A stretch of 64,000 bases of DNA from an uncultured Pirellulaceae bacterium (GCA_964476375.1 CAYYZW010000196.1:2282-66281), one strand, 5' to 3'. Shown: positions 1 through 64,000, numbered from the stretch's first letter. Program-made: numbers and translations. The notes: generated by a model not told the origin, from the sequence alone.

Positions 1-105
1 AACGCTGTTGGCATGTGGGCCGCGCCACTGTGGCCAGTTTTCCGCTTTCGCAGCGGGGGCGAAGAACAGCAGGACGAACAGGGTGACCAGGGCACGGTAA
101 AGCAT
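1..105 (-). CDS. N-terminal fragment of a secreted PQQ-like/BamB-like beta-propeller repeat protein (gene runs off the left edge)
   Basis: The reverse complement of 1-105 starts with ATG (103-105) and reads MLYRALVTLFVLLFFAPAAKAENWPQWRGPHANSV. That is a signal peptide followed by WPQWRGP, a motif I recognise from N-termini of planctomycetal PQQ-like beta-propeller proteins. Purine-rich GGAGG/AAGAAGG lies just upstream. The gene is absent from the ORF track because it has no stop inside the window. Confidence 0.45.
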   Translation of the reverse strand, partial: MLYRALVTLFVLLFFAPAAKAENWPQWRGPHANSV

Positions 106-295
106 GAAAACCTTCTTTGCCTCCAGGGCGAGAAAAACCGGCAGGAATATCCGTTTCGACCAGTATATCGAATCCCGGCAGGTACCAACGCCCTTTCAGA
201 AGGAATCCCACCGGGAGTCGTAATCAGGGTGCATAACGAATAAGCTAGTAGAGACAGAGGCTGCTCCCTTACCGTCCTCAAAATGGAAGTGCTCA

Positions 296-1270
296 ATGCG
301 AAAACTAGCCTGCTTTATGATGGCAGCCATCTTCTCGTTCACAGGATGCAGTTCAGATCCTGAGCCTGGAGACATGGGTGCGGAAGAAAATATAGGCGGG
401 ACAATCGGTTATTCCGCCATGAGTTTCAAGAACCCGTTTTTCGTGGTCATCAAGGAGAACCTGGAGGATGCAGCCAAGGCGGCTGGATATGAACTGATTG
501 CCAACGATGCGGACTCGGATGTCAGCAAGCAGGCGAACCATATCGATGAATTCATCAGCAAGGGAGTTTCGGCAATCGTGCTCAATCCCACCGACAAGCT
601 GGCCATCGGTGAGGCGATCAAGAAAGCCAACGCCGCAGGAATCCCGGTCTTCACATGCGATCTCCAGTGTACGGCGGAGGGAGTGGATATTGTTGGCCAT
701 ATCGGGACGGATAATTACCAGGGAGGCACGCTGGCCGGCAAGGCCATGGTGGAGATCCTGGGGGACCAGGGTGGCGAGGTCCTTGTGCTCGACTACAAGC
801 AGGCAAATTCCTGCGTGTTGCGGGTGGATGGCTTCATGGAAGTGATCGACAAGCACAACGGGGGCCGCCAGGAGGGAAAGATCCAGATTATCGCCGAGGT
901 CAATGGTGGGGGTGACGAGGATATCGGCTACAAGGCAACCACCGACCTTCTCGTGGCCCATCCCAATATTGCCGGGGTCTTCGCCATCAATGACCCATCC
1001 GCCCTGGGTGCCTGGAAAGCGATCGACGAAGCCGGCAAAACAGAACAGATTACGATCGTGGGCTTTGACGGGGCCAAGGCCGGCAAGCAGGCGATTCTTG
1101 AAGGGAAGATTTATGCAGATCCCATTCAGTATCCGGTCAAGATGGGCCGGGAAATCATGGCCAAGATTCTTGCCTATCAAAATGGCGAGGATTTTGAAGC
1201 CCTGGAATTGATTCCCACAACGTTGTACCGCAAGGCCGATGCGGAGATGGATCCAGAGCTTCAACAGTAA
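296..1270 (+). CDS. Sugar ABC transporter substrate-binding lipoprotein (RbsB-like, periplasmic binding protein type I)
   Basis: 324-aa ORF with a lipoprotein signal MRKLACFMMAAIFSFTGC (lipobox FTGC). It has type I sugar-binding-protein hallmarks (IGYSAMSFKNPFF, VFAINDPSALGA, IVGFDG). An ABC ATPase gene and a permease gene follow directly. Confidence 0.85.
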   Translation: MRKLACFMMAAIFSFTGCSSDPEPGDMGAEENIGGTIGYSAMSFKNPFFVVIKENLEDAAKAAGYELIANDADSDVSKQANHIDEFISKGVSAIVLNPTDKLAIGEAIKKANAAGIPVFTCDLQCTAEGVDIVGHIGTDNYQGGTLAGKAMVEILGDQGGEVLVLDYKQANSCVLRVDGFMEVIDKHNGGRQEGKIQIIAEVNGGGDEDIGYKATTDLLVAHPNIAGVFAINDPSALGAWKAIDEAGKTEQITIVGFDGAKAGKQAILEGKIYADPIQYPVKMGREIMAKILAYQNGEDFEALELIPTTLYRKADAEMDPELQQ

Positions 1271-1278
1271 GGCACTCC

Positions 1279-2841
1279 ATGCCTGAGCCGACTTCCAGCG
1301 AGCCGCTCCTGGAGATGCGGGGCATCAGCAAGATGTTTCCGGGCGTGCGCGCCCTGGACAATGTGGATCTCACGCTCTACCCCGGTGAGGTGCTGGCTCT
1401 GCTGGGTGAAAATGGCGCCGGGAAAAGCACCCTGATCAAGATCCTCGGTGGTGCTCACGCACCCGATGCAGGGGAAATCTTTATCGACGGCCGTCATGTC
1501 CGCATGGAGAGCCCCCAGGCAGCCCAGCAGGCCGGGGTGGGCATTATCTACCAGGAATTCAACCTGGTACCGGCCCTGACGGCCCGCGAGAATATTTTCC
1601 TTGGCAGCCATCGGCATGCCTTAAGCTGGCTGAATGCAGCCCAGGAACGCCAGGAAGCGGAACGCCTGTTCGATCGCATAGGAATTCAGGTCGATCCGGA
1701 AACACCCTGCCGCGACCTGACAGTTGCCCAGCAGCAGATCGTGGAAATCGCCAAGGCCCTTTCGCTTGAGGCGAGAATTGTCGTGATGGATGAGCCGACC
1801 GCGGCCCTGACGCCGCGCGAGGTGGAAGGACTTTCCCGGGTGATCGAGGAACTCAAGGCCCAGGAAATCGGGATTATTTATATCAGCCACCGACTGGACG
1901 AGATCGAACAGTTTGCTGACCGCATGACCGTTTTGAGGGACGGCAAGCATGTCGACACAAAACCAATGGACCAGGTTGGCCGGGAAGAGATGATCGAGAT
2001 GATGGTTGGCCGCAGCCTGGATAATGAGTTTCCAAAGGCGGAATTCACGCCAGGCGATGAATGCCTTGCTGTTCGCGGCCTGACGCGAGCTCCAGCGGTG
2101 CGCGATGTCTCCTTTTCGGTCCGGCGGGGTGAAATCCTCGGCATTGCGGGGCTGGTCGGAGCGGGGCGAACAGAACTGGCAAGGATCCTTTTTGGGGCAG
2201 ACCAGAAAGATCATGGAGAGATATGGTTCAATGGAGAAGCGGTAAACATCAGGAGTCCCCGGCAGGCAATCAGGAAGGGTATCTGCCTGTTAACCGAGGA
2301 CAGGAAATCTCAGGGGCTGGTCCTGGGGATCTCGGTTCAGGAGAATTTTGGCCTCCCCAACACCAAGGACTTTTCCCGGCTTGGGTTTATCCATGCCCGC
2401 CAGGAAGGAGAGGCCTTCAGGGGGTATGTTGAACAACTGAAGATCAAGACCACGGGAGCGAGCCAGCGGACGGAAACACTCTCGGGAGGAAACCAGCAGA
2501 AAGTGGTGCTGGCAAAATGGCTCCAAAAAAATGCCCAGCTGGTGATCTTTGATGAACCGACCCGGGGTATTGATGTGGGGGCAAAATATGAGATCTATCT
2601 CCTGATGAATGAACTTGCTCGACAGGGAAAGGCGATCCTGATGATTAGCTCGGAGTTGCCGGAAGTGCTGGGAATGAGTGACCGTGTACTGGTCATGCAC
2701 GAGGGGATGGTTTCCGGTGAAATCGCTGACCCGGCAGCCGCCAGCCAGGAAGACGTGATGCGGCTGGCAACAGGGTCCATGAGCCAGTTTCCGGCAGACG
2801 AGACAGGTGTTTTTGAATACGTGGAACCGGAAGCAGAATAG
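1279..2841 (+). CDS. Sugar ABC transporter ATP-binding protein with two ABC cassettes (RbsA/MglA-like)
   Basis: 520 aa. Walker A motifs are GENGAGKST and GLVGAGRTE, and Walker B motifs are VVMDEPTAAL and VIFDEPTRGIDV. The signature motif is LSGGNQQKV, with a degenerate first signature LTVAQQQIVEIAKAL that is typical of RbsA. The gene starts 8 nt after the binding-protein gene. Confidence 0.9.
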   Translation: MPEPTSSEPLLEMRGISKMFPGVRALDNVDLTLYPGEVLALLGENGAGKSTLIKILGGAHAPDAGEIFIDGRHVRMESPQAAQQAGVGIIYQEFNLVPALTARENIFLGSHRHALSWLNAAQERQEAERLFDRIGIQVDPETPCRDLTVAQQQIVEIAKALSLEARIVVMDEPTAALTPREVEGLSRVIEELKAQEIGIIYISHRLDEIEQFADRMTVLRDGKHVDTKPMDQVGREEMIEMMVGRSLDNEFPKAEFTPGDECLAVRGLTRAPAVRDVSFSVRRGEILGIAGLVGAGRTELARILFGADQKDHGEIWFNGEAVNIRSPRQAIRKGICLLTEDRKSQGLVLGISVQENFGLPNTKDFSRLGFIHARQEGEAFRGYVEQLKIKTTGASQRTETLSGGNQQKVVLAKWLQKNAQLVIFDEPTRGIDVGAKYEIYLLMNELARQGKAILMISSELPEVLGMSDRVLVMHEGMVSGEIADPAAASQEDVMRLATGSMSQFPADETGVFEYVEPEAE

Positions 2842-2848
2842 CCAGGGA

Positions 2849-4216
2849 ATGATGAAACGAATCCTTCAATCCAGGTTGATAACGGATTACGGCATGGTGC
2901 TGGTGCTCCTGCTGCTTGGAATCCTGATCAGCTGGGCGACATGGAGTGAACAGCATCCAGAAGATCCGGGTGCCGGACAGGCAATGGCCCGTGACCTGGT
3001 CGAGACGCTGGGGAATGATGCACAGGTTGTCATCCTGCTAAGGCAGACAAGTGGTGACCGTGAGCTGGCCCGGGCGATTGACAGCGAACTGGGACAGCAT
3101 GGCGTTACCGTTGCCGCAACGATACATGCCAGGTCACCGAGGGATGCACGGGTCGAGCTGGAAAAACTGGGCAGGCAGGGCATCCGCGTCAATGCGATTG
3201 CCACACATCATTTCTGTTTCAGTACCTGGGGAGTCCTCAGGGAGTCCTCGCTCCAGAAACTTGCTGCCGGGCATCCTTCCCTGAAGGGCATACAGGTTTA
3301 CACGCCGAAGAGCTACATGTGGCCGACATTTCTTACCAGGAAAAACCTTGTCAGCATCCTCAACCAGAACGCCCCTGTTGCCATCATGGCGATCGGAATG
3401 ACGTTCGTGATTATTACAGCCGGGATTGACCTCTCCGTGGGCAGCCTGATGGCACTGGCCGCTCTCATCTCGGCCGTCACGATCCGCGACTGGTTTGGTG
3501 GAGCCGGTGCGTCCGGGCTGGGTGTTTATACGGCTTTTGGGATTGCCATCACGGTCTGCATGATGAGCGGTGTTTTTGTCGGCCTGATGATCACCTGGTT
3601 CAAGATGCCCCCTTTTGTGGTCACGCTCGCGCTCATGATGGTGGCTCGTGGCTGCTCGTTTATTCTTGCCGGGGGCGCCGACCCGGTGGATGTGGAGGCT
3701 GCCGGAACCGCATCGCTTTATAGTGGAACGATCCTGGGTATTCCGAACCAGATCGTCCTGATGCTGGCTTTGTTTCTGCTTGCACATATTGCCATGAGCC
3801 ATACGGCACTGGGCCGATATGTTTATGCAGTCGGGGGCAACGCCCAGGCGGCCCGGCTTTCCGGTGTCCCCGTGTTCTGGGTTATTATCGCTGTTTATGC
3901 GATTTGTGGAGCCGCCGCGGGGCTGGCAGGCGTGATGGACGTGTCGCACTTTACCAGTGGCCGGCCAAAAGCAGGTGAGTTTTATGAGCTGCAGGTGATC
4001 GCCGCCGTCGTTGTTGGCGGCACAAGCCTGATGGGCGGGGAAGGCAAGATTTTCGGCACTTTTATCGGAGCCATGATTCTCGGTGTGATCCAGAATGGCC
4101 TGAATATGCAGGGGATCGATTCCTACCGGGCGAACGTGGTTTATGGGGCCCTGATCCTGGTTGCCGTGCTGGTGGATCAGCTCAAACGGAAGCTTCTCAA
4201 GCCGGGCAGCTCCTAG
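2849..4216 (+). CDS. Sugar ABC transporter permease (RbsC-like) with an extra ~125-aa hydrophilic domain after TM1
   Basis: Core permease motifs are present (AIGMTFVIITAGIDLSVGS, VVGGTSLMGGEGKIFGT). I place the start at ATGATG 2849, 8 nt after the ATPase stop. The ORF-track start at 2807 would overlap the ATPase gene by 35 nt. Confidence 0.85.
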   Translation: MMKRILQSRLITDYGMVLVLLLLGILISWATWSEQHPEDPGAGQAMARDLVETLGNDAQVVILLRQTSGDRELARAIDSELGQHGVTVAATIHARSPRDARVELEKLGRQGIRVNAIATHHFCFSTWGVLRESSLQKLAAGHPSLKGIQVYTPKSYMWPTFLTRKNLVSILNQNAPVAIMAIGMTFVIITAGIDLSVGSLMALAALISAVTIRDWFGGAGASGLGVYTAFGIAITVCMMSGVFVGLMITWFKMPPFVVTLALMMVARGCSFILAGGADPVDVEAAGTASLYSGTILGIPNQIVLMLALFLLAHIAMSHTALGRYVYAVGGNAQAARLSGVPVFWVIIAVYAICGAAAGLAGVMDVSHFTSGRPKAGEFYELQVIAAVVVGGTSLMGGEGKIFGTFIGAMILGVIQNGLNMQGIDSYRANVVYGALILVAVLVDQLKRKLLKPGSS

Positions 4217-4274
4217 TCGGAAATGGCGATCAGAAATATTTTAGAAAGACGATGAGAATCTCTTATTCGGTCGG

Positions 4275-4304
4275 TTGACAGACGCCCTGCAGGACGGATA
4301 GTTT
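4275..4304 (+). promoter_or_regulatory. Candidate sigma-70-type promoter for the atpE-like gene
   Basis: Perfect TTGACA at 4275-4280, then 18 nt, then TAGTTT at 4299-4304, in the 225-nt intergenic region upstream of 4442. The planctomycetal promoter consensus is poorly defined, so this is weak. Confidence 0.2.
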
Positions 4305-4333
4305 AGGGGTTTTCACTGGCAAGCCAGCGGAGA

Positions 4334-4358
4334 ATCGCCGGTCAATGTGGCCGGCGAT
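4334..4358 (+). other. Stem-loop in the leader of the atpE-like gene
   Basis: Perfect 8-bp inverted repeat ATCGCCGG / CCGGCGAT separated by a 9-nt loop (TCAATGTGG), about 85 nt upstream of the start codon. Confidence 0.4.
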
Positions 4359-4441
4359 CCAATTCACGAGTCATCCGTTTATGATTTGGCCGGCTAGCAA
4401 CAACTGCAATTTGTGATGGTCAATCAATAGGAGAAAGTTCT

Positions 4442-4747
4442 GTGAACAACGTTGTTAAATTTGTTTTGCTCGGCTTTGGCGCCATGCTGTTGATGGCAAC
4501 CCCGATACTGGCACAGGACGGATCTGCACAGCCATTGGTTCCCAATGCGGTTGGTATTGGTATGGTCGTTCTTGGGGCCGGCCTGGGAATTGCAAAACTT
4601 GCCAGTTCGGCACTGGAGAGCATGGCTCGCCAGCCGGAAATCGCTGCCACCATTCAGACAGCGATGATTATTGCTGCCGCCCTGATCGAAGGCCTGTCCT
4701 TCTTTGGCGTCTTCGCCTGCTGGGCCAGCCAGATGCTCGGCGGCTGA
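4442..4747 (+). CDS. atpE: F-type ATP synthase subunit c (proteolipid) homolog with an N-terminal signal-peptide-like extension; orphan copy
   Basis: 101 aa with a GTG start preceded by AGGAGAAAG. It shows the c-subunit hairpin: a Gly-rich helix 1 (GIGMVVLGAGLGIAKLAS), the polar loop MARQPE, and helix 2 with a conserved carboxylate (IIAAALIEGLSFFGVF). The first ~25 residues (MNNVVKFVLLGFGAMLLMATPILAQD) resemble a signal peptide. No other atp gene occurs in the window. Confidence 0.8.
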   Translation: MNNVVKFVLLGFGAMLLMATPILAQDGSAQPLVPNAVGIGMVVLGAGLGIAKLASSALESMARQPEIAATIQTAMIIAAALIEGLSFFGVFACWASQMLGG

Positions 4748-4775
4748 TATCCCGCTGTGAAAAGCACAAATAATT

Positions 4776-4812
4776 CCCGGCTTGACCCCCCGCGGGTGAG
4801 GCCGGGTTTTTT
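4776..4812. terminator. Rho-independent terminator between convergent genes
   Basis: CCCGGC (4776-4781) pairs with GCCGGG (4801-4806) and is followed by TTTTTT (4807-4812). It lies 29 nt after the atpE-like stop and 5 nt before the end of the convergent symporter gene. Confidence 0.6.
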
Positions 4813-4817
4813 GTTGG

Positions 4818-6815
4818 TCAGTCATCCTCATTGGCATCGTCGCGCGGCAATACGTACTCTGCCGCGCCACCCCCCGGCTTCGCCTGATGCCGTGCTGGTT
4901 TTCCGCGGGAAAGCAGGTAGCTGACCATCGTGCCGACCGACAGGTTTGCCAGCAGGGCCAGGATGCCGATATAGAGAAAGCTGATCGGATCCAGCTCCAG
5001 GTCCAGTGCCAGGCTTCCGTCCGACTTGATACTGGCATGAAACGGGGGCTCTGCCGTGTCAAGCTGCTCGATGACAGTCGTGCCGATCTGGCGAGCGGTG
5101 GCCCCGGGATGAAACGAGACTGGCAGGTGGCCATCCTCGACACCAGGATCTGCCGGCCGATGATCGAATTCGAGTACCACGCGCTGGTCCGGGCGCACCA
5201 GTACCAGGGTGTCCCCGTCCCGGAGTAACTGTCCCGCATGGTCGGGAAGTGAAATGCGGGTGGACTGGGCGTGTTCAAAGGCCACCTCCTCGGTCATTCC
5301 CTCCAGCTCGATGGCCAAGGGAGTCTCGGTGACAAAACCAAACAGGCCGCCGGAAAAGGCGACCAGCAGGGCCGTTACGATTCCCGTCACACTACCTGCA
5401 ATAACTCCCAGGGGGCGGGCAAAGGGGACGAACATGGCAAAGAAGAAGAGGGCAAAGATCGGGGTCACCAGCAGGTTCGTGGTCTTCTGGGTGACCGAGG
5501 TGATGTTGCCCGGTACCAGCCCCATGGCCGAGCTGCTGACCACCACGATCGCACCAATCGCCAGGGCCAGCCACATGGCCGTGCGGCGACCGGTCGGTTT
5601 GCCAAAGCGGTCAAGGAAATCGCTGCTGACAACTGCCGTGATCGAGTTCACACCCGAGTCGATACTCGACATCGCCGCTGCAAACATGGCGGCTACCACC
5701 AGCCCGGAAACACCCGGTGGCAGGATATTGCCGATGAAATAGGGAAAGACCTTGTCGGCATGTGTCTTGATGGAAATGTCCGTTGGCAGCGAGTGTTTCT
5801 GGAAGTACCCCAGCAGGGCAACTCCCAGGGCTGCCAGCGTGAGGGATACGACCACCGAGACGATCAGCTGGACCTTGAAGGCCTTGCGGGCGGCAGCGGC
5901 GTTCTCGGTCGACATGAATCGCTGGATACAGGTCTGGTCCCCGGCGGCGGTGCAGACGTACCACGTCATCATGTTCAGAAAGCCTGCAAAAACTGTCACC
6001 CGCGTGGCGGGATCCCAGCTGAAAAGAGGCTGGATATCCCAGTTCTCGTTCCAGGACGTTGGGAACCAGCTGAACCCCCCGAAATCAATGGTCACGATGG
6101 CAATCACGGTCAGGGCCCCGCCAAAAAGAAGGATTGCCTGGATCAGGTCCGTGATAACAACCGCCTGCAGGCCCCCCAGCGAGGTATAGATAACGGCAAC
6201 GAAACCGGTGATCAGGACAATCAGCGGAATCCACTTTTCGTCCACGCCCATCATCACGGTCATCGCCATGGATGCCAGGTAAATCAACAGCGACATCCAG
6301 ACGAGCCGCAGCAGGATGAACATACTGGCACCGAGCAGCCGGATTCCGATTCCCAGCCTTTCCTCCAGCAGTTCGTAGGCACTCGTGACCCGTTGTCGCA
6401 TGTAGAGTGGCAGGATCAGGTAGGCCACGATGAAATAGACCAGCAGCATGCCAGGCAGTGTCAGTAGCCCTGCCGGTCCCTTGCCGAGAATCTCTCCAGG
6501 CATGGAGAGATAGCTGATCGTGCTGAGCAGCGTGGCAAACAGGGAAACTCCCACCAGGATGGGATTCATCTTTCCGCTGCCGATGAAATATTCTTCTTTT
6601 GTTTTCTGACGTCGGCTGACGAACCATCCCAGGCCGATCGTTAGCGATGCGTAGAGGACGATGATGAACCAGTCGATGGCAGCCAGGCCGCTCCCGTCAC
6701 GAACCGCGATGCTGGATTCACTGCCGGCCGTGTGAACGATGTTGACGATCCCCAGTGCCAGGAAAATCCCGGCAATGCTCAGCAGCAGAACATCAATGGG
6801 GCGTGTTTTCATCAA
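4818..6815 (-). CDS. Sodium:solute symporter (SSS) family transporter with a ~115-aa soluble insertion before the last TM helix
   Basis: 665 aa with about 14 hydrophobic segments. The SSS-like N-terminal region reads EEYFIGSGKMNPILVGVSLFATLLSTISYLSMPGE, followed by GGLQAVVITDLIQA. A hydrophilic block (aa 497-610) interrupts the C-terminal TM bundle. Confidence 0.8.
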   Translation of the reverse strand: MMKTRPIDVLLLSIAGIFLALGIVNIVHTAGSESSIAVRDGSGLAAIDWFIIVLYASLTIGLGWFVSRRQKTKEEYFIGSGKMNPILVGVSLFATLLSTISYLSMPGEILGKGPAGLLTLPGMLLVYFIVAYLILPLYMRQRVTSAYELLEERLGIGIRLLGASMFILLRLVWMSLLIYLASMAMTVMMGVDEKWIPLIVLITGFVAVIYTSLGGLQAVVITDLIQAILLFGGALTVIAIVTIDFGGFSWFPTSWNENWDIQPLFSWDPATRVTVFAGFLNMMTWYVCTAAGDQTCIQRFMSTENAAAARKAFKVQLIVSVVVSLTLAALGVALLGYFQKHSLPTDISIKTHADKVFPYFIGNILPPGVSGLVVAAMFAAAMSSIDSGVNSITAVVSSDFLDRFGKPTGRRTAMWLALAIGAIVVVSSSAMGLVPGNITSVTQKTTNLLVTPIFALFFFAMFVPFARPLGVIAGSVTGIVTALLVAFSGGLFGFVTETPLAIELEGMTEEVAFEHAQSTRISLPDHAGQLLRDGDTLVLVRPDQRVVLEFDHRPADPGVEDGHLPVSFHPGATARQIGTTVIEQLDTAEPPFHASIKSDGSLALDLELDPISFLYIGILALLANLSVGTMVSYLLSRGKPARHQAKPGGGAAEYVLPRDDANEDD

Positions 6816-6974
6816 CGGGAATCCAGGGTGAACGGAAAACCTCTCACCTGCAGAAGAAATTGTATCACGTTGCCAGGCCAGTGCAGTCTGTGCCCGGTTC
6901 GTTGAATTCGACTGAAGGCATGGCCATACTGATTGCTGGGAACGTCACCTCGCCATTCTAGCAAGAGAGAACAC

Positions 6975-7991
6975 ATGATCCCGTTTCTTACCCGCCGCCG
7001 ATTCCTGGCAATGACCCTGGTGGCAAGCGCCCCGCCCTTTCTTTCCTCTCGTGCGACAGCCGCTGGTGTGAGCCAGAGATATGCCGGGCTCAAATCCCGT
7101 CGCTACCTGGGCAAAGCGGAAGTCCTGGCAGAAATTGTTGACGAAAAAGTCTTTACCGAGGGTCCTGCCTGGGCGGGTGACGGCCGCCTGCTTTTCACTA
7201 ACGTGCCGGCTGCAAAGATTCTTGCCTGGAATACCGGCACGCGGTCCCTTTCCACCTACCGGGAAAACAGCAACCTGGCTAACGGTCTTTATTTTGACCG
7301 GGATGGGCACCTGCTTGCCTGTGAGGGGGGGGCCGGCAGGGTGACCCGCACCGAGATGAAGAATAGCCAGCTGACGGTGCTGGCCGACACGTACAACAAC
7401 TTTCCCTTTGCGGCCCCCAATGACCTCTGCCAGGATCGCCAGGGCCGAATTTACTTTACCTCCCGGCCGGGAACCGAGGATCCGAGCGTGGGGAATGTAA
7501 ACGCGGTTTACCGCATCGACCCGGGCGGGAAGGTGACACAGTTGCTCCGGTGGCCTGAGATCCACATGCCCAATGGCATTGTCATCTCCCCGGACAACAA
7601 GACGTTATACCTGATCGAGGCCCACCCGGATGCAGATCATCACCGCGATATCCGGGCCTATGACCTGGCGGAAGACGGCTCGCTCAGCAACGAGCGAATC
7701 CTGATCAACTTCTACCCGGGGCGGAGTGGCGACGGAATGTGCATCGACGCCGAGGGCAATCTCTACGTGGCGGCCGGCCTGCATGCAACGCGGGAGACCA
7801 GTGAAACACTGGATACACGTCCGGGGATCCACGTCATCTCGCCGGCAGGAGAACTGGTCGCTTACCGGGAGACCCCGGTCGACACGATTACCAACTGTAC
7901 TTTTGGAGATCATGACCTGCGCACGCTGTACGTGACGTGTGGCAAGTACCTGGTCAGCATGCGAACACAGATTCCGGGGAAAAACCCGTGA
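6975..7991 (+). CDS. SMP-30/gluconolactonase/LRE family protein, Tat-exported
   Basis: Twin-arginine signal MIPFLTRRRFLAMTLVASAP. Six-bladed-propeller lactonase hallmarks are present (FTEGPAW, ANGLYFDRDGHLLACEG, PNDLCQDRQGRIYFT, PNGIVISPDNKTLYL, GDGMCIDAEGNLYVA, TNCTFGDHDLRTLYVT). The start is moved from the ORF-track 6933 to the ATG at 6975. Confidence 0.85.
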   Translation: MIPFLTRRRFLAMTLVASAPPFLSSRATAAGVSQRYAGLKSRRYLGKAEVLAEIVDEKVFTEGPAWAGDGRLLFTNVPAAKILAWNTGTRSLSTYRENSNLANGLYFDRDGHLLACEGGAGRVTRTEMKNSQLTVLADTYNNFPFAAPNDLCQDRQGRIYFTSRPGTEDPSVGNVNAVYRIDPGGKVTQLLRWPEIHMPNGIVISPDNKTLYLIEAHPDADHHRDIRAYDLAEDGSLSNERILINFYPGRSGDGMCIDAEGNLYVAAGLHATRETSETLDTRPGIHVISPAGELVAYRETPVDTITNCTFGDHDLRTLYVTCGKYLVSMRTQIPGKNP

Positions 7992-8200
7992 TATCGCGGT
8001 TTTGAGCCACCTTTCAGGCGCCATCTTTTCCAGGCCATGGACGTCATCAAGGGAGCAAGATCTGGTTCAACATGGACGCACCATCCATCCAGCTGAATTT
8101 GACTTGTAGCGAAGTGGATGTTGCGAAATACTGGTAGGTACAAGGAAATCCCGGAAAGAACCATTTCTGGATCCTCCCCCGCTTTTTTCCCGCCGAGACA

Positions 8201-10882
8201 ATGCGAATCCCCGCCGAGCGATATATCACCCCGCCACTTGTTTTCCTGCTGGCATTTGTCAGCGGTCTGCTCTCGGTGCAGGCCAGGGATCGCCAGGCGT
8301 CAGGACAGCCCTCTTACGAACAAGACGTGCGACCGATCTTCAAGGCCAACTGTTTTCATTGCCATGGCGAGGGAGAGGAACTCAAGGGGGGGCTCGACTT
8401 GCGGCTTCGCCGGCTGATTGTCGTGGGTGGTGAATCCGGACCGGCCGTGGTTCCCGGGGATGCCGATGAGAGCCTGCTTTTCCAGCATGTCAGCGCCGAC
8501 CAGATGCCCCCGGAGGAGGTGGAAAAGCGGCTGACCGGTGATGAGATTGCCCTGATTGGTCGCTGGATCAAGTCCGGGGCCCAGACGCTGCGTCCCGAGC
8601 CGGATCAGCTTGGCGACGAGCCTTACTTCACCGAGCAGGAAAGATCGTTCTGGGCCTTCCAGCCGATCAAGCGGATCAAGCCGCCCCAGGTTCGACAGCA
8701 GAATCGAGTGCGTAACCCGGTAGACCAGTTCCTGCTGGCCCGGCTTGAGCAGCAGGGGCTTGCCTACTCGGACGAGGCAGATCGGGCAACGCTTGTTCGC
8801 CGCGCTTACTTTGATCTGCTGGGGATTCCCCCCTCCCCGGCCGCCGTGGAGTCCTTTCTCTCGGATTCCAGCCCGGATGCCTATGACCGGCTCGTCGACC
8901 GGCTGCTCAGTTCTCCTGCTTACGGAGAACGCTGGGCACGCCACTGGCTGGACGTGGCAGGCTATGCCGATTCAGAAGGGGTGGTGGACGATGACCCGGT
9001 TCGAGCAAATGCTTTTCGCTATCGTGACTGGGTCATCAGCAGCATGGATGCCGACATGCCCCTGGACCAGTTCATCCGCCAGCAACTTGCTGGTGACGAG
9101 ATGGTTGGCCGGAAGCTGGAGAACCTGACGGCCGATGAAGTCAGTAAACTGACCGCGACGGGATTCCTGCGGATGGCACCGGATGGCACCGGGTCAGGAG
9201 ATGTGAACCAGGATGCGGCCAGGAATGCCGTTGTCTCCGAGACGATCAAGATTGTCTCGACCTCGCTGCTGGGGATCACGGTTGGCTGTGCCCAGTGTCA
9301 CAACCACCGCTATGATCCTATCAGCCAGGAGGATTATTACCGGCTGCGAGCGATCTTTGAGCCGGCCCTGGACTGGAAAAAATGGAAGTCACCAGGGGGC
9401 CGCCAGATCTCACTTTATACCGATGAAGATCGAGCGACATCCGCACGGGTCGAGGAGGAAGCGAAGAAGATTGACCAGGAACGACTGAAGAAGCAGTCGG
9501 ACTACATCCAGCAGACTTTTGAGAAGGAGCTCGCAAAGCTCCCGGAAGAGTTACGGGGTCCAATCCGCCAGGCCAGGGAGACGGCCGAAAAGGACAGGTC
9601 CGATGAACAAAAGCAGTTGCTCAAGGACAATCCCAGTGTCAATGTTTCGGCCGGCTCACTTTACCTTTACGACCAGAAGGCAGCCGATGACCTGAAGAGC
9701 TACACCGACCGGGCCACGAAGGTCCGTGAGACAAAACCCGAGGAGCGTTTTGTGAGGGCTCTGACGGAACCGATCAACCAGGATCCACCGGCAACCTTTG
9801 TCTTTTTCCGGGGGGATGTGAGCCAGCCTCGACAGCAGGTGACGGCTGCGGAACTGCCGATCCTGGATTCAGGCCAGGCCTCGCTTCTCCCGGAGAATGA
9901 TGAATCCCTGCCTACCACGGGACGCCGGCTTGCCTATGCCCGCTGGCTTACCAGTGGATCCCACCCGCTCGTCTCGAGAGTGCTGGTTAACCGGGTCTGG
10001 ATGCACCATTTTGGCCGCGGTATTGTGAATACCCCCGGGGATTTTGGTTACCTGGGAGTACGGCCGACCCACCCGGAACTGCTTGACTGGCTGGCCAGCG
10101 AGTTTGTGGAGCAGGGCTGGAGCCTGAAAAAACTTCACAGGCTGATGATGCTCTCCACGGCCTACCGACAGCAGTCGACGCGCAGCCCCGAGAAGGATGC
10201 CGTGGACGCGGATAACGAGCTTCTCTCCCGGATGGCAATGCGGAGGCTGGACGCGGAATCCCTGCGGGATGCGATCCTGGTCATCAACAAGAAATATAAT
10301 TCTCACCGGTACGGGCCACCCGTTCCGGTGATGGCGGACAAGGTTGGCCAGTTTGTTATCGGGATTGAAAACCTCAATGCCGGGCGGCCAGGAGCGGTGC
10401 TTCCGATGAAAGGGGAGGATTTCCGCCGCAGTGTTTATGTCCAGGTTCGTCGAAGCCGGCCGCTGGGAATGCTTGGTGTCTTTGACGCGGCGATCCTGGA
10501 GCCAAACTGCACCCAGAGGACCCAGTCGACCGTGACGCCCCAGGCACTGATGATGATGAATGGACGTTTTGTGCGTACCCAGTCCATTTACCTTGCCGAG
10601 CAGATCCAGCGAGAGGCGGGCAGGGATCTTGCCCCGCAGGTCAAACAGGCATGGCAGCTTGTCTACAGCCGGACAGCCGGGGAGCGGGAGCTGGAAGAAG
10701 CCGTCGAACTTCTCGCGCAGCTGGTAGAATATTTTGAAGAGCTCCTGGCCGACAAGGAGAAGGCAGGTGATAGCAGTGGTGACCTGGCAGAGCCAGTCAC
10801 CTCCAGTGACCCACAGGTCGAGGCCCTGGCAACGTTATGCCAGGCATTATTGAGTTCGAGCGAATTTCTTTACGTGGATTGA
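8201..10882 (+). CDS. PSCyt1 + DUF1549 (PSCyt2) + DUF1553 (PSD1) domain protein, 'class I'
   Basis: 893 aa with a signal peptide. It has an N-terminal planctomycete cytochrome-c motif ([18 protein letters not shown]), a DUF1549-type [12 protein letters not shown], and a DUF1553-type C-terminus ending SSEFLYVD. Confidence 0.85.
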
Positions 10883-10897
10883 AACAGGATCCAGGTC

Positions 10898-12340
10898 ATG
10901 AACCAGGAAATCAACCGGCAATCAACACGACGTCATTTCCTCTCCTCCAGTGCGATGGGTTTGAGCAGCGTGGCGCTATCATGCCTGCTACTGGAAGAGC
11001 AGTTGCAGGCCACCCCGCGAAAGCCAGGTACACAACCTGCCGCCTTTGACCTGGTCGCCAAGCAGCCGCACCATGCACCGCGAGCCAAGTCCGTGATCTC
11101 GCTGTGGATGCAGGGTGGGCCAAGCCATATTGACCTGTTCGATCCCAAGCCAAAACTTAATGAACTGGACGGGCAGAAGTTTCCCGGCAAGGTCAAGTAT
11201 GACAATGCGGCACAGGCAAGTGCCCGGGTCCTTGGTTGCCCCTGGAAATTCTCAAAGCACGGCGAATCCGGCATGGAGATTTCAGAACTGCTGCCAGGCA
11301 CGGCGGGCATCGCTGACGATATCACGTTGATTCGTTCCATGCACACGGGCGTCAACAACCATGGCCAGTCGATCCGGGCCCTGACCAATGGCACGACCCT
11401 TGGGGGCCAGCCTGCCCTGGGAAGCTGGGTCAGCTATGGTCTGGGTTCGGAAACCACGGATCTGCCGGCTTACCTTGCATTGATCGATCCGGGCCAGTTG
11501 CCGGTGATGGGTGTGGAGAACTGGAGCAATGGTTACCTGCCGTCGCTTTACCAGGGAACCGTTATCCGGCCTCGAGAGCCAAGAATTCTGAACCTGACCG
11601 CTCCCCAGAGAATGCGAGGCAGGCCCCAGGAACTCTATCTCCAGTTCCTGGAGAACTTGAATCGTTATCACCAGCTTGAGCGACCCGGGGAACTTGACCT
11701 GGACGCACGGACAAGTGTCTACCGCCTGGCATCCCGCATGCAAGTTGCCGCCCGCGAGGCACTGGATCTCAGCCAGGAGACCGAGGCGACCAAGAAGCTT
11801 TACGGGATGGATGATCCGGCAACCGCGGAGTATGGCTCGCGATGCCTGGTTGCCAGGCGAATGGTGGAGCGAGGGGTCCGTTTTATACAGGTCTTCACAC
11901 AAAACCAGTTCTGGGATCACCATGGTGGCATCCAGAAGAGCCTGCCGGCGGCCTGCAAGAAGGTCGATAAACCCTCGGCTGCCCTGGTGACGGACTTGAA
12001 ACAGCGCGGACTGCTTGACAGCACGGTCGTTCACTGGGGGGGTGAGATGGGCCGGTTGCCGGTGGTTCAGAACGAAGCCAATATCGGCCGGGATCACAAC
12101 ACCTACGGTTTCAGCATGTGGGTTGCCGGAGGAGGTTTCAAGGGCGGCTGCGTGTATGGTGAGACCGACGAGTTCGGCCACAAGGCGGTGGAGAATGTCG
12201 TTAACCACTACGACTACCACGCCACGCTTCTTCACCTGCTCGGCCTCGATCCTGACAAGCTGGTGTACGAGCATAATGGCCGGGAGCGCAAGCTGATCTC
12301 CCAGAATCCGGGCCGGATTGTCAAGGAGATCCTTGCCTGA
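10898..12340 (+). CDS. DUF1501 domain protein (sulfatase/alkaline-phosphatase-like fold), Tat-exported
   Basis: 480 aa. Twin-arginine STRRHFLSS, then WMQGGPSHIDLFDPKP, and IGRDHNTYGFSMWVAGGG near the C-terminus. It starts 15 nt after the PSD gene. Confidence 0.85.
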   Translation: MNQEINRQSTRRHFLSSSAMGLSSVALSCLLLEEQLQATPRKPGTQPAAFDLVAKQPHHAPRAKSVISLWMQGGPSHIDLFDPKPKLNELDGQKFPGKVKYDNAAQASARVLGCPWKFSKHGESGMEISELLPGTAGIADDITLIRSMHTGVNNHGQSIRALTNGTTLGGQPALGSWVSYGLGSETTDLPAYLALIDPGQLPVMGVENWSNGYLPSLYQGTVIRPREPRILNLTAPQRMRGRPQELYLQFLENLNRYHQLERPGELDLDARTSVYRLASRMQVAAREALDLSQETEATKKLYGMDDPATAEYGSRCLVARRMVERGVRFIQVFTQNQFWDHHGGIQKSLPAACKKVDKPSAALVTDLKQRGLLDSTVVHWGGEMGRLPVVQNEANIGRDHNTYGFSMWVAGGGFKGGCVYGETDEFGHKAVENVVNHYDYHATLLHLLGLDPDKLVYEHNGRERKLISQNPGRIVKEILA

Positions 12341-12362
12341 GCGGGGATCTCCGGCTTTCAGG

Positions 12363-14540
12363 TTACTCCAGCCACTTGAGTCCTTCGGCCAGGCCGGGGC
12401 GGGTCACAACGCTTTCTGCCTTCCCCCGGATCTTGTAGATATCCCCGGTTAATGTCGGGATGTCATCTCCTTCGCCAAGAATGCAGAGTTCTTGTGGTGC
12501 ATTGAGTGCCAGCAGTCCAGGCAGGTCGCCATAGCGAACAACGCCCGGCAGGAATTGAGGATCTCTCCAGCTCTTCAGGTCGACAAAACGAAACCCGCCC
12601 GTGTCGATCACGGCCTTGCTGACCACCTTGCCGGATTGGAATCGAGCTGCAGCAGCAACCGGGCCGGCACTGCCGGTGGCAATCAGGTGAATATCTTTTG
12701 TGCCATGGTCATCCTGGCTGACGAAGGCAATCAGTGTCAGCACGTCATGGACGCGCTGGGCAAAGAGCGTGTGGTTGTATGCATAGGTGAAGGCAGCGAC
12801 CTGTCGCTCATTAGCGACCTTGCGCTGCTCGCTGAGAGGCTTGCCATCGGCCAGGAATTCTCCCTGGTGGAGAAGGTCCGCGGAAAGGACAGCGTAACCC
12901 CCGGCGAGCAGATCCTTGACTTCCTGCCGGACAGAGTCGCCGTCATAAAGTGCCTGCTTGCCGTCCCCGTCAATCCAGATCACGACCGTGCCATTCCACT
13001 CGTTTTTGGTGGGAAAGAAAGAGACGACGGGCAGTTCTTCGCCCGCCTGCTTGTATCTCACCAGGTCACCGAACTCGAGATAATCACCGCGATCGATTTT
13101 TTGAACCTTCTCTCGCTCGAGATCTGCCGAGCCCGGCAAGGCCCGCCCGATCGTGATATCCATGGCTCCACCAAAGATCTTCTGGAAAGCCTGGAACGGT
13201 TTCTTGGCGTCAAAGACATTGTCCTGGATGCTGTCGGCTGCCAGCTTATCCATCCGCGCGAGGAGCTTTCGTTCGTAGCCCTCGCCTCCCTCGGGAGCCT
13301 TGTGATCGCCTGTCCAGACAGAAGACTCCTCCGCGGAAAGAGGTTCCCAGTCCTCCTCGATGATCGGCTCGTCGAGGCCAAGCTTCATGTGGAGATTGAA
13401 CCAGCGGTACATGATCGCCCGGGAGACGTAGTTGTAGTTATGGCCAAAGTGCAAAAGCTCCTTGGAAAAGACGTTCTCCTTGACTCCATAAAGCGAGTAG
13501 AGCTGCTGGAGTTCGGGATAACCCTTTGTTTGAATCTCCTTGGTCCAGTCATTGGCCCCGGTCATCGCCAGGGGCCGCGGGGCAAACAGGCCGGCCAGTT
13601 CCACGTTGCCCGAGTCAACTCGTAAGAGCACGCAGTTCTCACAGGTGCAGCCTCCCTGCATGGCGGTCGAAACCATCCCGTTCGGAAAAGAGACAATCGG
13701 GCGTGAGTCAATCGCACCCAGCAGGATGGTCTGGGTTCCCCCGCCACTTCCCCCGGTCACACCAATCCTTTTTGGATCCACGTCCGGCAGGGCGCTGAGA
13801 AAATCAAGTGCCCGGATGGCATTCCAGGTCTGAAGCCCCATGATGCTCTGGTTGCGGAGTTCCGCCTGGGCCGTAAAAAATCCCCAGGCATCCTTCGATT
13901 CCATCTGGGGGCGTGCATCCCGCAGCCGGTGGGCAACCGCCATCCCGATTTGCTGGCTGTCGACGTATCCTTCCATGTCGAAGATGAATGTCACGCATCC
14001 CATCCGTGCCAGCTGGGCACAGCGAGCCAGCTTGGGTGTCTTGCCCGACTTCTCGAATTTTTCATCGCCGCTGGCAATCAGCGTGGTGATTTTGTCGCCA
14101 TGGTTCTGCATGCGGCCACCGTGGCCGTGGGGACAGAGCACGGCCGGTCGGTTGGATCCCTCTCCCGCGGGCCGGAACAGCAAGCCGCTGACAAAGTGCC
14201 CCGGGTAACTCTGGAAGTAGACCTTTTCCACGGTAAAACCGTCCCGAACGGTCTTGCCGTGCAGGACCGGCTCCAGGGGTGTCCTCTCCGGCAGCGGCCA
14301 GAGGCCGTTGGCGACCAGGATGCGGCGACGCAGCTGCTCGGCTCGCTGTTCCCATTTTTCCCGTGTTGCGGGGACCGTGAAGGGGAAGTAGCCGTTCAGG
14401 TGATGGAGTTCACCAAGCCGCGCATCCCGGGGTGTGGATCCAGGCGACGTGACCCGCAGCCCCTCTGGCCAGGCCGTCCCGGGGAGCAGGAGCGAGGCAA
14501 GCATCAGGACGGAAATGGTTTTCAGCGCGCGCTGGAGCAT
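12363..14540 (-). CDS. Secreted alpha/beta hydrolase (acetyl xylan esterase / dienelactone hydrolase-like) with a large C-terminal extension
   Basis: 725 aa with a signal peptide. It has a nucleophile elbow GVTGGSGGG and a CPHGHGG motif. The N-terminal half resembles AXE1-type esterases common in Planctomycetota. Confidence 0.6.
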   Translation of the reverse strand: MLQRALKTISVLMLASLLLPGTAWPEGLRVTSPGSTPRDARLGELHHLNGYFPFTVPATREKWEQRAEQLRRRILVANGLWPLPERTPLEPVLHGKTVRDGFTVEKVYFQSYPGHFVSGLLFRPAGEGSNRPAVLCPHGHGGRMQNHGDKITTLIASGDEKFEKSGKTPKLARCAQLARMGCVTFIFDMEGYVDSQQIGMAVAHRLRDARPQMESKDAWGFFTAQAELRNQSIMGLQTWNAIRALDFLSALPDVDPKRIGVTGGSGGGTQTILLGAIDSRPIVSFPNGMVSTAMQGGCTCENCVLLRVDSGNVELAGLFAPRPLAMTGANDWTKEIQTKGYPELQQLYSLYGVKENVFSKELLHFGHNYNYVSRAIMYRWFNLHMKLGLDEPIIEEDWEPLSAEESSVWTGDHKAPEGGEGYERKLLARMDKLAADSIQDNVFDAKKPFQAFQKIFGGAMDITIGRALPGSADLEREKVQKIDRGDYLEFGDLVRYKQAGEELPVVSFFPTKNEWNGTVVIWIDGDGKQALYDGDSVRQEVKDLLAGGYAVLSADLLHQGEFLADGKPLSEQRKVANERQVAAFTYAYNHTLFAQRVHDVLTLIAFVSQDDHGTKDIHLIATGSAGPVAAAARFQSGKVVSKAVIDTGGFRFVDLKSWRDPQFLPGVVRYGDLPGLLALNAPQELCILGEGDDIPTLTGDIYKIRGKAESVVTRPGLAEGLKWLE

Positions 14541-14590
14541 GGAGTGTCCCTTTCACGAGGCGGGTTATCAGTTCTATGCAGCCCCCGGGG

Positions 14591-15928
14591 CTAGTCGAGC
14601 TTCTTGATCTCGATGTTCCGAAACATCACGGGATCATTGTGTCCGGCAAAACCAAAGTGTCCCTTGGCGAGGTCCTTGCCAGGATGCTGCTTGACCTTGC
14701 CCGGGTCGGTGATCGTGCTCAGGTCGGTGTCCAGGATGATCGATCCGTTCAGCTCGACCTTGATCGTGGATCCCTTGACCGTTACCTCCTGGTAATTCCA
14801 CTGCCCGGCAGGTCGCAGGTAACCCTGGGCGGCCGGGACCATGCCGTATGCCGAGCCATGAAACTGGTAGGGAGCCAGTTTTCCCGGGTAGCCGGTGTCC
14901 AGCACCTGCAGTTCACACATCCCAGCGTAAGCCGGGTTTCCCTGGCCTGGATAACGGATGGCAAGCCCGTTGTTACCGGCCGGGGGTAACTTGATCTCCA
15001 GCCTGACAACGAAATCACCATATTCTTCCTCGGTGAAGAGGTTACCACCCTTGCCCTTTTTGCAGAGGATCGCACCGTCCACGACCTCGTAGTTGTCGAT
15101 GGCACCGGCCCAGCCGTCCAGGTTCTTACCATTAAAGACCGAGGTGAATTCACTTCCGGAATTTTCATGCAGGATCTTGTTGGCTTCCTCGGTACCGATT
15201 TCACGGACAAAGACGTTTCGCCAGCGAATCTCGCCACCATGCGTCTGTAACTGGATCGGGCCATGATGGAAAAGTGGGCGTTTGCGATCGAAGTAATTCT
15301 CCAGTGTCGCATGATCGACGATCAGCTTCTTGTTCAGCCAGACAGTGGTGCGTGCACCCACCTGGCGGATGCGGAAACTATTCCACTCTCCCAGCTTGTT
15401 GTCAGCCAGGACGAGCGGGTCTTTTCCCTTGGCTCCCTTGCTGTTGTTCCAGAGTCCCCCGGATCCCTTGTCGCCCCCGATTCCAAATTTACCCGGATCG
15501 GTGTAATCCCAGATCTGCACCTGGGGGACACCCTTGAGGTAAATGCCACTATCGGCCTTGGGGACCGTCTTGTAGTCAATCAGCAGCTCGTAGTCGGAGA
15601 ATTCCTTTTCCGTGGTCAGGTACAAGCCATGGCCGTCGTTGACGATCACATCGCCATCAATGCTCCAGTGCTCATTGATGTCCTTGCGACTCTCATCCTT
15701 GTAGGCCTTTTGCTCCTCGGCACTCATCTTCCACAACTCCTCCGGGTTCTTGGTACTCCAGCCGTACCAGTTGGAGAGGTCTTTTCCGTTGAACAGCGAT
15801 GTGAAGCCCTTGGGTGCCTTGATCTCTGCAGACAGGCTGGAGGCAGGCACGAGCAGTAGCGAAACGATGGCGAGTGTCAGGAAAGAACGGGTATTCACGG
15901 TCGAGTCTCCTTTGGGGTTTTTATTCAA
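14591..15928 (-). CDS. Tandem DUF1080 (3-keto-disaccharide hydrolase family) protein, secreted
   Basis: 445 aa with two repeats, each opening with F[TS]SLFNGK(D/N)L..W. The protein ends with GHFGFAGHNDPVMFRNIEIKKL, typical of DUF1080. Confidence 0.8.
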   Translation of the reverse strand: MNKNPKGDSTVNTRSFLTLAIVSLLLVPASSLSAEIKAPKGFTSLFNGKDLSNWYGWSTKNPEELWKMSAEEQKAYKDESRKDINEHWSIDGDVIVNDGHGLYLTTEKEFSDYELLIDYKTVPKADSGIYLKGVPQVQIWDYTDPGKFGIGGDKGSGGLWNNSKGAKGKDPLVLADNKLGEWNSFRIRQVGARTTVWLNKKLIVDHATLENYFDRKRPLFHHGPIQLQTHGGEIRWRNVFVREIGTEEANKILHENSGSEFTSVFNGKNLDGWAGAIDNYEVVDGAILCKKGKGGNLFTEEEYGDFVVRLEIKLPPAGNNGLAIRYPGQGNPAYAGMCELQVLDTGYPGKLAPYQFHGSAYGMVPAAQGYLRPAGQWNYQEVTVKGSTIKVELNGSIILDTDLSTITDPGKVKQHPGKDLAKGHFGFAGHNDPVMFRNIEIKKLD

Positions 15929-15943
15929 AGTTGAGCAGGTGGT

Positions 15944-16858
15944 CTAAACATCACACCACGCCAGGGCTTCCTTGAGTCCTTCAAGTGGATCACGTGTGGG
16001 GATAAATTCCTGCCCCACGTATCCCTCGTATCCTATATCGAGAAGCGCCTGCATGCAGGCGGCATAGTTGATCTCCTGGGTCTCATCCAGTTCCGCACGC
16101 CCGGGATTTCCGGCCGTGTGGATGTGGGCGATGACATCCTTGTGCTCGTGAATGCGACGGATCACATCCCCGTCCATGATCTGTACGTGGTAAATATCAA
16201 ACAGCAGTTTCAGGTGGCTGGAGCCGACGGCCTTGATGATGTCCACGCAGTACTCGGTCTTGTCCCCCTGGTAGCCTGGATGGCCTTTCATGGGGTGTGT
16301 GTCATCACGGGTATTGAGCATTTCCAGGCAGATCGTGACATCCTTCTGTTCGGCATAGTCAACAATCTTCTTGTATCCCTCGACACAGTTGGCGGCACCC
16401 TCTTCCTTGCTCAGGCCCTCGGCAAACCCGGTAAAGGAGATACATCGCTTGAAACCGTGTTCGGCACAGGCATCGATCGTGTCACGAGTCGCCTGGATCA
16501 CTTCCTCGTGGTACTTGGGATTGTTGAATCCCTTTTCGAACGGGGGCCCTCCCTCGATCTTGATCGAGGCAATCGCGCACTCCAGTCCGTGCTCCTTGAG
16601 CAGGGGGAAATAGGTCGGGCTGATAAGCTCCACGCTCTCACAACCGAGCTGCTTGGCCAGCGGGATGAGTTCCTCCGGCTTCCAGTAAGGAGCGAAACAC
16701 CAGCCAACAACGGATTGCTTAATGCGACCCTTCTTGATGATCTTTTTCACGCCCTTTTTTCCTTCTGCCGACGCACTGGCAGCGACCAGGGCGGAACCGG
16801 CAACAGCGGCCCCGGCAGATTGAATCAGTTGGCGCCGGTTCATCGATTTCATTGTCAT
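15944..16858 (-). CDS. Sugar phosphate isomerase/epimerase (xylose isomerase-like TIM barrel), Tat-exported
   Basis: 304 aa. Tat signal MNRRQLIQSAGAAVAGSALVAASASA. TIM-barrel family motifs are present (CESVELISP, VTICLEMLN, DIYHVQIMDGD, HIHTAG). Confidence 0.8.
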   Translation of the reverse strand: MTMKSMNRRQLIQSAGAAVAGSALVAASASAEGKKGVKKIIKKGRIKQSVVGWCFAPYWKPEELIPLAKQLGCESVELISPTYFPLLKEHGLECAIASIKIEGGPPFEKGFNNPKYHEEVIQATRDTIDACAEHGFKRCISFTGFAEGLSKEEGAANCVEGYKKIVDYAEQKDVTICLEMLNTRDDTHPMKGHPGYQGDKTEYCVDIIKAVGSSHLKLLFDIYHVQIMDGDVIRRIHEHKDVIAHIHTAGNPGRAELDETQEINYAACMQALLDIGYEGYVGQEFIPTRDPLEGLKEALAWCDV

Positions 16859-16954
16859 GGTCCTTTTGAGCTTCTCTTGCTGCAGCGACAGCTATTAGTG
16901 ATAGGGGAGGTAGTACCCTGAATCAAGCATCCAACAGGGAAAGTCGCCAGGTAG

Positions 16955-18100
16955 TTAATTCCCGGCCGCGTAGGGCAGGAACTGGCCAACCTGCTCGTAG
17001 AGCTGCTGGTACTTCTCGAGTTTTCCCTGGTCCACCTCCACCCCCAGTCCAGGCTTGTCGATCCATCCCCAGCTGGCGCCGTCACAAATCGGGATTCGCT
17101 CGGTGAGAATGTCGTCCTCCATCATGGCAGCAGTCTGCTGGGCCCCGTCTGACGCATTGGGAATACTCAGCATGACGTGTTGTCCCGCCGCCGCCGCCAG
17201 CCCCAGTTCCCCGTGGGTGTGCTTGCAGACAAGCTGACCTTCCAGGTGGGCGACATGGCAGAGCTGGTGAAAGCTGCGGATGGATCCGGTCCAGTAGGCA
17301 CTGAAGCAGAGCACCTCGGCACAACGGCTCTTGATCAGCCGGTACGCCTCGGGCACTGTCCAGAGTCCCTCGTTGGCACAGATCCGTACCGCCGTCTGGT
17401 TTTTCAGATCCAGCGTGTTTTCCAGTGGCTGGATCGGCACCGGCGCCTCGACAAAGTCAATTTCAAATTCTGCGTGCCAGCTGGCCAGGATGCCGCGAGC
17501 CTGGCCGACGGTCCAGGCCTGGTTGGCATCGATACGGATTTTTCGCTGTGGACCAATCGTGTCACGGATGGCCCGCAGCATCTCCGTTTCGGCGGCCGTG
17601 TCGATTCCCACCTTGAGATAAAAACAGTCGTGCCCTCTTTCCACGCCCTGCTGGCATTGCTGCTGGAGATCCTCGGGGGTGCCCTGGGCCAGGTAACAGA
17701 AATAATCGACACTCTCCCGCTCGGCCCCGCCCAGCAGCCGGTAGACCGGCTCACCTGACTGCTTGCCGCAGAGGTCCATCAGGGCCTGGTCGATGCCGGC
17801 AAAGGCAAAGTTGGCGGACATGGGACGATGGTCCCAGAGTGCCGTGTGGTAGTACTCGCGAGCAATCGCCCCTCCGTTCCAGGGGTTCTTTCCAAGCAGG
17901 AAGGGTCGTGCTGCCTGGACCGCCATTTCAATCGTGGCCGCATCGGGGCCGACGGTGGTTTCTCCCCAGCCGACGAGGCCATTGTCACAGGTAAGTTTCA
18001 CGATTACCGCGGTCACGCCCCCCCGCTGAACGCGCGTGCTGACCTCGACGTGCTTGTAGGGCACGCTGACCAGGTATGTCTCCATTTCAGTTATTTTCAT
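16955..18100 (-). CDS. Enolase superfamily enzyme (mandelate racemase/muconate lactonizing enzyme family; probable sugar-acid dehydratase)
   Basis: 381 aa. It has a typical N-terminus MKITEMETYLVSVP and metal-ligand contexts KIRIDANQAW, FVEAP and ICANEG. Confidence 0.8.
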   Translation of the reverse strand: MKITEMETYLVSVPYKHVEVSTRVQRGGVTAVIVKLTCDNGLVGWGETTVGPDAATIEMAVQAARPFLLGKNPWNGGAIAREYYHTALWDHRPMSANFAFAGIDQALMDLCGKQSGEPVYRLLGGAERESVDYFCYLAQGTPEDLQQQCQQGVERGHDCFYLKVGIDTAAETEMLRAIRDTIGPQRKIRIDANQAWTVGQARGILASWHAEFEIDFVEAPVPIQPLENTLDLKNQTAVRICANEGLWTVPEAYRLIKSRCAEVLCFSAYWTGSIRSFHQLCHVAHLEGQLVCKHTHGELGLAAAAGQHVMLSIPNASDGAQQTAAMMEDDILTERIPICDGASWGWIDKPGLGVEVDQGKLEKYQQLYEQVGQFLPYAAGN

Positions 18101-18281
18101 CGATTGCCTTCCAGGCAGTATCCAGGAGTTTTTCGTCCCCGGCTGTCAGTTGGACGCCTTCCTCGGCAGGCGGCAGGTCGGCGTTACCGCGCAGGGCATG
18201 CCAACACAATATCATCAGCACGGCAACGGCGGAAGCAATCGAGAGTCCATGCCAGGCAGTCAGTAACCAGGTCGGCATCAT
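18087..18281 (-). CDS. Small single-TM protein, translationally coupled between the symporter and the enolase-family gene
   Basis: 64 aa with one hydrophobic helix (LLTAWHGLSIASAVAVLMILCW). Its ATG overlaps the symporter stop (ATGA), and its last 14 nt overlap the enolase-family start. Confidence 0.55.
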   Translation of the reverse strand: MMPTWLLTAWHGLSIASAVAVLMILCWHALRGNADLPPAEEGVQLTAGDEKLLDTAWKAIDENN

Positions 18282-19786
18282 GGCAGATCCTCCTGCTGGG
18301 GTTCGAAGAGTGTGCTGTTGGGGATGCGATATGTCAGCAGCAGTGCAGCCGGGAAAACAAGGATCGAGACCAGGAAACCGAACAGGGCTGGGCTGAAACC
18401 TCCTGGTGTCCCCAGCCAGAATCGCCAGATACCGACCGAGATAAACCCGCTCAGCATGCAGAGGGTCGCTGCGTAAGACTGGTTTTTCCGGTACAGGAAA
18501 AGGCCTACCAGGAAAGGGCAGATCATGGTCGGTGCCCAGAAGTCATAAACAAATTCCAGGATTCCCACGATATCGCGATAAACAAAGGAGCAGGCGGCGG
18601 CAATCACGCCGGTAATGAGCGTCGCCCCCTGGGCAACACGAAGCAACTTCCCGTCCCTGGCCCCCGGGTCGATCAGCGTGCGATAGATGTCCTCCATCAC
18701 GATCGTGGATATGCAGGAGAGACAGCTATCGCCTGATGACATCACGGCGGCGATCAGGGCGGCGATCATGATGCCGGAGATGATGGCGGGAAAAGTTTGA
18801 CGCATCAACGTGGGGAACACGATCTGGGACGCCTCCCTGGTAATGTCTTCCTCGCTCAGTCCCGGGTCCGACTGGGCGAGTTCTTCCTTTTTCTGCTTGA
18901 CCGCGTGCGTGACGGCAGGATCCACCTGGGCCGATACGCCCATGATGAAGATCGCCACCGGCAGGAAGCAGAGCAGGAAGATCCCGGCACCGGCCACCCC
19001 CCACCGGGCTCCCCGGGGGTTACGCGCGATGAAGCACCTGACGGCGTAGGGTGGAACGAGCATTTCTCCCAGGAAGAAGGCACAGAAAAGCGTGACGACT
19101 CGCATCAGCGGCCACTCCTCCGTGGTGAACTGGAAAGGGATCTTCCCCGTTTTTTCCAGGATTCCTGGAACCCCCCCGTTTTTTGCCAGCAGGAAAACGG
19201 ATGCGGCCCCGATCCCGGCCACCAGGACAACAAACTGTAAAACGTCCGTCTTGACCACGGCCCGGATCCCGCCAATGGTGGAATAGAAGATCACGATGGC
19301 ACCCCCACCGAGGACTGCCAGCCGGTAGTCGATGCCGAGGATCGTTTCGGTAATCGTTCCCATGGCAACCATCTGGGCGACCAGGGCCCCGATCAGGAAG
19401 ATCAGGCAGCTGACAATCGCCATCAGGCGTACCGGTTCACCAAAACGTTTTCCAAAGAACTCGGCCACGGTCAGCAGGTTGAACTGCCGCAACCGGGGTG
19501 CGATCCAGATCCCGGTCACGACCAGCTGAACATGCCAGGCACAGGTGATGAGGGCAAAAACCAGCCCGTCCACGTAAACACTGGAGACCGATCCGATCGA
19601 GGCACCCCCCCCTACCATGGTTGCTGCCGTGGTCGACAGCACCACGATCCATGCCACGTCACGACCGGCGACCGTGTAATCAAGCGTGTTCTTGATCTTG
19701 CTGCTGGCCTGCAGCCCGATCCAGACCAGCAGGACCAGGTAGGCTCCCAGGGCACCGAATTCCATTAATTGGTCAGGACCTGGCAC
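18278..19786 (-). CDS. Sodium:solute symporter (SSS) family transporter
   Basis: 502 aa and multi-TM. SSS motifs are present: YTVAGRDVAWIVVLSTTAATMVGGGASIG and GGIRAVVKTDVLQF. Confidence 0.85.
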   Translation of the reverse strand: MPGPDQLMEFGALGAYLVLLVWIGLQASSKIKNTLDYTVAGRDVAWIVVLSTTAATMVGGGASIGSVSSVYVDGLVFALITCAWHVQLVVTGIWIAPRLRQFNLLTVAEFFGKRFGEPVRLMAIVSCLIFLIGALVAQMVAMGTITETILGIDYRLAVLGGGAIVIFYSTIGGIRAVVKTDVLQFVVLVAGIGAASVFLLAKNGGVPGILEKTGKIPFQFTTEEWPLMRVVTLFCAFFLGEMLVPPYAVRCFIARNPRGARWGVAGAGIFLLCFLPVAIFIMGVSAQVDPAVTHAVKQKKEELAQSDPGLSEEDITREASQIVFPTLMRQTFPAIISGIMIAALIAAVMSSGDSCLSCISTIVMEDIYRTLIDPGARDGKLLRVAQGATLITGVIAAACSFVYRDIVGILEFVYDFWAPTMICPFLVGLFLYRKNQSYAATLCMLSGFISVGIWRFWLGTPGGFSPALFGFLVSILVFPAALLLTYRIPNSTLFEPQQEDLP

Positions 19787-19868
19787 CGGCTGTTTCCCAT
19801 TTACAAAGAGAATCTCTGGTCAGGCGAGAACAGAGCAGGGATTTCATGCCTGCATTCTACACGTCCCG

Positions 19869-19898
19869 GTGAAGGACTGCTGAAAGAGTCCTGGTCAC
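19869..19898 (-). other. Stem-loop immediately downstream of the SDR gene
   Basis: AGGACT (19873-19878) pairs with AGTCCT (19887-19892). The stem is extended by GTGA/TCAC across a 2-nt bulge. No U-tract follows on the minus strand. Confidence 0.3.
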
Positions 19899-19899
19899 T

Positions 19900-20673
19900 T
19901 TACTCTGGCGTGACATAGGCGGAGGTGATCCCGCCGTCGACCGTGAAGTCGGATCCTGTCACGTAGGAGGATTCATCCGAGGCCAGGAAAAGTGCCGCCT
20001 GGGCCATTTCGCGGGCCAGGCCAAAGCGGCCCATCGGGATATGCACCAGCCGTCGCTGCTTTTTCTCATCGGTATCCAGGAAGGACATCAACAGCTCGGT
20101 TCGCAGGGGACCCGGGCAGAGTGCATTCACGCGGATATTCTCACGGGCGTGGATAATCGCCAGTTCCCGGGTCATCGCCAGCACGCCTCCCTTGCTGGCG
20201 GTGTAGGCCAGTTGCGGAGTGGCGGCACCCATCAGGGCGACAAAGGACGCCGTGTTGATGACCGAACCGCCGCCAGCCCGCTTGAGCGCCTCGAGACCAA
20301 ACTTGCAGCCCAGGAAAACCCCCTTGAGGTTGATCGCCATGGTCCTGTCCCAGACCTCCTCGCTGGTGCTGCCGGCATCCCCGTCTTCGTGGTCCATGAT
20401 CCCGGCATTATTGAAGAGGATGTGCAGGGCCCCGAATTCCGCCTCGGCGGACGCCACCATCTGCTCACAGTCCCCTGCCCTGGAGACATCCGCATGGACA
20501 GCAATGGCCTGCCCGCCCGCGGCTGTCACCAGGTCCACCGTCTCCTGGCAGCCTTCATCATTCAGATCGACAGCGACCACACGGGCTCCCTCGGCTGCAA
20601 AGAGAAGCGATGTTTCACGACCAATCCCGCCGGCCGCTCCGGTGATCAGGGCAACTTTGTTTTCTAATCGCAT
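19900..20673 (-). CDS. Short-chain dehydrogenase/reductase (SDR)
   Basis: 257 aa with TGAAGGIGR (TGxxxGxG), NNAG and YTASKGG (YxxxK). Confidence 0.9.
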   Translation of the reverse strand: MRLENKVALITGAAGGIGRETSLLFAAEGARVVAVDLNDEGCQETVDLVTAAGGQAIAVHADVSRAGDCEQMVASAEAEFGALHILFNNAGIMDHEDGDAGSTSEEVWDRTMAINLKGVFLGCKFGLEALKRAGGGSVINTASFVALMGAATPQLAYTASKGGVLAMTRELAIIHARENIRVNALCPGPLRTELLMSFLDTDEKKQRRLVHIPMGRFGLAREMAQAALFLASDESSYVTGSDFTVDGGITSAYVTPE

Positions 20674-20678
20674 GAGTG

Positions 20679-21398
20679 TTATTCCTGCAGGCTGGGGGTG
20701 CTGGCAATCACAAACTGGTCAAAAAGTCTCTGCTGGACAGGATCGTCCTCGGCAGTCCGTTCCGGGTGCCACTGGACAGCAATCAGCCAGGGATGGTCGG
20801 GCATCTCCACGGCCTCGATCACGCCATCGGGCGCCTCGGCAACGACCGATAGTCCGGGTGCGAGTTCCCGGATGGCCTGGTGGTGATCCGAATCGGCGGA
20901 AAACTCCAACTGGCCCATGACCTCCGCCAGCCGGGACCCGGGTGTGAGGGAGAGTTCGTGCTGGATGGCACAAGGAGGCTGTGGCTTGTGCTTGACCGTC
21001 TCGCCAACCACGTCCGGCAGGTGGGCGTGCAGCGTTCCACCGAGTGCCACGTTAAGGACCTGGATGCCCCGGCAGATCCCCAGTACTGGCAGGCCGGACT
21101 TCACCGCCCCGAGCGCCAGCGAGATCTCGAAGCGGTCACGTTCCTCATTAGTCTCATAGATCGCCTCGTGCGATTCGCCGCCGCAGAGGCCCGGAGAGAT
21201 ATCCCCTCCTCCCAGCAGCAGCAGGCCGTCCACCGCTGACAGTAGTCCCTGGACATTGTCCTCCCCTGCCGGCAAAAGGACTGGCATTCCCCCGGCACGG
21301 CGGACAGTGTCGATGTAGTTACAGGGAACCCGTACGTTTTCTTCCTGGTTTCGGTCGAAGCGAGCGTAGGTGGTCAGTCCGATGCACGGTGCAGCCAT
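20679..21398 (-). CDS. Gamma-glutamyl amide hydrolase, class I glutamine amidotransferase / peptidase C26 (PuuD-like)
   Basis: 239 aa. The nucleophile context is GICRGIQVLNV, and the His-Glu context is AVQWHPE. It starts 5 nt after the upstream gene on the minus strand. Confidence 0.8.
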   Translation of the reverse strand: MAAPCIGLTTYARFDRNQEENVRVPCNYIDTVRRAGGMPVLLPAGEDNVQGLLSAVDGLLLLGGGDISPGLCGGESHEAIYETNEERDRFEISLALGAVKSGLPVLGICRGIQVLNVALGGTLHAHLPDVVGETVKHKPQPPCAIQHELSLTPGSRLAEVMGQLEFSADSDHHQAIRELAPGLSVVAEAPDGVIEAVEMPDHPWLIAVQWHPERTAEDDPVQQRLFDQFVIASTPSLQE

Positions 21399-21414
21399 CG
21401 TGTTGGGGCCATCC

Positions 21415-22788
21415 TTATATGCGTTCGAAATAGCGACGGCGTTCCCAGTCCGTCACGGCCACCTGGTAGGCAGCCCTTTCGGTCTCAAAGAAATGCGAGT
21501 AATGCTGCTGGATCTCTTCGCCGAGAACCTGGCGGACAAAGTCACTGCCGGAAAACAACTCGATTGCCTCTCCCAGGCTTGCCGGGGCCGTGACGGCATC
21601 CGCTGCATGGTAGGCATCTCCCTCGAACATGGAGGGTGGATCGACCTGGTTGGCGATTCCGTCCAGGCCGGATGCGAGCGCGGCGGTGTAGGCCAGGTAA
21701 GGGTTGCAGTCGGCACCCGGCATTCGACATTCAATCCGCAGCGAATTCCCGTTTCCCACAACCCGGAATCCAGCCGTGCGGTTATCACGACTCCAGGCAA
21801 GGGTCGTCGGAGCCCATGACCCGGACTGGTATCGCTTGTAAGAGTTGACGTTGGGTGCATAGAAGGGCATGAACTCGGCCGCATGGGCAATCCAGCCGCC
21901 GAGGAACCAGCGAAAAACCTCCGAGCATTCAATATCCCCCATGGCCTGGCTTCCGGCAAAGGCGTTGGCCGTGTCATTCCAGAGACTCAGGTGCACGTGA
22001 CAGCTTGAACCTGCCTGGCCTTCATCGAACTTGGCCATGAAAGTCACGCTCAGATCCTGCTGCTGGGCGATCTCCTTGGCCATCTGCTTGAGCAGCACGT
22101 GACGGTCGGACATCTCCATCACGTCACAGTACTGGATATTGATCTCGTGTTGCCCCTTTCCCCATTCTCCCTTGGTGGATTCCACCGGGATTCCAGAGGC
22201 TGCCAGCTGGCGGCGAAGGGTGCCATGGAAGTTTTCCTGGCGAGTTGCCTGCAGGACGTGGTAATCCTCCAGGTACCAGCCGGCGGGGTCCAGGCCGTGA
22301 TAGTTCCTGCCGGCCGCATCACGGTACGTGTTTTCAAACAGGTAATACTCCAGCTCCGAGGCGGCCATGGCAGAAAACCCCTGCTCGGTGGCCTTGTCGA
22401 CCTGGGCCTGGAGGAGCGAGCGGGGAGCGACCGGGAGCGGCTTGTGCGTCTCCCCCACGGTTACATTGCAGATCACGATGGCCGTCCGGTCCAGCCAGGA
22501 TGCCAGCCGCAGGGTGTTGTCCACCGGCTGCAGGTGCACGTCCCCATAGCCCTTTTCCCAGTTGGCAAAGTCATAGCCTGCGACCGGCTCCATTTCCATG
22601 TCCACCGTGAGCAGGTAATCGCAGCCGTGGGTTCCATGGGCTGCCACCGAGTCAAGGAAAAACCGGGCATCGAACCGCTTGCCCATCAACCGGCCATAAA
22701 GATCGCTGAAGACAACGGAGACCGTATCCACGTCCCCGCTGGCGACCAGGTGTTCAAGCTGTTCTCGTGTGAACGTCCCGCTGGACAT
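21415..22788 (-). CDS. Glutamine synthetase family protein (gamma-glutamyl-amine ligase, PuuA/GlnA3/GlnA4-like)
   Basis: 457 aa. GS catalytic-domain motifs are present (KGEWGKGQHEINIQY, GSSCHVHLSLW, NSYKRY, NRTAGFRV). Its size and lack of an adenylylation-loop context fit the GS-like ligases. Confidence 0.8.
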   Translation of the reverse strand: MSSGTFTREQLEHLVASGDVDTVSVVFSDLYGRLMGKRFDARFFLDSVAAHGTHGCDYLLTVDMEMEPVAGYDFANWEKGYGDVHLQPVDNTLRLASWLDRTAIVICNVTVGETHKPLPVAPRSLLQAQVDKATEQGFSAMAASELEYYLFENTYRDAAGRNYHGLDPAGWYLEDYHVLQATRQENFHGTLRRQLAASGIPVESTKGEWGKGQHEINIQYCDVMEMSDRHVLLKQMAKEIAQQQDLSVTFMAKFDEGQAGSSCHVHLSLWNDTANAFAGSQAMGDIECSEVFRWFLGGWIAHAAEFMPFYAPNVNSYKRYQSGSWAPTTLAWSRDNRTAGFRVVGNGNSLRIECRMPGADCNPYLAYTAALASGLDGIANQVDPPSMFEGDAYHAADAVTAPASLGEAIELFSGSDFVRQVLGEEIQQHYSHFFETERAAYQVAVTDWERRRYFERI

Positions 22789-22822
22789 GATCGGAGGTTC
22801 CTCTGCTCGATGACGTGTCCGG

Positions 22823-24313
22823 TCAGCCGGACAACGTGTCCTTTGCCTGGGAAATCAGGGCAACTTCTTCTTCCGGCGCGTTGGCAACCAGGTGATGACG
22901 ACTGTAGACGAGGAAGTAAATGATACCCGCGCCGAGGAAGATGGCCACACCATAGACCCCGGGCCGGTACTCCTCGTCCAGGAAAGTGGAAACCAGGGCG
23001 ATTACCGACAGCACCAGCCCGATTACCGCGCCTGGAATTCCCAGCGGACTGCGGTAGGGTCGTTCCAGGTCCGGCCGGCTGATCCGCAGCTTGATGTAAC
23101 TCAGCATTACCATGGCGTAGGAAATGACCGCCCCGAAAACCGCCATGTTCAGCAGCCCGGCACCAACACTGGCGCCCCCATTACCAAACAACTCGATCAG
23201 GGTAGCACAGCCCAGCCCAATGACTGCCCCCGAGAGCAGCGCCAGGTAGGGAGTCCTGTTCTTTCCGGTCAGCGAAAGCCAGCGGGGAATGTAGCCGGCC
23301 CGGGAGAGGGCGAACAGCACTCGCCCATAGGCATAAACGGTCGCGTGAAAACTGGCAACGAGGCCACTTACCGCCAGCAGCACCAGCCCCTTGCTCAACC
23401 AGCCACCACCAAAGACCTCTCGTATCCCATAGGCGAGTGGTGCCTTGTTTGAAAAACTATCTTCCTTGATAAGGTTGCTGGCACCGCCACCCACCCCGGC
23501 GTTGATCACCAGGGTCAGGATGGAAAGCACAAACAGGATGAACATCGCCACCACCAGGGCGCGGGGCATGTCGGTAGCCGCGTTCTCCGATTCCTCCGCG
23601 GCAAGAGGAAGTTGCTCGATTGCCAGGTAAAACCAGATGGCGAAAGGAAGTGCGGCAAACACACCTGATATTGGAAATCCTCCCTCCTGTTCCGGTTCCG
23701 TGTTCAGGGCAGCCTGGAAATCAAAGGAATCACTGACCAGGGCTCCGGCGTAGAAAGTCACCAGGACTGCAGCTGCCAGGGCGGTGATCACCAGTCCCAT
23801 CCGCAGCGTCAGCGATGCGCCGCGGATATTAATGCCAACAAAAAACAGGTAGGCGCAGATCCAGATCGACAGGATGACCCAGAAGGGGGCCTGCTCTCCG
23901 CTCCCCTCGTACAACAGCAGCGTCAGGTAGCCACTGATGGCCGTCACGACCACGGCGGGCGTCAGGACATACTCGATCGTGTCGGTCAGTCCACAGATAA
24001 AGCCGCCCAGGGGTCCGAAGGCATTCCGCGTGAAGGAAAAGAAACCACCCGCGTGCGGGAGGCAGGCAGAAAGTTCGGCGATCGTGTAGACCATACAGAA
24101 GTACATGGTTGCCATCGCGACCGTGGCGATGGCCATCGCGCGGAAGCCATACTTGAGCCCGAAGTGCCAGCCGAAAAAATCCCCCGAGATGACCGCCCCC
24201 ACCCCCATGGCCGCCAGCAGGATCCAGCCGGCACTCGGTTTCAGCTTCCGCCGTTCCAGGTACTGCTGGTCCATGTCCTCGTAGTGGACCATGCGGGGCT
24301 TGGCATCGGACAT
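22823..24313 (-). CDS. APC-family amino acid/amine permease (ethanolamine permease-like)
   Basis: 496 aa with about 12 TM segments. The N-terminal motif LLAAMGVGAVISGDFFGWHFG resembles the Eat/EutP-type ethanolamine permease signature. Confidence 0.7.
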   Translation of the reverse strand: MSDAKPRMVHYEDMDQQYLERRKLKPSAGWILLAAMGVGAVISGDFFGWHFGLKYGFRAMAIATVAMATMYFCMVYTIAELSACLPHAGGFFSFTRNAFGPLGGFICGLTDTIEYVLTPAVVVTAISGYLTLLLYEGSGEQAPFWVILSIWICAYLFFVGINIRGASLTLRMGLVITALAAAVLVTFYAGALVSDSFDFQAALNTEPEQEGGFPISGVFAALPFAIWFYLAIEQLPLAAEESENAATDMPRALVVAMFILFVLSILTLVINAGVGGGASNLIKEDSFSNKAPLAYGIREVFGGGWLSKGLVLLAVSGLVASFHATVYAYGRVLFALSRAGYIPRWLSLTGKNRTPYLALLSGAVIGLGCATLIELFGNGGASVGAGLLNMAVFGAVISYAMVMLSYIKLRISRPDLERPYRSPLGIPGAVIGLVLSVIALVSTFLDEEYRPGVYGVAIFLGAGIIYFLVYSRHHLVANAPEEEVALISQAKDTLSG

Positions 24314-24368
24314 CGTGTGTTGACCTGGGGAAGGAAGCAGGGAGCAAGAAAGGTAGACTCAGCCCGGG

Positions 24369-26003
24369 CTATTCTGCCCTGGCGACCGTGGCCTCGACCG
24401 GGAGGTCTGCTGCCCAGTAAATGGCATTCTTGAGCAACTGGTTCATTGCCGGCTGTTCAAAATCACCGACATGGCCCAGCGAGGTATAGAAAGAACGTCC
24501 TCCCCAGCGGGTGACGTTCGTCCAGGCAATCGCCTCCTGGGGTGTATCGGGAATGGTGCCGTGAAGGAGTGCCGTGGTGGAGGTGGAGAGTGGGTTCACC
24601 TTGTAGAGTGACCCGGATCCCTTGAGCTGGGAAGGATCCACACCAGCCATGATCGGGTGATTGGCTATCTCGGCCGGGCTGGAGAGCTGGACCCTGGGTC
24701 CGGATCCATGATGGCCCGTATAGTGACCACCCCAGACTTCGGCATCAAAATCTCCCCAGACCGCATGCCCCTCGGGGGCCGGCTTGCCGTTGAGGGAAAA
24801 AGCATGATTGGCCGTACGGATACCGACAACCGGCTTGCCGCTCTGGATGAAGTCACGGACAACCTGCAGGTCTGCTTCCGGGATGGCCCGCCGCCTGACG
24901 CTGATCAGGGCCAGGTCGGCTTCCCGTAGCACGTCGATACCGGGAATGATGTTCCGGTCGGTGGCACTGGCATGGACATAGCTGACCCGGAAGTCCTGTC
25001 CCAGGTGCTTGAGAGCAAAGGCCGGCAGCGACTCGTTGGTACGGTATTCCCGTTCCCCCATGATGATCACCAGGTGCCGCCTGCGGTCCTTGTCAAAGCG
25101 GAAAGAAGATCCGCCAATCAGCTGGTCACTGGTAATGGTCGGGCAGACCCACTTCTCGATATGTTCCACGATCAGGTCGGTGCCGGTGAAGTGACTGACA
25201 TGGGGCTCCATTTTCGGGTTGTACATGGTGTCGGTCATGTCCCGCATGAGCACCACGTTCTTGCCATTCTTGGCCATCTGCCGAAGGCCAAAGGGCCGGC
25301 CCAGCACGCACATGTTGGTATGCACGCCAACCAGGATCACGTTCTTGATCCCGCGCTCTTCCATCACGTTCCAGATTTCCACGCCGTTATCGCTGATCAG
25401 GTCCTCGTCATGGATATCCAGCAGGTCGGTCTGGGATTTCCAGGGGGCCTTCGGGTTTCGATCCATCGACGTGAGCATGCGGGCCCACTGGGCATGTTCC
25501 ACCAGGTCATCGTCCTCGCCACCATCAGATTGATCGATTGGGTATGTCCCCCCGTCTTCCTGCGGAATCTTGTAACACCACTGGCCAATGTCTTCAGGCA
25601 CATTGTCAGCCTTGGGGGCGTCGATCGCCCGCTTGCGACCGGGGTGATCCTTGTAAGGTTCCATGCAGCTGCTCGGGGCATGGATGATCAAGGCACCACG
25701 GGTACGGGCGGCGTTCAGCACCTCGTTCATGCGGGGCGCCATTTCGCCGACCCGCCGAGTGGCGTTCAGGCAGTGGTGAAGATCCCACATGTCACAGACC
25801 ACGACCGCCGTTTCTGCCGGAGACCATTTCTCGGATCGACTCACCACGTGAAACAGGGGGCTGTCATCGGCGGCAGGTACCTGGCTGCGCAGCTGCAGCT
25901 GAAAAGGCCCGGCAGGTTCCGCCGAGTCGAGTGATTCTACCGACAGGCTGGTAAGGGCCAGCAGGAGAACAGCAGAGCAGCATTGAATTCGTGAAAGCGA
26001 CAT
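24369..26003 (-). CDS. Secreted fusion protein: isochorismatase-like cysteine hydrolase domain + ThuA-like (class I GATase-fold) domain
   Basis: The N-terminal half has VVVCDMWD and ILVGVHTNMCV, the Asp and Cys contexts of isochorismatase/nicotinamidase-like hydrolases. The C-terminal half has ThuA-like motifs (HLVIIMGE, KPVVGIRTANHAF, RSFYTSLGH). The start is set at 26003 (MSLSRIQCCSAVLLLALTSLS, a signal peptide) rather than the ORF-track 26081. Confidence 0.65.
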   Translation of the reverse strand: MSLSRIQCCSAVLLLALTSLSVESLDSAEPAGPFQLQLRSQVPAADDSPLFHVVSRSEKWSPAETAVVVCDMWDLHHCLNATRRVGEMAPRMNEVLNAARTRGALIIHAPSSCMEPYKDHPGRKRAIDAPKADNVPEDIGQWCYKIPQEDGGTYPIDQSDGGEDDDLVEHAQWARMLTSMDRNPKAPWKSQTDLLDIHDEDLISDNGVEIWNVMEERGIKNVILVGVHTNMCVLGRPFGLRQMAKNGKNVVLMRDMTDTMYNPKMEPHVSHFTGTDLIVEHIEKWVCPTITSDQLIGGSSFRFDKDRRRHLVIIMGEREYRTNESLPAFALKHLGQDFRVSYVHASATDRNIIPGIDVLREADLALISVRRRAIPEADLQVVRDFIQSGKPVVGIRTANHAFSLNGKPAPEGHAVWGDFDAEVWGGHYTGHHGSGPRVQLSSPAEIANHPIMAGVDPSQLKGSGSLYKVNPLSTSTTALLHGTIPDTPQEAIAWTNVTRWGGRSFYTSLGHVGDFEQPAMNQLLKNAIYWAADLPVEATVARAE

Positions 26004-26230
26004 ATCCCAGGGTCTCCATGGATCGTGAGCCAGTGAAAGGCCGAAACAGCTATTATGACGTTTCCGGGCTTGCCGCCGCAAGAATTAGCCGCCCGCTTCG
26101 TGGAAAGAGAAACAAGCGGCCCGGGAACGTGGTGTCGGCCGGGAGCTTTGTCGTTCGTCATTGCCTGTTCAATTGGCTAAGATCAGGAAGAGAAGTGCAA
26201 CGGTTTTTCTTTCCCTTGTGAGAAAAGAAC

Positions 26231-27739
26231 GTGCTGCGATTACTTGGTAGCCAGAGACAACTGTGCAACGGTGTTACCCGCCGTGACTGGATGCAGGTTG
26301 GTGGCCTGGGAATGCTTGGCGTTGGCCTGGCGGATGTGCTCAGGCTCCAGGACCGGTCACTCCTGGCTGCCGAACAGGGAGCCGGTTTTGGCAAGGCCAA
26401 GCGGTGCATCCTGCTGCTGCCTTACGGATCTCCTCCCCAGCACGAGACATTTGACCCCAAGCCGGATGCCCCTGTGGAAATCCGTGGTACGCACGGCTCG
26501 ATTCCTACCAACCTGCCAGGGGTCCGGATCGATGAGAACCTGCCAAGGATCTCGAAGATCATGGATCGCATCACCGTCATCCGCTCGATGACCCATCCCT
26601 ACCCGACGCACTGCGTGGCCTATGCGACAAGCGGGATCCCGGAGTACACGCCGGCCCTGGAGACGCGACCGCGAGACCCCAAGCTCTGGCCCTACCTCGG
26701 GTCGGTGGTCGATTTTATTGGTGCCCGTGAAGATCAGGACAAGCCCGTCCCGGTGGTTCCCCGGAATATTGCCCTGCCCTGGAAAATGAATTCCCGTGGT
26801 GGAGAAGCGGCCTCGGTCCAGGCCGGGCCCTACGCTGCTTTCCTGGGACCCGCCTACGACCCGGTGCTCACCGATTTCGAGGGGCAGGCGACTCGCACGA
26901 TCAAGAAGGTGAGTCCGAACAATGGCCCCTCGCATGACGTGGAAGATCCCTATGCCGGGGTAAAGCCCGATTGCCGCTTTCGTCTCGCTGGGGCCCGCCT
27001 GCGGGAGAACATGACGCTCGATCGGCATAACCGCCGCCGCTCACTGCTCAAGCAACTCGACCAGGTGCGTCGGCAGATCGACCGGAACCAGGCGACCGAT
27101 AGCTACGATCGCTACCAGCAGATCGCCAATGCCCTGGTCGCTTCCTCGGAGGTTCACCAGGCACTGGATATCAGCCAGGAATCCATGGCCATGCGGGAGG
27201 ACTATGGGATGCACCTGTTTGGGCAGTCCTGCCTGGCCGCGCGGAGGCTGGTGGAGGCCGGCAGCCGTTTTGTGACCGTCTTCTGGGATGAATATGCCTA
27301 TCTCAATACCGACTGGGATACCCACTGGAACCATTACTATCGCCTCAAGGACCGGCTGTTACCCGGTTTTGATTCCGCTTACTCTGCCTTGCTCCTGGAC
27401 CTGGAGCAGCGGGGGATGCTGGATGACACCCTGGTGGTCTGGATGAGTGAACATGGCCGGACCCCCAAGCTCAACAAGAACAAGGGTGGGGGGCGTGACC
27501 ACTGGTCCAGTGTGTACTGCATCACCCTGGCCGGCGGCGGAGTACGGGCCGGGGAAATTGTTGGGGAGAGTGACCGGATCGGCGGCAACGTGCACAGCAC
27601 GCCGGTCTCGCCAAAGGATATCCTGGCCACCATCTTTCACTTGATGGGAATCGATGCACACACGACCATCCCGGATCGACTGGGAAGGCCCACTCCCATT
27701 GCCGGCACTGGAAAAGTTCGTCCCGAAGTGATCGCCTGA
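26231..27739 (+). CDS. DUF1501 domain protein, Tat-exported ('class II' signature)
   Basis: 502 aa with a GTG start. Motifs: LCNGVTRRDWMQVGG, LLLPYGSPPQHETFDPKP and GGGRDHWSSVYCITLAGGG. Confidence 0.8.
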   Translation: MLRLLGSQRQLCNGVTRRDWMQVGGLGMLGVGLADVLRLQDRSLLAAEQGAGFGKAKRCILLLPYGSPPQHETFDPKPDAPVEIRGTHGSIPTNLPGVRIDENLPRISKIMDRITVIRSMTHPYPTHCVAYATSGIPEYTPALETRPRDPKLWPYLGSVVDFIGAREDQDKPVPVVPRNIALPWKMNSRGGEAASVQAGPYAAFLGPAYDPVLTDFEGQATRTIKKVSPNNGPSHDVEDPYAGVKPDCRFRLAGARLRENMTLDRHNRRRSLLKQLDQVRRQIDRNQATDSYDRYQQIANALVASSEVHQALDISQESMAMREDYGMHLFGQSCLAARRLVEAGSRFVTVFWDEYAYLNTDWDTHWNHYYRLKDRLLPGFDSAYSALLLDLEQRGMLDDTLVVWMSEHGRTPKLNKNKGGGRDHWSSVYCITLAGGGVRAGEIVGESDRIGGNVHSTPVSPKDILATIFHLMGIDAHTTIPDRLGRPTPIAGTGKVRPEVIA

Positions 27740-27741
27740 CC

Positions 27742-29739
27742 ATGATATCCCGGGCCCCCTGGATCGCCTGTGCTTTTGCCTGCTGTGCAGCACCCCTGTT
27801 GCCTGCGGTCGACCTGCAGCTTGAGCGAGTCAGTCCGCGAGCGATCAAGCCCGGCCAGGCTTCGGTTTTGCAGGTGACCGGTTCGAATCTTGAAAATCCC
27901 ACGGGACTCTGGACCAGCTTTCCGGCCGAGGTCAAGGTGCTTCCCGATGGCCGCTTCCAGGTCCAGGTCGACAGCCAGCTTGTTCCGCAGGTAGGGGCAG
28001 TGCGAGTGATCACTGCCGGTGGTATTTCCAACCTCCGGCTGGTCCTGATTGACCGGTTACCGACCGCGGCGCGGCCGGAGAAAGAGATACAGGAACAGGC
28101 ACTGGCAGTCGGTGAAGCTGTCGAGGGCCATCTTGAGAGCGAGTCGGTTCGCTCTTTTCAGCTGGATGCAGAAAAAGGGACGGCAGTCACACTGGACGTC
28201 TGGGCACGACGGCTGGGATCCCGGCTGGATCCCCTGCTGGAAGTTTTCGATGCCGGGGGCCGGGAGATTGTCGTCAGTGATGATGAACCAGGCCTGGATG
28301 GTGATTGCCGTGTCGCCTTTGAGATGCCCGCAGGAGGCCCCTGTGAGGTGCAGCTTCGTGACGCGACTTTTTCTGGAGGGAGCCAGTCGTTTTTCCGGCT
28401 CCGGGTCGGTTCCTTCAGTGCCAGGGGTATTCTTTACCCACCGGCGATTCAGCGCGGTGGCCAGGCACGGCTGACGCCGGTTGCCGGGGGAAAGTTTTCG
28501 GCTCCCCAGGCGGCTGTCCCGGTGGATTTTCCGGGCCGGGTCCACTGGTTTGATTCCGGGGACTCGCTTGCCATGAGCTCTCTTCGAGTGACGGATCGCA
28601 CGGAGCATGTTGAGAGGATGCCGGCAGGGCCGGACAGCATCACGGCGATTGCCGTTGGCGACGGGGTCAGTGGCTGGTTTTCCCGGTCGGCCGAGGTAGA
28701 CCGGTACGAGCTCGTGATGGAGAAGCCGCGGCAGGTGAGCTTTCAGGCAGAGACCCGTGCCCTGCATTCCTCCGCCCTGGTGAGAATGTCAATCGTCAAC
28801 GAAAAACAGGAGGTCATCGGTGAGGCCGGCCCGAATGAAAAACTGCACCAGGCCCTGGTAGTGAACTTTGCGCAGCCGGGGAGATACCAGCTCCTGGTCG
28901 AAGAACTGCTGCAGCGAAGCGGCCGACGGTTTTTTTACCGGGTCACCTGCGATGAAAAGAAACCCTCTTTTCGGCTCGGCATTCAGGGAGATTCTTTTAA
29001 CACATCGACGGATCGCAGCCTGGCGGTCAAGGTGAATGTCCTGCGGGATGGTTACGACGGTGAAATTGTCCTGCGGGTGGATGGCCTGGAAGGGAGCGTG
29101 TCGCTGGAGAACGAGGTGATAGGCGCGGGGGCAAAAGAAACGGAACTCAAGATCCATCTTCCTGCCGACTGGAGTCCGGGGACCATCCGGCAGGTCGGGA
29201 TCGTCGGTCGAGCGGAGGCGGATGAGTACGACACCCTGGCTGAACAGGATGCCCTCAAGTTCCCCCGGGGTAACCTCGGTATTTTTGAGGGTTTTGTCAG
29301 TGATGAGCAGACGGCGGTGACGAATTTTGCCGAGTACGATATCGAGTTGCCAGCCGCCGGTCGCTACCAGTTGCGGCTGAAGTATGCCGCCATGGCTTCC
29401 CGGCCGGCACTCCTGAAGATCAACGGCACGCTGGTGAAGGAGGGCGCCATGAAAAACGTTACTGGTGGCTGGGACCTTGGTTCGCAGCAATGGCACAGGG
29501 AGGGGACATTTGATTTTCAGGCCGGGAAAAATGTGGTTCGTCTTGAACGGGACGGGACAGTGTCCCACCTGAGTGTGCTTCGAGTGACTCGCGAGCTGGA
29601 GAGCCAGCCGGCACCTGGTTCACTGGTCCAGAGGGCGACCTGCCGGGACTGGCTCCGGGGGCAGCTTCACCAGATGCCGTTCCCCCCCGAGGACCTGGTG
29701 CAGACGGTCATGGTGGGTGTGGGAGGTAGCAAGGATTAG
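27742..29739 (+). CDS. Secreted protein with an Ig-like N-terminal domain, two PPC (pre-peptidase C-terminal)-like domains and a C-terminal CBM6/35-like domain
   Basis: 665 aa with a signal peptide. PPC-like blocks are VEGHLESESVRSFQLDAEKGTAVTLDV...RRLGSRLDPLLEVFDAGGREI and VSGWFSRSAEVDRYELVMEKPRQVSFQA. The C-terminal block is YDIELPAAGRYQLRLKYAA...LKINGTL...TGGW...FQAGKNVVRLE. It starts 2 nt after the DUF1501 stop. Confidence 0.6.
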   Translation: MISRAPWIACAFACCAAPLLPAVDLQLERVSPRAIKPGQASVLQVTGSNLENPTGLWTSFPAEVKVLPDGRFQVQVDSQLVPQVGAVRVITAGGISNLRLVLIDRLPTAARPEKEIQEQALAVGEAVEGHLESESVRSFQLDAEKGTAVTLDVWARRLGSRLDPLLEVFDAGGREIVVSDDEPGLDGDCRVAFEMPAGGPCEVQLRDATFSGGSQSFFRLRVGSFSARGILYPPAIQRGGQARLTPVAGGKFSAPQAAVPVDFPGRVHWFDSGDSLAMSSLRVTDRTEHVERMPAGPDSITAIAVGDGVSGWFSRSAEVDRYELVMEKPRQVSFQAETRALHSSALVRMSIVNEKQEVIGEAGPNEKLHQALVVNFAQPGRYQLLVEELLQRSGRRFFYRVTCDEKKPSFRLGIQGDSFNTSTDRSLAVKVNVLRDGYDGEIVLRVDGLEGSVSLENEVIGAGAKETELKIHLPADWSPGTIRQVGIVGRAEADEYDTLAEQDALKFPRGNLGIFEGFVSDEQTAVTNFAEYDIELPAAGRYQLRLKYAAMASRPALLKINGTLVKEGAMKNVTGGWDLGSQQWHREGTFDFQAGKNVVRLERDGTVSHLSVLRVTRELESQPAPGSLVQRATCRDWLRGQLHQMPFPPEDLVQTVMVGVGGSKD

Positions 29740-29742
29740 CCG

Positions 29743-32172
29743 ATGAAGCGTTTTACGGGAATCATGTTATCGATACTGATCGTCGCTGCCATGGCAGGGA
29801 GCGCATCCGCCGCTTCAGTGAAGAGCATGGAGGTCTATCCGCCAGAGCTGGAAATGGTCAGTCGCCATCACCCGGCCCAGCTGGTGGTTACCGGTCAGTT
29901 GGCAAACGGCCAGCTACGCGACCTGACAGGGTCGGCAAAGCTTGTCTCGGCCAACCCGGAGGTCGTTCGTGTAGAGCGGGGCCGGCTTGTCGCGGTCGCT
30001 GATGGTAGCACACGGGTCGTGGTAAAAGCGGAAGGCCGGATCGTCAGGGTACCGGTCAAGGTCCAGTTGCTCCCGGGAATGGAGACAGCAAGTTTTGTCG
30101 ATGGTGCCCTGGCTGCATTAACTCGGCATGGCTGCAACTCGGGCGGCTGCCATGGTGCGCCGAGTGGCAAGGGAGGGTTTCGACTGTCACTCTGGGCGTA
30201 TGACCACGAGCTGGACGGGAAAACGCTGACACGGGAGTTTGCCGGCCGACGGGTCAACCTCTTCTCGCCACAGCAAAGCCTGATCCTGCGCAAGCCACTG
30301 ATGAAAGTTCCCCATGGAGGTGGGCTCCGTCTGCATACCCATGATGCCGGTTACAAGCTCCTTCGAGACTGGATCTCCCAGGGCGCGCTGCAGGAACAAA
30401 AAGATCATGCTCACTGTGAAAAAATCGAGGTCTTTCCCCGGGGTCGACAACTGTGGCTGCCAGATGCCAACCAGCAACTTTCGGTGAACGCTTATTTTAG
30501 TGACGGCACCGTGCGGGATGTGACAACGCTGGTTCTCTACTCCAGTTCGGACGATACCATTGCCACGGTTTCAGAGAGAGGGTTTGTGGAACCGTCGGCG
30601 AGCGGTGAAACCGCTATCCTTGTTCGTTACCTGGAAAAAGCGACCACGGTGCGGCTGGCATTTGTTGCCCCTCGGCAGGATTTTTCCTGGCAGACTCCCC
30701 CGCCCGGTAACGAGGTGGACCAGCTGGTCTTTGCCAAGCTCAAGACGATGCAGATTCTCCCCTCGGCAGTGTCCAGCGACGAGCAGTTCCTTCGCCGTGT
30801 CTACTTCGATGTCACCGGGGTGCCACCGACCGTGGACCAGGCTCGAGCATTCCTGGCGGATAAGTCTCCCGGCAAGCGTTCCAGGCTGATCGATGAACTG
30901 CTCGAGTCACCAGGCTATGCCGCATGGTGGGCGAACAAGTGGGGTGATTTATTCCGGCTCAACAGCGAGAAGCTCACGGACCAGGGAGTCTTCAAGTTTT
31001 ATCACTGGCTGGTTCGAAGTGTCCGAAATAACATGCCGTATGATGAGTTCGTGCGGCGTGTGCTGTTGGCCAGTGGCAGCACGACGGACAATCCGGCGGT
31101 GAATTTTTACCGGTCGGCGGATTCCACCGATGACTGCACCGAGACCATGGCCCAGCTATTCCTGGGTGCCCGGTTACAGTGTGCCAAGTGCCATAACCAT
31201 CCTTACGAGCGCTGGACGCAGGATAATTACTACGGCTTCGGCGCTTTTTTCCATCGCCTGAAACGGACCAGGGTGGAGGGGAGTGGCGAGATGGTGCTCT
31301 GGGCGGCCAGGGAGGGAGAGATCACTCAGCCACGTACCGGGCAGGATATGGCGCCCTGGCTTCCGGGTGAGGCGAAACTGGACCTGGATGGTGTCCATGA
31401 CCGCCGCGAGCTGCTCGTTGAATGGCTTACCCGGCCAGACAATCCATACCTGGCGCGGGTCGAGGTAAACCGTGTTTGGGCAAACCTGCTGGGCCGGGGG
31501 ATTATTGATCCGTTCGATGACCTGCGGGAATCCAACCCCCCTGCTAACCAGCCACTGCTGGACCGGCTGGCACGGGACTTCGTCCAGGATGGGTTCAATC
31601 GTGAACAGGTGATCCGCACGATCCTCAACAGTACGACCTACCAGCTCGCGTCGGAGAAGAACGAATCGAATGCACAGGATGTCAAGTACTTCTCCCACAT
31701 GCAGGCGCGACAGCTGCCGGCAGAGTCCCTGATGGAGCTGATCTGCCAGGTGACCGGTGTACCGTTCAAGTTCAAGGGGCTGCCGCCTGGTACCCGTGCC
31801 ACCGGGCGTCCCAGCCCGGAAGATGGCCCGGAGTTCCTGCGAGTCTTCGGGCAGCCCCCCCGGGAAACCAATTGTTCCTGTGAGCGCTCAGTCTCGGCAA
31901 GCCTGAGCCAGGCGCTGGCAATCGTGAATGGGGATTTTATCCACAATCGAATAAGCGATGAGAGCTGCCTCTTTCGCAGGCGAATTCGAGAAGGCTGTTC
32001 GAACGAGGAGATTATCGAGGAGATCTACCTGGCCGCATACTCACGATTTCCCAGTGACCAGGAAATGAACCTGCTGGTCACATATATCGAAAAGCAGGAA
32101 GACCGGGAACTGGCGATGGAAGATCTTACCTGGTCGGTTATTAACAGCAAGGAATTCGTATTTCAGCAGTAG
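29743..32172 (+). CDS. Ig-like (Big_2) + DUF1549 + DUF1553 protein, 'class II'
   Basis: 809 aa with a signal peptide and Big_2-like repeats. Motifs: HGCNSGGCHGAPSGKGGF, DUF1549 CAKCHNHPYERW, and a C-terminal SKEFVFQQ. Confidence 0.85.
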   Translation: MKRFTGIMLSILIVAAMAGSASAASVKSMEVYPPELEMVSRHHPAQLVVTGQLANGQLRDLTGSAKLVSANPEVVRVERGRLVAVADGSTRVVVKAEGRIVRVPVKVQLLPGMETASFVDGALAALTRHGCNSGGCHGAPSGKGGFRLSLWAYDHELDGKTLTREFAGRRVNLFSPQQSLILRKPLMKVPHGGGLRLHTHDAGYKLLRDWISQGALQEQKDHAHCEKIEVFPRGRQLWLPDANQQLSVNAYFSDGTVRDVTTLVLYSSSDDTIATVSERGFVEPSASGETAILVRYLEKATTVRLAFVAPRQDFSWQTPPPGNEVDQLVFAKLKTMQILPSAVSSDEQFLRRVYFDVTGVPPTVDQARAFLADKSPGKRSRLIDELLESPGYAAWWANKWGDLFRLNSEKLTDQGVFKFYHWLVRSVRNNMPYDEFVRRVLLASGSTTDNPAVNFYRSADSTDDCTETMAQLFLGARLQCAKCHNHPYERWTQDNYYGFGAFFHRLKRTRVEGSGEMVLWAAREGEITQPRTGQDMAPWLPGEAKLDLDGVHDRRELLVEWLTRPDNPYLARVEVNRVWANLLGRGIIDPFDDLRESNPPANQPLLDRLARDFVQDGFNREQVIRTILNSTTYQLASEKNESNAQDVKYFSHMQARQLPAESLMELICQVTGVPFKFKGLPPGTRATGRPSPEDGPEFLRVFGQPPRETNCSCERSVSASLSQALAIVNGDFIHNRISDESCLFRRRIREGCSNEEIIEEIYLAAYSRFPSDQEMNLLVTYIEKQEDRELAMEDLTWSVINSKEFVFQQ

Positions 32173-32291
32173 ATCTCCCCCGCCGGAGGGGGGAACTGGA
32201 AAAACAATGAAATCCATGTTGCATCTACCCTGATTTGCCGACATCCTATAATGTAGTAACCCACCCGAATTCCCGCTTTCGAGCCTCCACG

Positions 32292-33701
32292 ATGCTCAGG
32301 ATCACAGGTCAACCCGTCCGCCACTGCGATGGAGTAAGCCGCCGTGAGTTTCTCACGGCGGGCGCCCTTGGCGTCGGCAGCCTGACCCTGGCAGATCTGC
32401 TCCGAGCGGAATCAGAATTTGGCATTGGGTCGTCACGAAAAGCGATTATCAATGTCCACCTGGACGGGGGCCCTCCCCAGATGGACATGATTGACATGAA
32501 GCCGGACTCCCCCTCGGAAGTGCGGGGTGAATTTTCTCCGATCTCGACGGTGCTTCCCGGGTTCCAGGTCTGTGAGCTGATGCCGAAACTGGCGTCGGCT
32601 GCCGACCGGTATGTTTTTATCCGGTCCCTGGTTGGTTCGGCCGGTGCCCATGATGCTTTCCAGTGCCAGACCGGGTTCGGGAAAAATGACATGCAGAACA
32701 TTGGTGGCCGGCCGGCTGTCGGCTGCGTGATCAACAAGCTGCTGGGAAGTGTAGCCGACCCCGCCCCTGCTTTTGTTGACATGATGCAGGGACGTCCCCT
32801 GGTGCGGCATAGCGCGAGGCCGGGCTTCCTGGGTCCCACCTACAAGCCCTTCCGACCCGAGATGAGCGCTTTCTTCAAGCGTGACCTGGAAGATGGCATG
32901 AAGACAGAATTGACCAACCAGGGAGCCAATCATACAACCCGGCTGAAGCTCGATGGCGAGATCACCGCCGACCGGCTTACCAGCCGCTCGCGGCTGCTGG
33001 CCAGCCTGGACACGCTGCGCCGGGAAGTTGACGGAAGTGGCATGATGGATGCCATGGACCATTTCACCCAGCAGGCAGCCGGCATCCTGCTTTCGGGTAC
33101 GTTTGCCGACGCCCTGGATCTCTCCAGGGAAGACCCGGCAGTCGTAGAAAAGTTCTTGATCGACGCCGACACGATCAAGGGTCGTCACGTGACGAGCGAT
33201 GAACCGCGGTCGTCACTCAAGTTCCTCATGGCCCGGCGTTTGATCGAAGCGGGCGTGCGGTGCGTGAGCCTGACGATTGCTGACTTTGACACGCACTCGG
33301 ATAACTTCAACCGCATGCGACAGGTGTTGCCGATCCTGGATCACGGCCTGCATGCCCTGGTCATGGACCTGGAAGAACGTGGCATGCTGGATGACGTGTC
33401 GATTGTCCTCTGGGGTGAATTTGGTCGTACGCCCAAGATCAACGGCAAGGCGGGACGGGATCACTGGCCACAGGTCAGTCCGGCGATCATGGTTGGTGGT
33501 GGTATCCGGTCCGGCCAGGTGCTGGGGGCCACGGACCGGACAGCCAGCAGTGCAACACGGCGGCCGATCAGCCACCAGGACATCTTTGCCACGCTCTACC
33601 ACAATATCGGTCTGCCGGCGGACAAGACCACGATCGTGGATCCAACAGGTCGCCCGCAGTACCTGCTCGACAGTGGCTCGCCGATCCGCGAGATCATTTA
33701 A
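32292..33701 (+). CDS. DUF1501 domain protein, Tat-exported ('class II' signature)
   Basis: Motifs: MLRITGQPVRHCDGVSRREFLTAGALG, NVHLDGGPPQMDMIDMKP and KAGRDHWPQVSPAIMVGGG. I prefer the ATG at 32292 over the TTG ORF-track start at 32235. Confidence 0.8.
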   Translation: MLRITGQPVRHCDGVSRREFLTAGALGVGSLTLADLLRAESEFGIGSSRKAIINVHLDGGPPQMDMIDMKPDSPSEVRGEFSPISTVLPGFQVCELMPKLASAADRYVFIRSLVGSAGAHDAFQCQTGFGKNDMQNIGGRPAVGCVINKLLGSVADPAPAFVDMMQGRPLVRHSARPGFLGPTYKPFRPEMSAFFKRDLEDGMKTELTNQGANHTTRLKLDGEITADRLTSRSRLLASLDTLRREVDGSGMMDAMDHFTQQAAGILLSGTFADALDLSREDPAVVEKFLIDADTIKGRHVTSDEPRSSLKFLMARRLIEAGVRCVSLTIADFDTHSDNFNRMRQVLPILDHGLHALVMDLEERGMLDDVSIVLWGEFGRTPKINGKAGRDHWPQVSPAIMVGGGIRSGQVLGATDRTASSATRRPISHQDIFATLYHNIGLPADKTTIVDPTGRPQYLLDSGSPIREII

Positions 33702-33713
33702 ACGGGGCCGTCG

Positions 33714-35030
33714 TTACATCCACTGCTTGATGGGCTTGCCCTCGATCAATCGCACCGGACGTCCGTCCGGGCTATGGGCAATCAGGTCATCCGGAATACC
33801 AAGCTTCTGGTAGACCGTGGTGGCAATGTCATCGGAGAAATACTCGTCCTTCGAGACGTGCCCCCCCTCCGCATCGGTTTCCCCAAGCACTTCGCCTGGC
33901 GGGACACCGGCTCCCGCCATGATGGCAAAACCGGAGGTGGACCAGTGGTCGCGGCCACTGGCCGAATTAATCTTGGGGGTACGGCCAAAGTCGGTGAGCC
34001 AGAGCACAAGCGTGGTCTCGAGCATGCCCCGGTCTTCCAGGTCGGCAAGTAACTGCGGCAGTGCCTTGTCGACCGGTGGGATACGGGAATCCTTGAGCGA
34101 CTTGAAATTGTTCTGGTGGGTATCCCAGCCGCCATCGGTGACCGTGACGAAACGGACACCCGCCTCGATCAATCGGCGGGCAAGCAGGCAGCTCTGGCCA
34201 AACTTGTGGCGACCGTAACCCTCCCGGAGCTTTTCATCCTCGCTGGCGATATCAAAAGCCTTCTTGGTTTCCGGGGCTGTGATCATGTTGAAGGCTGCCT
34301 GGTAATACTCATCCTGGGCGGCCAGCGCGTCCTGCTGGATCTCGGCAGACCGTTGCAGGGCATCTATCCGGGCCAGTACCTCGCGGCGGCGATCAACTCG
34401 ATCGAAACTGATGCCACTCGGGGGGGTGATATCCCGCACCGTGAACTTGTCGGCATTCGGGTCCGCAGTAATCTCAAAGGGGTTGTGTTCGATTCCCAGG
34501 ATACCCGAGGTCCCGCCACCATAGCGCCGGTCCACGTCCGTACCAAGCTGGACAAAAGGTGGCATCGATGATTTAAATCCATGCTGGTAGCTGACAACGG
34601 AACCATAAGTTGGGTAGCGAACCGTGGAGTTAAAACGGCGGCCCGACATGACCCACTGGTCGGCGGTACCATGGCTGCCGTTGCGTGGGTTCCAGCCCCG
34701 CAGCAGGGCGAACCGCTTGGCCTCACGGGCCATGGTAGGAACGATCTCGGTGAACTTGATTCCGGGAATCGCGGTATCAATCACCCCGAACTCACCACGC
34801 ACGCTGACCGGTGCATCGGGCTTGGGGTCAAACGTGTCGTGATGGCTGGTACCGCCCCGTGTCCAGATCAGGATGCAGTTGGTATTTCTCGCCTTCTCAC
34901 CCGCGACCGCCTGGCCGGCAAGGGACATGGGAAGTGTCAGGCCAAGCCCCGTCAGTGCTCCAACCTGGAGCAGCCCGCGTCGGGAAATGCCGTCACAGCA
35001 TGGATTCGTCGATAGATGGTTTTTTGTCAT
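33714..35030 (-). CDS. DUF1501 domain protein, Tat-exported ('class II' signature)
   Basis: 438 aa. Motifs: NPCCDGISRRGLLQVGALTG, ILIWTRGGTSHHDTFDPKP and ASGRDHWSTSGFAIMAGAG. It is divergent from the PSD gene at 35342. Confidence 0.85.
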   Translation of the reverse strand: MTKNHLSTNPCCDGISRRGLLQVGALTGLGLTLPMSLAGQAVAGEKARNTNCILIWTRGGTSHHDTFDPKPDAPVSVRGEFGVIDTAIPGIKFTEIVPTMAREAKRFALLRGWNPRNGSHGTADQWVMSGRRFNSTVRYPTYGSVVSYQHGFKSSMPPFVQLGTDVDRRYGGGTSGILGIEHNPFEITADPNADKFTVRDITPPSGISFDRVDRRREVLARIDALQRSAEIQQDALAAQDEYYQAAFNMITAPETKKAFDIASEDEKLREGYGRHKFGQSCLLARRLIEAGVRFVTVTDGGWDTHQNNFKSLKDSRIPPVDKALPQLLADLEDRGMLETTLVLWLTDFGRTPKINSASGRDHWSTSGFAIMAGAGVPPGEVLGETDAEGGHVSKDEYFSDDIATTVYQKLGIPDDLIAHSPDGRPVRLIEGKPIKQWM

Positions 35031-35341
35031 GACTCAACAGGGTTGGGGTACGGGGAGATGGTCAGGTCGGACGCTGCTCTTGTGCTGGCATAGTGCGTGT
35101 TATGACAGCCTCGCTATTTTACATCAACACCATCTCCTGCAAAAGAAGAATCGACTCCCAGGGCCCCTGGAGTGCATGTTTTCCCCACTTGTGGGTGGTC
35201 TCAACTGCTTCCATATAGCGTTACGTTTCGTGATTGGTCATACTGTCTAGTGCCTGCTGTGACGTGCACAAAACTCTCCTGCGTAAACCCTCAAATACTG
35301 AATTCAGGGTGCCTGGCACCCGGCATCCCATTGGGTGAGCG

Positions 35342-37831
35342 ATGAAAAAAAGACGATTTTTTCCTGTCTGGTGGACGCGATTGCTTGTCGTGCTGTGGAT
35401 CGCCGGGCTGGGTGCCGAATCGGCCATGGCCCGTGATTTTTACCGGGTGGTACCAGCGGAGGTATCGCTGCAGGGTAATTTTGAGCGTGCCCAGCTCCTG
35501 GTCCAGCAGGTTAATCGAGAGGGTATTGCCAGCCCGGAATCGGAAGATCTCACGCACCAGGCGACTTATACCTCAAGTGACCCATCTGTTGTGACCGTGG
35601 ACGCCCAGGGCCAGTTACTGGCGGCTGGAAGTGGCCAGGCAATGATCCGGGTCAAGTACAAGAGATGGCGTTCGGATGTCACGGTGACAGTGGATGGCCT
35701 GGTCGACGAGCCGGAGATCGAATTTGTAAAGCAGGTTTCCCCGGTGATTGCCAAGCATGGCTGTAACATGGGGGCCTGCCATGCCAGCCAGCACGGCAAG
35801 GGCGGCTTCATTCTCTCGGTGTTCGGTTTTGATCCGGGCAAGGATCGCAGGAATATCGTGCAGGATCGCCTGCAGCGGCGTGTCGATTTTATCCGGCCGG
35901 AAAATAGCCTGCTGTTGCTCAAGCCCACACTTGCTGTCGCCCACGGGGGTGGTATGCGATTGAAGAGAGACTCGGTTGACTACCGCGTGCTGCTGGCCTG
36001 GCTGCGTTCCGGGGCCCCCGCCCAGGAGGGGGAACCGCTGGAGGTAACCGGTCTGCAGGTCACTCCGTCGATGCGGGTGGGACGCCCTGGCATGAAGCAG
36101 CAACTGCGAGTGGAGGCCCAGTACAGTGACGGAAGCGTGCGGGATGTGACTGCCCTGGCCCGTTACGATTCGATGGATGAGGGGATGCTCGTGGTTGACG
36201 AGGACGGCCTGATGACCGTTCAGGATGCCGGCCAGGGCCCTGTCATGGTTCGCTTCGAAGGACAGGCGGCTATTGTGACGGTCTCCATTCCCTACAGGGA
36301 GAGTGCGGACCTCTCCGGCTGGACCAGCACCAATTTTGTCGATGAACTGGCGGCCAGGAAATTCGAGGACCTGGGGATCGAGCCGTCAGGGATTTGCGAT
36401 GACGCGACGTTCATTCGCCGGGCTTACCTGGATACCATCGGCGGCCAGCCCACACCGGCGGAAATACGGGTTTTCCTGGAATCCGACGATCCGCAGAAAA
36501 GAACGCAACTGGTGGACCGTCTGCTGGGACTCAGCGGGGACCCAAAGAAGGACATTTACAATGACCGTTACGCTGCTTTCTGGACGCTCAAGTGGTCGGA
36601 CCTGATCCGAAACAACAGCAATGATCTTGGCGAGCAGGGCATGTGGGCCATGCATAACTGGGTCCGCGAGTCGTTCCGGGTGAACAAACCGTTCAGTGAT
36701 TTTGTCAGGGAACTGGTTACCGCCAAGGGATCGATTTACATGAACGGTCCGGCCAATTATTTCCGTGTGAATAGTAATGCCACGGAACTGACCGAGGCGA
36801 CCACACAGCTTTTCATGGGAATCCGGCTTGAGTGCGCCAAGTGCCACCACCACCCGTTTGAGAAATACAGCCAGGCGGATTATTACGGGATCGCAGCTTT
36901 TTTTGCCCGTGTAGGAACCAAGGGGAGCGAGGAGTTCGGGCTCTTTGGCAGGGAGAGCGTCGTGGTCGTCAAGAACACCGGGGATGTGAATCACCCACGC
37001 ACCGGCAAGAAGATGGAACCCACACCGCTCGACGGAGAACCATCGAATCACGAGCTGGACCGGCGGATCCCGTTTGCTGAGTGGCTCACCTCCACCGAGA
37101 ATACATGGTTTGCCAGCTCCATCGCGAACCGCTATGTCCGTTACCTGCTGGGCCGCGGCCTGGTGGAACCCGTCGATGATATGCGGTCCACCAATCCGGC
37201 CACCAATCCAGAACTGCTGGAGGCACTCACCCGGCACTTTGTGGAAAGTGAATTTGATCTCAAGCAGCTGATGCGGGTGATCATGATCTCACGGCTTTAC
37301 CAGCTTGATTCCCAGCCCACGACCGGGAATGTCGGGGCGCATCGCTTCTACCCCTACTACCGGGCCAAGCGACTGGGTGCCGAACCACTGCTGGATGCCG
37401 TCGATTTCGCCACCGGTATGCCTACCAAGTTCAAGAACCTGCCGCAGGGCACCCGTGCGATCGAGTTGCCGGATGCGGAGTACCCCAATTATTTCCTCAA
37501 TACCTTTGCAAAACCCCGACGGGTCAGCGTCTGTGAATGCGAAAGAACCCCCGATGAAAACCTGGCCCAGGCACTGCACACGCTCAACGGGGATATTCTC
37601 TCCACAAAAATTGCGGATACCGGAGGTCGGATTGCAAAGTTGCTTGAGCAGGAAAAGACTGCCGGGGAAATGATCGAGGAGATTTACCTGGCCACGGTCT
37701 GCCGTATTCCATCCGAGGAGGAACTCCAGGCCTGCCTCAAGATCATCGAGGAATCTTCTTCCCCGAAGGAGGGATACGAGGACTTGATGTGGGCGTTGAT
37801 CAACTCGAAGGACTTTCTTTACGTGAAGTAG
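35342..37831 (+). CDS. Ig-like (Big_2) + DUF1549 + DUF1553 protein, 'class II'
   Basis: 829 aa with a signal peptide. Motifs: KHGCNMGACHASQHGKGGF, CAKCHHHPFEKY, and a C-terminal SKDFLYVK. Confidence 0.85.
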   Translation: MKKRRFFPVWWTRLLVVLWIAGLGAESAMARDFYRVVPAEVSLQGNFERAQLLVQQVNREGIASPESEDLTHQATYTSSDPSVVTVDAQGQLLAAGSGQAMIRVKYKRWRSDVTVTVDGLVDEPEIEFVKQVSPVIAKHGCNMGACHASQHGKGGFILSVFGFDPGKDRRNIVQDRLQRRVDFIRPENSLLLLKPTLAVAHGGGMRLKRDSVDYRVLLAWLRSGAPAQEGEPLEVTGLQVTPSMRVGRPGMKQQLRVEAQYSDGSVRDVTALARYDSMDEGMLVVDEDGLMTVQDAGQGPVMVRFEGQAAIVTVSIPYRESADLSGWTSTNFVDELAARKFEDLGIEPSGICDDATFIRRAYLDTIGGQPTPAEIRVFLESDDPQKRTQLVDRLLGLSGDPKKDIYNDRYAAFWTLKWSDLIRNNSNDLGEQGMWAMHNWVRESFRVNKPFSDFVRELVTAKGSIYMNGPANYFRVNSNATELTEATTQLFMGIRLECAKCHHHPFEKYSQADYYGIAAFFARVGTKGSEEFGLFGRESVVVVKNTGDVNHPRTGKKMEPTPLDGEPSNHELDRRIPFAEWLTSTENTWFASSIANRYVRYLLGRGLVEPVDDMRSTNPATNPELLEALTRHFVESEFDLKQLMRVIMISRLYQLDSQPTTGNVGAHRFYPYYRAKRLGAEPLLDAVDFATGMPTKFKNLPQGTRAIELPDAEYPNYFLNTFAKPRRVSVCECERTPDENLAQALHTLNGDILSTKIADTGGRIAKLLEQEKTAGEMIEEIYLATVCRIPSEEELQACLKIIEESSSPKEGYEDLMWALINSKDFLYVK

Positions 37832-37840
37832 GGTCTCTGA

Positions 37841-39964
37841 ATGATGCGAAATGTACTTTTCCCGCTTGCCGTGGTCGTGCTCGCAGCTTCTCCTGCGGCT
37901 GCCCAGATCTCCTACCCGATGATCATGAGCCTGGAACCGGTTGCTGCACAGGTAGGACAGGTATCGACACACACTGTGAGATCCCGTTACAGCATGTTCG
38001 GAGCCTACGATGTTTTGGTCAGTGGCGATGGTGTGACCGGGAAGATTATCCCGCCGGAGATGACCGACGAGGAGAAGGCCAAGAAACCGGAGCTGGTCAC
38101 AATGCAGGTCGAGTTCACGGTCGCCCCCGGGGCGATGCCCGGCGTGAGGGACTTCCGTATTGCCACCCCTCACGGGGCAAGCACGATTGGCCAGCTGGTG
38201 ATCGGCCGGGAGGAGGTCGTGCGGGAGAGTGGCGACAATAACACGGCCGACAAGGCAACCGCCGTTCCAGCCCCCGCCACTATCTGTGGTGCGATCGAAA
38301 GCGCGGAGGACGTGGACTACTTCAAGTTCACGGCCGCCGAGGGGGAGGGGTTGAGTTTTCATGTCCGCTGCATGCGGCTGCAGGACCGGATTCATGACCT
38401 GCAGCAACATGCGGACCCGATGATCACGATACGCACCGCGGCGGGAGCAACCATCGCCGCGATGGACAACTACTATGCCGGGGATCCCTACCTGGCACAC
38501 ACTTTCAAGCAGGCGGGCGAGTACCTGCTTGAAATTCGCGATGTTCGCTACCAGGGCAATACTTACTGGCAGTACAGCATCGAGGTCAGTCGTCGAGCCC
38601 ATGTCACCAACGCCTTTCCAATGGCGGTGAATCCCGGGAAATCGGCGGCCCTGGAATTGATCGGTTTCCAGTGCGGAGGCACGCAACCAGTTGTTTACCA
38701 GGTGCCGGCTGAGATGAGTCCCGGGCCGCAGTGGGTGATTCTTGAAGTGGGAGCGGAGTTGACCAACCCGACTCCCGTTGTGGTGACCCGTCAGGCACTT
38801 GTGCAGGAAGCAGGGGCAGAGAATGGAAGCGTGGAGACGGCCCAGCCGGCCACTCTCCCGGGTGGTATTAACGGCCGGATTGAAAAAGAGGCAGATATTG
38901 ATTACTTCGCTTTTGAGGCCAGGAAGGGACAACAGGTCACGATCGATGTTGTTGCTCGCCGCCATCAGTCGATGCTCGATAGTCATCTGCGGGTTCTCGA
39001 CAGCGAGGGGAAAGAACTGGTTGCCAGTGATGACTTCAAGGTCGGCAAGCGCAATTACGCGGACTCTCGCGTGGAAAACTGGTCGGTTCCAGCCGATGGA
39101 ACATACCTGGTGGAAATAAGGGACCTGCACCTTCGGGGCGGGGATGAATTCGTTTACTTCATCGATCTCACGCTTTCCACACCTCATTTTTTTCTGCAGT
39201 CGGATACCGACAAGACACAACTGACGCCCGGTACCTCTGGTGTGATGTTCGTTCGGATTGATCGCAAGAACGGGTTTGCCGGGGAAGTGCAACTGGAGGT
39301 CGAGGGAATGGGTGAGGGAGTCACAGCCTCCTGCGGCCGGATCCTGGCCGGGAGGAATGATGGTTGCATCATTTTCCATGCCGCACCGGACGCTCCCATG
39401 CAAATGCAAAATGTTCGCATCTCGGGAACTGGTACGGTCGGGGAGGGTGACAGCGAAAAAGTGATGACCGTGGAAGCAGATTACTACCAGGAAACGTACA
39501 TGCCCGGTGGTGGGAGAAACCACTTCCCGGTGGAAACCCATTCTGTCAGCGTGGGGGAACCAGCCGACCTGCTGGCAGTCAGACTGTCAACCAACGAGCT
39601 CACGATCAAGCCCGGCGAATCGATCAAGATTGATGTGGAAATCGAGCGGGCCGAGGGTTTTGACAAGAACGTGACGCTTGATGTCCTTTATCAACATCTC
39701 GGTACGGTCTACGGGGACTCGCTGCCGGAGGGTATCAGCATGGATGCGAATAACAGCAAGACGCTCCTCACGGGTGATACGGCCAGGGGGCACATCACGA
39801 TTATTGCCTCGGACAAGGCCCCGGTGGCAGAAAACCAACAGGTGGCGGTGATGGCACATGTTTCCTTGAACTTTGTTATGAAGGCGACGTATAGTAGCAT
39901 GCCGCTGAAAATTACCGTGAAGCCCAGTGGCGAGGCGGTGGAAGCTTCGGCGGAATCCAAGTAA
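37841..39964 (+). CDS. Secreted protein with an Ig-like N-terminal domain and two PPC-like domains (paralog of 27742 and 58847)
   Basis: 707 aa with a signal peptide. PPC blocks are ICGAIESAEDVDYFKFTAAEGEGLSFHV and INGRIEKEADIDYFAFEARKGQQVTIDV...RRHQSMLDSHLRVLDSEGKELVASDD. It starts 9 nt after the PSD stop. Confidence 0.65.
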   Translation: MMRNVLFPLAVVVLAASPAAAQISYPMIMSLEPVAAQVGQVSTHTVRSRYSMFGAYDVLVSGDGVTGKIIPPEMTDEEKAKKPELVTMQVEFTVAPGAMPGVRDFRIATPHGASTIGQLVIGREEVVRESGDNNTADKATAVPAPATICGAIESAEDVDYFKFTAAEGEGLSFHVRCMRLQDRIHDLQQHADPMITIRTAAGATIAAMDNYYAGDPYLAHTFKQAGEYLLEIRDVRYQGNTYWQYSIEVSRRAHVTNAFPMAVNPGKSAALELIGFQCGGTQPVVYQVPAEMSPGPQWVILEVGAELTNPTPVVVTRQALVQEAGAENGSVETAQPATLPGGINGRIEKEADIDYFAFEARKGQQVTIDVVARRHQSMLDSHLRVLDSEGKELVASDDFKVGKRNYADSRVENWSVPADGTYLVEIRDLHLRGGDEFVYFIDLTLSTPHFFLQSDTDKTQLTPGTSGVMFVRIDRKNGFAGEVQLEVEGMGEGVTASCGRILAGRNDGCIIFHAAPDAPMQMQNVRISGTGTVGEGDSEKVMTVEADYYQETYMPGGGRNHFPVETHSVSVGEPADLLAVRLSTNELTIKPGESIKIDVEIERAEGFDKNVTLDVLYQHLGTVYGDSLPEGISMDANNSKTLLTGDTARGHITIIASDKAPVAENQQVAVMAHVSLNFVMKATYSSMPLKITVKPSGEAVEASAESK

Positions 39965-39981
39965 TCTCTTTTCCTTCGGCC

Positions 39982-40746
39982 ATGTCTCGACGTATCGTCC
40001 AAATTTCTGACACCCACCTCTTTTCCGATCCCGAGGGAGAGTTGCTGGGTGTTCGCACGCGCAGCGGTACAGAGGCGGTCATCAACCATATTCGCAGCGA
40101 GGTGGGTGCTTTTGAACTGATGGTCATCAGCGGGGACCTGGTTCATGAGGAGGGAGCGGCCTACGAGCAGCTTCGCGGACTGCTGGGAGACTGGCTTCCG
40201 CTGTGCCGTGTGATTCCCGGCAACCATGACAAGCGAGATTTGCTTCGTGATGCATTCCCGGAATCTCATTCTCCGCTCCAGGACGATGTCGTCTTTGAGC
40301 AGAGGCTGGGCAACTGGCAGCTGATCGGACTGGACACGCTCTGGCCGGGCCAAGTGGAAGGCGATATTGCCCAGCCCCAGTGGGAGTGGCTTAGCGCCCT
40401 GCTCGCCGAGCAGGGCGATTCCCCCACGGCAATTTTTATGCACCACCCGGCTGTCCTGATTGGCAGTGGCTGGCTGGACCAGCTGGGATTGATCGAGTCA
40501 GAACGTTTTCAGCAGCTCATCAAGGATTCGCCACAGGTCAAGCTGGTCAGCGCCGGACATGTCCACCAGGAGAGCAGCACCACGATGGGTCATGCCACCG
40601 CCTATACCCTGCCCGCTGCATCGGTCCAGTTTGCCGTGGGAACCGACGAGTTTGCGATAGGGAGCGAGCCACCGGGGTACCGGCTTATCGACCTGGAGGA
40701 CGACGGCTCTTTCGTGACCGAGGTGGTCAGGGTGCCGATCCCGTGA
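39982..40746 (+). CDS. Metallophosphoesterase, 3',5'-cyclic-nucleotide phosphodiesterase CpdA-like
   Basis: 254 aa with no signal peptide. Calcineurin-like motifs appear in the expected order: ISDTHL (DxH), ISGDLV (GD), PGNHD (GNHD), MHHP and AGHVHQ (GHxH). Confidence 0.8.
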   Translation: MSRRIVQISDTHLFSDPEGELLGVRTRSGTEAVINHIRSEVGAFELMVISGDLVHEEGAAYEQLRGLLGDWLPLCRVIPGNHDKRDLLRDAFPESHSPLQDDVVFEQRLGNWQLIGLDTLWPGQVEGDIAQPQWEWLSALLAEQGDSPTAIFMHHPAVLIGSGWLDQLGLIESERFQQLIKDSPQVKLVSAGHVHQESSTTMGHATAYTLPAASVQFAVGTDEFAIGSEPPGYRLIDLEDDGSFVTEVVRVPIP

Positions 40747-41630
40747 GAATGCTGGCTGGAATACGGCCACCATGGCCTGGGGATCACTTCGTGCTGGAAA
40801 CCGCCTGGGTCCTGTGTACTTATGGAGCCCAGTACCTGGTGTGTGGTCTGACCATCTCCCTTCTGATGGTGGCCTGGGGTTCTCGCCGACAGCGACAGGC
40901 CTCACGGAGGACCGTGCTTGTGGCTGCGGTCCTCGTGCTCTGGATCGCGCTCTTTCTAGGTACCGATTCAGGCTATCAGGCCTGGCAGGGTATTCCCGAT
41001 TCGCCGAAGGAGGCGTACTCGGATACCGGTGGACCGGGTTCGATGCTCCTGGGGGGATGGTTGCCGAGCGCGGTGGTGCTTGGTTGTGCCCATCATCTGC
41101 TGCGGCAGGCTGGACAGATCAAGCTCCCGGTTCCCGAGGACTGGAGAACGGAGGACACCCCCTATCCACCTCCCTGGGCAGAGCAGTTGCCCTGGAAGGG
41201 CACGCTGCAACTGCGGTTCCCACCAGGGTTCTTTGATAAAGATGATGCCTTCTTCTGGTCCTATCCAATCCTCTACCAGCTCGAGGGCGATGTCCTTTCC
41301 GCGGAAAAGGATATTCAGCGGGCGCTGCGCGAATACGACGCCGGGCTGTATGGTGGCGGCTATGCGGCGGAGAAGATCAGGCTGACGATCAAGGAGGTCA
41401 AGGATGAGAAGCGAAAGGGGCTCTCTGGTTTCAGTCAGTGGCAGGTGAAGTTCGAGGGGTTTGCCCCGTTCCAGCCCAAGGCACCGCTGGTCACCTACCT
41501 GGAAGTGTCCCGCTGGTACCGGCCCAGGCAGAAGCAGACGGCCATCCTGATCCTTCGTTCGGCCCGTCCGCCAAAGGACGATGATCCGGTCTGGAAACAG
41601 CTACGGCAGTTCCGGGCCGTTATCAAGTGA
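40743..41630 (+). CDS. Hypothetical membrane protein
   Basis: 295 aa. Its GTG overlaps the CpdA-like stop (GTGA), and an alternative ATG lies at 40749. It has 3-4 hydrophobic segments in the first ~120 aa followed by a soluble domain. I recognise no family. Codon usage resembles the neighbouring genes. Confidence 0.5.
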   Translation: MRMLAGIRPPWPGDHFVLETAWVLCTYGAQYLVCGLTISLLMVAWGSRRQRQASRRTVLVAAVLVLWIALFLGTDSGYQAWQGIPDSPKEAYSDTGGPGSMLLGGWLPSAVVLGCAHHLLRQAGQIKLPVPEDWRTEDTPYPPPWAEQLPWKGTLQLRFPPGFFDKDDAFFWSYPILYQLEGDVLSAEKDIQRALREYDAGLYGGGYAAEKIRLTIKEVKDEKRKGLSGFSQWQVKFEGFAPFQPKAPLVTYLEVSRWYRPRQKQTAILILRSARPPKDDDPVWKQLRQFRAVIK

Positions 41631-41650
41631 AGCGGTTGCCTTGTACCACC

Positions 41651-42652
41651 CTAGCGGGGCCAGACCAGCCGGCCGGCCACTTTCACCCGTACTTTCCAGA
41701 GTGTCTTGCCGGCGGTGATATAGAGCGTCTTCAGGTCTGCATCCCCAAAGCAGCAGTTCGTCACCATGTCCTCGGGCACCTTGATCACGCCCTTGAACTT
41801 GCCTTCCCCTGAGAAAACGTAAACCCCGCCCGGGTTATCGGTCGTCTGGTTCACGTAGGCCCGATCGGCTCCGCCGGTGACATAAAGGTTGTCCTCGCTG
41901 TCGATGCACATCCCGTCGCCACCACGCCCCTTGCCCCAGTCGTAAAATTCTTTCCCCGCACCGCTGGCATTTCCCTCGTCATCCAGCGGAAAGGCCCAGA
42001 GCTTGCGGACCGGCGTGATTGGCTGGTTGTCGACGACGTAGAGCGTCTTCTGGTCCCTGGATATGGCAATGCCGTTGGGACGGGATACCTGGCCCTCGCC
42101 GAGCACGCGAACCAGCCCGGTTCCGTCCGGGTTGACCCGGTAGACACCCTCCACATCCAGCTCCAGCCCGTCGCGATCCGGCCCGTAGTAGGGATCGGTG
42201 AAGTAGATCCGCCCCCGCTCGTCAATGCAGAGGTCATTGGGGCTGTTAAATCGTTTTCCCTCGTAACGGTCGACAATCACGGTTCGTGCTCCACTGACCA
42301 CGTCGATCTTGCTCAGCCGCCGACCCCCCAGGCCTCCCCGTTCATTTCCCTCGCAGGCAATCAGGAAACCATGGGAGTCAAACATCAGGCCATTGGCCCG
42401 GCCGCTCGGCCGCAGGAACGTGGCGGCATCGGCCGCACCGGGTGCGAGACGCATGATGCGGTTATTGGCGATGTCGGTGAAAAAGACACTTCCATCACGG
42501 TGATAGGCCGGCCCCTCGGTAAAGACGAGTTCCGTGGCCGCCTCCACGTCCCCATCGGCAACCAGATCCCGCGGGGCCTTGATCGCCTGGGCCCCGGCAG
42601 GTGTTGTTGCCAGCAGCAGGAACGTGACCAGGACGGGGGAAAGAAATTTCAT
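41651..42652 (-). CDS. SMP-30/gluconolactonase/LRE family protein, secreted (second paralog)
   Basis: 333 aa with a signal peptide. Motifs: FTEGPAY, ANGLMFDSHGFLIACEG, PNDLCIDERGRIYFTD, PNGIAISRDQKTLYVV, GDGMCIDSEDNLYVT and TNCCFGDADLKTLYIT. Confidence 0.85.
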   Translation of the reverse strand: MKFLSPVLVTFLLLATTPAGAQAIKAPRDLVADGDVEAATELVFTEGPAYHRDGSVFFTDIANNRIMRLAPGAADAATFLRPSGRANGLMFDSHGFLIACEGNERGGLGGRRLSKIDVVSGARTVIVDRYEGKRFNSPNDLCIDERGRIYFTDPYYGPDRDGLELDVEGVYRVNPDGTGLVRVLGEGQVSRPNGIAISRDQKTLYVVDNQPITPVRKLWAFPLDDEGNASGAGKEFYDWGKGRGGDGMCIDSEDNLYVTGGADRAYVNQTTDNPGGVYVFSGEGKFKGVIKVPEDMVTNCCFGDADLKTLYITAGKTLWKVRVKVAGRLVWPR

Positions 42653-42698
42653 GGGTTACCTCGTGGTGATGCAGGAAAGGTTGGTGCCGGCGAACAGC

Positions 42699-45683
42699 TT
42701 ACTTCTTGAAAACCTGGTGGCTGCTGTCGCCCCCGGAAATCAGGAATGCAACCAGGTCGAGGATCTCCTCTTTTGTCATTCGATTGAGCAGCCCCTTGGG
42801 CATGGGCGATGTCTTGGAGATGGTGATCTCGTCTATCTGGTTTCGGTTGATCGCGACTTGCTGGTTCGGGGCGGTCAGGTCCGTGTTGAGCATCATCCGG
42901 TCTCCATTGAGATTCACGACGACACCGGTATGAACACGCCCGTCGTCGGTAATCACCACGACGGCAGAAAACTGTTCATTGATGACCTTGCTTGGATGGA
43001 TCACCTGGTCGAGGAGATCATGGGCCGAGTATCTCCTGCCGGCAGATGTGAGGTCCGGCCCGGTGATGCCCCCCTGGTTATTAAACCGGTGACAGGCAAA
43101 ACAGCCCGCCGCGGCAAACATCCGTTGTCCGTTTTCAAAATCCCGTGCCTTCAGGTCCGTTCTGGCCGCGTTCGAGAGAGTATCGAGCGTCCACTCGGTC
43201 GTCTCACGGCCCTGGAAAATCTGTCCCAGGTTCTCCAGCACAGAGACCCGTACCGGTTTCTTTGCCAGAAGTTCCTTCAGCGTGGCTTTTTCTGCTTCAC
43301 CGAGCGCGGCCACGGCATCGGTACGAATGAAGGCGATAAACTGGTCAAAACTGGCGCCTCCCCGGTAGCTGGCGGCCTTGAGGAACCAGTTGAAGTACCG
43401 TGTTCGCAGCTCGGTAGTCCAGCCCGTCTTCAGCATCCGCAGCGAACGGGCATATTGAAGCTGTTCTTCCTGGGTGACAGCAGTTTCGATTAAATCCATG
43501 GCCCTGGTGGCAACCGTGGGAGATTCCAGCCAGGCCAGCGTTTCGCAGAGCAGCCAGTTTTGCTCAAAAGTGTCCGCCGGGAATAGTGGATCAAACTTCT
43601 CGACCAGCTTTGCCACGGTCTCACTTCCCGGCCGTCCGAAACGGACCAGCGTGATCTGCAGGGTGCGGTAAAGCGTCAGCTTCTGGGCGTGATTCAATTG
43701 GGATGAATCAACAGCGAGTATGGCGGCCAGCAACCTGGCTCTCATTTCCAGGTCGACCGGCCCGGTTTGATCATCACGGTGTTGTGGACAGGTGCCAGTG
43801 ACGCGAGTCAGCGCGAGCAGCGCTTCGACCTGCGTGGCCGGGTTGGGGTCCGAGAGAGCCCGCTCTGCCCATGTGTCGGTTGGCTGGTGCTCGATTGCCA
43901 TTCGAGCGGCCCAGCGGATAAAGCGGTCATCCTCTTCCAGGTAAGGCCAGGCGGTCTCGACGGCCGTGGCGTCCTGTTTTCCATGAAATGCCTCCAGCAT
44001 ATGGCGAGTTTCTCTGCTCTTGTTCGGTTGTGGTTGTGCCTGGACCAGGGCGGTCGATTCCTTTCCAACATAGGTCACCCGGTACAGCCCGGATTGAACA
44101 CGGCGGCCGCCAATCGTGAAATACATGGCACCGTCATCCGGGTGGACCACCAGGTCGGTAATCGGGAGGGGGGCACCGGTGACAAACTCTTCCTTGGTGG
44201 CGGTATAACCAGAGCCCTCCGCCTCCAGGTGGACGGCGTAAAGCTTGCCCCAGCTCCAGTCCAGGGCATACAGGGCGTTCTGGTATTTTGCCGGGAACGT
44301 GGCACCATAACCAAAGGTCATACCGGTCGGGGAGCCTGGTCCAATGTCCAGTACACCGGGAAGATTGTCGGCATAGAACACCGGCCGTTTGCCGGCCCCG
44401 TTTCGCCAGCCGAACTCGCCGCCACTTGTCACCAGGCAAATACGCGTGGGGCGGTACCAGGGGGTGTTGAAGTCATATTCCATGTCCGCGTCATAGGTAA
44501 ACAGCTCCCCATCGCGGTTGACCGCGCCGCCAAAGATATTTCGAAATCCGTTTGCGTACGCCTCGAATACCTTTCCATCGGGCGAGACCTTGTAGATGAT
44601 ACCCCCGGGCGCCAGGACCCCTCGATTGTGGCCGCGACCGTCCGGCATGCTCGGTAGCAGGTGATCCTCGCCCCAGACCTGCCTGACTGGAGAGCTTCGT
44701 TCGATACGCGGGGGCTTGGAGTTGTTTCCCGTGACAAGGTAAAGGGATTTTCCATCGGGCGCGGGTACCACGGCATGGACGCCATGGTCGCCCCTGGACG
44801 GCACTTCTCGCAGCAGTTCGACCTTGTCGAGCTGGTCATCGCCGGTGCTGTCGGTCAGCCGGTAGAGTCCACTGGGTATTTTCTGCTCGTAATCATTAAC
44901 GCCGCAGTAGAGCGCACCGAAGGCCCAGACCATTCCATTGACAGCCCGTATTTGTGCCGGAACAGGCTCAATGGCATCTGCATCCAGTGGTGATCCGGCC
45001 GAGGGTGGTGCGAATCGATAAAGGCTGCCAAATTGATCACTCACGATCAGGCGCCCCTTGCCGTCATGGGTGATGTTCACCCAGGATCCAAGTTCCGTGC
45101 TGGGGACGCTGTAAAGGAGTTCGACCTTGAAGCCATCCAGTACCTTGATGCGATCGATCGGGGTTGCCTGGGGCTGGGGCGGCTCCTTGTTGACCAGCGA
45201 GATCCACTGGATCTCCGTGGCACTTTCCCCGGTGTGGGGGTCAATCCGCAGCTGTGTCAGGTCTGCATCGGGCTTGAAGAAGACCTGGTAGGTTTGCCAT
45301 TTCTGGCCGGGGTTACGGATCTGGAAGCTCACCGAGTTCTTTTCCGAGGTGTCCGGCTGACGGCTTGTACCCCAGAAAACCTGTACGTTGCGGCGACCAC
45401 GGAAGCGGGCCGAGAAGGAGAGCTCCTTCCAGCCGGCCGGGGCTGACACGGGAGAGGAAAAGTGGGGGTCGCCGCCGGTGGCCACCACCCGCAGGAGGTT
45501 GTCCTTGACCACCAGGTCCACGTTATTCACAGATGACCAGCTGGTCTCGCCGGACTCGAAAGTCCATTTCACAACTGCCTTCTCGGCTGCCTGGGAAGCG
45601 GGGAGTGGCGGCAGGGAGATCGAGTAAAGGTAAACAGAGGCAGAGGCGATCAGCAGCGAGGCAACAGGCAACAGTCGTTTCAT
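42699..45683 (-). CDS. PVC-type heme-binding CxxCH protein with a membrane-bound-dehydrogenase-like beta-propeller and HEAT-like repeats
   Basis: 994 aa with a signal peptide. A propeller-like central region (GSLYRF, GALYCGV, DGKSLYLVTGN, DGAMYFTIGG) is followed by a helical repeat region. The C-terminal cytochrome c motif is AAAGCFACHRF, followed by PMPKGLLN. Confidence 0.75.
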   Translation of the reverse strand: MKRLLPVASLLIASASVYLYSISLPPLPASQAAEKAVVKWTFESGETSWSSVNNVDLVVKDNLLRVVATGGDPHFSSPVSAPAGWKELSFSARFRGRRNVQVFWGTSRQPDTSEKNSVSFQIRNPGQKWQTYQVFFKPDADLTQLRIDPHTGESATEIQWISLVNKEPPQPQATPIDRIKVLDGFKVELLYSVPSTELGSWVNITHDGKGRLIVSDQFGSLYRFAPPSAGSPLDADAIEPVPAQIRAVNGMVWAFGALYCGVNDYEQKIPSGLYRLTDSTGDDQLDKVELLREVPSRGDHGVHAVVPAPDGKSLYLVTGNNSKPPRIERSSPVRQVWGEDHLLPSMPDGRGHNRGVLAPGGIIYKVSPDGKVFEAYANGFRNIFGGAVNRDGELFTYDADMEYDFNTPWYRPTRICLVTSGGEFGWRNGAGKRPVFYADNLPGVLDIGPGSPTGMTFGYGATFPAKYQNALYALDWSWGKLYAVHLEAEGSGYTATKEEFVTGAPLPITDLVVHPDDGAMYFTIGGRRVQSGLYRVTYVGKESTALVQAQPQPNKSRETRHMLEAFHGKQDATAVETAWPYLEEDDRFIRWAARMAIEHQPTDTWAERALSDPNPATQVEALLALTRVTGTCPQHRDDQTGPVDLEMRARLLAAILAVDSSQLNHAQKLTLYRTLQITLVRFGRPGSETVAKLVEKFDPLFPADTFEQNWLLCETLAWLESPTVATRAMDLIETAVTQEEQLQYARSLRMLKTGWTTELRTRYFNWFLKAASYRGGASFDQFIAFIRTDAVAALGEAEKATLKELLAKKPVRVSVLENLGQIFQGRETTEWTLDTLSNAARTDLKARDFENGQRMFAAAGCFACHRFNNQGGITGPDLTSAGRRYSAHDLLDQVIHPSKVINEQFSAVVVITDDGRVHTGVVVNLNGDRMMLNTDLTAPNQQVAINRNQIDEITISKTSPMPKGLLNRMTKEEILDLVAFLISGGDSSHQVFKK

Positions 45684-45866
45684 CTGATTCTCTCCATTTT
45701 TTACCGACAGCGGTTCCTGCCAAAATGGTGGACCGGATTCTTGCCGAAGTCAAGTAACGGGGGGTTGGGACGTGTTTAACTGGACTCGTATGAAAACTGT
45801 GGGCAAAGAGGGGCGGCCGCCTGGATCCACGAGGCGAGTACAGCCAGCCGGCCCGCCTGCGATAGC

Positions 45867-46574
45867 TTAGGATCGATCGAGAAGCCTCAGCAGTGTGAGG
45901 GTATTCTGCTCAAGCAGCTGTCCCATGCGGCCAAATACTTTCAGGGCGGCACCCAGGCCGATGGTAAGAAATCCATACAGTATGGAAGCGATCGCCAGCC
46001 CAATGACGGCTGGCCCCTCATCTGGCGATAGTTCTCCGGTAGCAGCGATAATAAATATCAGTAGACCACCGACAATGGACAGCGCCCCCACGACCACGAT
46101 GATGCTTCCGGCGATCAGGACGGAGCTAATTTCACCACTGGCGATTCGTGTTACCAACCTGTCGCCATGCCCCGGTGCGGCAGGCATGGGAGCAACATGT
46201 GATGGTACCATTGCTTGGGCCTGGGCAGCCTGCTGCATGACGATTGCCTGCTCCTGCCTTTGTTGGCGTTGGCTTTCAGCAGCTATTCGCTTTTGCTCAC
46301 GCTGTTGCTCTTTTTCCTCGTCCCGTTGCTGCTTCAGAGCCGCCTCTTGCCTTACTTTTTCTTCTTTCTGTTTCTGCAGCTCTTCTTGGACGACCGGCCA
46401 GAGAAGCGTGTCCTTGATCAATACCCACTCGTTATTGGTGTGCTGCTGGCTAGCGAGCGGGTTTTTCTTGTTAATCTCCCCGCGGACAAAAAGCGCAACG
46501 ACTTGCTCATCGGTGAGAGGCCCAAGAACCTTGTCGGATGAAAAACCTGATTGTTGAATAAACCAGTCGGACAT
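45867..46574 (-). CDS. GYF_2 (DUF4339)-like domain protein with a charged coiled coil and two C-terminal TM helices
   Basis: 235 aa. The N-terminus (WFIQQSG..VLGPLTDEQVVALFVRGEINKKNPL...NEWVLIKD) resembles the bacterial GYF_2 domain. It is followed by a Q/E/K/R-rich segment (QKQKEEKVRQEAALKQQRDEEKEQQREQKR) and then two hydrophobic helices. Confidence 0.6.
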   Translation of the reverse strand: MSDWFIQQSGFSSDKVLGPLTDEQVVALFVRGEINKKNPLASQQHTNNEWVLIKDTLLWPVVQEELQKQKEEKVRQEAALKQQRDEEKEQQREQKRIAAESQRQQRQEQAIVMQQAAQAQAMVPSHVAPMPAAPGHGDRLVTRIASGEISSVLIAGSIIVVVGALSIVGGLLIFIIAATGELSPDEGPAVIGLAIASILYGFLTIGLGAALKVFGRMGQLLEQNTLTLLRLLDRS

Positions 46575-46653
46575 GTCACGTACCCCCGAAAAGACAAAAA
46601 TTGTTATTGTTTCGCAAATCCGAACCAGTTATCCGCCTGGATAGCATGACGTT

Positions 46654-47964
46654 TTAATCAACCCGCTTGTGACCCTCGATGGTGGTGCCATTCTGGTTCT
46701 TGCCAGAATAGCTTTTCCCGTCGGCGCTCAAGTGAACGTGGTCTATCCAGGCTCCGCCGGGGGCCCTGGGATCCACCCAGCGAAGCAGCAACTGGCGCCC
46801 CTCCTGTTTCCAGTAGGACTCGCCCGCTGTTCCGGAGACTTCCCCGGTTGCCTCAAGGAAAATGTCGTAACGATCCCTGCCGTTGACGAGATGGTCCCAG
46901 TTGCCCACCAGTGGGGAGAGCTGCTTCCTGTTCCGCTGGCTTGCCTGTGGGTCCAGGAGTGGATCTTTTACGTGAGGCCAGCCGTCGCGCGACCAGGAGA
47001 CAGGCCGGACCTGGAGAATTCGCCCCTTGCGAACATCCTCGGCATCGTAGACGTGGTAAACAAGATAATCACCCTGCCGGGTCTGCAGCAGGCTGTTATG
47101 CCCCGGCCCCCGCCAGCGGGCATCACTGGCCAGAAGCACCGTCCCGCCTCCCTCCTCCATCACAAAACCGCGATTGTCGATAAAAGGCCCCAGTGGTTTC
47201 TTGCTGCGGCCGATCACGATCTTGTATGTGCTCTTGTCTCCCGCGCAGCAAAAATCCCAGGAGACCATCAGGTAGTAATACGAGCCACGCTTGACCAGGT
47301 AGGGGGCCTCGATATTGGGAGGCTCCGGCTGTTTCGACCGCCGTGCCAGGGAGACATATTCCGGCTGGGTTGAAGAAGGCTTGCCGCTGGCAAGATCGAT
47401 CTGGCAGCCCTTGATTCCTGTCCAGTATGAACCCCAGGTGAGGTATGCCTTGCCGTCGTCGTCCACAAGCATGGCCGGGTCGATCGCGTTGTAATCATTC
47501 GTGCCGGAGGACTCGATGACCATACCCCGGTCCTCCCAGTGATAATCGGGCGCGTCGGGGTCGAGCGTCTTGTTCACCGCCAGGCCTATCACGGATCGCT
47601 GGCTGCCGAACGTGGAAACACTGTAATAAAGGTAGTACTGCCCACCGGCATACTGGATATCCGGCGCCCAGATACCATCGCACCCCGGCACGGCCTGTTC
47701 TGCCCAGGCTGGGACATGCCGGTCAAAGACCGTGCCGATTCGCTGCCACTCTTTTAAATCCGTGCTACGCCAGACGACGACGCCATGCCCGGTGGCGAAG
47801 ATATAGTACCCGCTTCCATCGTGGGCCTCGATGACAGCCGGGTCAGGCACGCCCAGGCGAAGCGATTCCTTGGAAGTAGGATTGAACGGCTCCTCGGCAT
47901 AGACGCTGGCCGAGACCAGAAGAGGTACCAGGAGCAAAGATCTTATTACAATCCTGCTTTCCAT
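46654..47964 (-). CDS. Glycoside hydrolase family 43 (endo-alpha-1,5-L-arabinanase-like), secreted, with a C-terminal extra domain
   Basis: GH43 blocks are present: GIWAPDIQYAGGQYYLYYSVSTFGSQRSVIGLA, NAIDPAMLVDDDGKAYLTWGSYW and IEAPYLVKRGSYYYLMVSWDFCC. The start is set at ATG 47964 (MESRIVIRSLLLVPLLVSASVYA, a signal peptide). This avoids the 50-nt overlap with the upstream gene implied by the ORF-track start at 48018. Confidence 0.8.
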   Translation of the reverse strand: MESRIVIRSLLLVPLLVSASVYAEEPFNPTSKESLRLGVPDPAVIEAHDGSGYYIFATGHGVVVWRSTDLKEWQRIGTVFDRHVPAWAEQAVPGCDGIWAPDIQYAGGQYYLYYSVSTFGSQRSVIGLAVNKTLDPDAPDYHWEDRGMVIESSGTNDYNAIDPAMLVDDDGKAYLTWGSYWTGIKGCQIDLASGKPSSTQPEYVSLARRSKQPEPPNIEAPYLVKRGSYYYLMVSWDFCCAGDKSTYKIVIGRSKKPLGPFIDNRGFVMEEGGGTVLLASDARWRGPGHNSLLQTRQGDYLVYHVYDAEDVRKGRILQVRPVSWSRDGWPHVKDPLLDPQASQRNRKQLSPLVGNWDHLVNGRDRYDIFLEATGEVSGTAGESYWKQEGRQLLLRWVDPRAPGGAWIDHVHLSADGKSYSGKNQNGTTIEGHKRVD

Positions 47965-47968
47965 TGAA

Positions 47969-48958
47969 TTATCCCCGGATGGGATCTGGCTGGGTCCACG
48001 GCGGTGGGCAGATTTCATCCACCCGCGCTAGCACATCCTCGCTGAGGGTGACCCCGGCTGCCGCCACGGCCTGCTGGACCTGTTCCAGCCGGGTGGCCCC
48101 GACGACCAGGGAACCAATGGCGGGCTGTGACAGGGCCCAGGCCAGGGAAAACTGTGCCATCGACAGGTTCGCATCGGCCGCCAGTTGCTCGAGCCCTTCC
48201 AGACGGTCAAACAGGCCATCGTCCAGTTCCCACAGCCACTGTGGCTTGTCCGCTCCCCGCGATTCCCCGGGCGGTTGCTGACCCCGACGGTACTTGCCGG
48301 TCAGGAGCCCACCCTGGAGCGGCTGGTAGGGGGTCACGCAGATATTCTTCTCGGCACAGAATCCCAGGTCGTGGTGAAATTCCCGCCGCAGCAGGCTGAA
48401 GGGGATCTGCGAGGCAACGATCGGCGCGAGGCTGTTTCGTTCAGCGATCCAGAGCATCTCGCAGAGCTGGGTGGCATCGTGGTTGGAGGATCCGAGGAAA
48501 CGAACCTTTCCCTGCTGGTGAGCCTTGTCCATGGCCGCAAGGGACTCATCCAGCGGGGTCAGCCTGTCCGGCCAGTGCATGATATAGAGGTCGATGACGT
48601 CCAGCTGCAGGCGTCGCAGGCTATGATCGACTTGCTCCAGGATGTGGGCTGCCGAGAGGCCACGGTCCCCAGGTCCTGGGCCGACCGGTGCACAGACCTT
48701 GGTGGCCACGATCACCTCGTCACGACGATCACGGATTGCCTTGCCGAGGATTTCCTCGGCGACGCCCCCGGCGCTTCCCAGCACCCGGTCATATCCCTCG
48801 TAGACATTGGCGGTATCGATAAAGTTGATACCCAGGTCGATTGCACCATGCACCATCTCTATGGCATCGGCCTCGGCAACGGGTCGCCCGAAGGTCATCG
48901 TTCCCAGGCAGATCGGGGAGACACGCAGTCCACTTGCCCCCAGTTCCTGCTTTTCCAT
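47969..48958 (-). CDS. Aldo/keto reductase
   Basis: 329 aa. Motifs: LGTMTFG, GINFIDTANVYEGY, VIVATKV and DLYIMHWPD. Confidence 0.9.
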   Translation of the reverse strand: MEKQELGASGLRVSPICLGTMTFGRPVAEADAIEMVHGAIDLGINFIDTANVYEGYDRVLGSAGGVAEEILGKAIRDRRDEVIVATKVCAPVGPGPGDRGLSAAHILEQVDHSLRRLQLDVIDLYIMHWPDRLTPLDESLAAMDKAHQQGKVRFLGSSNHDATQLCEMLWIAERNSLAPIVASQIPFSLLRREFHHDLGFCAEKNICVTPYQPLQGGLLTGKYRRGQQPPGESRGADKPQWLWELDDGLFDRLEGLEQLAADANLSMAQFSLAWALSQPAIGSLVVGATRLEQVQQAVAAAGVTLSEDVLARVDEICPPPWTQPDPIRG

Positions 48959-48975
48959 AACCCGTTCCTCGTTGC

Positions 48976-50331
48976 TTATTGCACCATCCGCCGGGCAAAG
49001 GTGTCGGTCTTGAGTTCACATTCCAGCTGATCCTCGACCGTTCCACTTTCCAGTGCCTCGCGGATCAGCACCAGTGTTTCCCGCATGGCATCAAGTGTCT
49101 GTTCTACTTCCGCCGGGCCATGCGAGGCATTCATGTAAAAAGACATTCCCATATGACAGCCCCGCTTTGCCATCTCCTGGATGAACAGTGTGGTGAGCTG
49201 TTGCTTGAGCAGGGGATTGTCCTCCTGGAAGGAAAAGTGCGGATGAAACTCTATCCCCCCGGCGGTCATCGGGACGCCCACCTCCGCGGCAAGGTCACGG
49301 ACCGATTGAACCAGCCCCTGGCCCACGTCCGCCAGCTGTGCGGGAACCCCGCGCCGCTCCACCTCGTTGATTGTTGTCAGTGCGGCCCTCAGGCCGACCG
49401 TGTCACTCCAGTATGTGCTGGAGATGAACATCGGGTGCGCGGCTTCCATGACCGCTCGCTGGCCGACGATGGCCCCCATGGCAAAGCCATTGGAGAGGGA
49501 CTTGGCAAAGACAGCCATGTCGGGCACCACGTCCAGCCGGGCCTGGATACCACCGGCCGATGGTCGCAGGCCGGTGGAAACTTCATCTAAAATAAGCACC
49601 ACGTCATGCCGCCTGGCAAGCTCCTGGACTCCCGCCAGGTAACCTTCCGGCGGCCAGTCGCTCCGCAGCGGTTCCATGATGATCGCCGCCACCTCGCCGT
49701 CGTGTTCCCGGAGCCTCTGCTCGAGGGCCTCCAGGTCACCATAGGGAAACGGGATCGCTGTGCCGGCCAGGGCAGACGGAACTCCGATTGGCTCGATGCC
49801 CGGAAGCAGGTGACTGTCCAGCTGGTCCCCGCCCAGGTTGGCTGCCAGGTACCAGTCATGCCATCCGTGGTAACCACAGAAAAGCACCTTGTCCCTCCCG
49901 GTTGCCCCGCGGGCAATTCTCACGGCAACCAGGCAGGCTTCCCCCCCTCCCTTGGCATAGCGAACCATTTCCGCACAGGGGACCAGTTCGATCAGCCGTT
50001 CTGCCAGCTCGATTTCCAGTGGATGGTTAATCGAGTAAAGGCTGCCGCTGCGGATCTGGTCACAGACGGCCTGGTCGACGACCGGGTCGGCATATCCCAG
50101 GATGATGGCACCGATACCACTCATCCAGTCGACATATTCGTGGCCGTCGACATCGGTGAACCGTGCCCCGCTCGCCTGCGTCGTGTAAACCGGTGAGATT
50201 CCATAGGCGAACCGGGTGGGTCGGCGGCTCACCAGTTGCGTGCCGCCGGGGATCAACTCCAGTGCCTGCTCGTAAAGCTCCATGGAGCGCGCCACGCGGC
50301 CGGAAGCCTGCAAGGCAGATTTATCGTTCAT
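48976..50331 (-). CDS. Class III (PLP-dependent) aminotransferase, glutamate-1-semialdehyde aminomutase-like
   Basis: 451 aa. Motifs: GYADPVV, FCGYHGWHDW, LILDEVSTGLR, and the PLP-lysine context FAKSLSNGFAMGA. Confidence 0.8.
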   Translation of the reverse strand: MNDKSALQASGRVARSMELYEQALELIPGGTQLVSRRPTRFAYGISPVYTTQASGARFTDVDGHEYVDWMSGIGAIILGYADPVVDQAVCDQIRSGSLYSINHPLEIELAERLIELVPCAEMVRYAKGGGEACLVAVRIARGATGRDKVLFCGYHGWHDWYLAANLGGDQLDSHLLPGIEPIGVPSALAGTAIPFPYGDLEALEQRLREHDGEVAAIIMEPLRSDWPPEGYLAGVQELARRHDVVLILDEVSTGLRPSAGGIQARLDVVPDMAVFAKSLSNGFAMGAIVGQRAVMEAAHPMFISSTYWSDTVGLRAALTTINEVERRGVPAQLADVGQGLVQSVRDLAAEVGVPMTAGGIEFHPHFSFQEDNPLLKQQLTTLFIQEMAKRGCHMGMSFYMNASHGPAEVEQTLDAMRETLVLIREALESGTVEDQLECELKTDTFARRMVQ

Positions 50332-50433
50332 AACAATTACTCACTATCCTGCCGCGGGATTGAAAGAGGCTCCCGCGGCTGTCATTATCATGGGAACAGG
50401 AAAGACGGCCTGCTGTGTCTGGAGCTGATCCTC

Positions 50434-53400
50434 ATGTATCGAATTATAGGAAAATGTTGGCTGCTGCTGTCCTGCGCGGGACTGTTTTTCCTTGCCGATT
50501 TACTCCAGGCAGAGGACCCGGCTGGGAGTTTCTTTGACAGCGAAGTCGCACCGCTGCTGGCTGCCCGCTGCGCGGAATGTCATCACGAGGAGGAGCCCGA
50601 GGGGAAGCTGAACCTGCTCAGCCAGGCGCCAGCCCGTAAGGGAGGCGAGAATGGGCCGGCCCTTGTCCCCGGCAATCTCCGGCAGAGCCTTCTCTGGCAG
50701 CGGGTTGTCGCCGATGAAATGCCCCCGGAAGACCCGCTTGATAAGCGGGAAAAGCAGATTCTGAAAAAGTGGATTGAAGACGGGGCCCGCTGGGGAACTG
50801 ACCCGGTTGACAGGTTCCGCTATACCACCGACAAGCGAGCTGGTTATGACTGGTGGGCCCTGCAGCCGTTCCAGCCGCAGAAGATTCCATCGCCCCGGCG
50901 CCATCGCCGGGTGCGCAACCCGATTGACGCCTTCCTTCTTTCCCGACTGGAAGAGGAGGGGCTCTCTTTTTCCGAGGATGCCGATCCCCGTACGCTTGTT
51001 CGGCGAGCCTACCTTGACTTCCATGGTCTCCCCCCGACGCCGGAGGACGTGGAGCAATTTGTTGCCGACCCGAGCGAGGAAGCGTACCAGCAGCTTCTGA
51101 CCGACCTGCTCGATTCACCCCGCTATGGCGAGCGATGGGGCCGTCACTGGCTGGACGTGGTGCGGTTCGGCGAGAGCGACGGGTTTGAGAGGAACAATCC
51201 CCGCAAGAACTTCTGGCCTTACCGTGACTGGGTGATCGAGGCGCTCAATGCCGATATGCCTTACAGCGAATTTGTCCGCATGCAGGTGGCGGGGGATGTG
51301 ATCAAGCCCGACACGGCCGAGGGATATGCTGCTGTTGGCTTCCTGGTGGCTGCAGTGCACAACACGGTTGTGGGTGGCAGCGAGATGATGAAGCGGCAGT
51401 CCCGCGCCGATGAAATCGAGGAACTGGTGGGGGCTATTGGCCAGACCTTTGTCGGGCTGACGGTCAACTGTGCCCGCTGCCATGCACACAAGTTTGATCC
51501 AATTTCCCAGGATGAGTATTACCAGCTCAGTGCCGCTGTGGCCGGGCTCAACCACGGAACCCGCGAGATCCAGCAGCCGGAGCAGCGCCAGCATGCCGAG
51601 CAGCTTGAGGCCAGGCGGAAAGAGGTCGCCACCCGGCTGACCGCCATTCGCACACGCGTGCGCGAACAGATTCTTGAGAAACGCAAGGGCACGGATCCGC
51701 CTGTTGTTGATCTCCCGGCACCCCTGGCGAGCTGGGAATTTGAAGAGGACTTCCAGGACAGCATCGGTACCCTGCATGGCACTCCACGGGGTGGTGCGCA
51801 CCTGGAAAATGGCGCCCTGGTACTTGACGGCAAGGATGATTACGTGATCACCGCCCCGATCACCAGGGAGATCACCGAGAAGACGCTCACGGCGCTGGTC
51901 CAGCTCGACAATCTCGATCAGCGAGGAGGGGGGGTGATCAGCCTGGAAACGACCGGGGGGGGTATCTTTGATGCGATCGTGTTTGGTGAAAGAGAGGCAC
52001 GACACTGGATGGCGGGAAGCAATGTCTTTGCCAGGACCGAGCCGTTCCAGGGCACGGAAGAGAAGGAGGTCACGGGTCGACCCGTGCATATCGCCATTGT
52101 TTATCGGAAGGACGGGACGATCACCGGCTACCGTGACGGAATGCTTTACGGCAGGTCCTACAAGACCGGCTTCCAGGCCTTTCCCGCGGACGGAGCTTCC
52201 CTGCTGTTTGGACTTCGGCACTCGCCGGCGGGTAACAACAAGCTTCTTGCAGGTCGTGTGCTACAGGCACAGCTCTTTGACCGGGCACTGGATGCCGAGG
52301 CGGTAGCGGCTGTTTCCGGGGATCCACAGAACTATATTCCAGAAAAGGAGATCGTCGCCTTTCTCAAGGGTGAGCAGCAGGCCGGCTACCTCGAGCTCAC
52401 GCAAAGGCAGCAGGAACTTGACGAGCAGATCAGCAAGGCTTCCCAGGCAGCGAAGCTGGTGATCTACACCAACGTGCCCCGCAGCCCGGCAGAGACTTTC
52501 TTCCTGAACCGCGGTGATGTGATGAACCGGGGCGAGCTGGTTGGCCCGGGTACCATCCGTGCTATTGCCGGGCTTTCAGGGGATCTTGGCCTTACCATGG
52601 ACGCCGGGGATGCAGAGCGTCGCCTGGCACTTGCCGACTGGCTCACCAGTGACCAGAACGCCCTGGCAACGCGCGTGATCGTGAACCGGCTCTGGCATTA
52701 TCACTTTGGCTCGGGGATCGTTGATACGCCCAGCGACTTTGGCTTCAATGGCTCACGACCGACTCACCCGGAACTGCTCGACTGGCTTTCCCAGCAGCTC
52801 CGCGAGAGTGAGTACCGCCTCAAGACCCTCCATCGCCTGGTTGCCTCTTCCACGGCCTACCGGCAGTCATCACGCTTCCGTGCCCGGTCGGCAGAAATGG
52901 ATGCCGATAACCGGCTGCTGTGGCGCAAGAGCCCGTACCGCGCGGAGGGAGAGGTGGTACGGGATTCGATCCTTGCGGTCAGTGGCCAGTTGAATGATAT
53001 GGCCGGCGGACCGGGGTTTGAAGATGTGAAGATTGAGCCCAACAACGGCACAACGTATTACAAGCCGTTTGACATGGACGACCCCAGTCTGAACCGCCGC
53101 ACAATCTACCGCTTTTCCCCACGCGGAGAGAGGATGGCCCTGCTGGATGTGTTTGACTGCCCGGATCCATCCGCCGCCGCACCGCGCCGCAGCCCCACGA
53201 CTACTCCACTGCAGGCTCTCAGCCTGCTCAATAATGCCTTTGTCCTTCGCATGGCAGATCATCTTGCCGCGAAGGTGAAAGAAGAAATGGGAGAGGCGCA
53301 GGTTTCGAAACAGGTCGACCGTGTTTTCCAGTTGACCCTGGGACGACTGGCGGAAAAAGAGGAGCAAGAAAAAGCGGTTGCACTCGTGGAGCAGCATGGC

Positions 53401-53457
53401 CTGGCGATCTTGGCCCGCACGCTTTTTAACACCAACGAGTTCCTGGTGATTCCCTGA
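50434..53457 (+). CDS. PSCyt1 + DUF1549 + LamG-like + DUF1553 protein, 'class I'
   Basis: The start is set at ATG 50434 (MYRIIGKCWLLLSCAGLFFLADLLQA, a signal peptide), because the ORF-track start at 50236 would overlap the divergent aminotransferase gene. Motifs: CAECHHEEEPEGKLNL, CARCHAHKFDPI, a LamG/concanavalin-like insert (LENGALVLDGKDDYV...LFDRAL), and a C-terminal TNEFLVIP. Confidence 0.85.
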   Translation: MYRIIGKCWLLLSCAGLFFLADLLQAEDPAGSFFDSEVAPLLAARCAECHHEEEPEGKLNLLSQAPARKGGENGPALVPGNLRQSLLWQRVVADEMPPEDPLDKREKQILKKWIEDGARWGTDPVDRFRYTTDKRAGYDWWALQPFQPQKIPSPRRHRRVRNPIDAFLLSRLEEEGLSFSEDADPRTLVRRAYLDFHGLPPTPEDVEQFVADPSEEAYQQLLTDLLDSPRYGERWGRHWLDVVRFGESDGFERNNPRKNFWPYRDWVIEALNADMPYSEFVRMQVAGDVIKPDTAEGYAAVGFLVAAVHNTVVGGSEMMKRQSRADEIEELVGAIGQTFVGLTVNCARCHAHKFDPISQDEYYQLSAAVAGLNHGTREIQQPEQRQHAEQLEARRKEVATRLTAIRTRVREQILEKRKGTDPPVVDLPAPLASWEFEEDFQDSIGTLHGTPRGGAHLENGALVLDGKDDYVITAPITREITEKTLTALVQLDNLDQRGGGVISLETTGGGIFDAIVFGEREARHWMAGSNVFARTEPFQGTEEKEVTGRPVHIAIVYRKDGTITGYRDGMLYGRSYKTGFQAFPADGASLLFGLRHSPAGNNKLLAGRVLQAQLFDRALDAEAVAAVSGDPQNYIPEKEIVAFLKGEQQAGYLELTQRQQELDEQISKASQAAKLVIYTNVPRSPAETFFLNRGDVMNRGELVGPGTIRAIAGLSGDLGLTMDAGDAERRLALADWLTSDQNALATRVIVNRLWHYHFGSGIVDTPSDFGFNGSRPTHPELLDWLSQQLRESEYRLKTLHRLVASSTAYRQSSRFRARSAEMDADNRLLWRKSPYRAEGEVVRDSILAVSGQLNDMAGGPGFEDVKIEPNNGTTYYKPFDMDDPSLNRRTIYRFSPRGERMALLDVFDCPDPSAAAPRRSPTTTPLQALSLLNNAFVLRMADHLAAKVKEEMGEAQVSKQVDRVFQLTLGRLAEKEEQEKAVALVEQHGLAILARTLFNTNEFLVIP

Positions 53458-53468
53458 ATGAGGAAAGC

Positions 53469-54896
53469 ATGAACCGGTCCCTTCATCGTCGCACGTTTTG
53501 CCAGTGGAGCCTCGAGGGCCTGGGGTCCATTGCTCTTCTGGATCTCCTTCGCCGTGACGGTCTGCTGGGCCAGGAAGGTGCCCTGGAAGGGGGGCTGCAT
53601 CATCCGCCGCGCGTGAAGCGAGCGATCCAGATCTGCCTGGTGGGTGGAATGAGCCATGTTGACTCGTATGACTACAAGCCGGAGCTGAGCAAGCGGCAGG
53701 GGAAATCACTTGACACGACGGTCAAGCCGGACATTTTCTTTGGCAAGGTTGGCCTGCTGCGGGGAAGCGACTGGGAATTTCGCCAGCGCGGTGAAAGTGG
53801 GCTCTGGATTTCCGAGATGTTCCCAGAGATCGCCAGGCGGGCGGATATGCTGACCGTGATTCGTTCGATGGTCTCGGACTCGGCAAACCATACACCGGCC
53901 CTGTTTGTCTCCAACAGTGGTTTCCAGGCCAACGGCTTTCCATCGCTGGGAAGCTGGCTGTCATTTGGGCTGGGGAGTGAGACAGAATCTCTCCCCGCCT
54001 ATGTTGTCCTGCCGGATGGCCGTGGGGGGCCCAACGGGGGTGCCTCGAACTGGAGCAGCGGCTTTTTGCCGGGTGAACACCAGGCTGTCGTCTTGCGTGG
54101 TGGAGATCAGCCAGTCCGCGACCTCTTCCCGTCCACACCGATCAGCGAACTGGCGGAGCGGGAGAGTCTCTCGCTCCTGCAACATCTCAACGAGAGGCAC
54201 CTTGCCAAAAATGGCCAGGATCAGCAATTGCTGGCCCGAATTCAAAGCTATGAACTGGCAGGACGGATGCAGCTGTCGGTGCCGGAGGTGAGTGACTATT
54301 CCTCCGAACCGGAGAGCGTTCGGGAGAAATATGGACTCCATGACCCTGCCACCGAGGACATGGGTCGCCGTTGTCTCTTGGGTCGCCGCTTGCTCCAGCG
54401 TGGAGTCCGTTTTGTCCAGCTTTACTCGGGCGGCCCGATTGCCGGGAGTCCGAGAGCAAGCTGGGATGCCCATGAAAGTGTCAAGGATAATCACACGCTG
54501 GAAGCCGGTAAAATCGACAGGCCCGTGGCGGCCCTGCTGGATGACCTTCAGCAGAGAGGAATGCTCAAGGACACGCTGGTGCTCTTCACGACCGAGTTTG
54601 GTCGAACGCCCTTTGCCCAGTCCGATGCCGACAAGGTCGGTCCCGGGCGCGATCACAACCGCTATGGGTTCAGTTGCTGGATGGCCGGGGGTGGCCTGCG
54701 GCCTGGATTCGCTTTTGGGGAAACGGATGAGGTTGGATGGAAAGCGGTCACTGATCCGGTCAGCTGGAATGACTTTCACGCGACGATCATGCATCTGTTT
54801 GGTGTCGACCACCGGAAACTGACCTTTTATCACAATGGCATCCAGCGAAGGCTGACGAATGTTGCCGGTGATGTTGTCACGGGTGTTCTTGCCTGA
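53469..54896 (+). CDS. DUF1501 domain protein, Tat-exported ('class I' signature)
   Basis: 475 aa. Motifs: SLHRRTFCQW, ICLVGGMSHVDSYDYKP and GPGRDHNRYGFSCWMAGGG. GAGGAAAG lies upstream, and the gene starts 11 nt after the PSD stop. Confidence 0.85.
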   Translation: MNRSLHRRTFCQWSLEGLGSIALLDLLRRDGLLGQEGALEGGLHHPPRVKRAIQICLVGGMSHVDSYDYKPELSKRQGKSLDTTVKPDIFFGKVGLLRGSDWEFRQRGESGLWISEMFPEIARRADMLTVIRSMVSDSANHTPALFVSNSGFQANGFPSLGSWLSFGLGSETESLPAYVVLPDGRGGPNGGASNWSSGFLPGEHQAVVLRGGDQPVRDLFPSTPISELAERESLSLLQHLNERHLAKNGQDQQLLARIQSYELAGRMQLSVPEVSDYSSEPESVREKYGLHDPATEDMGRRCLLGRRLLQRGVRFVQLYSGGPIAGSPRASWDAHESVKDNHTLEAGKIDRPVAALLDDLQQRGMLKDTLVLFTTEFGRTPFAQSDADKVGPGRDHNRYGFSCWMAGGGLRPGFAFGETDEVGWKAVTDPVSWNDFHATIMHLFGVDHRKLTFYHNGIQRRLTNVAGDVVTGVLA

Positions 54897-55001
54897 GGTG
54901 GCTGATATGGAATCCCTCCGGTGAATAGTCAATAATAAGGAACACGTCGATCGACCTGGTTGGCGTACCGACCCACCTGCTTTCACACCCCAGGGCGGAT
55001 C

Positions 55002-57446
55002 ATGCGTTACGCAACTTGTCAAACGATCCTCCTGGTCACCCTGTTGGTCGTCCCGGTTAACCTGCTGGCCCAGTCGTCCGCCCGGACCGAGCCAATTAGC
55101 AGGATCGAGTTGATGCCGGCAGAAGTGGTGCTTGAAGGAGCCGGTGCCAGTCGCCAGCTCCTGGTCACGGGTATCACCCGCTCGGGAGAAGAGGTCGACC
55201 TCACCCACCAGGCGAGTTACCAGTTGTCCGGCCCGGAAATTGCCATCGTGGACAACCAGGGAGTGATCCAGTCACGAGGCGATGGAGAGGGACGGCTGAG
55301 GTTGCGTGCCCGTGGATAGGACCTGGTGACCTCCGTCCGCGTGGCCGGTTCCACGGTCCGCCGGCCGTTAAATTTTAATAATGACGTGATTCCGATCATG
55401 AGTCGCTTTGGCTGCAACGCGTCGGGTTGCCACGGAAAGGCGGAGGGCCAAAACGGGTTCAAACTCTCGGTTTTTGGTTTTGATGCTACCAGCGATTTCC
55501 AGGCACTGGTGATGCAGGGACGTGGCCGCCGGGTTTTTCCAGCCAGCCCGGAGAAGAGCCTGCTGCTGCAGAAGGTATCCGGTGGTACACCGCATGGTGG
55601 CGGTGTGCGAATTATCCCGGGACAGCCGGCTTATGAGACCCTGCTCAACTGGATAAAAGCGGGCACGCCCGTTGGCCGGGATGATGATCCTCGGGTTGTT
55701 GGCATCCAGGTGTTCCCGGACCAGCGAGTTGTGAATATGACCAGGCCGCAACAGCTCCAGGTGATTGCAAGCTTTTCAGATGGACGGGTGGAAGATGTGA
55801 CCCGGCTTTCTTCCTTCCAGACCAATAGTGAAATACTCGGCACCGTGGATGAAACCGGCCTGGTGATGGCGGGCGAGTCACCTGGGACCGTGGCGGTGAT
55901 GGCGACCTACATGGGGCAGGTGGACGTCTTTCGGGCCATTATCCCTCGTACCGAGTCGATCCGCGAATACCCGGATGTGGCAGAAGAGAATTTTATTGAC
56001 CGGCACGTGAACGATCAGCTGCGCAAGCTGAACCTTCTTCCCTCTCCTCCCGCGGACGATGCCACGTTCCTCCGCCGCGTCTACCTGGACATCATAGGCA
56101 CGCTCCCCACCGCAGCCGAGGCCAGGCAGTTCCTGGAGGAGAGGGATCCGGAGCGACGAGCCAGGCTGGTTGATCGCCTGCTGGAGCGGCCGGAGTTCGC
56201 TGACTACTGGGCGCTGAAATGGTCGGATCTTTTGCGGGTTGACCGGCTTGCACTGGGGCACAAGAGTGCCTTTGAGTATTACCGCTGGATTCGTGACAGC
56301 ATCGCCGAGCACAAGCCACTTGACCAGTTCGCCAGGGAAATCCTGTTGGCCGAAGGCCCGCTGCGAGACTCTGCCGCCGGCGTCTTTTACAAGGCGGTGG
56401 GTTCTCCCAACAAGCAGGCGAGTACCCTTTCCCAGATCTTCCTGGGGATACGAATCGAGTGCGCCGAGTGCCACCATCACCCGTTTGACCGCTGGAGCCA
56501 GAACGATTATTTCGGCATGCAGTCGTTCTTTACCCAGGTCAAGTTCAAGGGGTCGCCGCAGGGGGAGGTGATCTTTACCGAGGGTAACCCGGAGACGAAA
56601 CATCCCCGCAGTGGTGCCCCGGTTTTCGCCTATCCGCTGGGCGAGACCATGCCGGGAGAACACCCTGCCGGGGATCGCCGCGTGACACTGGCTCGCTGGT
56701 TCACGTCGGGAGAGAATCCCTTTTTTGCACGCAACCTGGCCAACCGGGCCTGGGCTCATTTCATGGGTTCCGGGGTCGTGCAACCGGTGGATGATGTGCG
56801 GTTAACCAATCCCCCGTCCAACCCGGCGCTGCTCGACGGGCTCGCCAAGGACCTGGTCGCGCATGGCTTTGATTTCCGGCAGCTGGTCCGTGCGATCACC
56901 AGCTCGGCTGCCTACCAGCGCAGCTCCTCGGTCAGTAAGAACAATGCGCGCGACGAGCAGAACTACTCCCGCTACCTGTTCAAGCAGCTGGAAGCGGAGG
57001 TCTTCATGGATGCGATAAGCCAGACAACCGGGATCGCGGAGAAGTTCCATGGTGTTCCGGAAGGGAGCCGCGCGATCCAGTTATGGGATAGCCAGGTACC
57101 GCACTACCTGTTGAAATTATTCGGTCGGCCTTCACGAGTCACGGCGTGTGATTGTGAGCGGATTTCCGAGCCAACGGTGGGGCAGGTTCTGCATGTGTTA
57201 AATTCCCCGGAAATTCACAAGAAAATATCCCATGCCGGGGGGCATATTGCTGTACTGGTCGCTGGAATACCGGACAATGACGTCCTGGTAGATGAGCTTT
57301 ACCTGACATTTTTCGCCCGTTTTCCAGATGTGGCCGAGAGGAAAAATGGCGTAGAATACATAAACAGCCAACCGGATCGACGTCATGCAGCCGAAGATCT
57401 TTCATGGAGCATGATGAATTCGCTGGAGTTCATGTTTAACCACTAA
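55002..57446 (+). pseudogene. Ig-like (Big_2) + DUF1549 + DUF1553 'class II' gene interrupted by a single in-frame TAG (55317-55319)
   Basis: ORFs 54960-55319 and 55326-57446 are in the same frame. Read through, the sequence ...GEGRLRLRARG*DLVTSVRVAG...FGCNASGCHGKAEGQNGF aligns colinearly with paralogs 35342 (...MIRVKYKRWRSDVTVTV...HGCNMGACHA) and 29743. The signal peptide begins at ATG 55002 (MRYATCQTILLVTLLVVPVNLLAQ). Downstream motifs are CAECHHHPFDRW and a C-terminal SLEFMFNH. Confidence 0.7.
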
Positions 57447-57470
57447 TAGCTTGTGCCAGAGGGAAAAAAA

Positions 57471-58811
57471 ATGAAACGGCAGAAGACATTCTGCGATGGA
57501 ACCAGCCGTCGTGACATGCTGCGGTATGGGGCCGCGGGGCTTTTTGGCATGGGTATTACCCTGCCCCAGTTGCTCCAGCAAAAAGCATATGCTGTCGAGC
57601 AGGGAAAGTCCGCAAGTGATGTGTCGTTGATCATCGTCTTCCTGCAGGGAGGGCTCTCCACGATCGACACCTGGGACATGAAGCCCGATGCCCCGGCAGA
57701 GTTTCGCGGTGAGTTTGATCCCATCAGCACCAATGTCCCGGGAATCCAGCTCTGTGAACACCTGCCGCAACTGGCCCAGCAGATGGACAAGCTCTCGCTG
57801 GTCCGTTCCTTCGGTCATAGTAACTCCGGGCATGGACCGGCCGACCACTGGATGCTGACCGGCTACCATCCCCAGGGGGGATTCAACTCCGGCCTGAAGC
57901 CAAATAACCAGAAACCCTGTTACGGATCGGTCATTGCCCAGCAGCTGGGGCCGCGTGGATCGGTGCCTCCCTATGTCTGCCTGCCGAAGATGCACAACAG
58001 TGGTGGTTCTGCAGACCTTGGGTCCTCCTTCGCCCCGTTTGTCGTGGAGGCGGATCCCAATGCTCCCAACTTCGCTGTCCCCGACCTGGCTCCACCGATC
58101 GATATCGCTGCCGACCGACTTGGCTCCCGAAGGGAACTCCTGGCTCGCGTCAACCGCTTTGAGCAGGCCGCCGAGGTGCGAGCCAACAGGGGGGTGCGGG
58201 CCATGAGCACCTACCAGCAGAAAGCATTTGACCTGATGACGTCGACGGCGACCAAGGCGGCCTTTAATATCCACCGGGAGAGCGACAAGCTCCGGGACCA
58301 GTATGGCCGGCATTCCCTGGGGCAGTCCTGCCTGATGGCACGACGACTGGTGGAGGCTGGTGTCCGATGTACGTTCATCGACCACACCAACTGGGATACT
58401 CATTACAACAACTTCCACGTTCTCAAGAATGACCTGCTCTGGCAACTCGACAGTGCCCTTTCCACCCTGCTTCGAGACCTGGATGAAAGGCGAATGCTGG
58501 ACACGACCATGGTCCTGGTGACCGGTGAGTTTGGTCGCACGCCACGCGTCAATCAGCACGCGGGACGGGACCACTGGGGGCCCAGTAGTGCGATTGCCAT
58601 GGCCGGTGGCGGCATCCAGGGTGGCCGTGTGGTGGGAGCGTCCAATGCGCGGGCCGAAAAGCCGGCCACCACTCCCTTTGGCCCGGCCGATCTGGCTGCG
58701 ACCATCTACCATGGACTGGGGATCAACCCAAAGACCGAGTACCGGACAGCCGAGGGTCGTCCGATTCCGATCGTACCGGGCGAGGGCAGGGTTATCGAGG
58801 AACTCTTCTAG
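57471..58811 (+). CDS. DUF1501 domain protein, Tat-exported ('class II' signature)
   Basis: Motifs: MKRQKTFCDGTSRRDMLRYGAAG, IVFLQGGLSTIDTWDMKP and HAGRDHWGPSSAIAMAGGG. I prefer the ATG at 57471, which is preceded by AGAGGG, over the GTG at 57453. Confidence 0.85.
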   Translation: MKRQKTFCDGTSRRDMLRYGAAGLFGMGITLPQLLQQKAYAVEQGKSASDVSLIIVFLQGGLSTIDTWDMKPDAPAEFRGEFDPISTNVPGIQLCEHLPQLAQQMDKLSLVRSFGHSNSGHGPADHWMLTGYHPQGGFNSGLKPNNQKPCYGSVIAQQLGPRGSVPPYVCLPKMHNSGGSADLGSSFAPFVVEADPNAPNFAVPDLAPPIDIAADRLGSRRELLARVNRFEQAAEVRANRGVRAMSTYQQKAFDLMTSTATKAAFNIHRESDKLRDQYGRHSLGQSCLMARRLVEAGVRCTFIDHTNWDTHYNNFHVLKNDLLWQLDSALSTLLRDLDERRMLDTTMVLVTGEFGRTPRVNQHAGRDHWGPSSAIAMAGGGIQGGRVVGASNARAEKPATTPFGPADLAATIYHGLGINPKTEYRTAEGRPIPIVPGEGRVIEELF

Positions 58812-58846
58812 CCGTCTGGAAAAAGTGATCCTCCCGGGAGGGTTCC

Positions 58847-61210
58847 ATGACAACCTTTTATTCTTGCTGTCGCCAGGGGCTGTCGATCCTGCTGCTCGCA
58901 CTCCTCGCGCCTGTTCTCCAGGCGGATGCTCCCAGTGTCTCCTACATTTTTCCGGCGGGGGGACAGCGGGGGACGACAGACACGTTCAACGTGGGGGGCC
59001 ATTTAAACCACGACAAGTGTGGATACCAGATGCTCGGGCCGGGTGTGACAGCCAGTGAGAGGATCAAGCGGGCGAGCCACACGACCTGGTTCGAGGGACC
59101 CCTGATCCCGATGCCAGCCTCGCAGGCCAAAGAGAATTACCCCAAGGACCAGGCCGGCGAGGTGGAGATCGCCATGGATGCTCCGGTTGGGTTCCGGCGC
59201 TGGCGGGTCTGGACCAGCCAGGGGGCGACACCCACGAGGAAGTTTGTCATCGGTGACCTTCCGGAGGTCGTGGAAGAAGAAATTGATGGTACCCCGGTAC
59301 CGACAAAGGTCACCCTGCCGGTCACGATTAATGGCCGGATTTTCCCGCGCGAGGATGTCGACCACTGGATCTTCCACGCCGTGCAGGGGACAGGTTATAC
59401 CTGCGAGGTGATGGCCCAGCGGCTGGGATCTCCACTCGATTCCCGCCTTGAACTGCGTGGGCCCAAAGGCCAGCGACTGGCCGACAACACGGATGCCATT
59501 GGCTCCGATTCCCGGATCTCGTTTGTTGCGACCGAGACCGGTCTCCACGAACTCCGGATACATGATGTGAAGTTTGGAGGGCTCCAGGACTATGTTTACC
59601 GCCTGACCATCACCGATCGGCCTCACGTGGAAAGGTTCTTTCCGCTGGGTGGACGGCGCGGGGAAGAGCTCCAGCTGGAACTGGTTGGCCAGAACCTGGG
59701 TGATGGGAAAGTGGCCGTGACCGTCCCCGCCGGAGCCGATCCGGTCTGGCTGACGCGGCTGAGGGTGGATGATCAGCCGGTGAATGCCATCCAGCTGGAG
59801 ACGAGTGATCTGCCCGAGTACCGTGAGGCCGCCGGGGGCGATCGGATTGCCAGGGCCCTGCCCGCGATTTTCAACGGGCGTATTGGCAAGCCCGGAGAAA
59901 AAGATACCTGGGAGTTCCAGGCGATTAAGGACCAGAAAATTGAACTGGACGTGCGAGCAGCCCGGCTTGGATCCCTGCTTGATTCGGTGCTCACGGTACT
60001 GGATTCAGAAGGCAAGGAAATTGCCTCGTCGGATGACCTGGCAGGTGGCCAGTCTGATTCCAAGTTGACTTTCACCGTCCCGGCCGATGGAAATTACCAG
60101 GCGCAGGTGCAGGAGCGGTTTGCCACACGTGGTGGGCCAGCCTTTACCTACCGTCTTGTTGCCGGTCCGGTGGTAGAAGCAGCAAAGGATTTCCAGTTGG
60201 TTCTGACTGCTGATACGTTCACCGTGAACCGGGGTGCGGAAGGAAAATTCAAGGTCACGGTTCAGAGGAAGGGTGGTTTTGCTGGGGAGATCCAGCTGGC
60301 CGTGGAGGGTTTGCCCGGGGGCATCGAGCTGACCGGGAACACGATTCCAAAAGACAAGAATGAAACATCGCTGGGACTGAAAGTTCCCGGGGATGCTTCC
60401 ATCCAGGTTGTGCCGCTGAAAATACTAGGAACAGCGATGGTGGAGGATGCCGAGCTGAGGCGGGTGGCAACCCAGGCGGCAGCAACCCCGGATGACCTTT
60501 CGCTTGATGAGCTGTCTCTTGCCATTGCCATGCCGACGCCGTACAAGATCGTGGGGGTTTTCCAGACACAATATGCTCCACGCGGTGGTACTTTTTTACG
60601 CACGTTCTCGATCGAACGTACCGGCTATGACGGTCCGATCACGGTCAGCCTGGGGGACCGGCAGGTACGACACCTGCAGGGAGTGACCGGGCCGACGATT
60701 GTTGTGCCCGCGGGAGCCACTGAATTTAGCTACCCGATCAAGCTGGCACCCTGGATGGAAGTCGGGCGTACCAGCCGGACGGTCGTGATGGGTGTTTCTG
60801 TCCAGGATGATGGACAGGGTGGTAAGCAGAAGGTGAGCTACACGTCCCACGAACAGAATGACCAGATTATCATCCTGGTGGACCCGGGGCAGCTGCAGGT
60901 CCAGGTCGAACCGGAGGCGATATTCTTTCAGCCAGGAGGGACAATGGATGTCCAGGTGACTGTCGACCGGGGGCGTGGACTGGAGGGGGATGTGCTGATC
61001 GAGCTGGTGCCCCCAGCGCATATCAAGGAGGTGGTGGCCACGCCGGTCAGGCTGCCAGCAGAACAGCGGGAGGGGGTGCTCAAAGTCCGCTTTGCCGAAA
61101 TGCTTACATCTCCTCTCAATATGCCTTTTACCGTACGGGTCACTGCCATGCCCGGTGGCAACCCTTATACGGCCGAGGCCAAGCTGTCGGTCATCAAGCC
61201 GTCTCGCTAG
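58847..61210 (+). CDS. Secreted protein with an Ig-like N-terminal domain and two PPC-like domains (paralog of 27742 and 37841)
   Basis: 787 aa with a signal peptide and GGGAGG upstream. PPC blocks are INGRIFPREDVDHWIFHAVQGTGYTCEV...QRLGSPLDSRLELRGPKGQRL and FNGRIGKPGEKDTWEFQAIKDQKIELDV...ARLGSLLDSVLTVLDSEGKEIASSDD. Confidence 0.65.
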   Translation: MTTFYSCCRQGLSILLLALLAPVLQADAPSVSYIFPAGGQRGTTDTFNVGGHLNHDKCGYQMLGPGVTASERIKRASHTTWFEGPLIPMPASQAKENYPKDQAGEVEIAMDAPVGFRRWRVWTSQGATPTRKFVIGDLPEVVEEEIDGTPVPTKVTLPVTINGRIFPREDVDHWIFHAVQGTGYTCEVMAQRLGSPLDSRLELRGPKGQRLADNTDAIGSDSRISFVATETGLHELRIHDVKFGGLQDYVYRLTITDRPHVERFFPLGGRRGEELQLELVGQNLGDGKVAVTVPAGADPVWLTRLRVDDQPVNAIQLETSDLPEYREAAGGDRIARALPAIFNGRIGKPGEKDTWEFQAIKDQKIELDVRAARLGSLLDSVLTVLDSEGKEIASSDDLAGGQSDSKLTFTVPADGNYQAQVQERFATRGGPAFTYRLVAGPVVEAAKDFQLVLTADTFTVNRGAEGKFKVTVQRKGGFAGEIQLAVEGLPGGIELTGNTIPKDKNETSLGLKVPGDASIQVVPLKILGTAMVEDAELRRVATQAAATPDDLSLDELSLAIAMPTPYKIVGVFQTQYAPRGGTFLRTFSIERTGYDGPITVSLGDRQVRHLQGVTGPTIVVPAGATEFSYPIKLAPWMEVGRTSRTVVMGVSVQDDGQGGKQKVSYTSHEQNDQIIILVDPGQLQVQVEPEAIFFQPGGTMDVQVTVDRGRGLEGDVLIELVPPAHIKEVVATPVRLPAEQREGVLKVRFAEMLTSPLNMPFTVRVTAMPGGNPYTAEAKLSVIKPSR

Positions 61211-61283
61211 GGCAGCTAGTCCGGGTGCCGGAAGGCAGTGTAGAATCAGTCCCTGTTGTATTCTGCCAGAACCGGAGAGACCC

Positions 61284-64000
61284 ATGCCTGGACGCTTCTC
61301 GCGACGACATCGTGTCATTCTCATGTTTTTCGCCCTGCTGGCCCTCTCTCGTCCTGTGTCGGTGCCCCTGCTGGGCGCTGAACAACCCAATATCATCTTC
61401 TTCCTGGCCGATGATCAGCGCTGGGACCAGGTGGGCTGCGCGGGTCACCCCGTGATCCAGACCCCCCATGTCGATGAACTGGCTCGCCAGGGTGTCCGCT
61501 TCCGCAACATGTTTGTAACCACATCGATTTGTGCGGCCAGCCGGGCGTCGATTTTCACCGGCCTTTATGAACGATCTCACCGTTACACGTTTCGTACCGT
61601 ACCGCTTTCCAAGGAGCACACCTCGCTTAGTTATCCTGCCGTTCTCAAACAGAATGGCTACCAGACCGGGTTTGTCGGCAAGTTCGGGGTCGGTGTGGAG
61701 CGTGGCGTCACCGACGAGATGTTCCATTATTTCAAACCACTGAATCGAAGCCCCTACCACAAGCCCCAGCCGGATGGCTCGACCAGGCATGTCAGCCAGA
61801 TTGCTGGCGACCTGGCCATCGAGTTCCTGGACCAGCAGGAGAAAGAGAGGCCGTTTTGCCTGTCGGTCAGTTTTAACGCCCCGCATGCGGAGGACAATGA
61901 CAAGCAGAATCACTACCCGTTCCCAAAGGCCGTCGCCCATCTTTACGAGAATGACACCATCGGGCCACCACGATTGTCGGAACCGGAGATTTTTGAGTCG
62001 CAGCCAGAGTTTCTCAAGCGGGGTTTGAATCGCCAGCGCTTCTTCTGGAGGTGGGATACCGAGGAGAAGTACCAGAAGAATATCCGTGGCTACTACCGCA
62101 TGATCAGCGGAGTGGATCACGTGGTGGGTCGCGTGGTAAAGCACCTCGAGGAGGCGGGGCTGGCAGAAAACACGGTCATTGTTTACTCCGGCGATAATGG
62201 TTATTACCTGGGCCAGAGGGGTTTCGCCGGCAAGTGGTCCCATTACGAGGAATCGCTGCGCGTGCCGTTGGTGATTCATGATCCGCGGGCAAAAGAAAAC
62301 CGCCATGGTACGCAGGTCGACCAGGTCACGCTGAATATCGACATCCCCGCAACGATCGTGGAACTGGCGGGTGTGAAGGTGCCGGAGTCCTACCAGGGCC
62401 GGGGACTGGAGTCGCTGCTCGCAGGCAAGCAGCCTGCGGACTGGCGCACGGACTTTCTTTGTGAACACCTGATGCACGTGCCTGGCCGGATCCCGAAGTA
62501 CGAGGGTGTCCGCGGTCCCCGCTGGGTCTATGCCAGGTATTTTGAAGAGGATCCGCCCTTTGAGTTTTTGCATGACCTGGAGAAGGATCCTGACCAGCTG
62601 GGCAACCATGCGACCGACCCGGCGTTTGCCAGCCAGCTTGCTGCCATGCGAGCCCGCTGTGACCAGTTGCGTGACAAGCATGGCGGTGAATATTCTCGAG
62701 AGAAGTTCCCACTGCGTGGTGATCGAGAGCAGAAGCAGGGGAATGCCCGTCCCCGTCAGCCTTCACGTCCCCTGGGCGACGACCGGCCGAACGTGATCCT
62801 GATCATCTCGGATGACCAGACATGGACGGACTTCGGGTTTGTCGGCCACCCGGTCATCAAGACGCCCTCGCTGGATGCGCTCGCGCGCGAGAGTGCGACA
62901 TTCCTGCGGGGCTATGTTCCGACCGCGCTCTGCCGGCCGTCGCTGGCAACCATGATCACCGGGCTCTATCCACGCCAGCACCGAATCACCGGCAACGCCC
63001 CCTCCCCGCCAAAGGGCTTGGGGCGTGCGGAGCTGCGGGATGATCCGGGTTTTCGCCAGCAGCGGGCCAAGCTGATCAGCAATATCGACCGGGTTGCCAC
63101 GATCCCGAAACTGCTTGCCGAGCAAGGCTATCTCAGCCACCAGAGCGGCAAGTGGTGGGAGGGGAATTTCTCCCGCGGTGGTTTTACCCACGGCATGACA
63201 CACGGGGATCCGGACCGGGGAGGGCGGCATGGAGACGAGGGTCTCAAGATCGGCCGGCAGGGTCTCAAGCCGATCTTTGATTTCATTGACGAGGCAGGGG
63301 AGAAGCCGTATTTCATCTGGTATGCCCCCTTCCTGCCACACACGCCGCATAATCCCCCGGAGCGGCTGCTGAACAAGTACCAGCAGGAGGGGCGGCCGAT
63401 CCAGCTGGCCCGTTATTATGCGATGTGCGAGTGGTTTGATGAAACCTGTGGGCAGCTCCTGGACTATGTCGACAAGAAAGGGCAGCGTGACAACACGCTG
63501 GTCCTTTTCGTGACCGACAATGGATGGATCCAGCGAACACCCCAGACCAGTGTGCCCGAGGGCTGGAGAAACAGCTTTGCACCCAAGTCCAAGCAGTCAC
63601 CCTTTGACGGGGGGACGCGGACCCCGATCATGGTTCGCTGGCCCGGCAAGGTTCGTCCCGGGCTGCGGCAGCAACTGGCCAGCAGCATTGATATTGCTCC
63701 CACCGTGCTGCGTGCCTGTGGCCTGGAAGCGCCCAGGCAGATGGAAGGCCTCGACCTGGTCGACCTGTCATCGGGACGGGGGCCTGAGCGGCCCCGGTTG
63801 TTTGGAGAAAGTTACGCGCACGATATTGCCGACCTGGATGATCCGCGCAAGACCCTGCTCTACCGCTGGTGTATCGAGGACAACTGGAAGCTGCTGGTCA
63901 CCTACGATGGCACGATCGGCCGGTACACGGCAGTGCATCCGCAGACCTCATCCTCGCCGCTGCTGTTTGACCTCTTGGCCGCTCCGCACGAGACGGTGGA
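61284..64000 (+). CDS. Tandem (double) sulfatase, secreted; the ORF is open to the right edge of the window
   Basis: Hand translation of frame 0 from ATG 61284 gives an uninterrupted reading frame of at least 905 codons with no stop, so it is absent from the ORF track. It opens with the signal peptide MPGRFSRRHRVILMFFALLALSRPVSV. Domain 1 reads NIIFFLADDQRWDQ...TTSICAASRASIFTGLY...YSGDNGYYLG. The linker is REQKQGNARPRQPSRPLGDD. Domain 2 reads NVILIISDDQTWTDFG...PTALCRPSLATMITGLY...FVTDNGW. The antisense ORFs 61194-62681 and 62763-63350 are shadows. Confidence 0.8.
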   Translation, partial: MPGRFSRRHRVILMFFALLALSRPVSVPLLGAEQPNIIFFLADDQRWDQVGCAGHPVIQTPHVDELARQGVRFRNMFVTTSICAASRASIFTGLYERSHRYTFRTVPLSKEHTSLSYPAVLKQNGYQTGFVGKFGVGVERGVTDEMFHYFKPLNRSPYHKPQPDGSTRHVSQIAGDLAIEFLDQQEKERPFCLSVSFNAPHAEDNDKQNHYPFPKAVAHLYENDTIGPPRLSEPEIFESQPEFLKRGLNRQRFFWRWDTEEKYQKNIRGYYRMISGVDHVVGRVVKHLEEAGLAENTVIVYSGDNGYYLGQRGFAGKWSHYEESLRVPLVIHDPRAKENRHGTQVDQVTLNIDIPATIVELAGVKVPESYQGRGLESLLAGKQPADWRTDFLCEHLMHVPGRIPKYEGVRGPRWVYARYFEEDPPFEFLHDLEKDPDQLGNHATDPAFASQLAAMRARCDQLRDKHGGEYSREKFPLRGDREQKQGNARPRQPSRPLGDDRPNVILIISDDQTWTDFGFVGHPVIKTPSLDALARESATFLRGYVPTALCRPSLATMITGLYPRQHRITGNAPSPPKGLGRAELRDDPGFRQQRAKLISNIDRVATIPKLLAEQGYLSHQSGKWWEGNFSRGGFTHGMTHGDPDRGGRHGDEGLKIGRQGLKPIFDFIDEAGEKPYFIWYAPFLPHTPHNPPERLLNKYQQEGRPIQLARYYAMCEWFDETCGQLLDYVDKKGQRDNTLVLFVTDNGWIQRTPQTSVPEGWRNSFAPKSKQSPFDGGTRTPIMVRWPGKVRPGLRQQLASSIDIAPTVLRACGLEAPRQMEGLDLVDLSSGRGPERPRLFGESYAHDIADLDDPRKTLLYRWCIEDNWKLLVTYDGTIGRYTAVHPQTSSSPLLFDLLAAPHETV

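Follow-up and report, generated by a model that had tools for sequence, protein, structure and literature searches.

Two known types of PSD/DUF1501 gene modules and their class-specific sequence signatures in a Pirellulaceae gene array

Two types of loci that combine DUF1501 genes with genes for PSCyt and PSD1 domains have been described in the Planctomycetes-Verrucomicrobia group (Kamneva et al., 2012, Genome Biol Evol 4:1375, PMC3542564). The simple type is a pair of DUF1501 and PSCyt1/PSCyt2/PSD1, with or without Laminin_G_3. The complex cluster codes for a DUF1501 protein with a Tat signal, a protein with a weak PPC match, a PSCyt1/Big_2/PSCyt2/PSD1 protein, and a PSCyt1/WD40 protein, and DUF1501 phylogeny clusters by locus architecture. 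He et al. (2017, PMC5615132) reported a group with PSCyt1/PSCyt2/PSD1 and found PSCyt genes near sulfatases and carbohydrate-binding modules, a neighborhood also present in one of our comparison loci (L128). Neither experiments on nor solved structures of the DUF1501, PSD, and PPC families were found in the literature and databases. The window, which is the whole stretch of 64,000 nucleotides analyzed here from an uncultured Pirellulaceae bacterium, is best explained, with moderate confidence, as five paralogous copies of the two known locus types. Two copies are simple PSCyt1/PSCyt2/PSD1 and DUF1501 pairs (class I), and three are complex clusters of DUF1501, PPC-repeat, and Ig-PSCyt2-PSD1 genes (class II). 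A sequence-only reading had implied that such a pattern of two types, one of them with three components, was new. This does not hold, because both locus types and the weak-PPC partner were already reported in PMC3542564. The pattern is a real rediscovery, and only the motif-level sequence detail is new.

Genes and locus layout in the window

Pfam and a six-frame scan with our own HMMs identified exactly 14 genes of the three families (Table 1). As the sequence-only reading had counted, these are five PSCyt2+PSD1 ('PSD') genes, six DUF1501 genes, and three homologous PPC-repeat genes, which are always adjacent. All motifs it had quoted were recovered from the PSD (CFHCH, CAECH, GCNSGGCH, GCNMGACH, and GCNASGCH) and DUF1501 proteins (CNGVTRR, CDGVSRR, CDGISRR, and CDGTSRR), as was the contrast between GRDHN..GFS.W.AGGG and GRDHW among the latter.

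Table 1. Genes of the PSD, DUF1501, and PPC-repeat families in the window.
Gene	Coordinates	Strand	Length (aa)	Features
Class I PSD	8201..10882	+	893	Signal peptide; PSCyt1 with CFHCH...MPP, PSCyt2, PSD1 (Pfam 51, 255, and 271 bits)
Class I DUF1501	10898..12340	+	480	Tat signal STRRHFL; GGPSHID; GRDHN; Pfam DUF1501 460 bits; starts 15 nt past PSD stop codon
Class II DUF1501	26231..27739	+	502	LCNGVTRRDWM; GSPPQHE (no Ser); GRDHW; Pfam 285 bits; weak DUF229 and Sulfatase matches (Pfam)
PPC-repeat partner	27742..29739	+	665	Secreted; most divergent of the three; no Pfam PPC match
Class II PSD	29743..32172	+	809	Signal peptide, Ig, CNSGGCH haem-like domain, Big_2, PSCyt2, PSD1
Class II DUF1501	32292..33701	+	469	HCDGVSRREFL; GGPPQMD (no Ser); GRDHW
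Class II DUF1501	33714..35030	-	438	CCDGISRRGLL; GGTSHHD; GRDHW; divergent from PSD 35342
Class II PSD	35342..37831	+	829	Big_2, CNMGACH, PSCyt2, PSD1
PPC-repeat partner	37841..39964	+	707	Sec signal; six beta-sandwich domains; Pfam PPC 38 bits
Class I PSD	50434..53457	+	about 1007	PSCyt1 with CAECH...MPP, PSCyt2, Laminin_G_3, PSD1 (Pfam)
Class I DUF1501	53469..54896	+	475	RR signal; GGMSHVD; GRDHN; Pfam 455 bits; starts 11 nt past PSD stop codon
Class II PSD, interrupted	55002..57446	+		In-frame TAG at 55317-55319, within N-terminal Ig domain
Class II DUF1501	57471..58811	+	446	FCDGTSRRDML; GGLSTID; GRDHW
PPC-repeat partner	58847..61210	+	787	Secreted; Pfam PPC 40 bits

Intergenic gaps measure 2-35 nt inside each locus and 105-119 nt at module borders. 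The class II DUF1501 genes outnumber the PSD/PPC pairs by four to three. The genes at 32292, 33714 (reverse strand), 35342, and 37841 form one conserved module with two DUF1501 genes, an arrangement that recurs in L126 and L161/L162; the entire window array is syntenic in these loci. The first DUF1501 of this module has an orthologue in the same arrangement (L126_11350), the second is 78% identical to L126_9968, and the PSD protein shares 63% identity with that of L126. The DUF1501 gene at 26231 opens a DUF1501-PPC-PSD locus that is syntenic with L161/L162, and the order PSD-DUF1501-PPC of the last class II locus is common to L081/L083, where the DUF1501 proteins are 70-71% and the PPC partners 45-49% identical to those in the window.

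Two descriptions of the class II genes were correct in part. The PSD genes were said to start with a signal peptide, an Ig-like domain, and a GCNxxxCH motif. The motifs are present, but the gene at 55002 is not intact: the TAG cuts off the N-terminal part from the part with GCNASGCH, leaving an upstream piece that codes for the signal peptide plus some of the Ig domain and a downstream piece (55326-57446) with CNASGCH and, according to Pfam, PSCyt2 and PSD1. The three partners described as tandem-PPC proteins are indeed all homologous, but only two of them exceed the Pfam PPC threshold. The protein at 27742 is assigned by homology: along its full length it shares 23% identity with the other two, and its identity to the homologues P0001-P0010 is 46-92%. 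In the AlphaFold model of PPC 37841 (pLDDT 86, pTM 0.84), two PPC-like domains are interleaved with four Ig-like beta-sandwiches; Foldseek matched it only to multi-beta-sandwich proteins and ColG collagen-binding domains, and the model contains no catalytic fold.

Classes I and II are ancient, separately evolving modules

The comparison set comprised 160 loci in other genomes or metagenomes. Their DUF1501 proteins resemble one of two from the window (identity of at least about 39%), and the set thus represents part of the DUF1501 family; it yielded 88 non-redundant PSD-DUF1501 pairs. PSD and DUF1501 always belonged to the same class (class I in 54 pairs, class II in 34, none mixed; Fisher p = 4e-25 for 54/0/0/34, window included). 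The proposal of two co-varying classes is thus borne out, and the segregation of DUF1501 motifs with PSD type extends beyond the window: GRDH[N/H] and GRDH[W/Y] separate perfectly with class, as do CxxCH and CNxxxCH in the PSD proteins. Class II DUF1501 proteins accordingly have W/Y in place of N/H after GRDH, and in most of them a Cys precedes RR by six residues. In contrast, the motif C-[DN]-G-x-[ST]-R-R, which had been put forward as a hallmark of class II, failed in this role. Its strict form occurs in 15 and the Cys alone in 25 of 33 class II DUF1501 proteins, making it a majority signature of some subclades that does not define the class. Many DUF1501 genes of the class II-like type (GRDHW) stand without any PSD neighbor.

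On the PSD side, CNxxxCH was found in all 31 class II proteins with an intact N-terminus and in one more that combines the two motifs; no class I protein has it. In PSD 29743 (AlphaFold pLDDT 86; more than 4680 homologues), an 800-aa protein, the CNxxxCH domain is flanked by an Ig-like domain on either side. It aligns with class I PSCyt1 in hhalign (97.6% probability, E = 3e-12), with its two extra residues inside the haem motif, and this variant of PSCyt1 scores under Pfam's threshold. A Met at about +53 is present in 51/51 class I sequences; in class II, a His at +60 (H[GTS]G pattern) is found in 24 and an Asn after the first Cys in all of 29. In class II, the PSCyt1-like domain thus has its haem motif expanded to CNxxxCH and a conserved His in the position of the class I Met. 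These differences in haem motif and putative axial ligand suggest a redox potential of class II distinct from that of class I. A structural analogue of the PSCyt2/PSD1 core was sought in the PDB but not found, and the role of this core is therefore a guess.

The third partner is restricted to class II, as proposed: among loci whose flank extends to 2.6 kb or more, a PPC gene is present in 13/17 class II and 0/29 class I loci (p = 2e-8). That every class II locus contains one is true within the window but not elsewhere, where four of the 17 lack it; in L094, L107, L128, and L150 the class II pair has unrelated neighbors and no PPC gene. Furthermore, four of eight PPC homologues examined stand alone, far from any DUF1501 or PSD gene, and the family is not dedicated to PSD/DUF1501 loci. 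In 20 triads with five different gene orders, DUF1501, PSD, and PPC co-diverge (mirror-tree analysis, Mantel r = 0.90-0.93). The members of one module thus stay adjacent despite changes in gene order and diverge in step, although such co-divergence is also expected from simple co-inheritance.

A possible exported complex and alternative explanations

Considering all data, we find it fairly probable that all module products are exported and assembled as a complex outside the cytoplasm. The N-termini carry Tat RR motifs in DUF1501 and Sec-type signals in PSD and PPC proteins; DUF1501 would be exported in folded form through Tat, PSD and PPC through Sec, and the three products may then assemble outside the cytoplasm. 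DUF1501 might be a sulfatase-like metalloenzyme of the alkaline-phosphatase superfamily with an ester-bearing polymer or oligomer as its substrate. The PSD protein would provide one or two putative c-type haems and Ig or lectin-type binding modules, and the all-beta PPC protein may be an optional scaffold or substrate-binding subunit. The likely model thus combines a hydrolase-like protein exported by Tat with a haem protein and a scaffold of beta-sandwiches in one exported complex. The cognate partner specificity suggested by the sequence-only reading, where it means that the partners physically recognize each other, is an inference.

Alternatively, the co-variation may be a footprint of history: if modules were duplicated en bloc and co-inherited, the signatures would reflect ancestry instead of partner recognition and the proteins may act independently. 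The Mantel correlations are what co-inheritance alone predicts, and modules of both classes frequently share one island, as in the window, L086, L102/L103, L107, and L169. However, none of the 88 pairs is mixed, even though the two classes lie next to each other in islands where recombination could mix them. Adjacency was also kept through the five gene orders and strand flips and spans Planctomycetota, Verrucomicrobiota, and Bryobacterales-labeled MAGs, and gaps of 2-15 nt suggest coupled translation, so that we consider this explanation unlikely. It is quite improbable that the PPC-repeat protein is no subunit but an independent secreted binding or adhesin-like protein often encoded beside class II pairs. 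Its generic beta-sandwich fold, the stand-alone homologues, the class II loci without it, and its rapid evolution as the fastest of the three (45-56% identity where DUF1501 shows 70-78%) would fit such a role. However, this does not account for its absence beside class I, for a tree that mirrors those of DUF1501 and PSD (r = 0.91-0.93), or for the 2-35 nt that separate its gene from operon neighbors, and fusions of PPC with Laminin_G_3 and, in one case, with PSCyt1/WD40 (P0118) tie it to components of the cluster.

The assumed catalytic role of DUF1501 is also debatable. The Ser of GGxS[HQ]xD is present in 99/99 class I proteins but replaced by Pro, Ala, or Gly in 35/105 class II-like proteins, and therefore many class II members may lack this type of hydrolase activity, or any enzymatic activity. 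They could be pseudo-enzymes with binding or regulatory functions, with catalysis, if any, residing in a second DUF1501 or in PSD. The two-DUF1501 module, which combines the Ser-less 32292 (PPQ) with a Ser-containing copy (33714, TSH), would be in line with this division, and L126 is organized likewise. However, this Ser is only a putative nucleophile; GRDH, D.(F/W)D.KP, and other invariant residues are present in all DUF1501 copies; and several triads (L091, L106, L109) have a single, Ser-less DUF1501. Loss of catalysis in many class II proteins thus appears rather doubtful. Finally, the modules might be membrane-associated electron-transport units tied to the intracellular membranes of compartmentalized PVC bacteria (Kamneva et al., 2012, PMC3542564), as the putative haem-binding motifs of PSD proteins, the Tat export typical of redox enzymes, and the correlation with internal membranes reported in PMC3542564 (0.852) could indicate. 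This is very unlikely, however: DUF1501 resembles hydrolases and not redox enzymes, no transmembrane or quinone-binding component was found in the loci, and class I relatives occur in MAGs labeled Bryobacterales (L004, L032) and Chitinophaga (L041). Moreover, the view that planctomycetes contain intracellular membranes has since been reinterpreted in favor of an enlarged periplasm.

Comparison with known systems

Outside their own family, the DUF1501 proteins match exclusively type I sulfatases (S1), LtaS, and ENPP. These matches to the alkaline-phosphatase superfamily are weak and extend over the strand-helix region that precedes the metal-binding motif. 'SDHG' of sulfatases aligns with 'GEFGR' of DUF1501, whose GRDH follows 10-15 residues further on. 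Unlike these enzymes, DUF1501 is predicted to be exported through Tat, and the formylglycine signature C/S-x-P-x-R of sulfatases was not found in it. Expanded CX4CH haem motifs occur in c-type cytochromes, for example at some haems of tetrahaem cytochrome c3. The class II PSD domain likewise has C-x4-C-H where PSCyt1 has CxxCH, and a distal His is conserved in it, but it differs by the invariant Asn after the first Cys, and its haem binding is putative.

With the four-gene cluster of Kamneva et al. (2012), the class II loci in the window share the DUF1501 with a Tat signal, the PPC protein with a signal peptide, and the Big_2/PSCyt2/PSD1 protein, and the locus 26231-32172 also has the same DUF1501-PPC-PSD order. 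However, the other two are ordered PSD-DUF1501-PPC and DUF1501(reverse)-PSD-PPC, the fourth gene (PSCyt1/WD40) is absent from all three, one module carries two DUF1501 genes, and the 'PSCyt1' of their PSD proteins is the CNxxxCH variant below the Pfam threshold. The full four-gene form exists in the relatives L120, L132, L144, L165, L166, and L169 (confirmed with Pfam for L132 and L144). The class I loci 8201-12340 and 50434-54896 match the simple pair exactly and without notable difference, with PSD followed by DUF1501 and one copy containing Laminin_G_3, and PSD-DUF1501 pairs from 80 loci of other genomes, picked by similarity to class I DUF1501, resemble the same simple pair.

Gene inventory and domain architecture

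The three families account for exactly 14 genes in the window, according to an ORF listing, Pfam and a six-frame scan with HMMs of the window proteins. Genes are named by their start coordinates; class I combines PSD genes of the PSCyt1 type with GRDHN-type DUF1501 genes, and class II combines CNxxxCH-type PSD genes with GRDHW-type DUF1501 genes. With the Pfam/HMM annotation that the sequence-only reading had asked for now run, its inventory, gene adjacency and quoted motifs were all recovered, and its observation is thus correct.

Features of the class I and class II loci and of nearby genes
Feature	Position	Content
Class I PSD	8201-10882	PSCyt1 with CFHCH, PSCyt2, PSD1
Class I PSD	50434-53457	PSCyt1 with CAECH, PSCyt2, PSD1, plus Laminin_G_3
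Class I DUF1501	10898 and 53469	11-15 nt 3' of the class I PSD; GRDHN.YGFS.W.AGGG
Class II PSD	29743, 35342, 55002 (55002-57446)	Signal peptide, Ig-like/Big_2, G-C-N-x3-C-H-G, PSCyt2, PSD1
Class II DUF1501	26231-27739, 32292-33701, 33714-35030 (minus strand), 57471	C-[DN]-G-x-[ST]-R-R, GRDHW
PPC partners	27742, 37841 (37841-39964), 58847	Mutually homologous, secreted, 665-787 aa, 23% pairwise identity, 2-35 nt from neighbours
In-frame TAG	55317-55319	Within the N-terminal Ig domain of 55002
Metallophosphoesterase	39982-40746	Calcineurin-like
SMP-30/gluconolactonase-like gene	41651-42652	
PVC-type haem-binding CxxCH protein	42699-45683 (minus strand)	994 aa
Second SMP-30-like gene	6933-7991	

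All six DUF1501 proteins match PF07394 over its full length (profile positions 1-390) with 277-460 bits (Pfam gathering score 27), the class I proteins scoring 455-460 bits and the four class II proteins 277-325 bits. Each of the five PSD genes codes for PSCyt2 (PF07583) followed by PSD1 (PF07587), both above the gathering score with 133-277 bits per domain; for 55002 the downstream piece alone was scored. PSCyt1 (PF07635; gathering score 22 bits) is recognized in the class I PSD proteins 8201 (51 bits) and 50434 (49 bits). The corresponding N-terminal domain of the class II proteins, with the motif CNxxxCH and not CxxCH, reaches 13.7 and 16.8 bits in two copies and does not match in one. An hhalign comparison paired it with PSCyt1 at 97.6% probability (E = 3e-12), with two residues inserted within the haem motif. 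Judged by its sequence, the CNxxxCH domain derives from PSCyt1 by divergence and would work like it, yet it falls outside the Pfam PSCyt1 criterion. Class I proteins carry a Met some 53 residues downstream of the first Cys (51/51, mostly as MPP). Class II proteins instead have a His at +60 (mostly in PHGGG), and their first Cys is invariably followed by Asn. From these residues we infer putative His/Met haem ligation in class I versus His/His ligation in class II.

Big_2 exceeds the Pfam threshold in the PSD proteins 29743 and 35342. The AlphaFold model of a class II PSD protein (pLDDT 86) consists of a signal helix, two Ig domains flanking the small, helical, haem-like CNxxxCH domain, which is modelled with low confidence, and a large helical PSCyt2/PSD1 core. 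A Foldseek search of this model against the PDB returned Ig-domain matches only and no analogue of the core.

The set of PSD genes recognized from the sequence alone was right, but the interruption of 55002 had been overlooked. An in-frame TAG splits this gene so that the signal peptide stays on a 119-aa fragment and the remainder has none. At this position, which lies midway through a beta-strand motif, relatives carry an ordinary residue. Their Ig domain is either uninterrupted (comparison loci L086, L091 and L106) or absent, and the Ig-less proteins have a signal peptide of their own at the start (L081, L083 and L085). A conserved split or recoding site can be ruled out on these grounds. 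Because the relatives are uninterrupted, the TAG reflects either a recent nonsense mutation or an error in the sequence, not a conserved feature.

Segregation and co-divergence of the two classes

The class I comparison set comprised 80 loci from species-representative genomes, selected for their resemblance to a class I DUF1501. A mixed query of three sequences yielded solely class I-like loci, as its best 80 were ranked against the first sequence, and class II was therefore sampled separately, as 80 metagenome loci picked by similarity to class II DUF1501. With such separate, similarity-based sampling, neither set represents the DUF1501 family without bias, and the proteins covered share roughly 39% or greater identity with the window queries. 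After ORFs had been assigned by separate HMMs for each family and class, and near-identical loci collapsed, 88 adjacent PSD-DUF1501 pairs were retained. PSD type and DUF1501 type agreed in 54/54 class I and 34/34 class II pairs (Fisher p = 4e-25). Thus, the proposed co-variation of the two classes is robust and extends to 88 non-redundant pairs, none of them mixed. The distinction between GRDHN and GRDHW likewise tracks class without exception once it is broadened to N or H in class I and W or Y in class II. CNxxxCH was found in all 31 class II PSD proteins with an intact N-terminus, as well as in one that has both motifs, and in no class I protein. Among DUF1501 proteins, 25/33 of class II and 0/52 of class I have a Cys six positions ahead of the twin arginines (p = 6e-15). 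The motif C-[DN]-G-x-[ST]-R-R, put forward as a class II signature, is indeed absent from class I (0/52), but its strict form occurs in just 15 of the 33 class II proteins.

Many class II-like DUF1501 genes (GRDHW) have neither a PSD nor a PPC gene next to them, although 5-10 kb of flanking sequence is available; these mostly form their own subclade and lack the Cys. Modules of the two classes repeatedly lie side by side in islands (window positions 50434-61210, L086, L102/L103, L107 and L169), and their components are never mixed. Close relatives of the class I pairs also occur in MAGs labelled Bryobacterales, Chitinophaga and Alcaligenaceae (L004, L032, L041 and L052), which points either to spread beyond the PVC group or to mis-binned contigs.

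In 20 complete triads, the pairwise distances of DUF1501, PSD and PPC proteins correlate closely (r = 0.90-0.93, Mantel p <= 2e-4), and five different gene orders occur. Two of the three window triads are nearer to triads of other organisms than to each other. Triad 55002/57471/58847 matches L081 and L083 and shares their PSD-DUF1501-PPC order, and 33714/35342/37841 together with 32292 matches L126, including its two-DUF1501 arrangement. Synteny with L161/L162 covers the entire stretch that runs from a glutamine synthetase gene via 26231 to 35342. DUF1501 shares the highest identity with its nearest orthologue (70-78%), followed by PSD (55-63%) and, as the least conserved component, PPC (45-56%). 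The four-gene module DUF1501(+), DUF1501(-), PSD(+), PPC(+) of window positions 32292-39964 is kept in distant relatives (L126 4975-12795 and L161/L162), and DUF1501 32292 consequently belongs to the second class II locus and not to the first.

The PPC partner and a candidate periplasmic complex

Pfam recognizes one PPC repeat (PF04151; gathering score 25.9 bits) each in 37841 (38 bits) and 58847 (40 bits) and none in 27742; a second PPC-like repeat is apparent in the sequence pattern and in the AlphaFold model. The sequence-only reading had placed a PPC protein in every class II locus. This holds for the three loci in the window, and no class I locus has one, but elsewhere the gene can be missing: among loci with at least 2.6 kb of flank on both sides, it is present in 13 of 17 class II and 0 of 29 class I loci (p = 2e-8). 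With an iterated HMM rebuilt from 30 PPC homologues, no hidden copy of the gene turned up in the four class II loci that lack it (L094, L107, L128 and L150), whose neighbours are unrelated genes according to Pfam. Of eight PPC homologues whose context was looked up, four lie in class II clusters, three of these also adjoining a PSCyt1/WD40 gene. The other four (approximately 630-680 aa) stand alone in Gemmataceae- or Singulisphaera-type genomes; one of them, P0051, has an additional faint match to PF09099. The PPC partner is class II-specific, yet, in view of the PPC-less loci and the lone homologues, neither obligatory for class II nor dedicated to it.

The AlphaFold model of the PPC partner (pLDDT 86) contains six beta-sandwich domains, two of them PPC-like. 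Foldseek matched it only to generic multi-sandwich proteins and, at the level of single domains, to the tandem collagen-binding domains of ColG. From the model, the protein looks like a scaffold or binder and not an enzyme. In one homologue, P0118, part of the PPC-partner sequence is fused with PSCyt1 and WD40 repeats, a fusion that ties together components three and four of the four-gene cluster. The metallophosphoesterase gene starts 17 nt past PPC gene 37841 and possibly belongs to the same operon.

As read from the sequence, DUF1501 proteins carry twin-arginine signals, and PSD and PPC proteins carry Sec-type signals. In the four class II DUF1501 proteins, [ST]RRx[FLWM][LM] precedes a hydrophobic stretch. 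Outside their own family, DUF1501 proteins show weak matches, all to sulfatases, LtaS and ENPP, consistent with a putative metalloenzyme of the alkaline phosphatase superfamily. The best score against Sulfatase (PF00884) is 18.6 bits (threshold 25 bits). A search for the formylglycine motif C/S-x-P-x-R in DUF1501 found none, and the looser pattern [CS]x[PA]xR matched solely with Ala and at non-homologous positions. As this motif is missing, an identity as type I sulfatase (S1) is ruled out. The Ser of GGxS[HQ]xD is present in 99/99 class I proteins, but 35/105 class II-like proteins, including 26231 and 32292 and proteins of L126, L093/L094, L106 and L109, have Pro, Ala or Gly there instead. 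The conserved two-DUF1501 module combines one Ser-less copy with one Ser copy. Sequence searches of the PDB with DUF1501, PSD and PPC proteins gave nothing specific, and NCBIfam gave no matches for the three families.

Most likely, the class II proteins would assemble into a periplasmic complex in which a Tat-exported, hydrolase-like DUF1501 subunit, a haem- and Ig-bearing PSD subunit and, optionally, a beta-sandwich PPC subunit act on an ester-bearing polymer. The domain content, export signals and co-divergence described here are observed; the complex itself and its chemistry are what we infer from them. A distinct redox-linked machine would make different use of the class II signatures. Electrons would pass between the His/His-ligated CNxxxCH haem of PSD and the metal centre in the cognate DUF1501, which would be an oxidative or redox-gated enzyme and not a plain hydrolase; the Cys in the Tat n-region would help to load a cofactor or to proofread it ahead of export, and the PPC protein would dock the complex on a polymeric substrate. 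We consider this improbable and favour the hydrolase-like complex.

Several genes near such loci deserve mention. In L128, a chondroitinase-B-like beta-helix protein and a type I sulfatase (5913-7406 and 11367-12905) flank the PPC-less class II pair, a weak hint of sulfated-glycan metabolism. In the window, the PVC-type haem-binding CxxCH protein lies beside an SMP-30/gluconolactonase-like gene; its C-terminal CxxCH domain exceeds the TIGR02603 cutoff, and its N-terminal region scores 65.5 bits against TIGR02604, below the 122.2-bit cutoff. The second SMP-30-like gene is located just upstream of class I PSD 8201.

Relation to described DUF1501 loci

DUF1501 and PSCyt/PSD are among the largest paralogous families of Planctomycetota and Verrucomicrobiota, and one search alone returned more than 4680 homologues of class II PSD. 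All DUF1501 neighbourhoods in PVC genomes were analysed by Kamneva et al. (2012; PMC3542564), in whose DUF1501 tree loci of similar architecture group together. He et al. (2017; PMC5615132) grouped the PSCyt architectures of Verrucomicrobia, with unknown genes, sulfatases and carbohydrate-binding modules as neighbours. Later papers do no more than cite these two (PMC3542564, PMC5615132), and the literature found on DUF1501, PSCyt and PSD function offers genomic context only. The proposal that there are two cognate classes, of which one has a third partner, was right in outline, but its universal statements went too far and the locus types had been published in 2012, so that the window leaves the family-level picture unchanged. 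What it adds are simple sequence markers by which the families can be assigned to cognate classes (CxxCH...MPP versus CNxxxCH...PHGGG, GRDH[N/H] versus GRDH[W/Y], and the Cys six positions ahead of the twin arginines) and quantified limits for the role of the PPC partner. In the searchable literature, we found neither the CNxxxCH/His variant of PSCyt1 nor the residue switch after GRDH, the Tat n-region Cys, the loss of the class I Ser or the frequencies of PPC-gene presence. Together, the markers and limits could help in selecting a minimal module of two or three genes.

The simple pair of Kamneva et al. (2012; PMC3542564) consists of DUF1501 and a PSCyt1/PSCyt2/PSD1 protein with or without Laminin_G_3, and the class I loci of the window are plain members of this type. 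Their "most complex" cluster has four genes, coding for DUF1501 with a Tat signal, a weak-PPC protein with a signal peptide, a PSCyt1/Big_2/PSCyt2/PSD1 protein and a PSCyt1/WD40 protein. The class II loci share the first three, with the diverged domain in place of PSCyt1, but lack the PSCyt1/WD40 gene: the six-frame scan found no further PSCyt1-bearing ORF in the window, where the neighbours are ThuA, the metallophosphoesterase and unknown genes. All four genes are found together in relatives (L120, L132, L144, L165, L166 and L169), and the class II loci of the window are three-gene versions of this complex type, without the WD40 gene.
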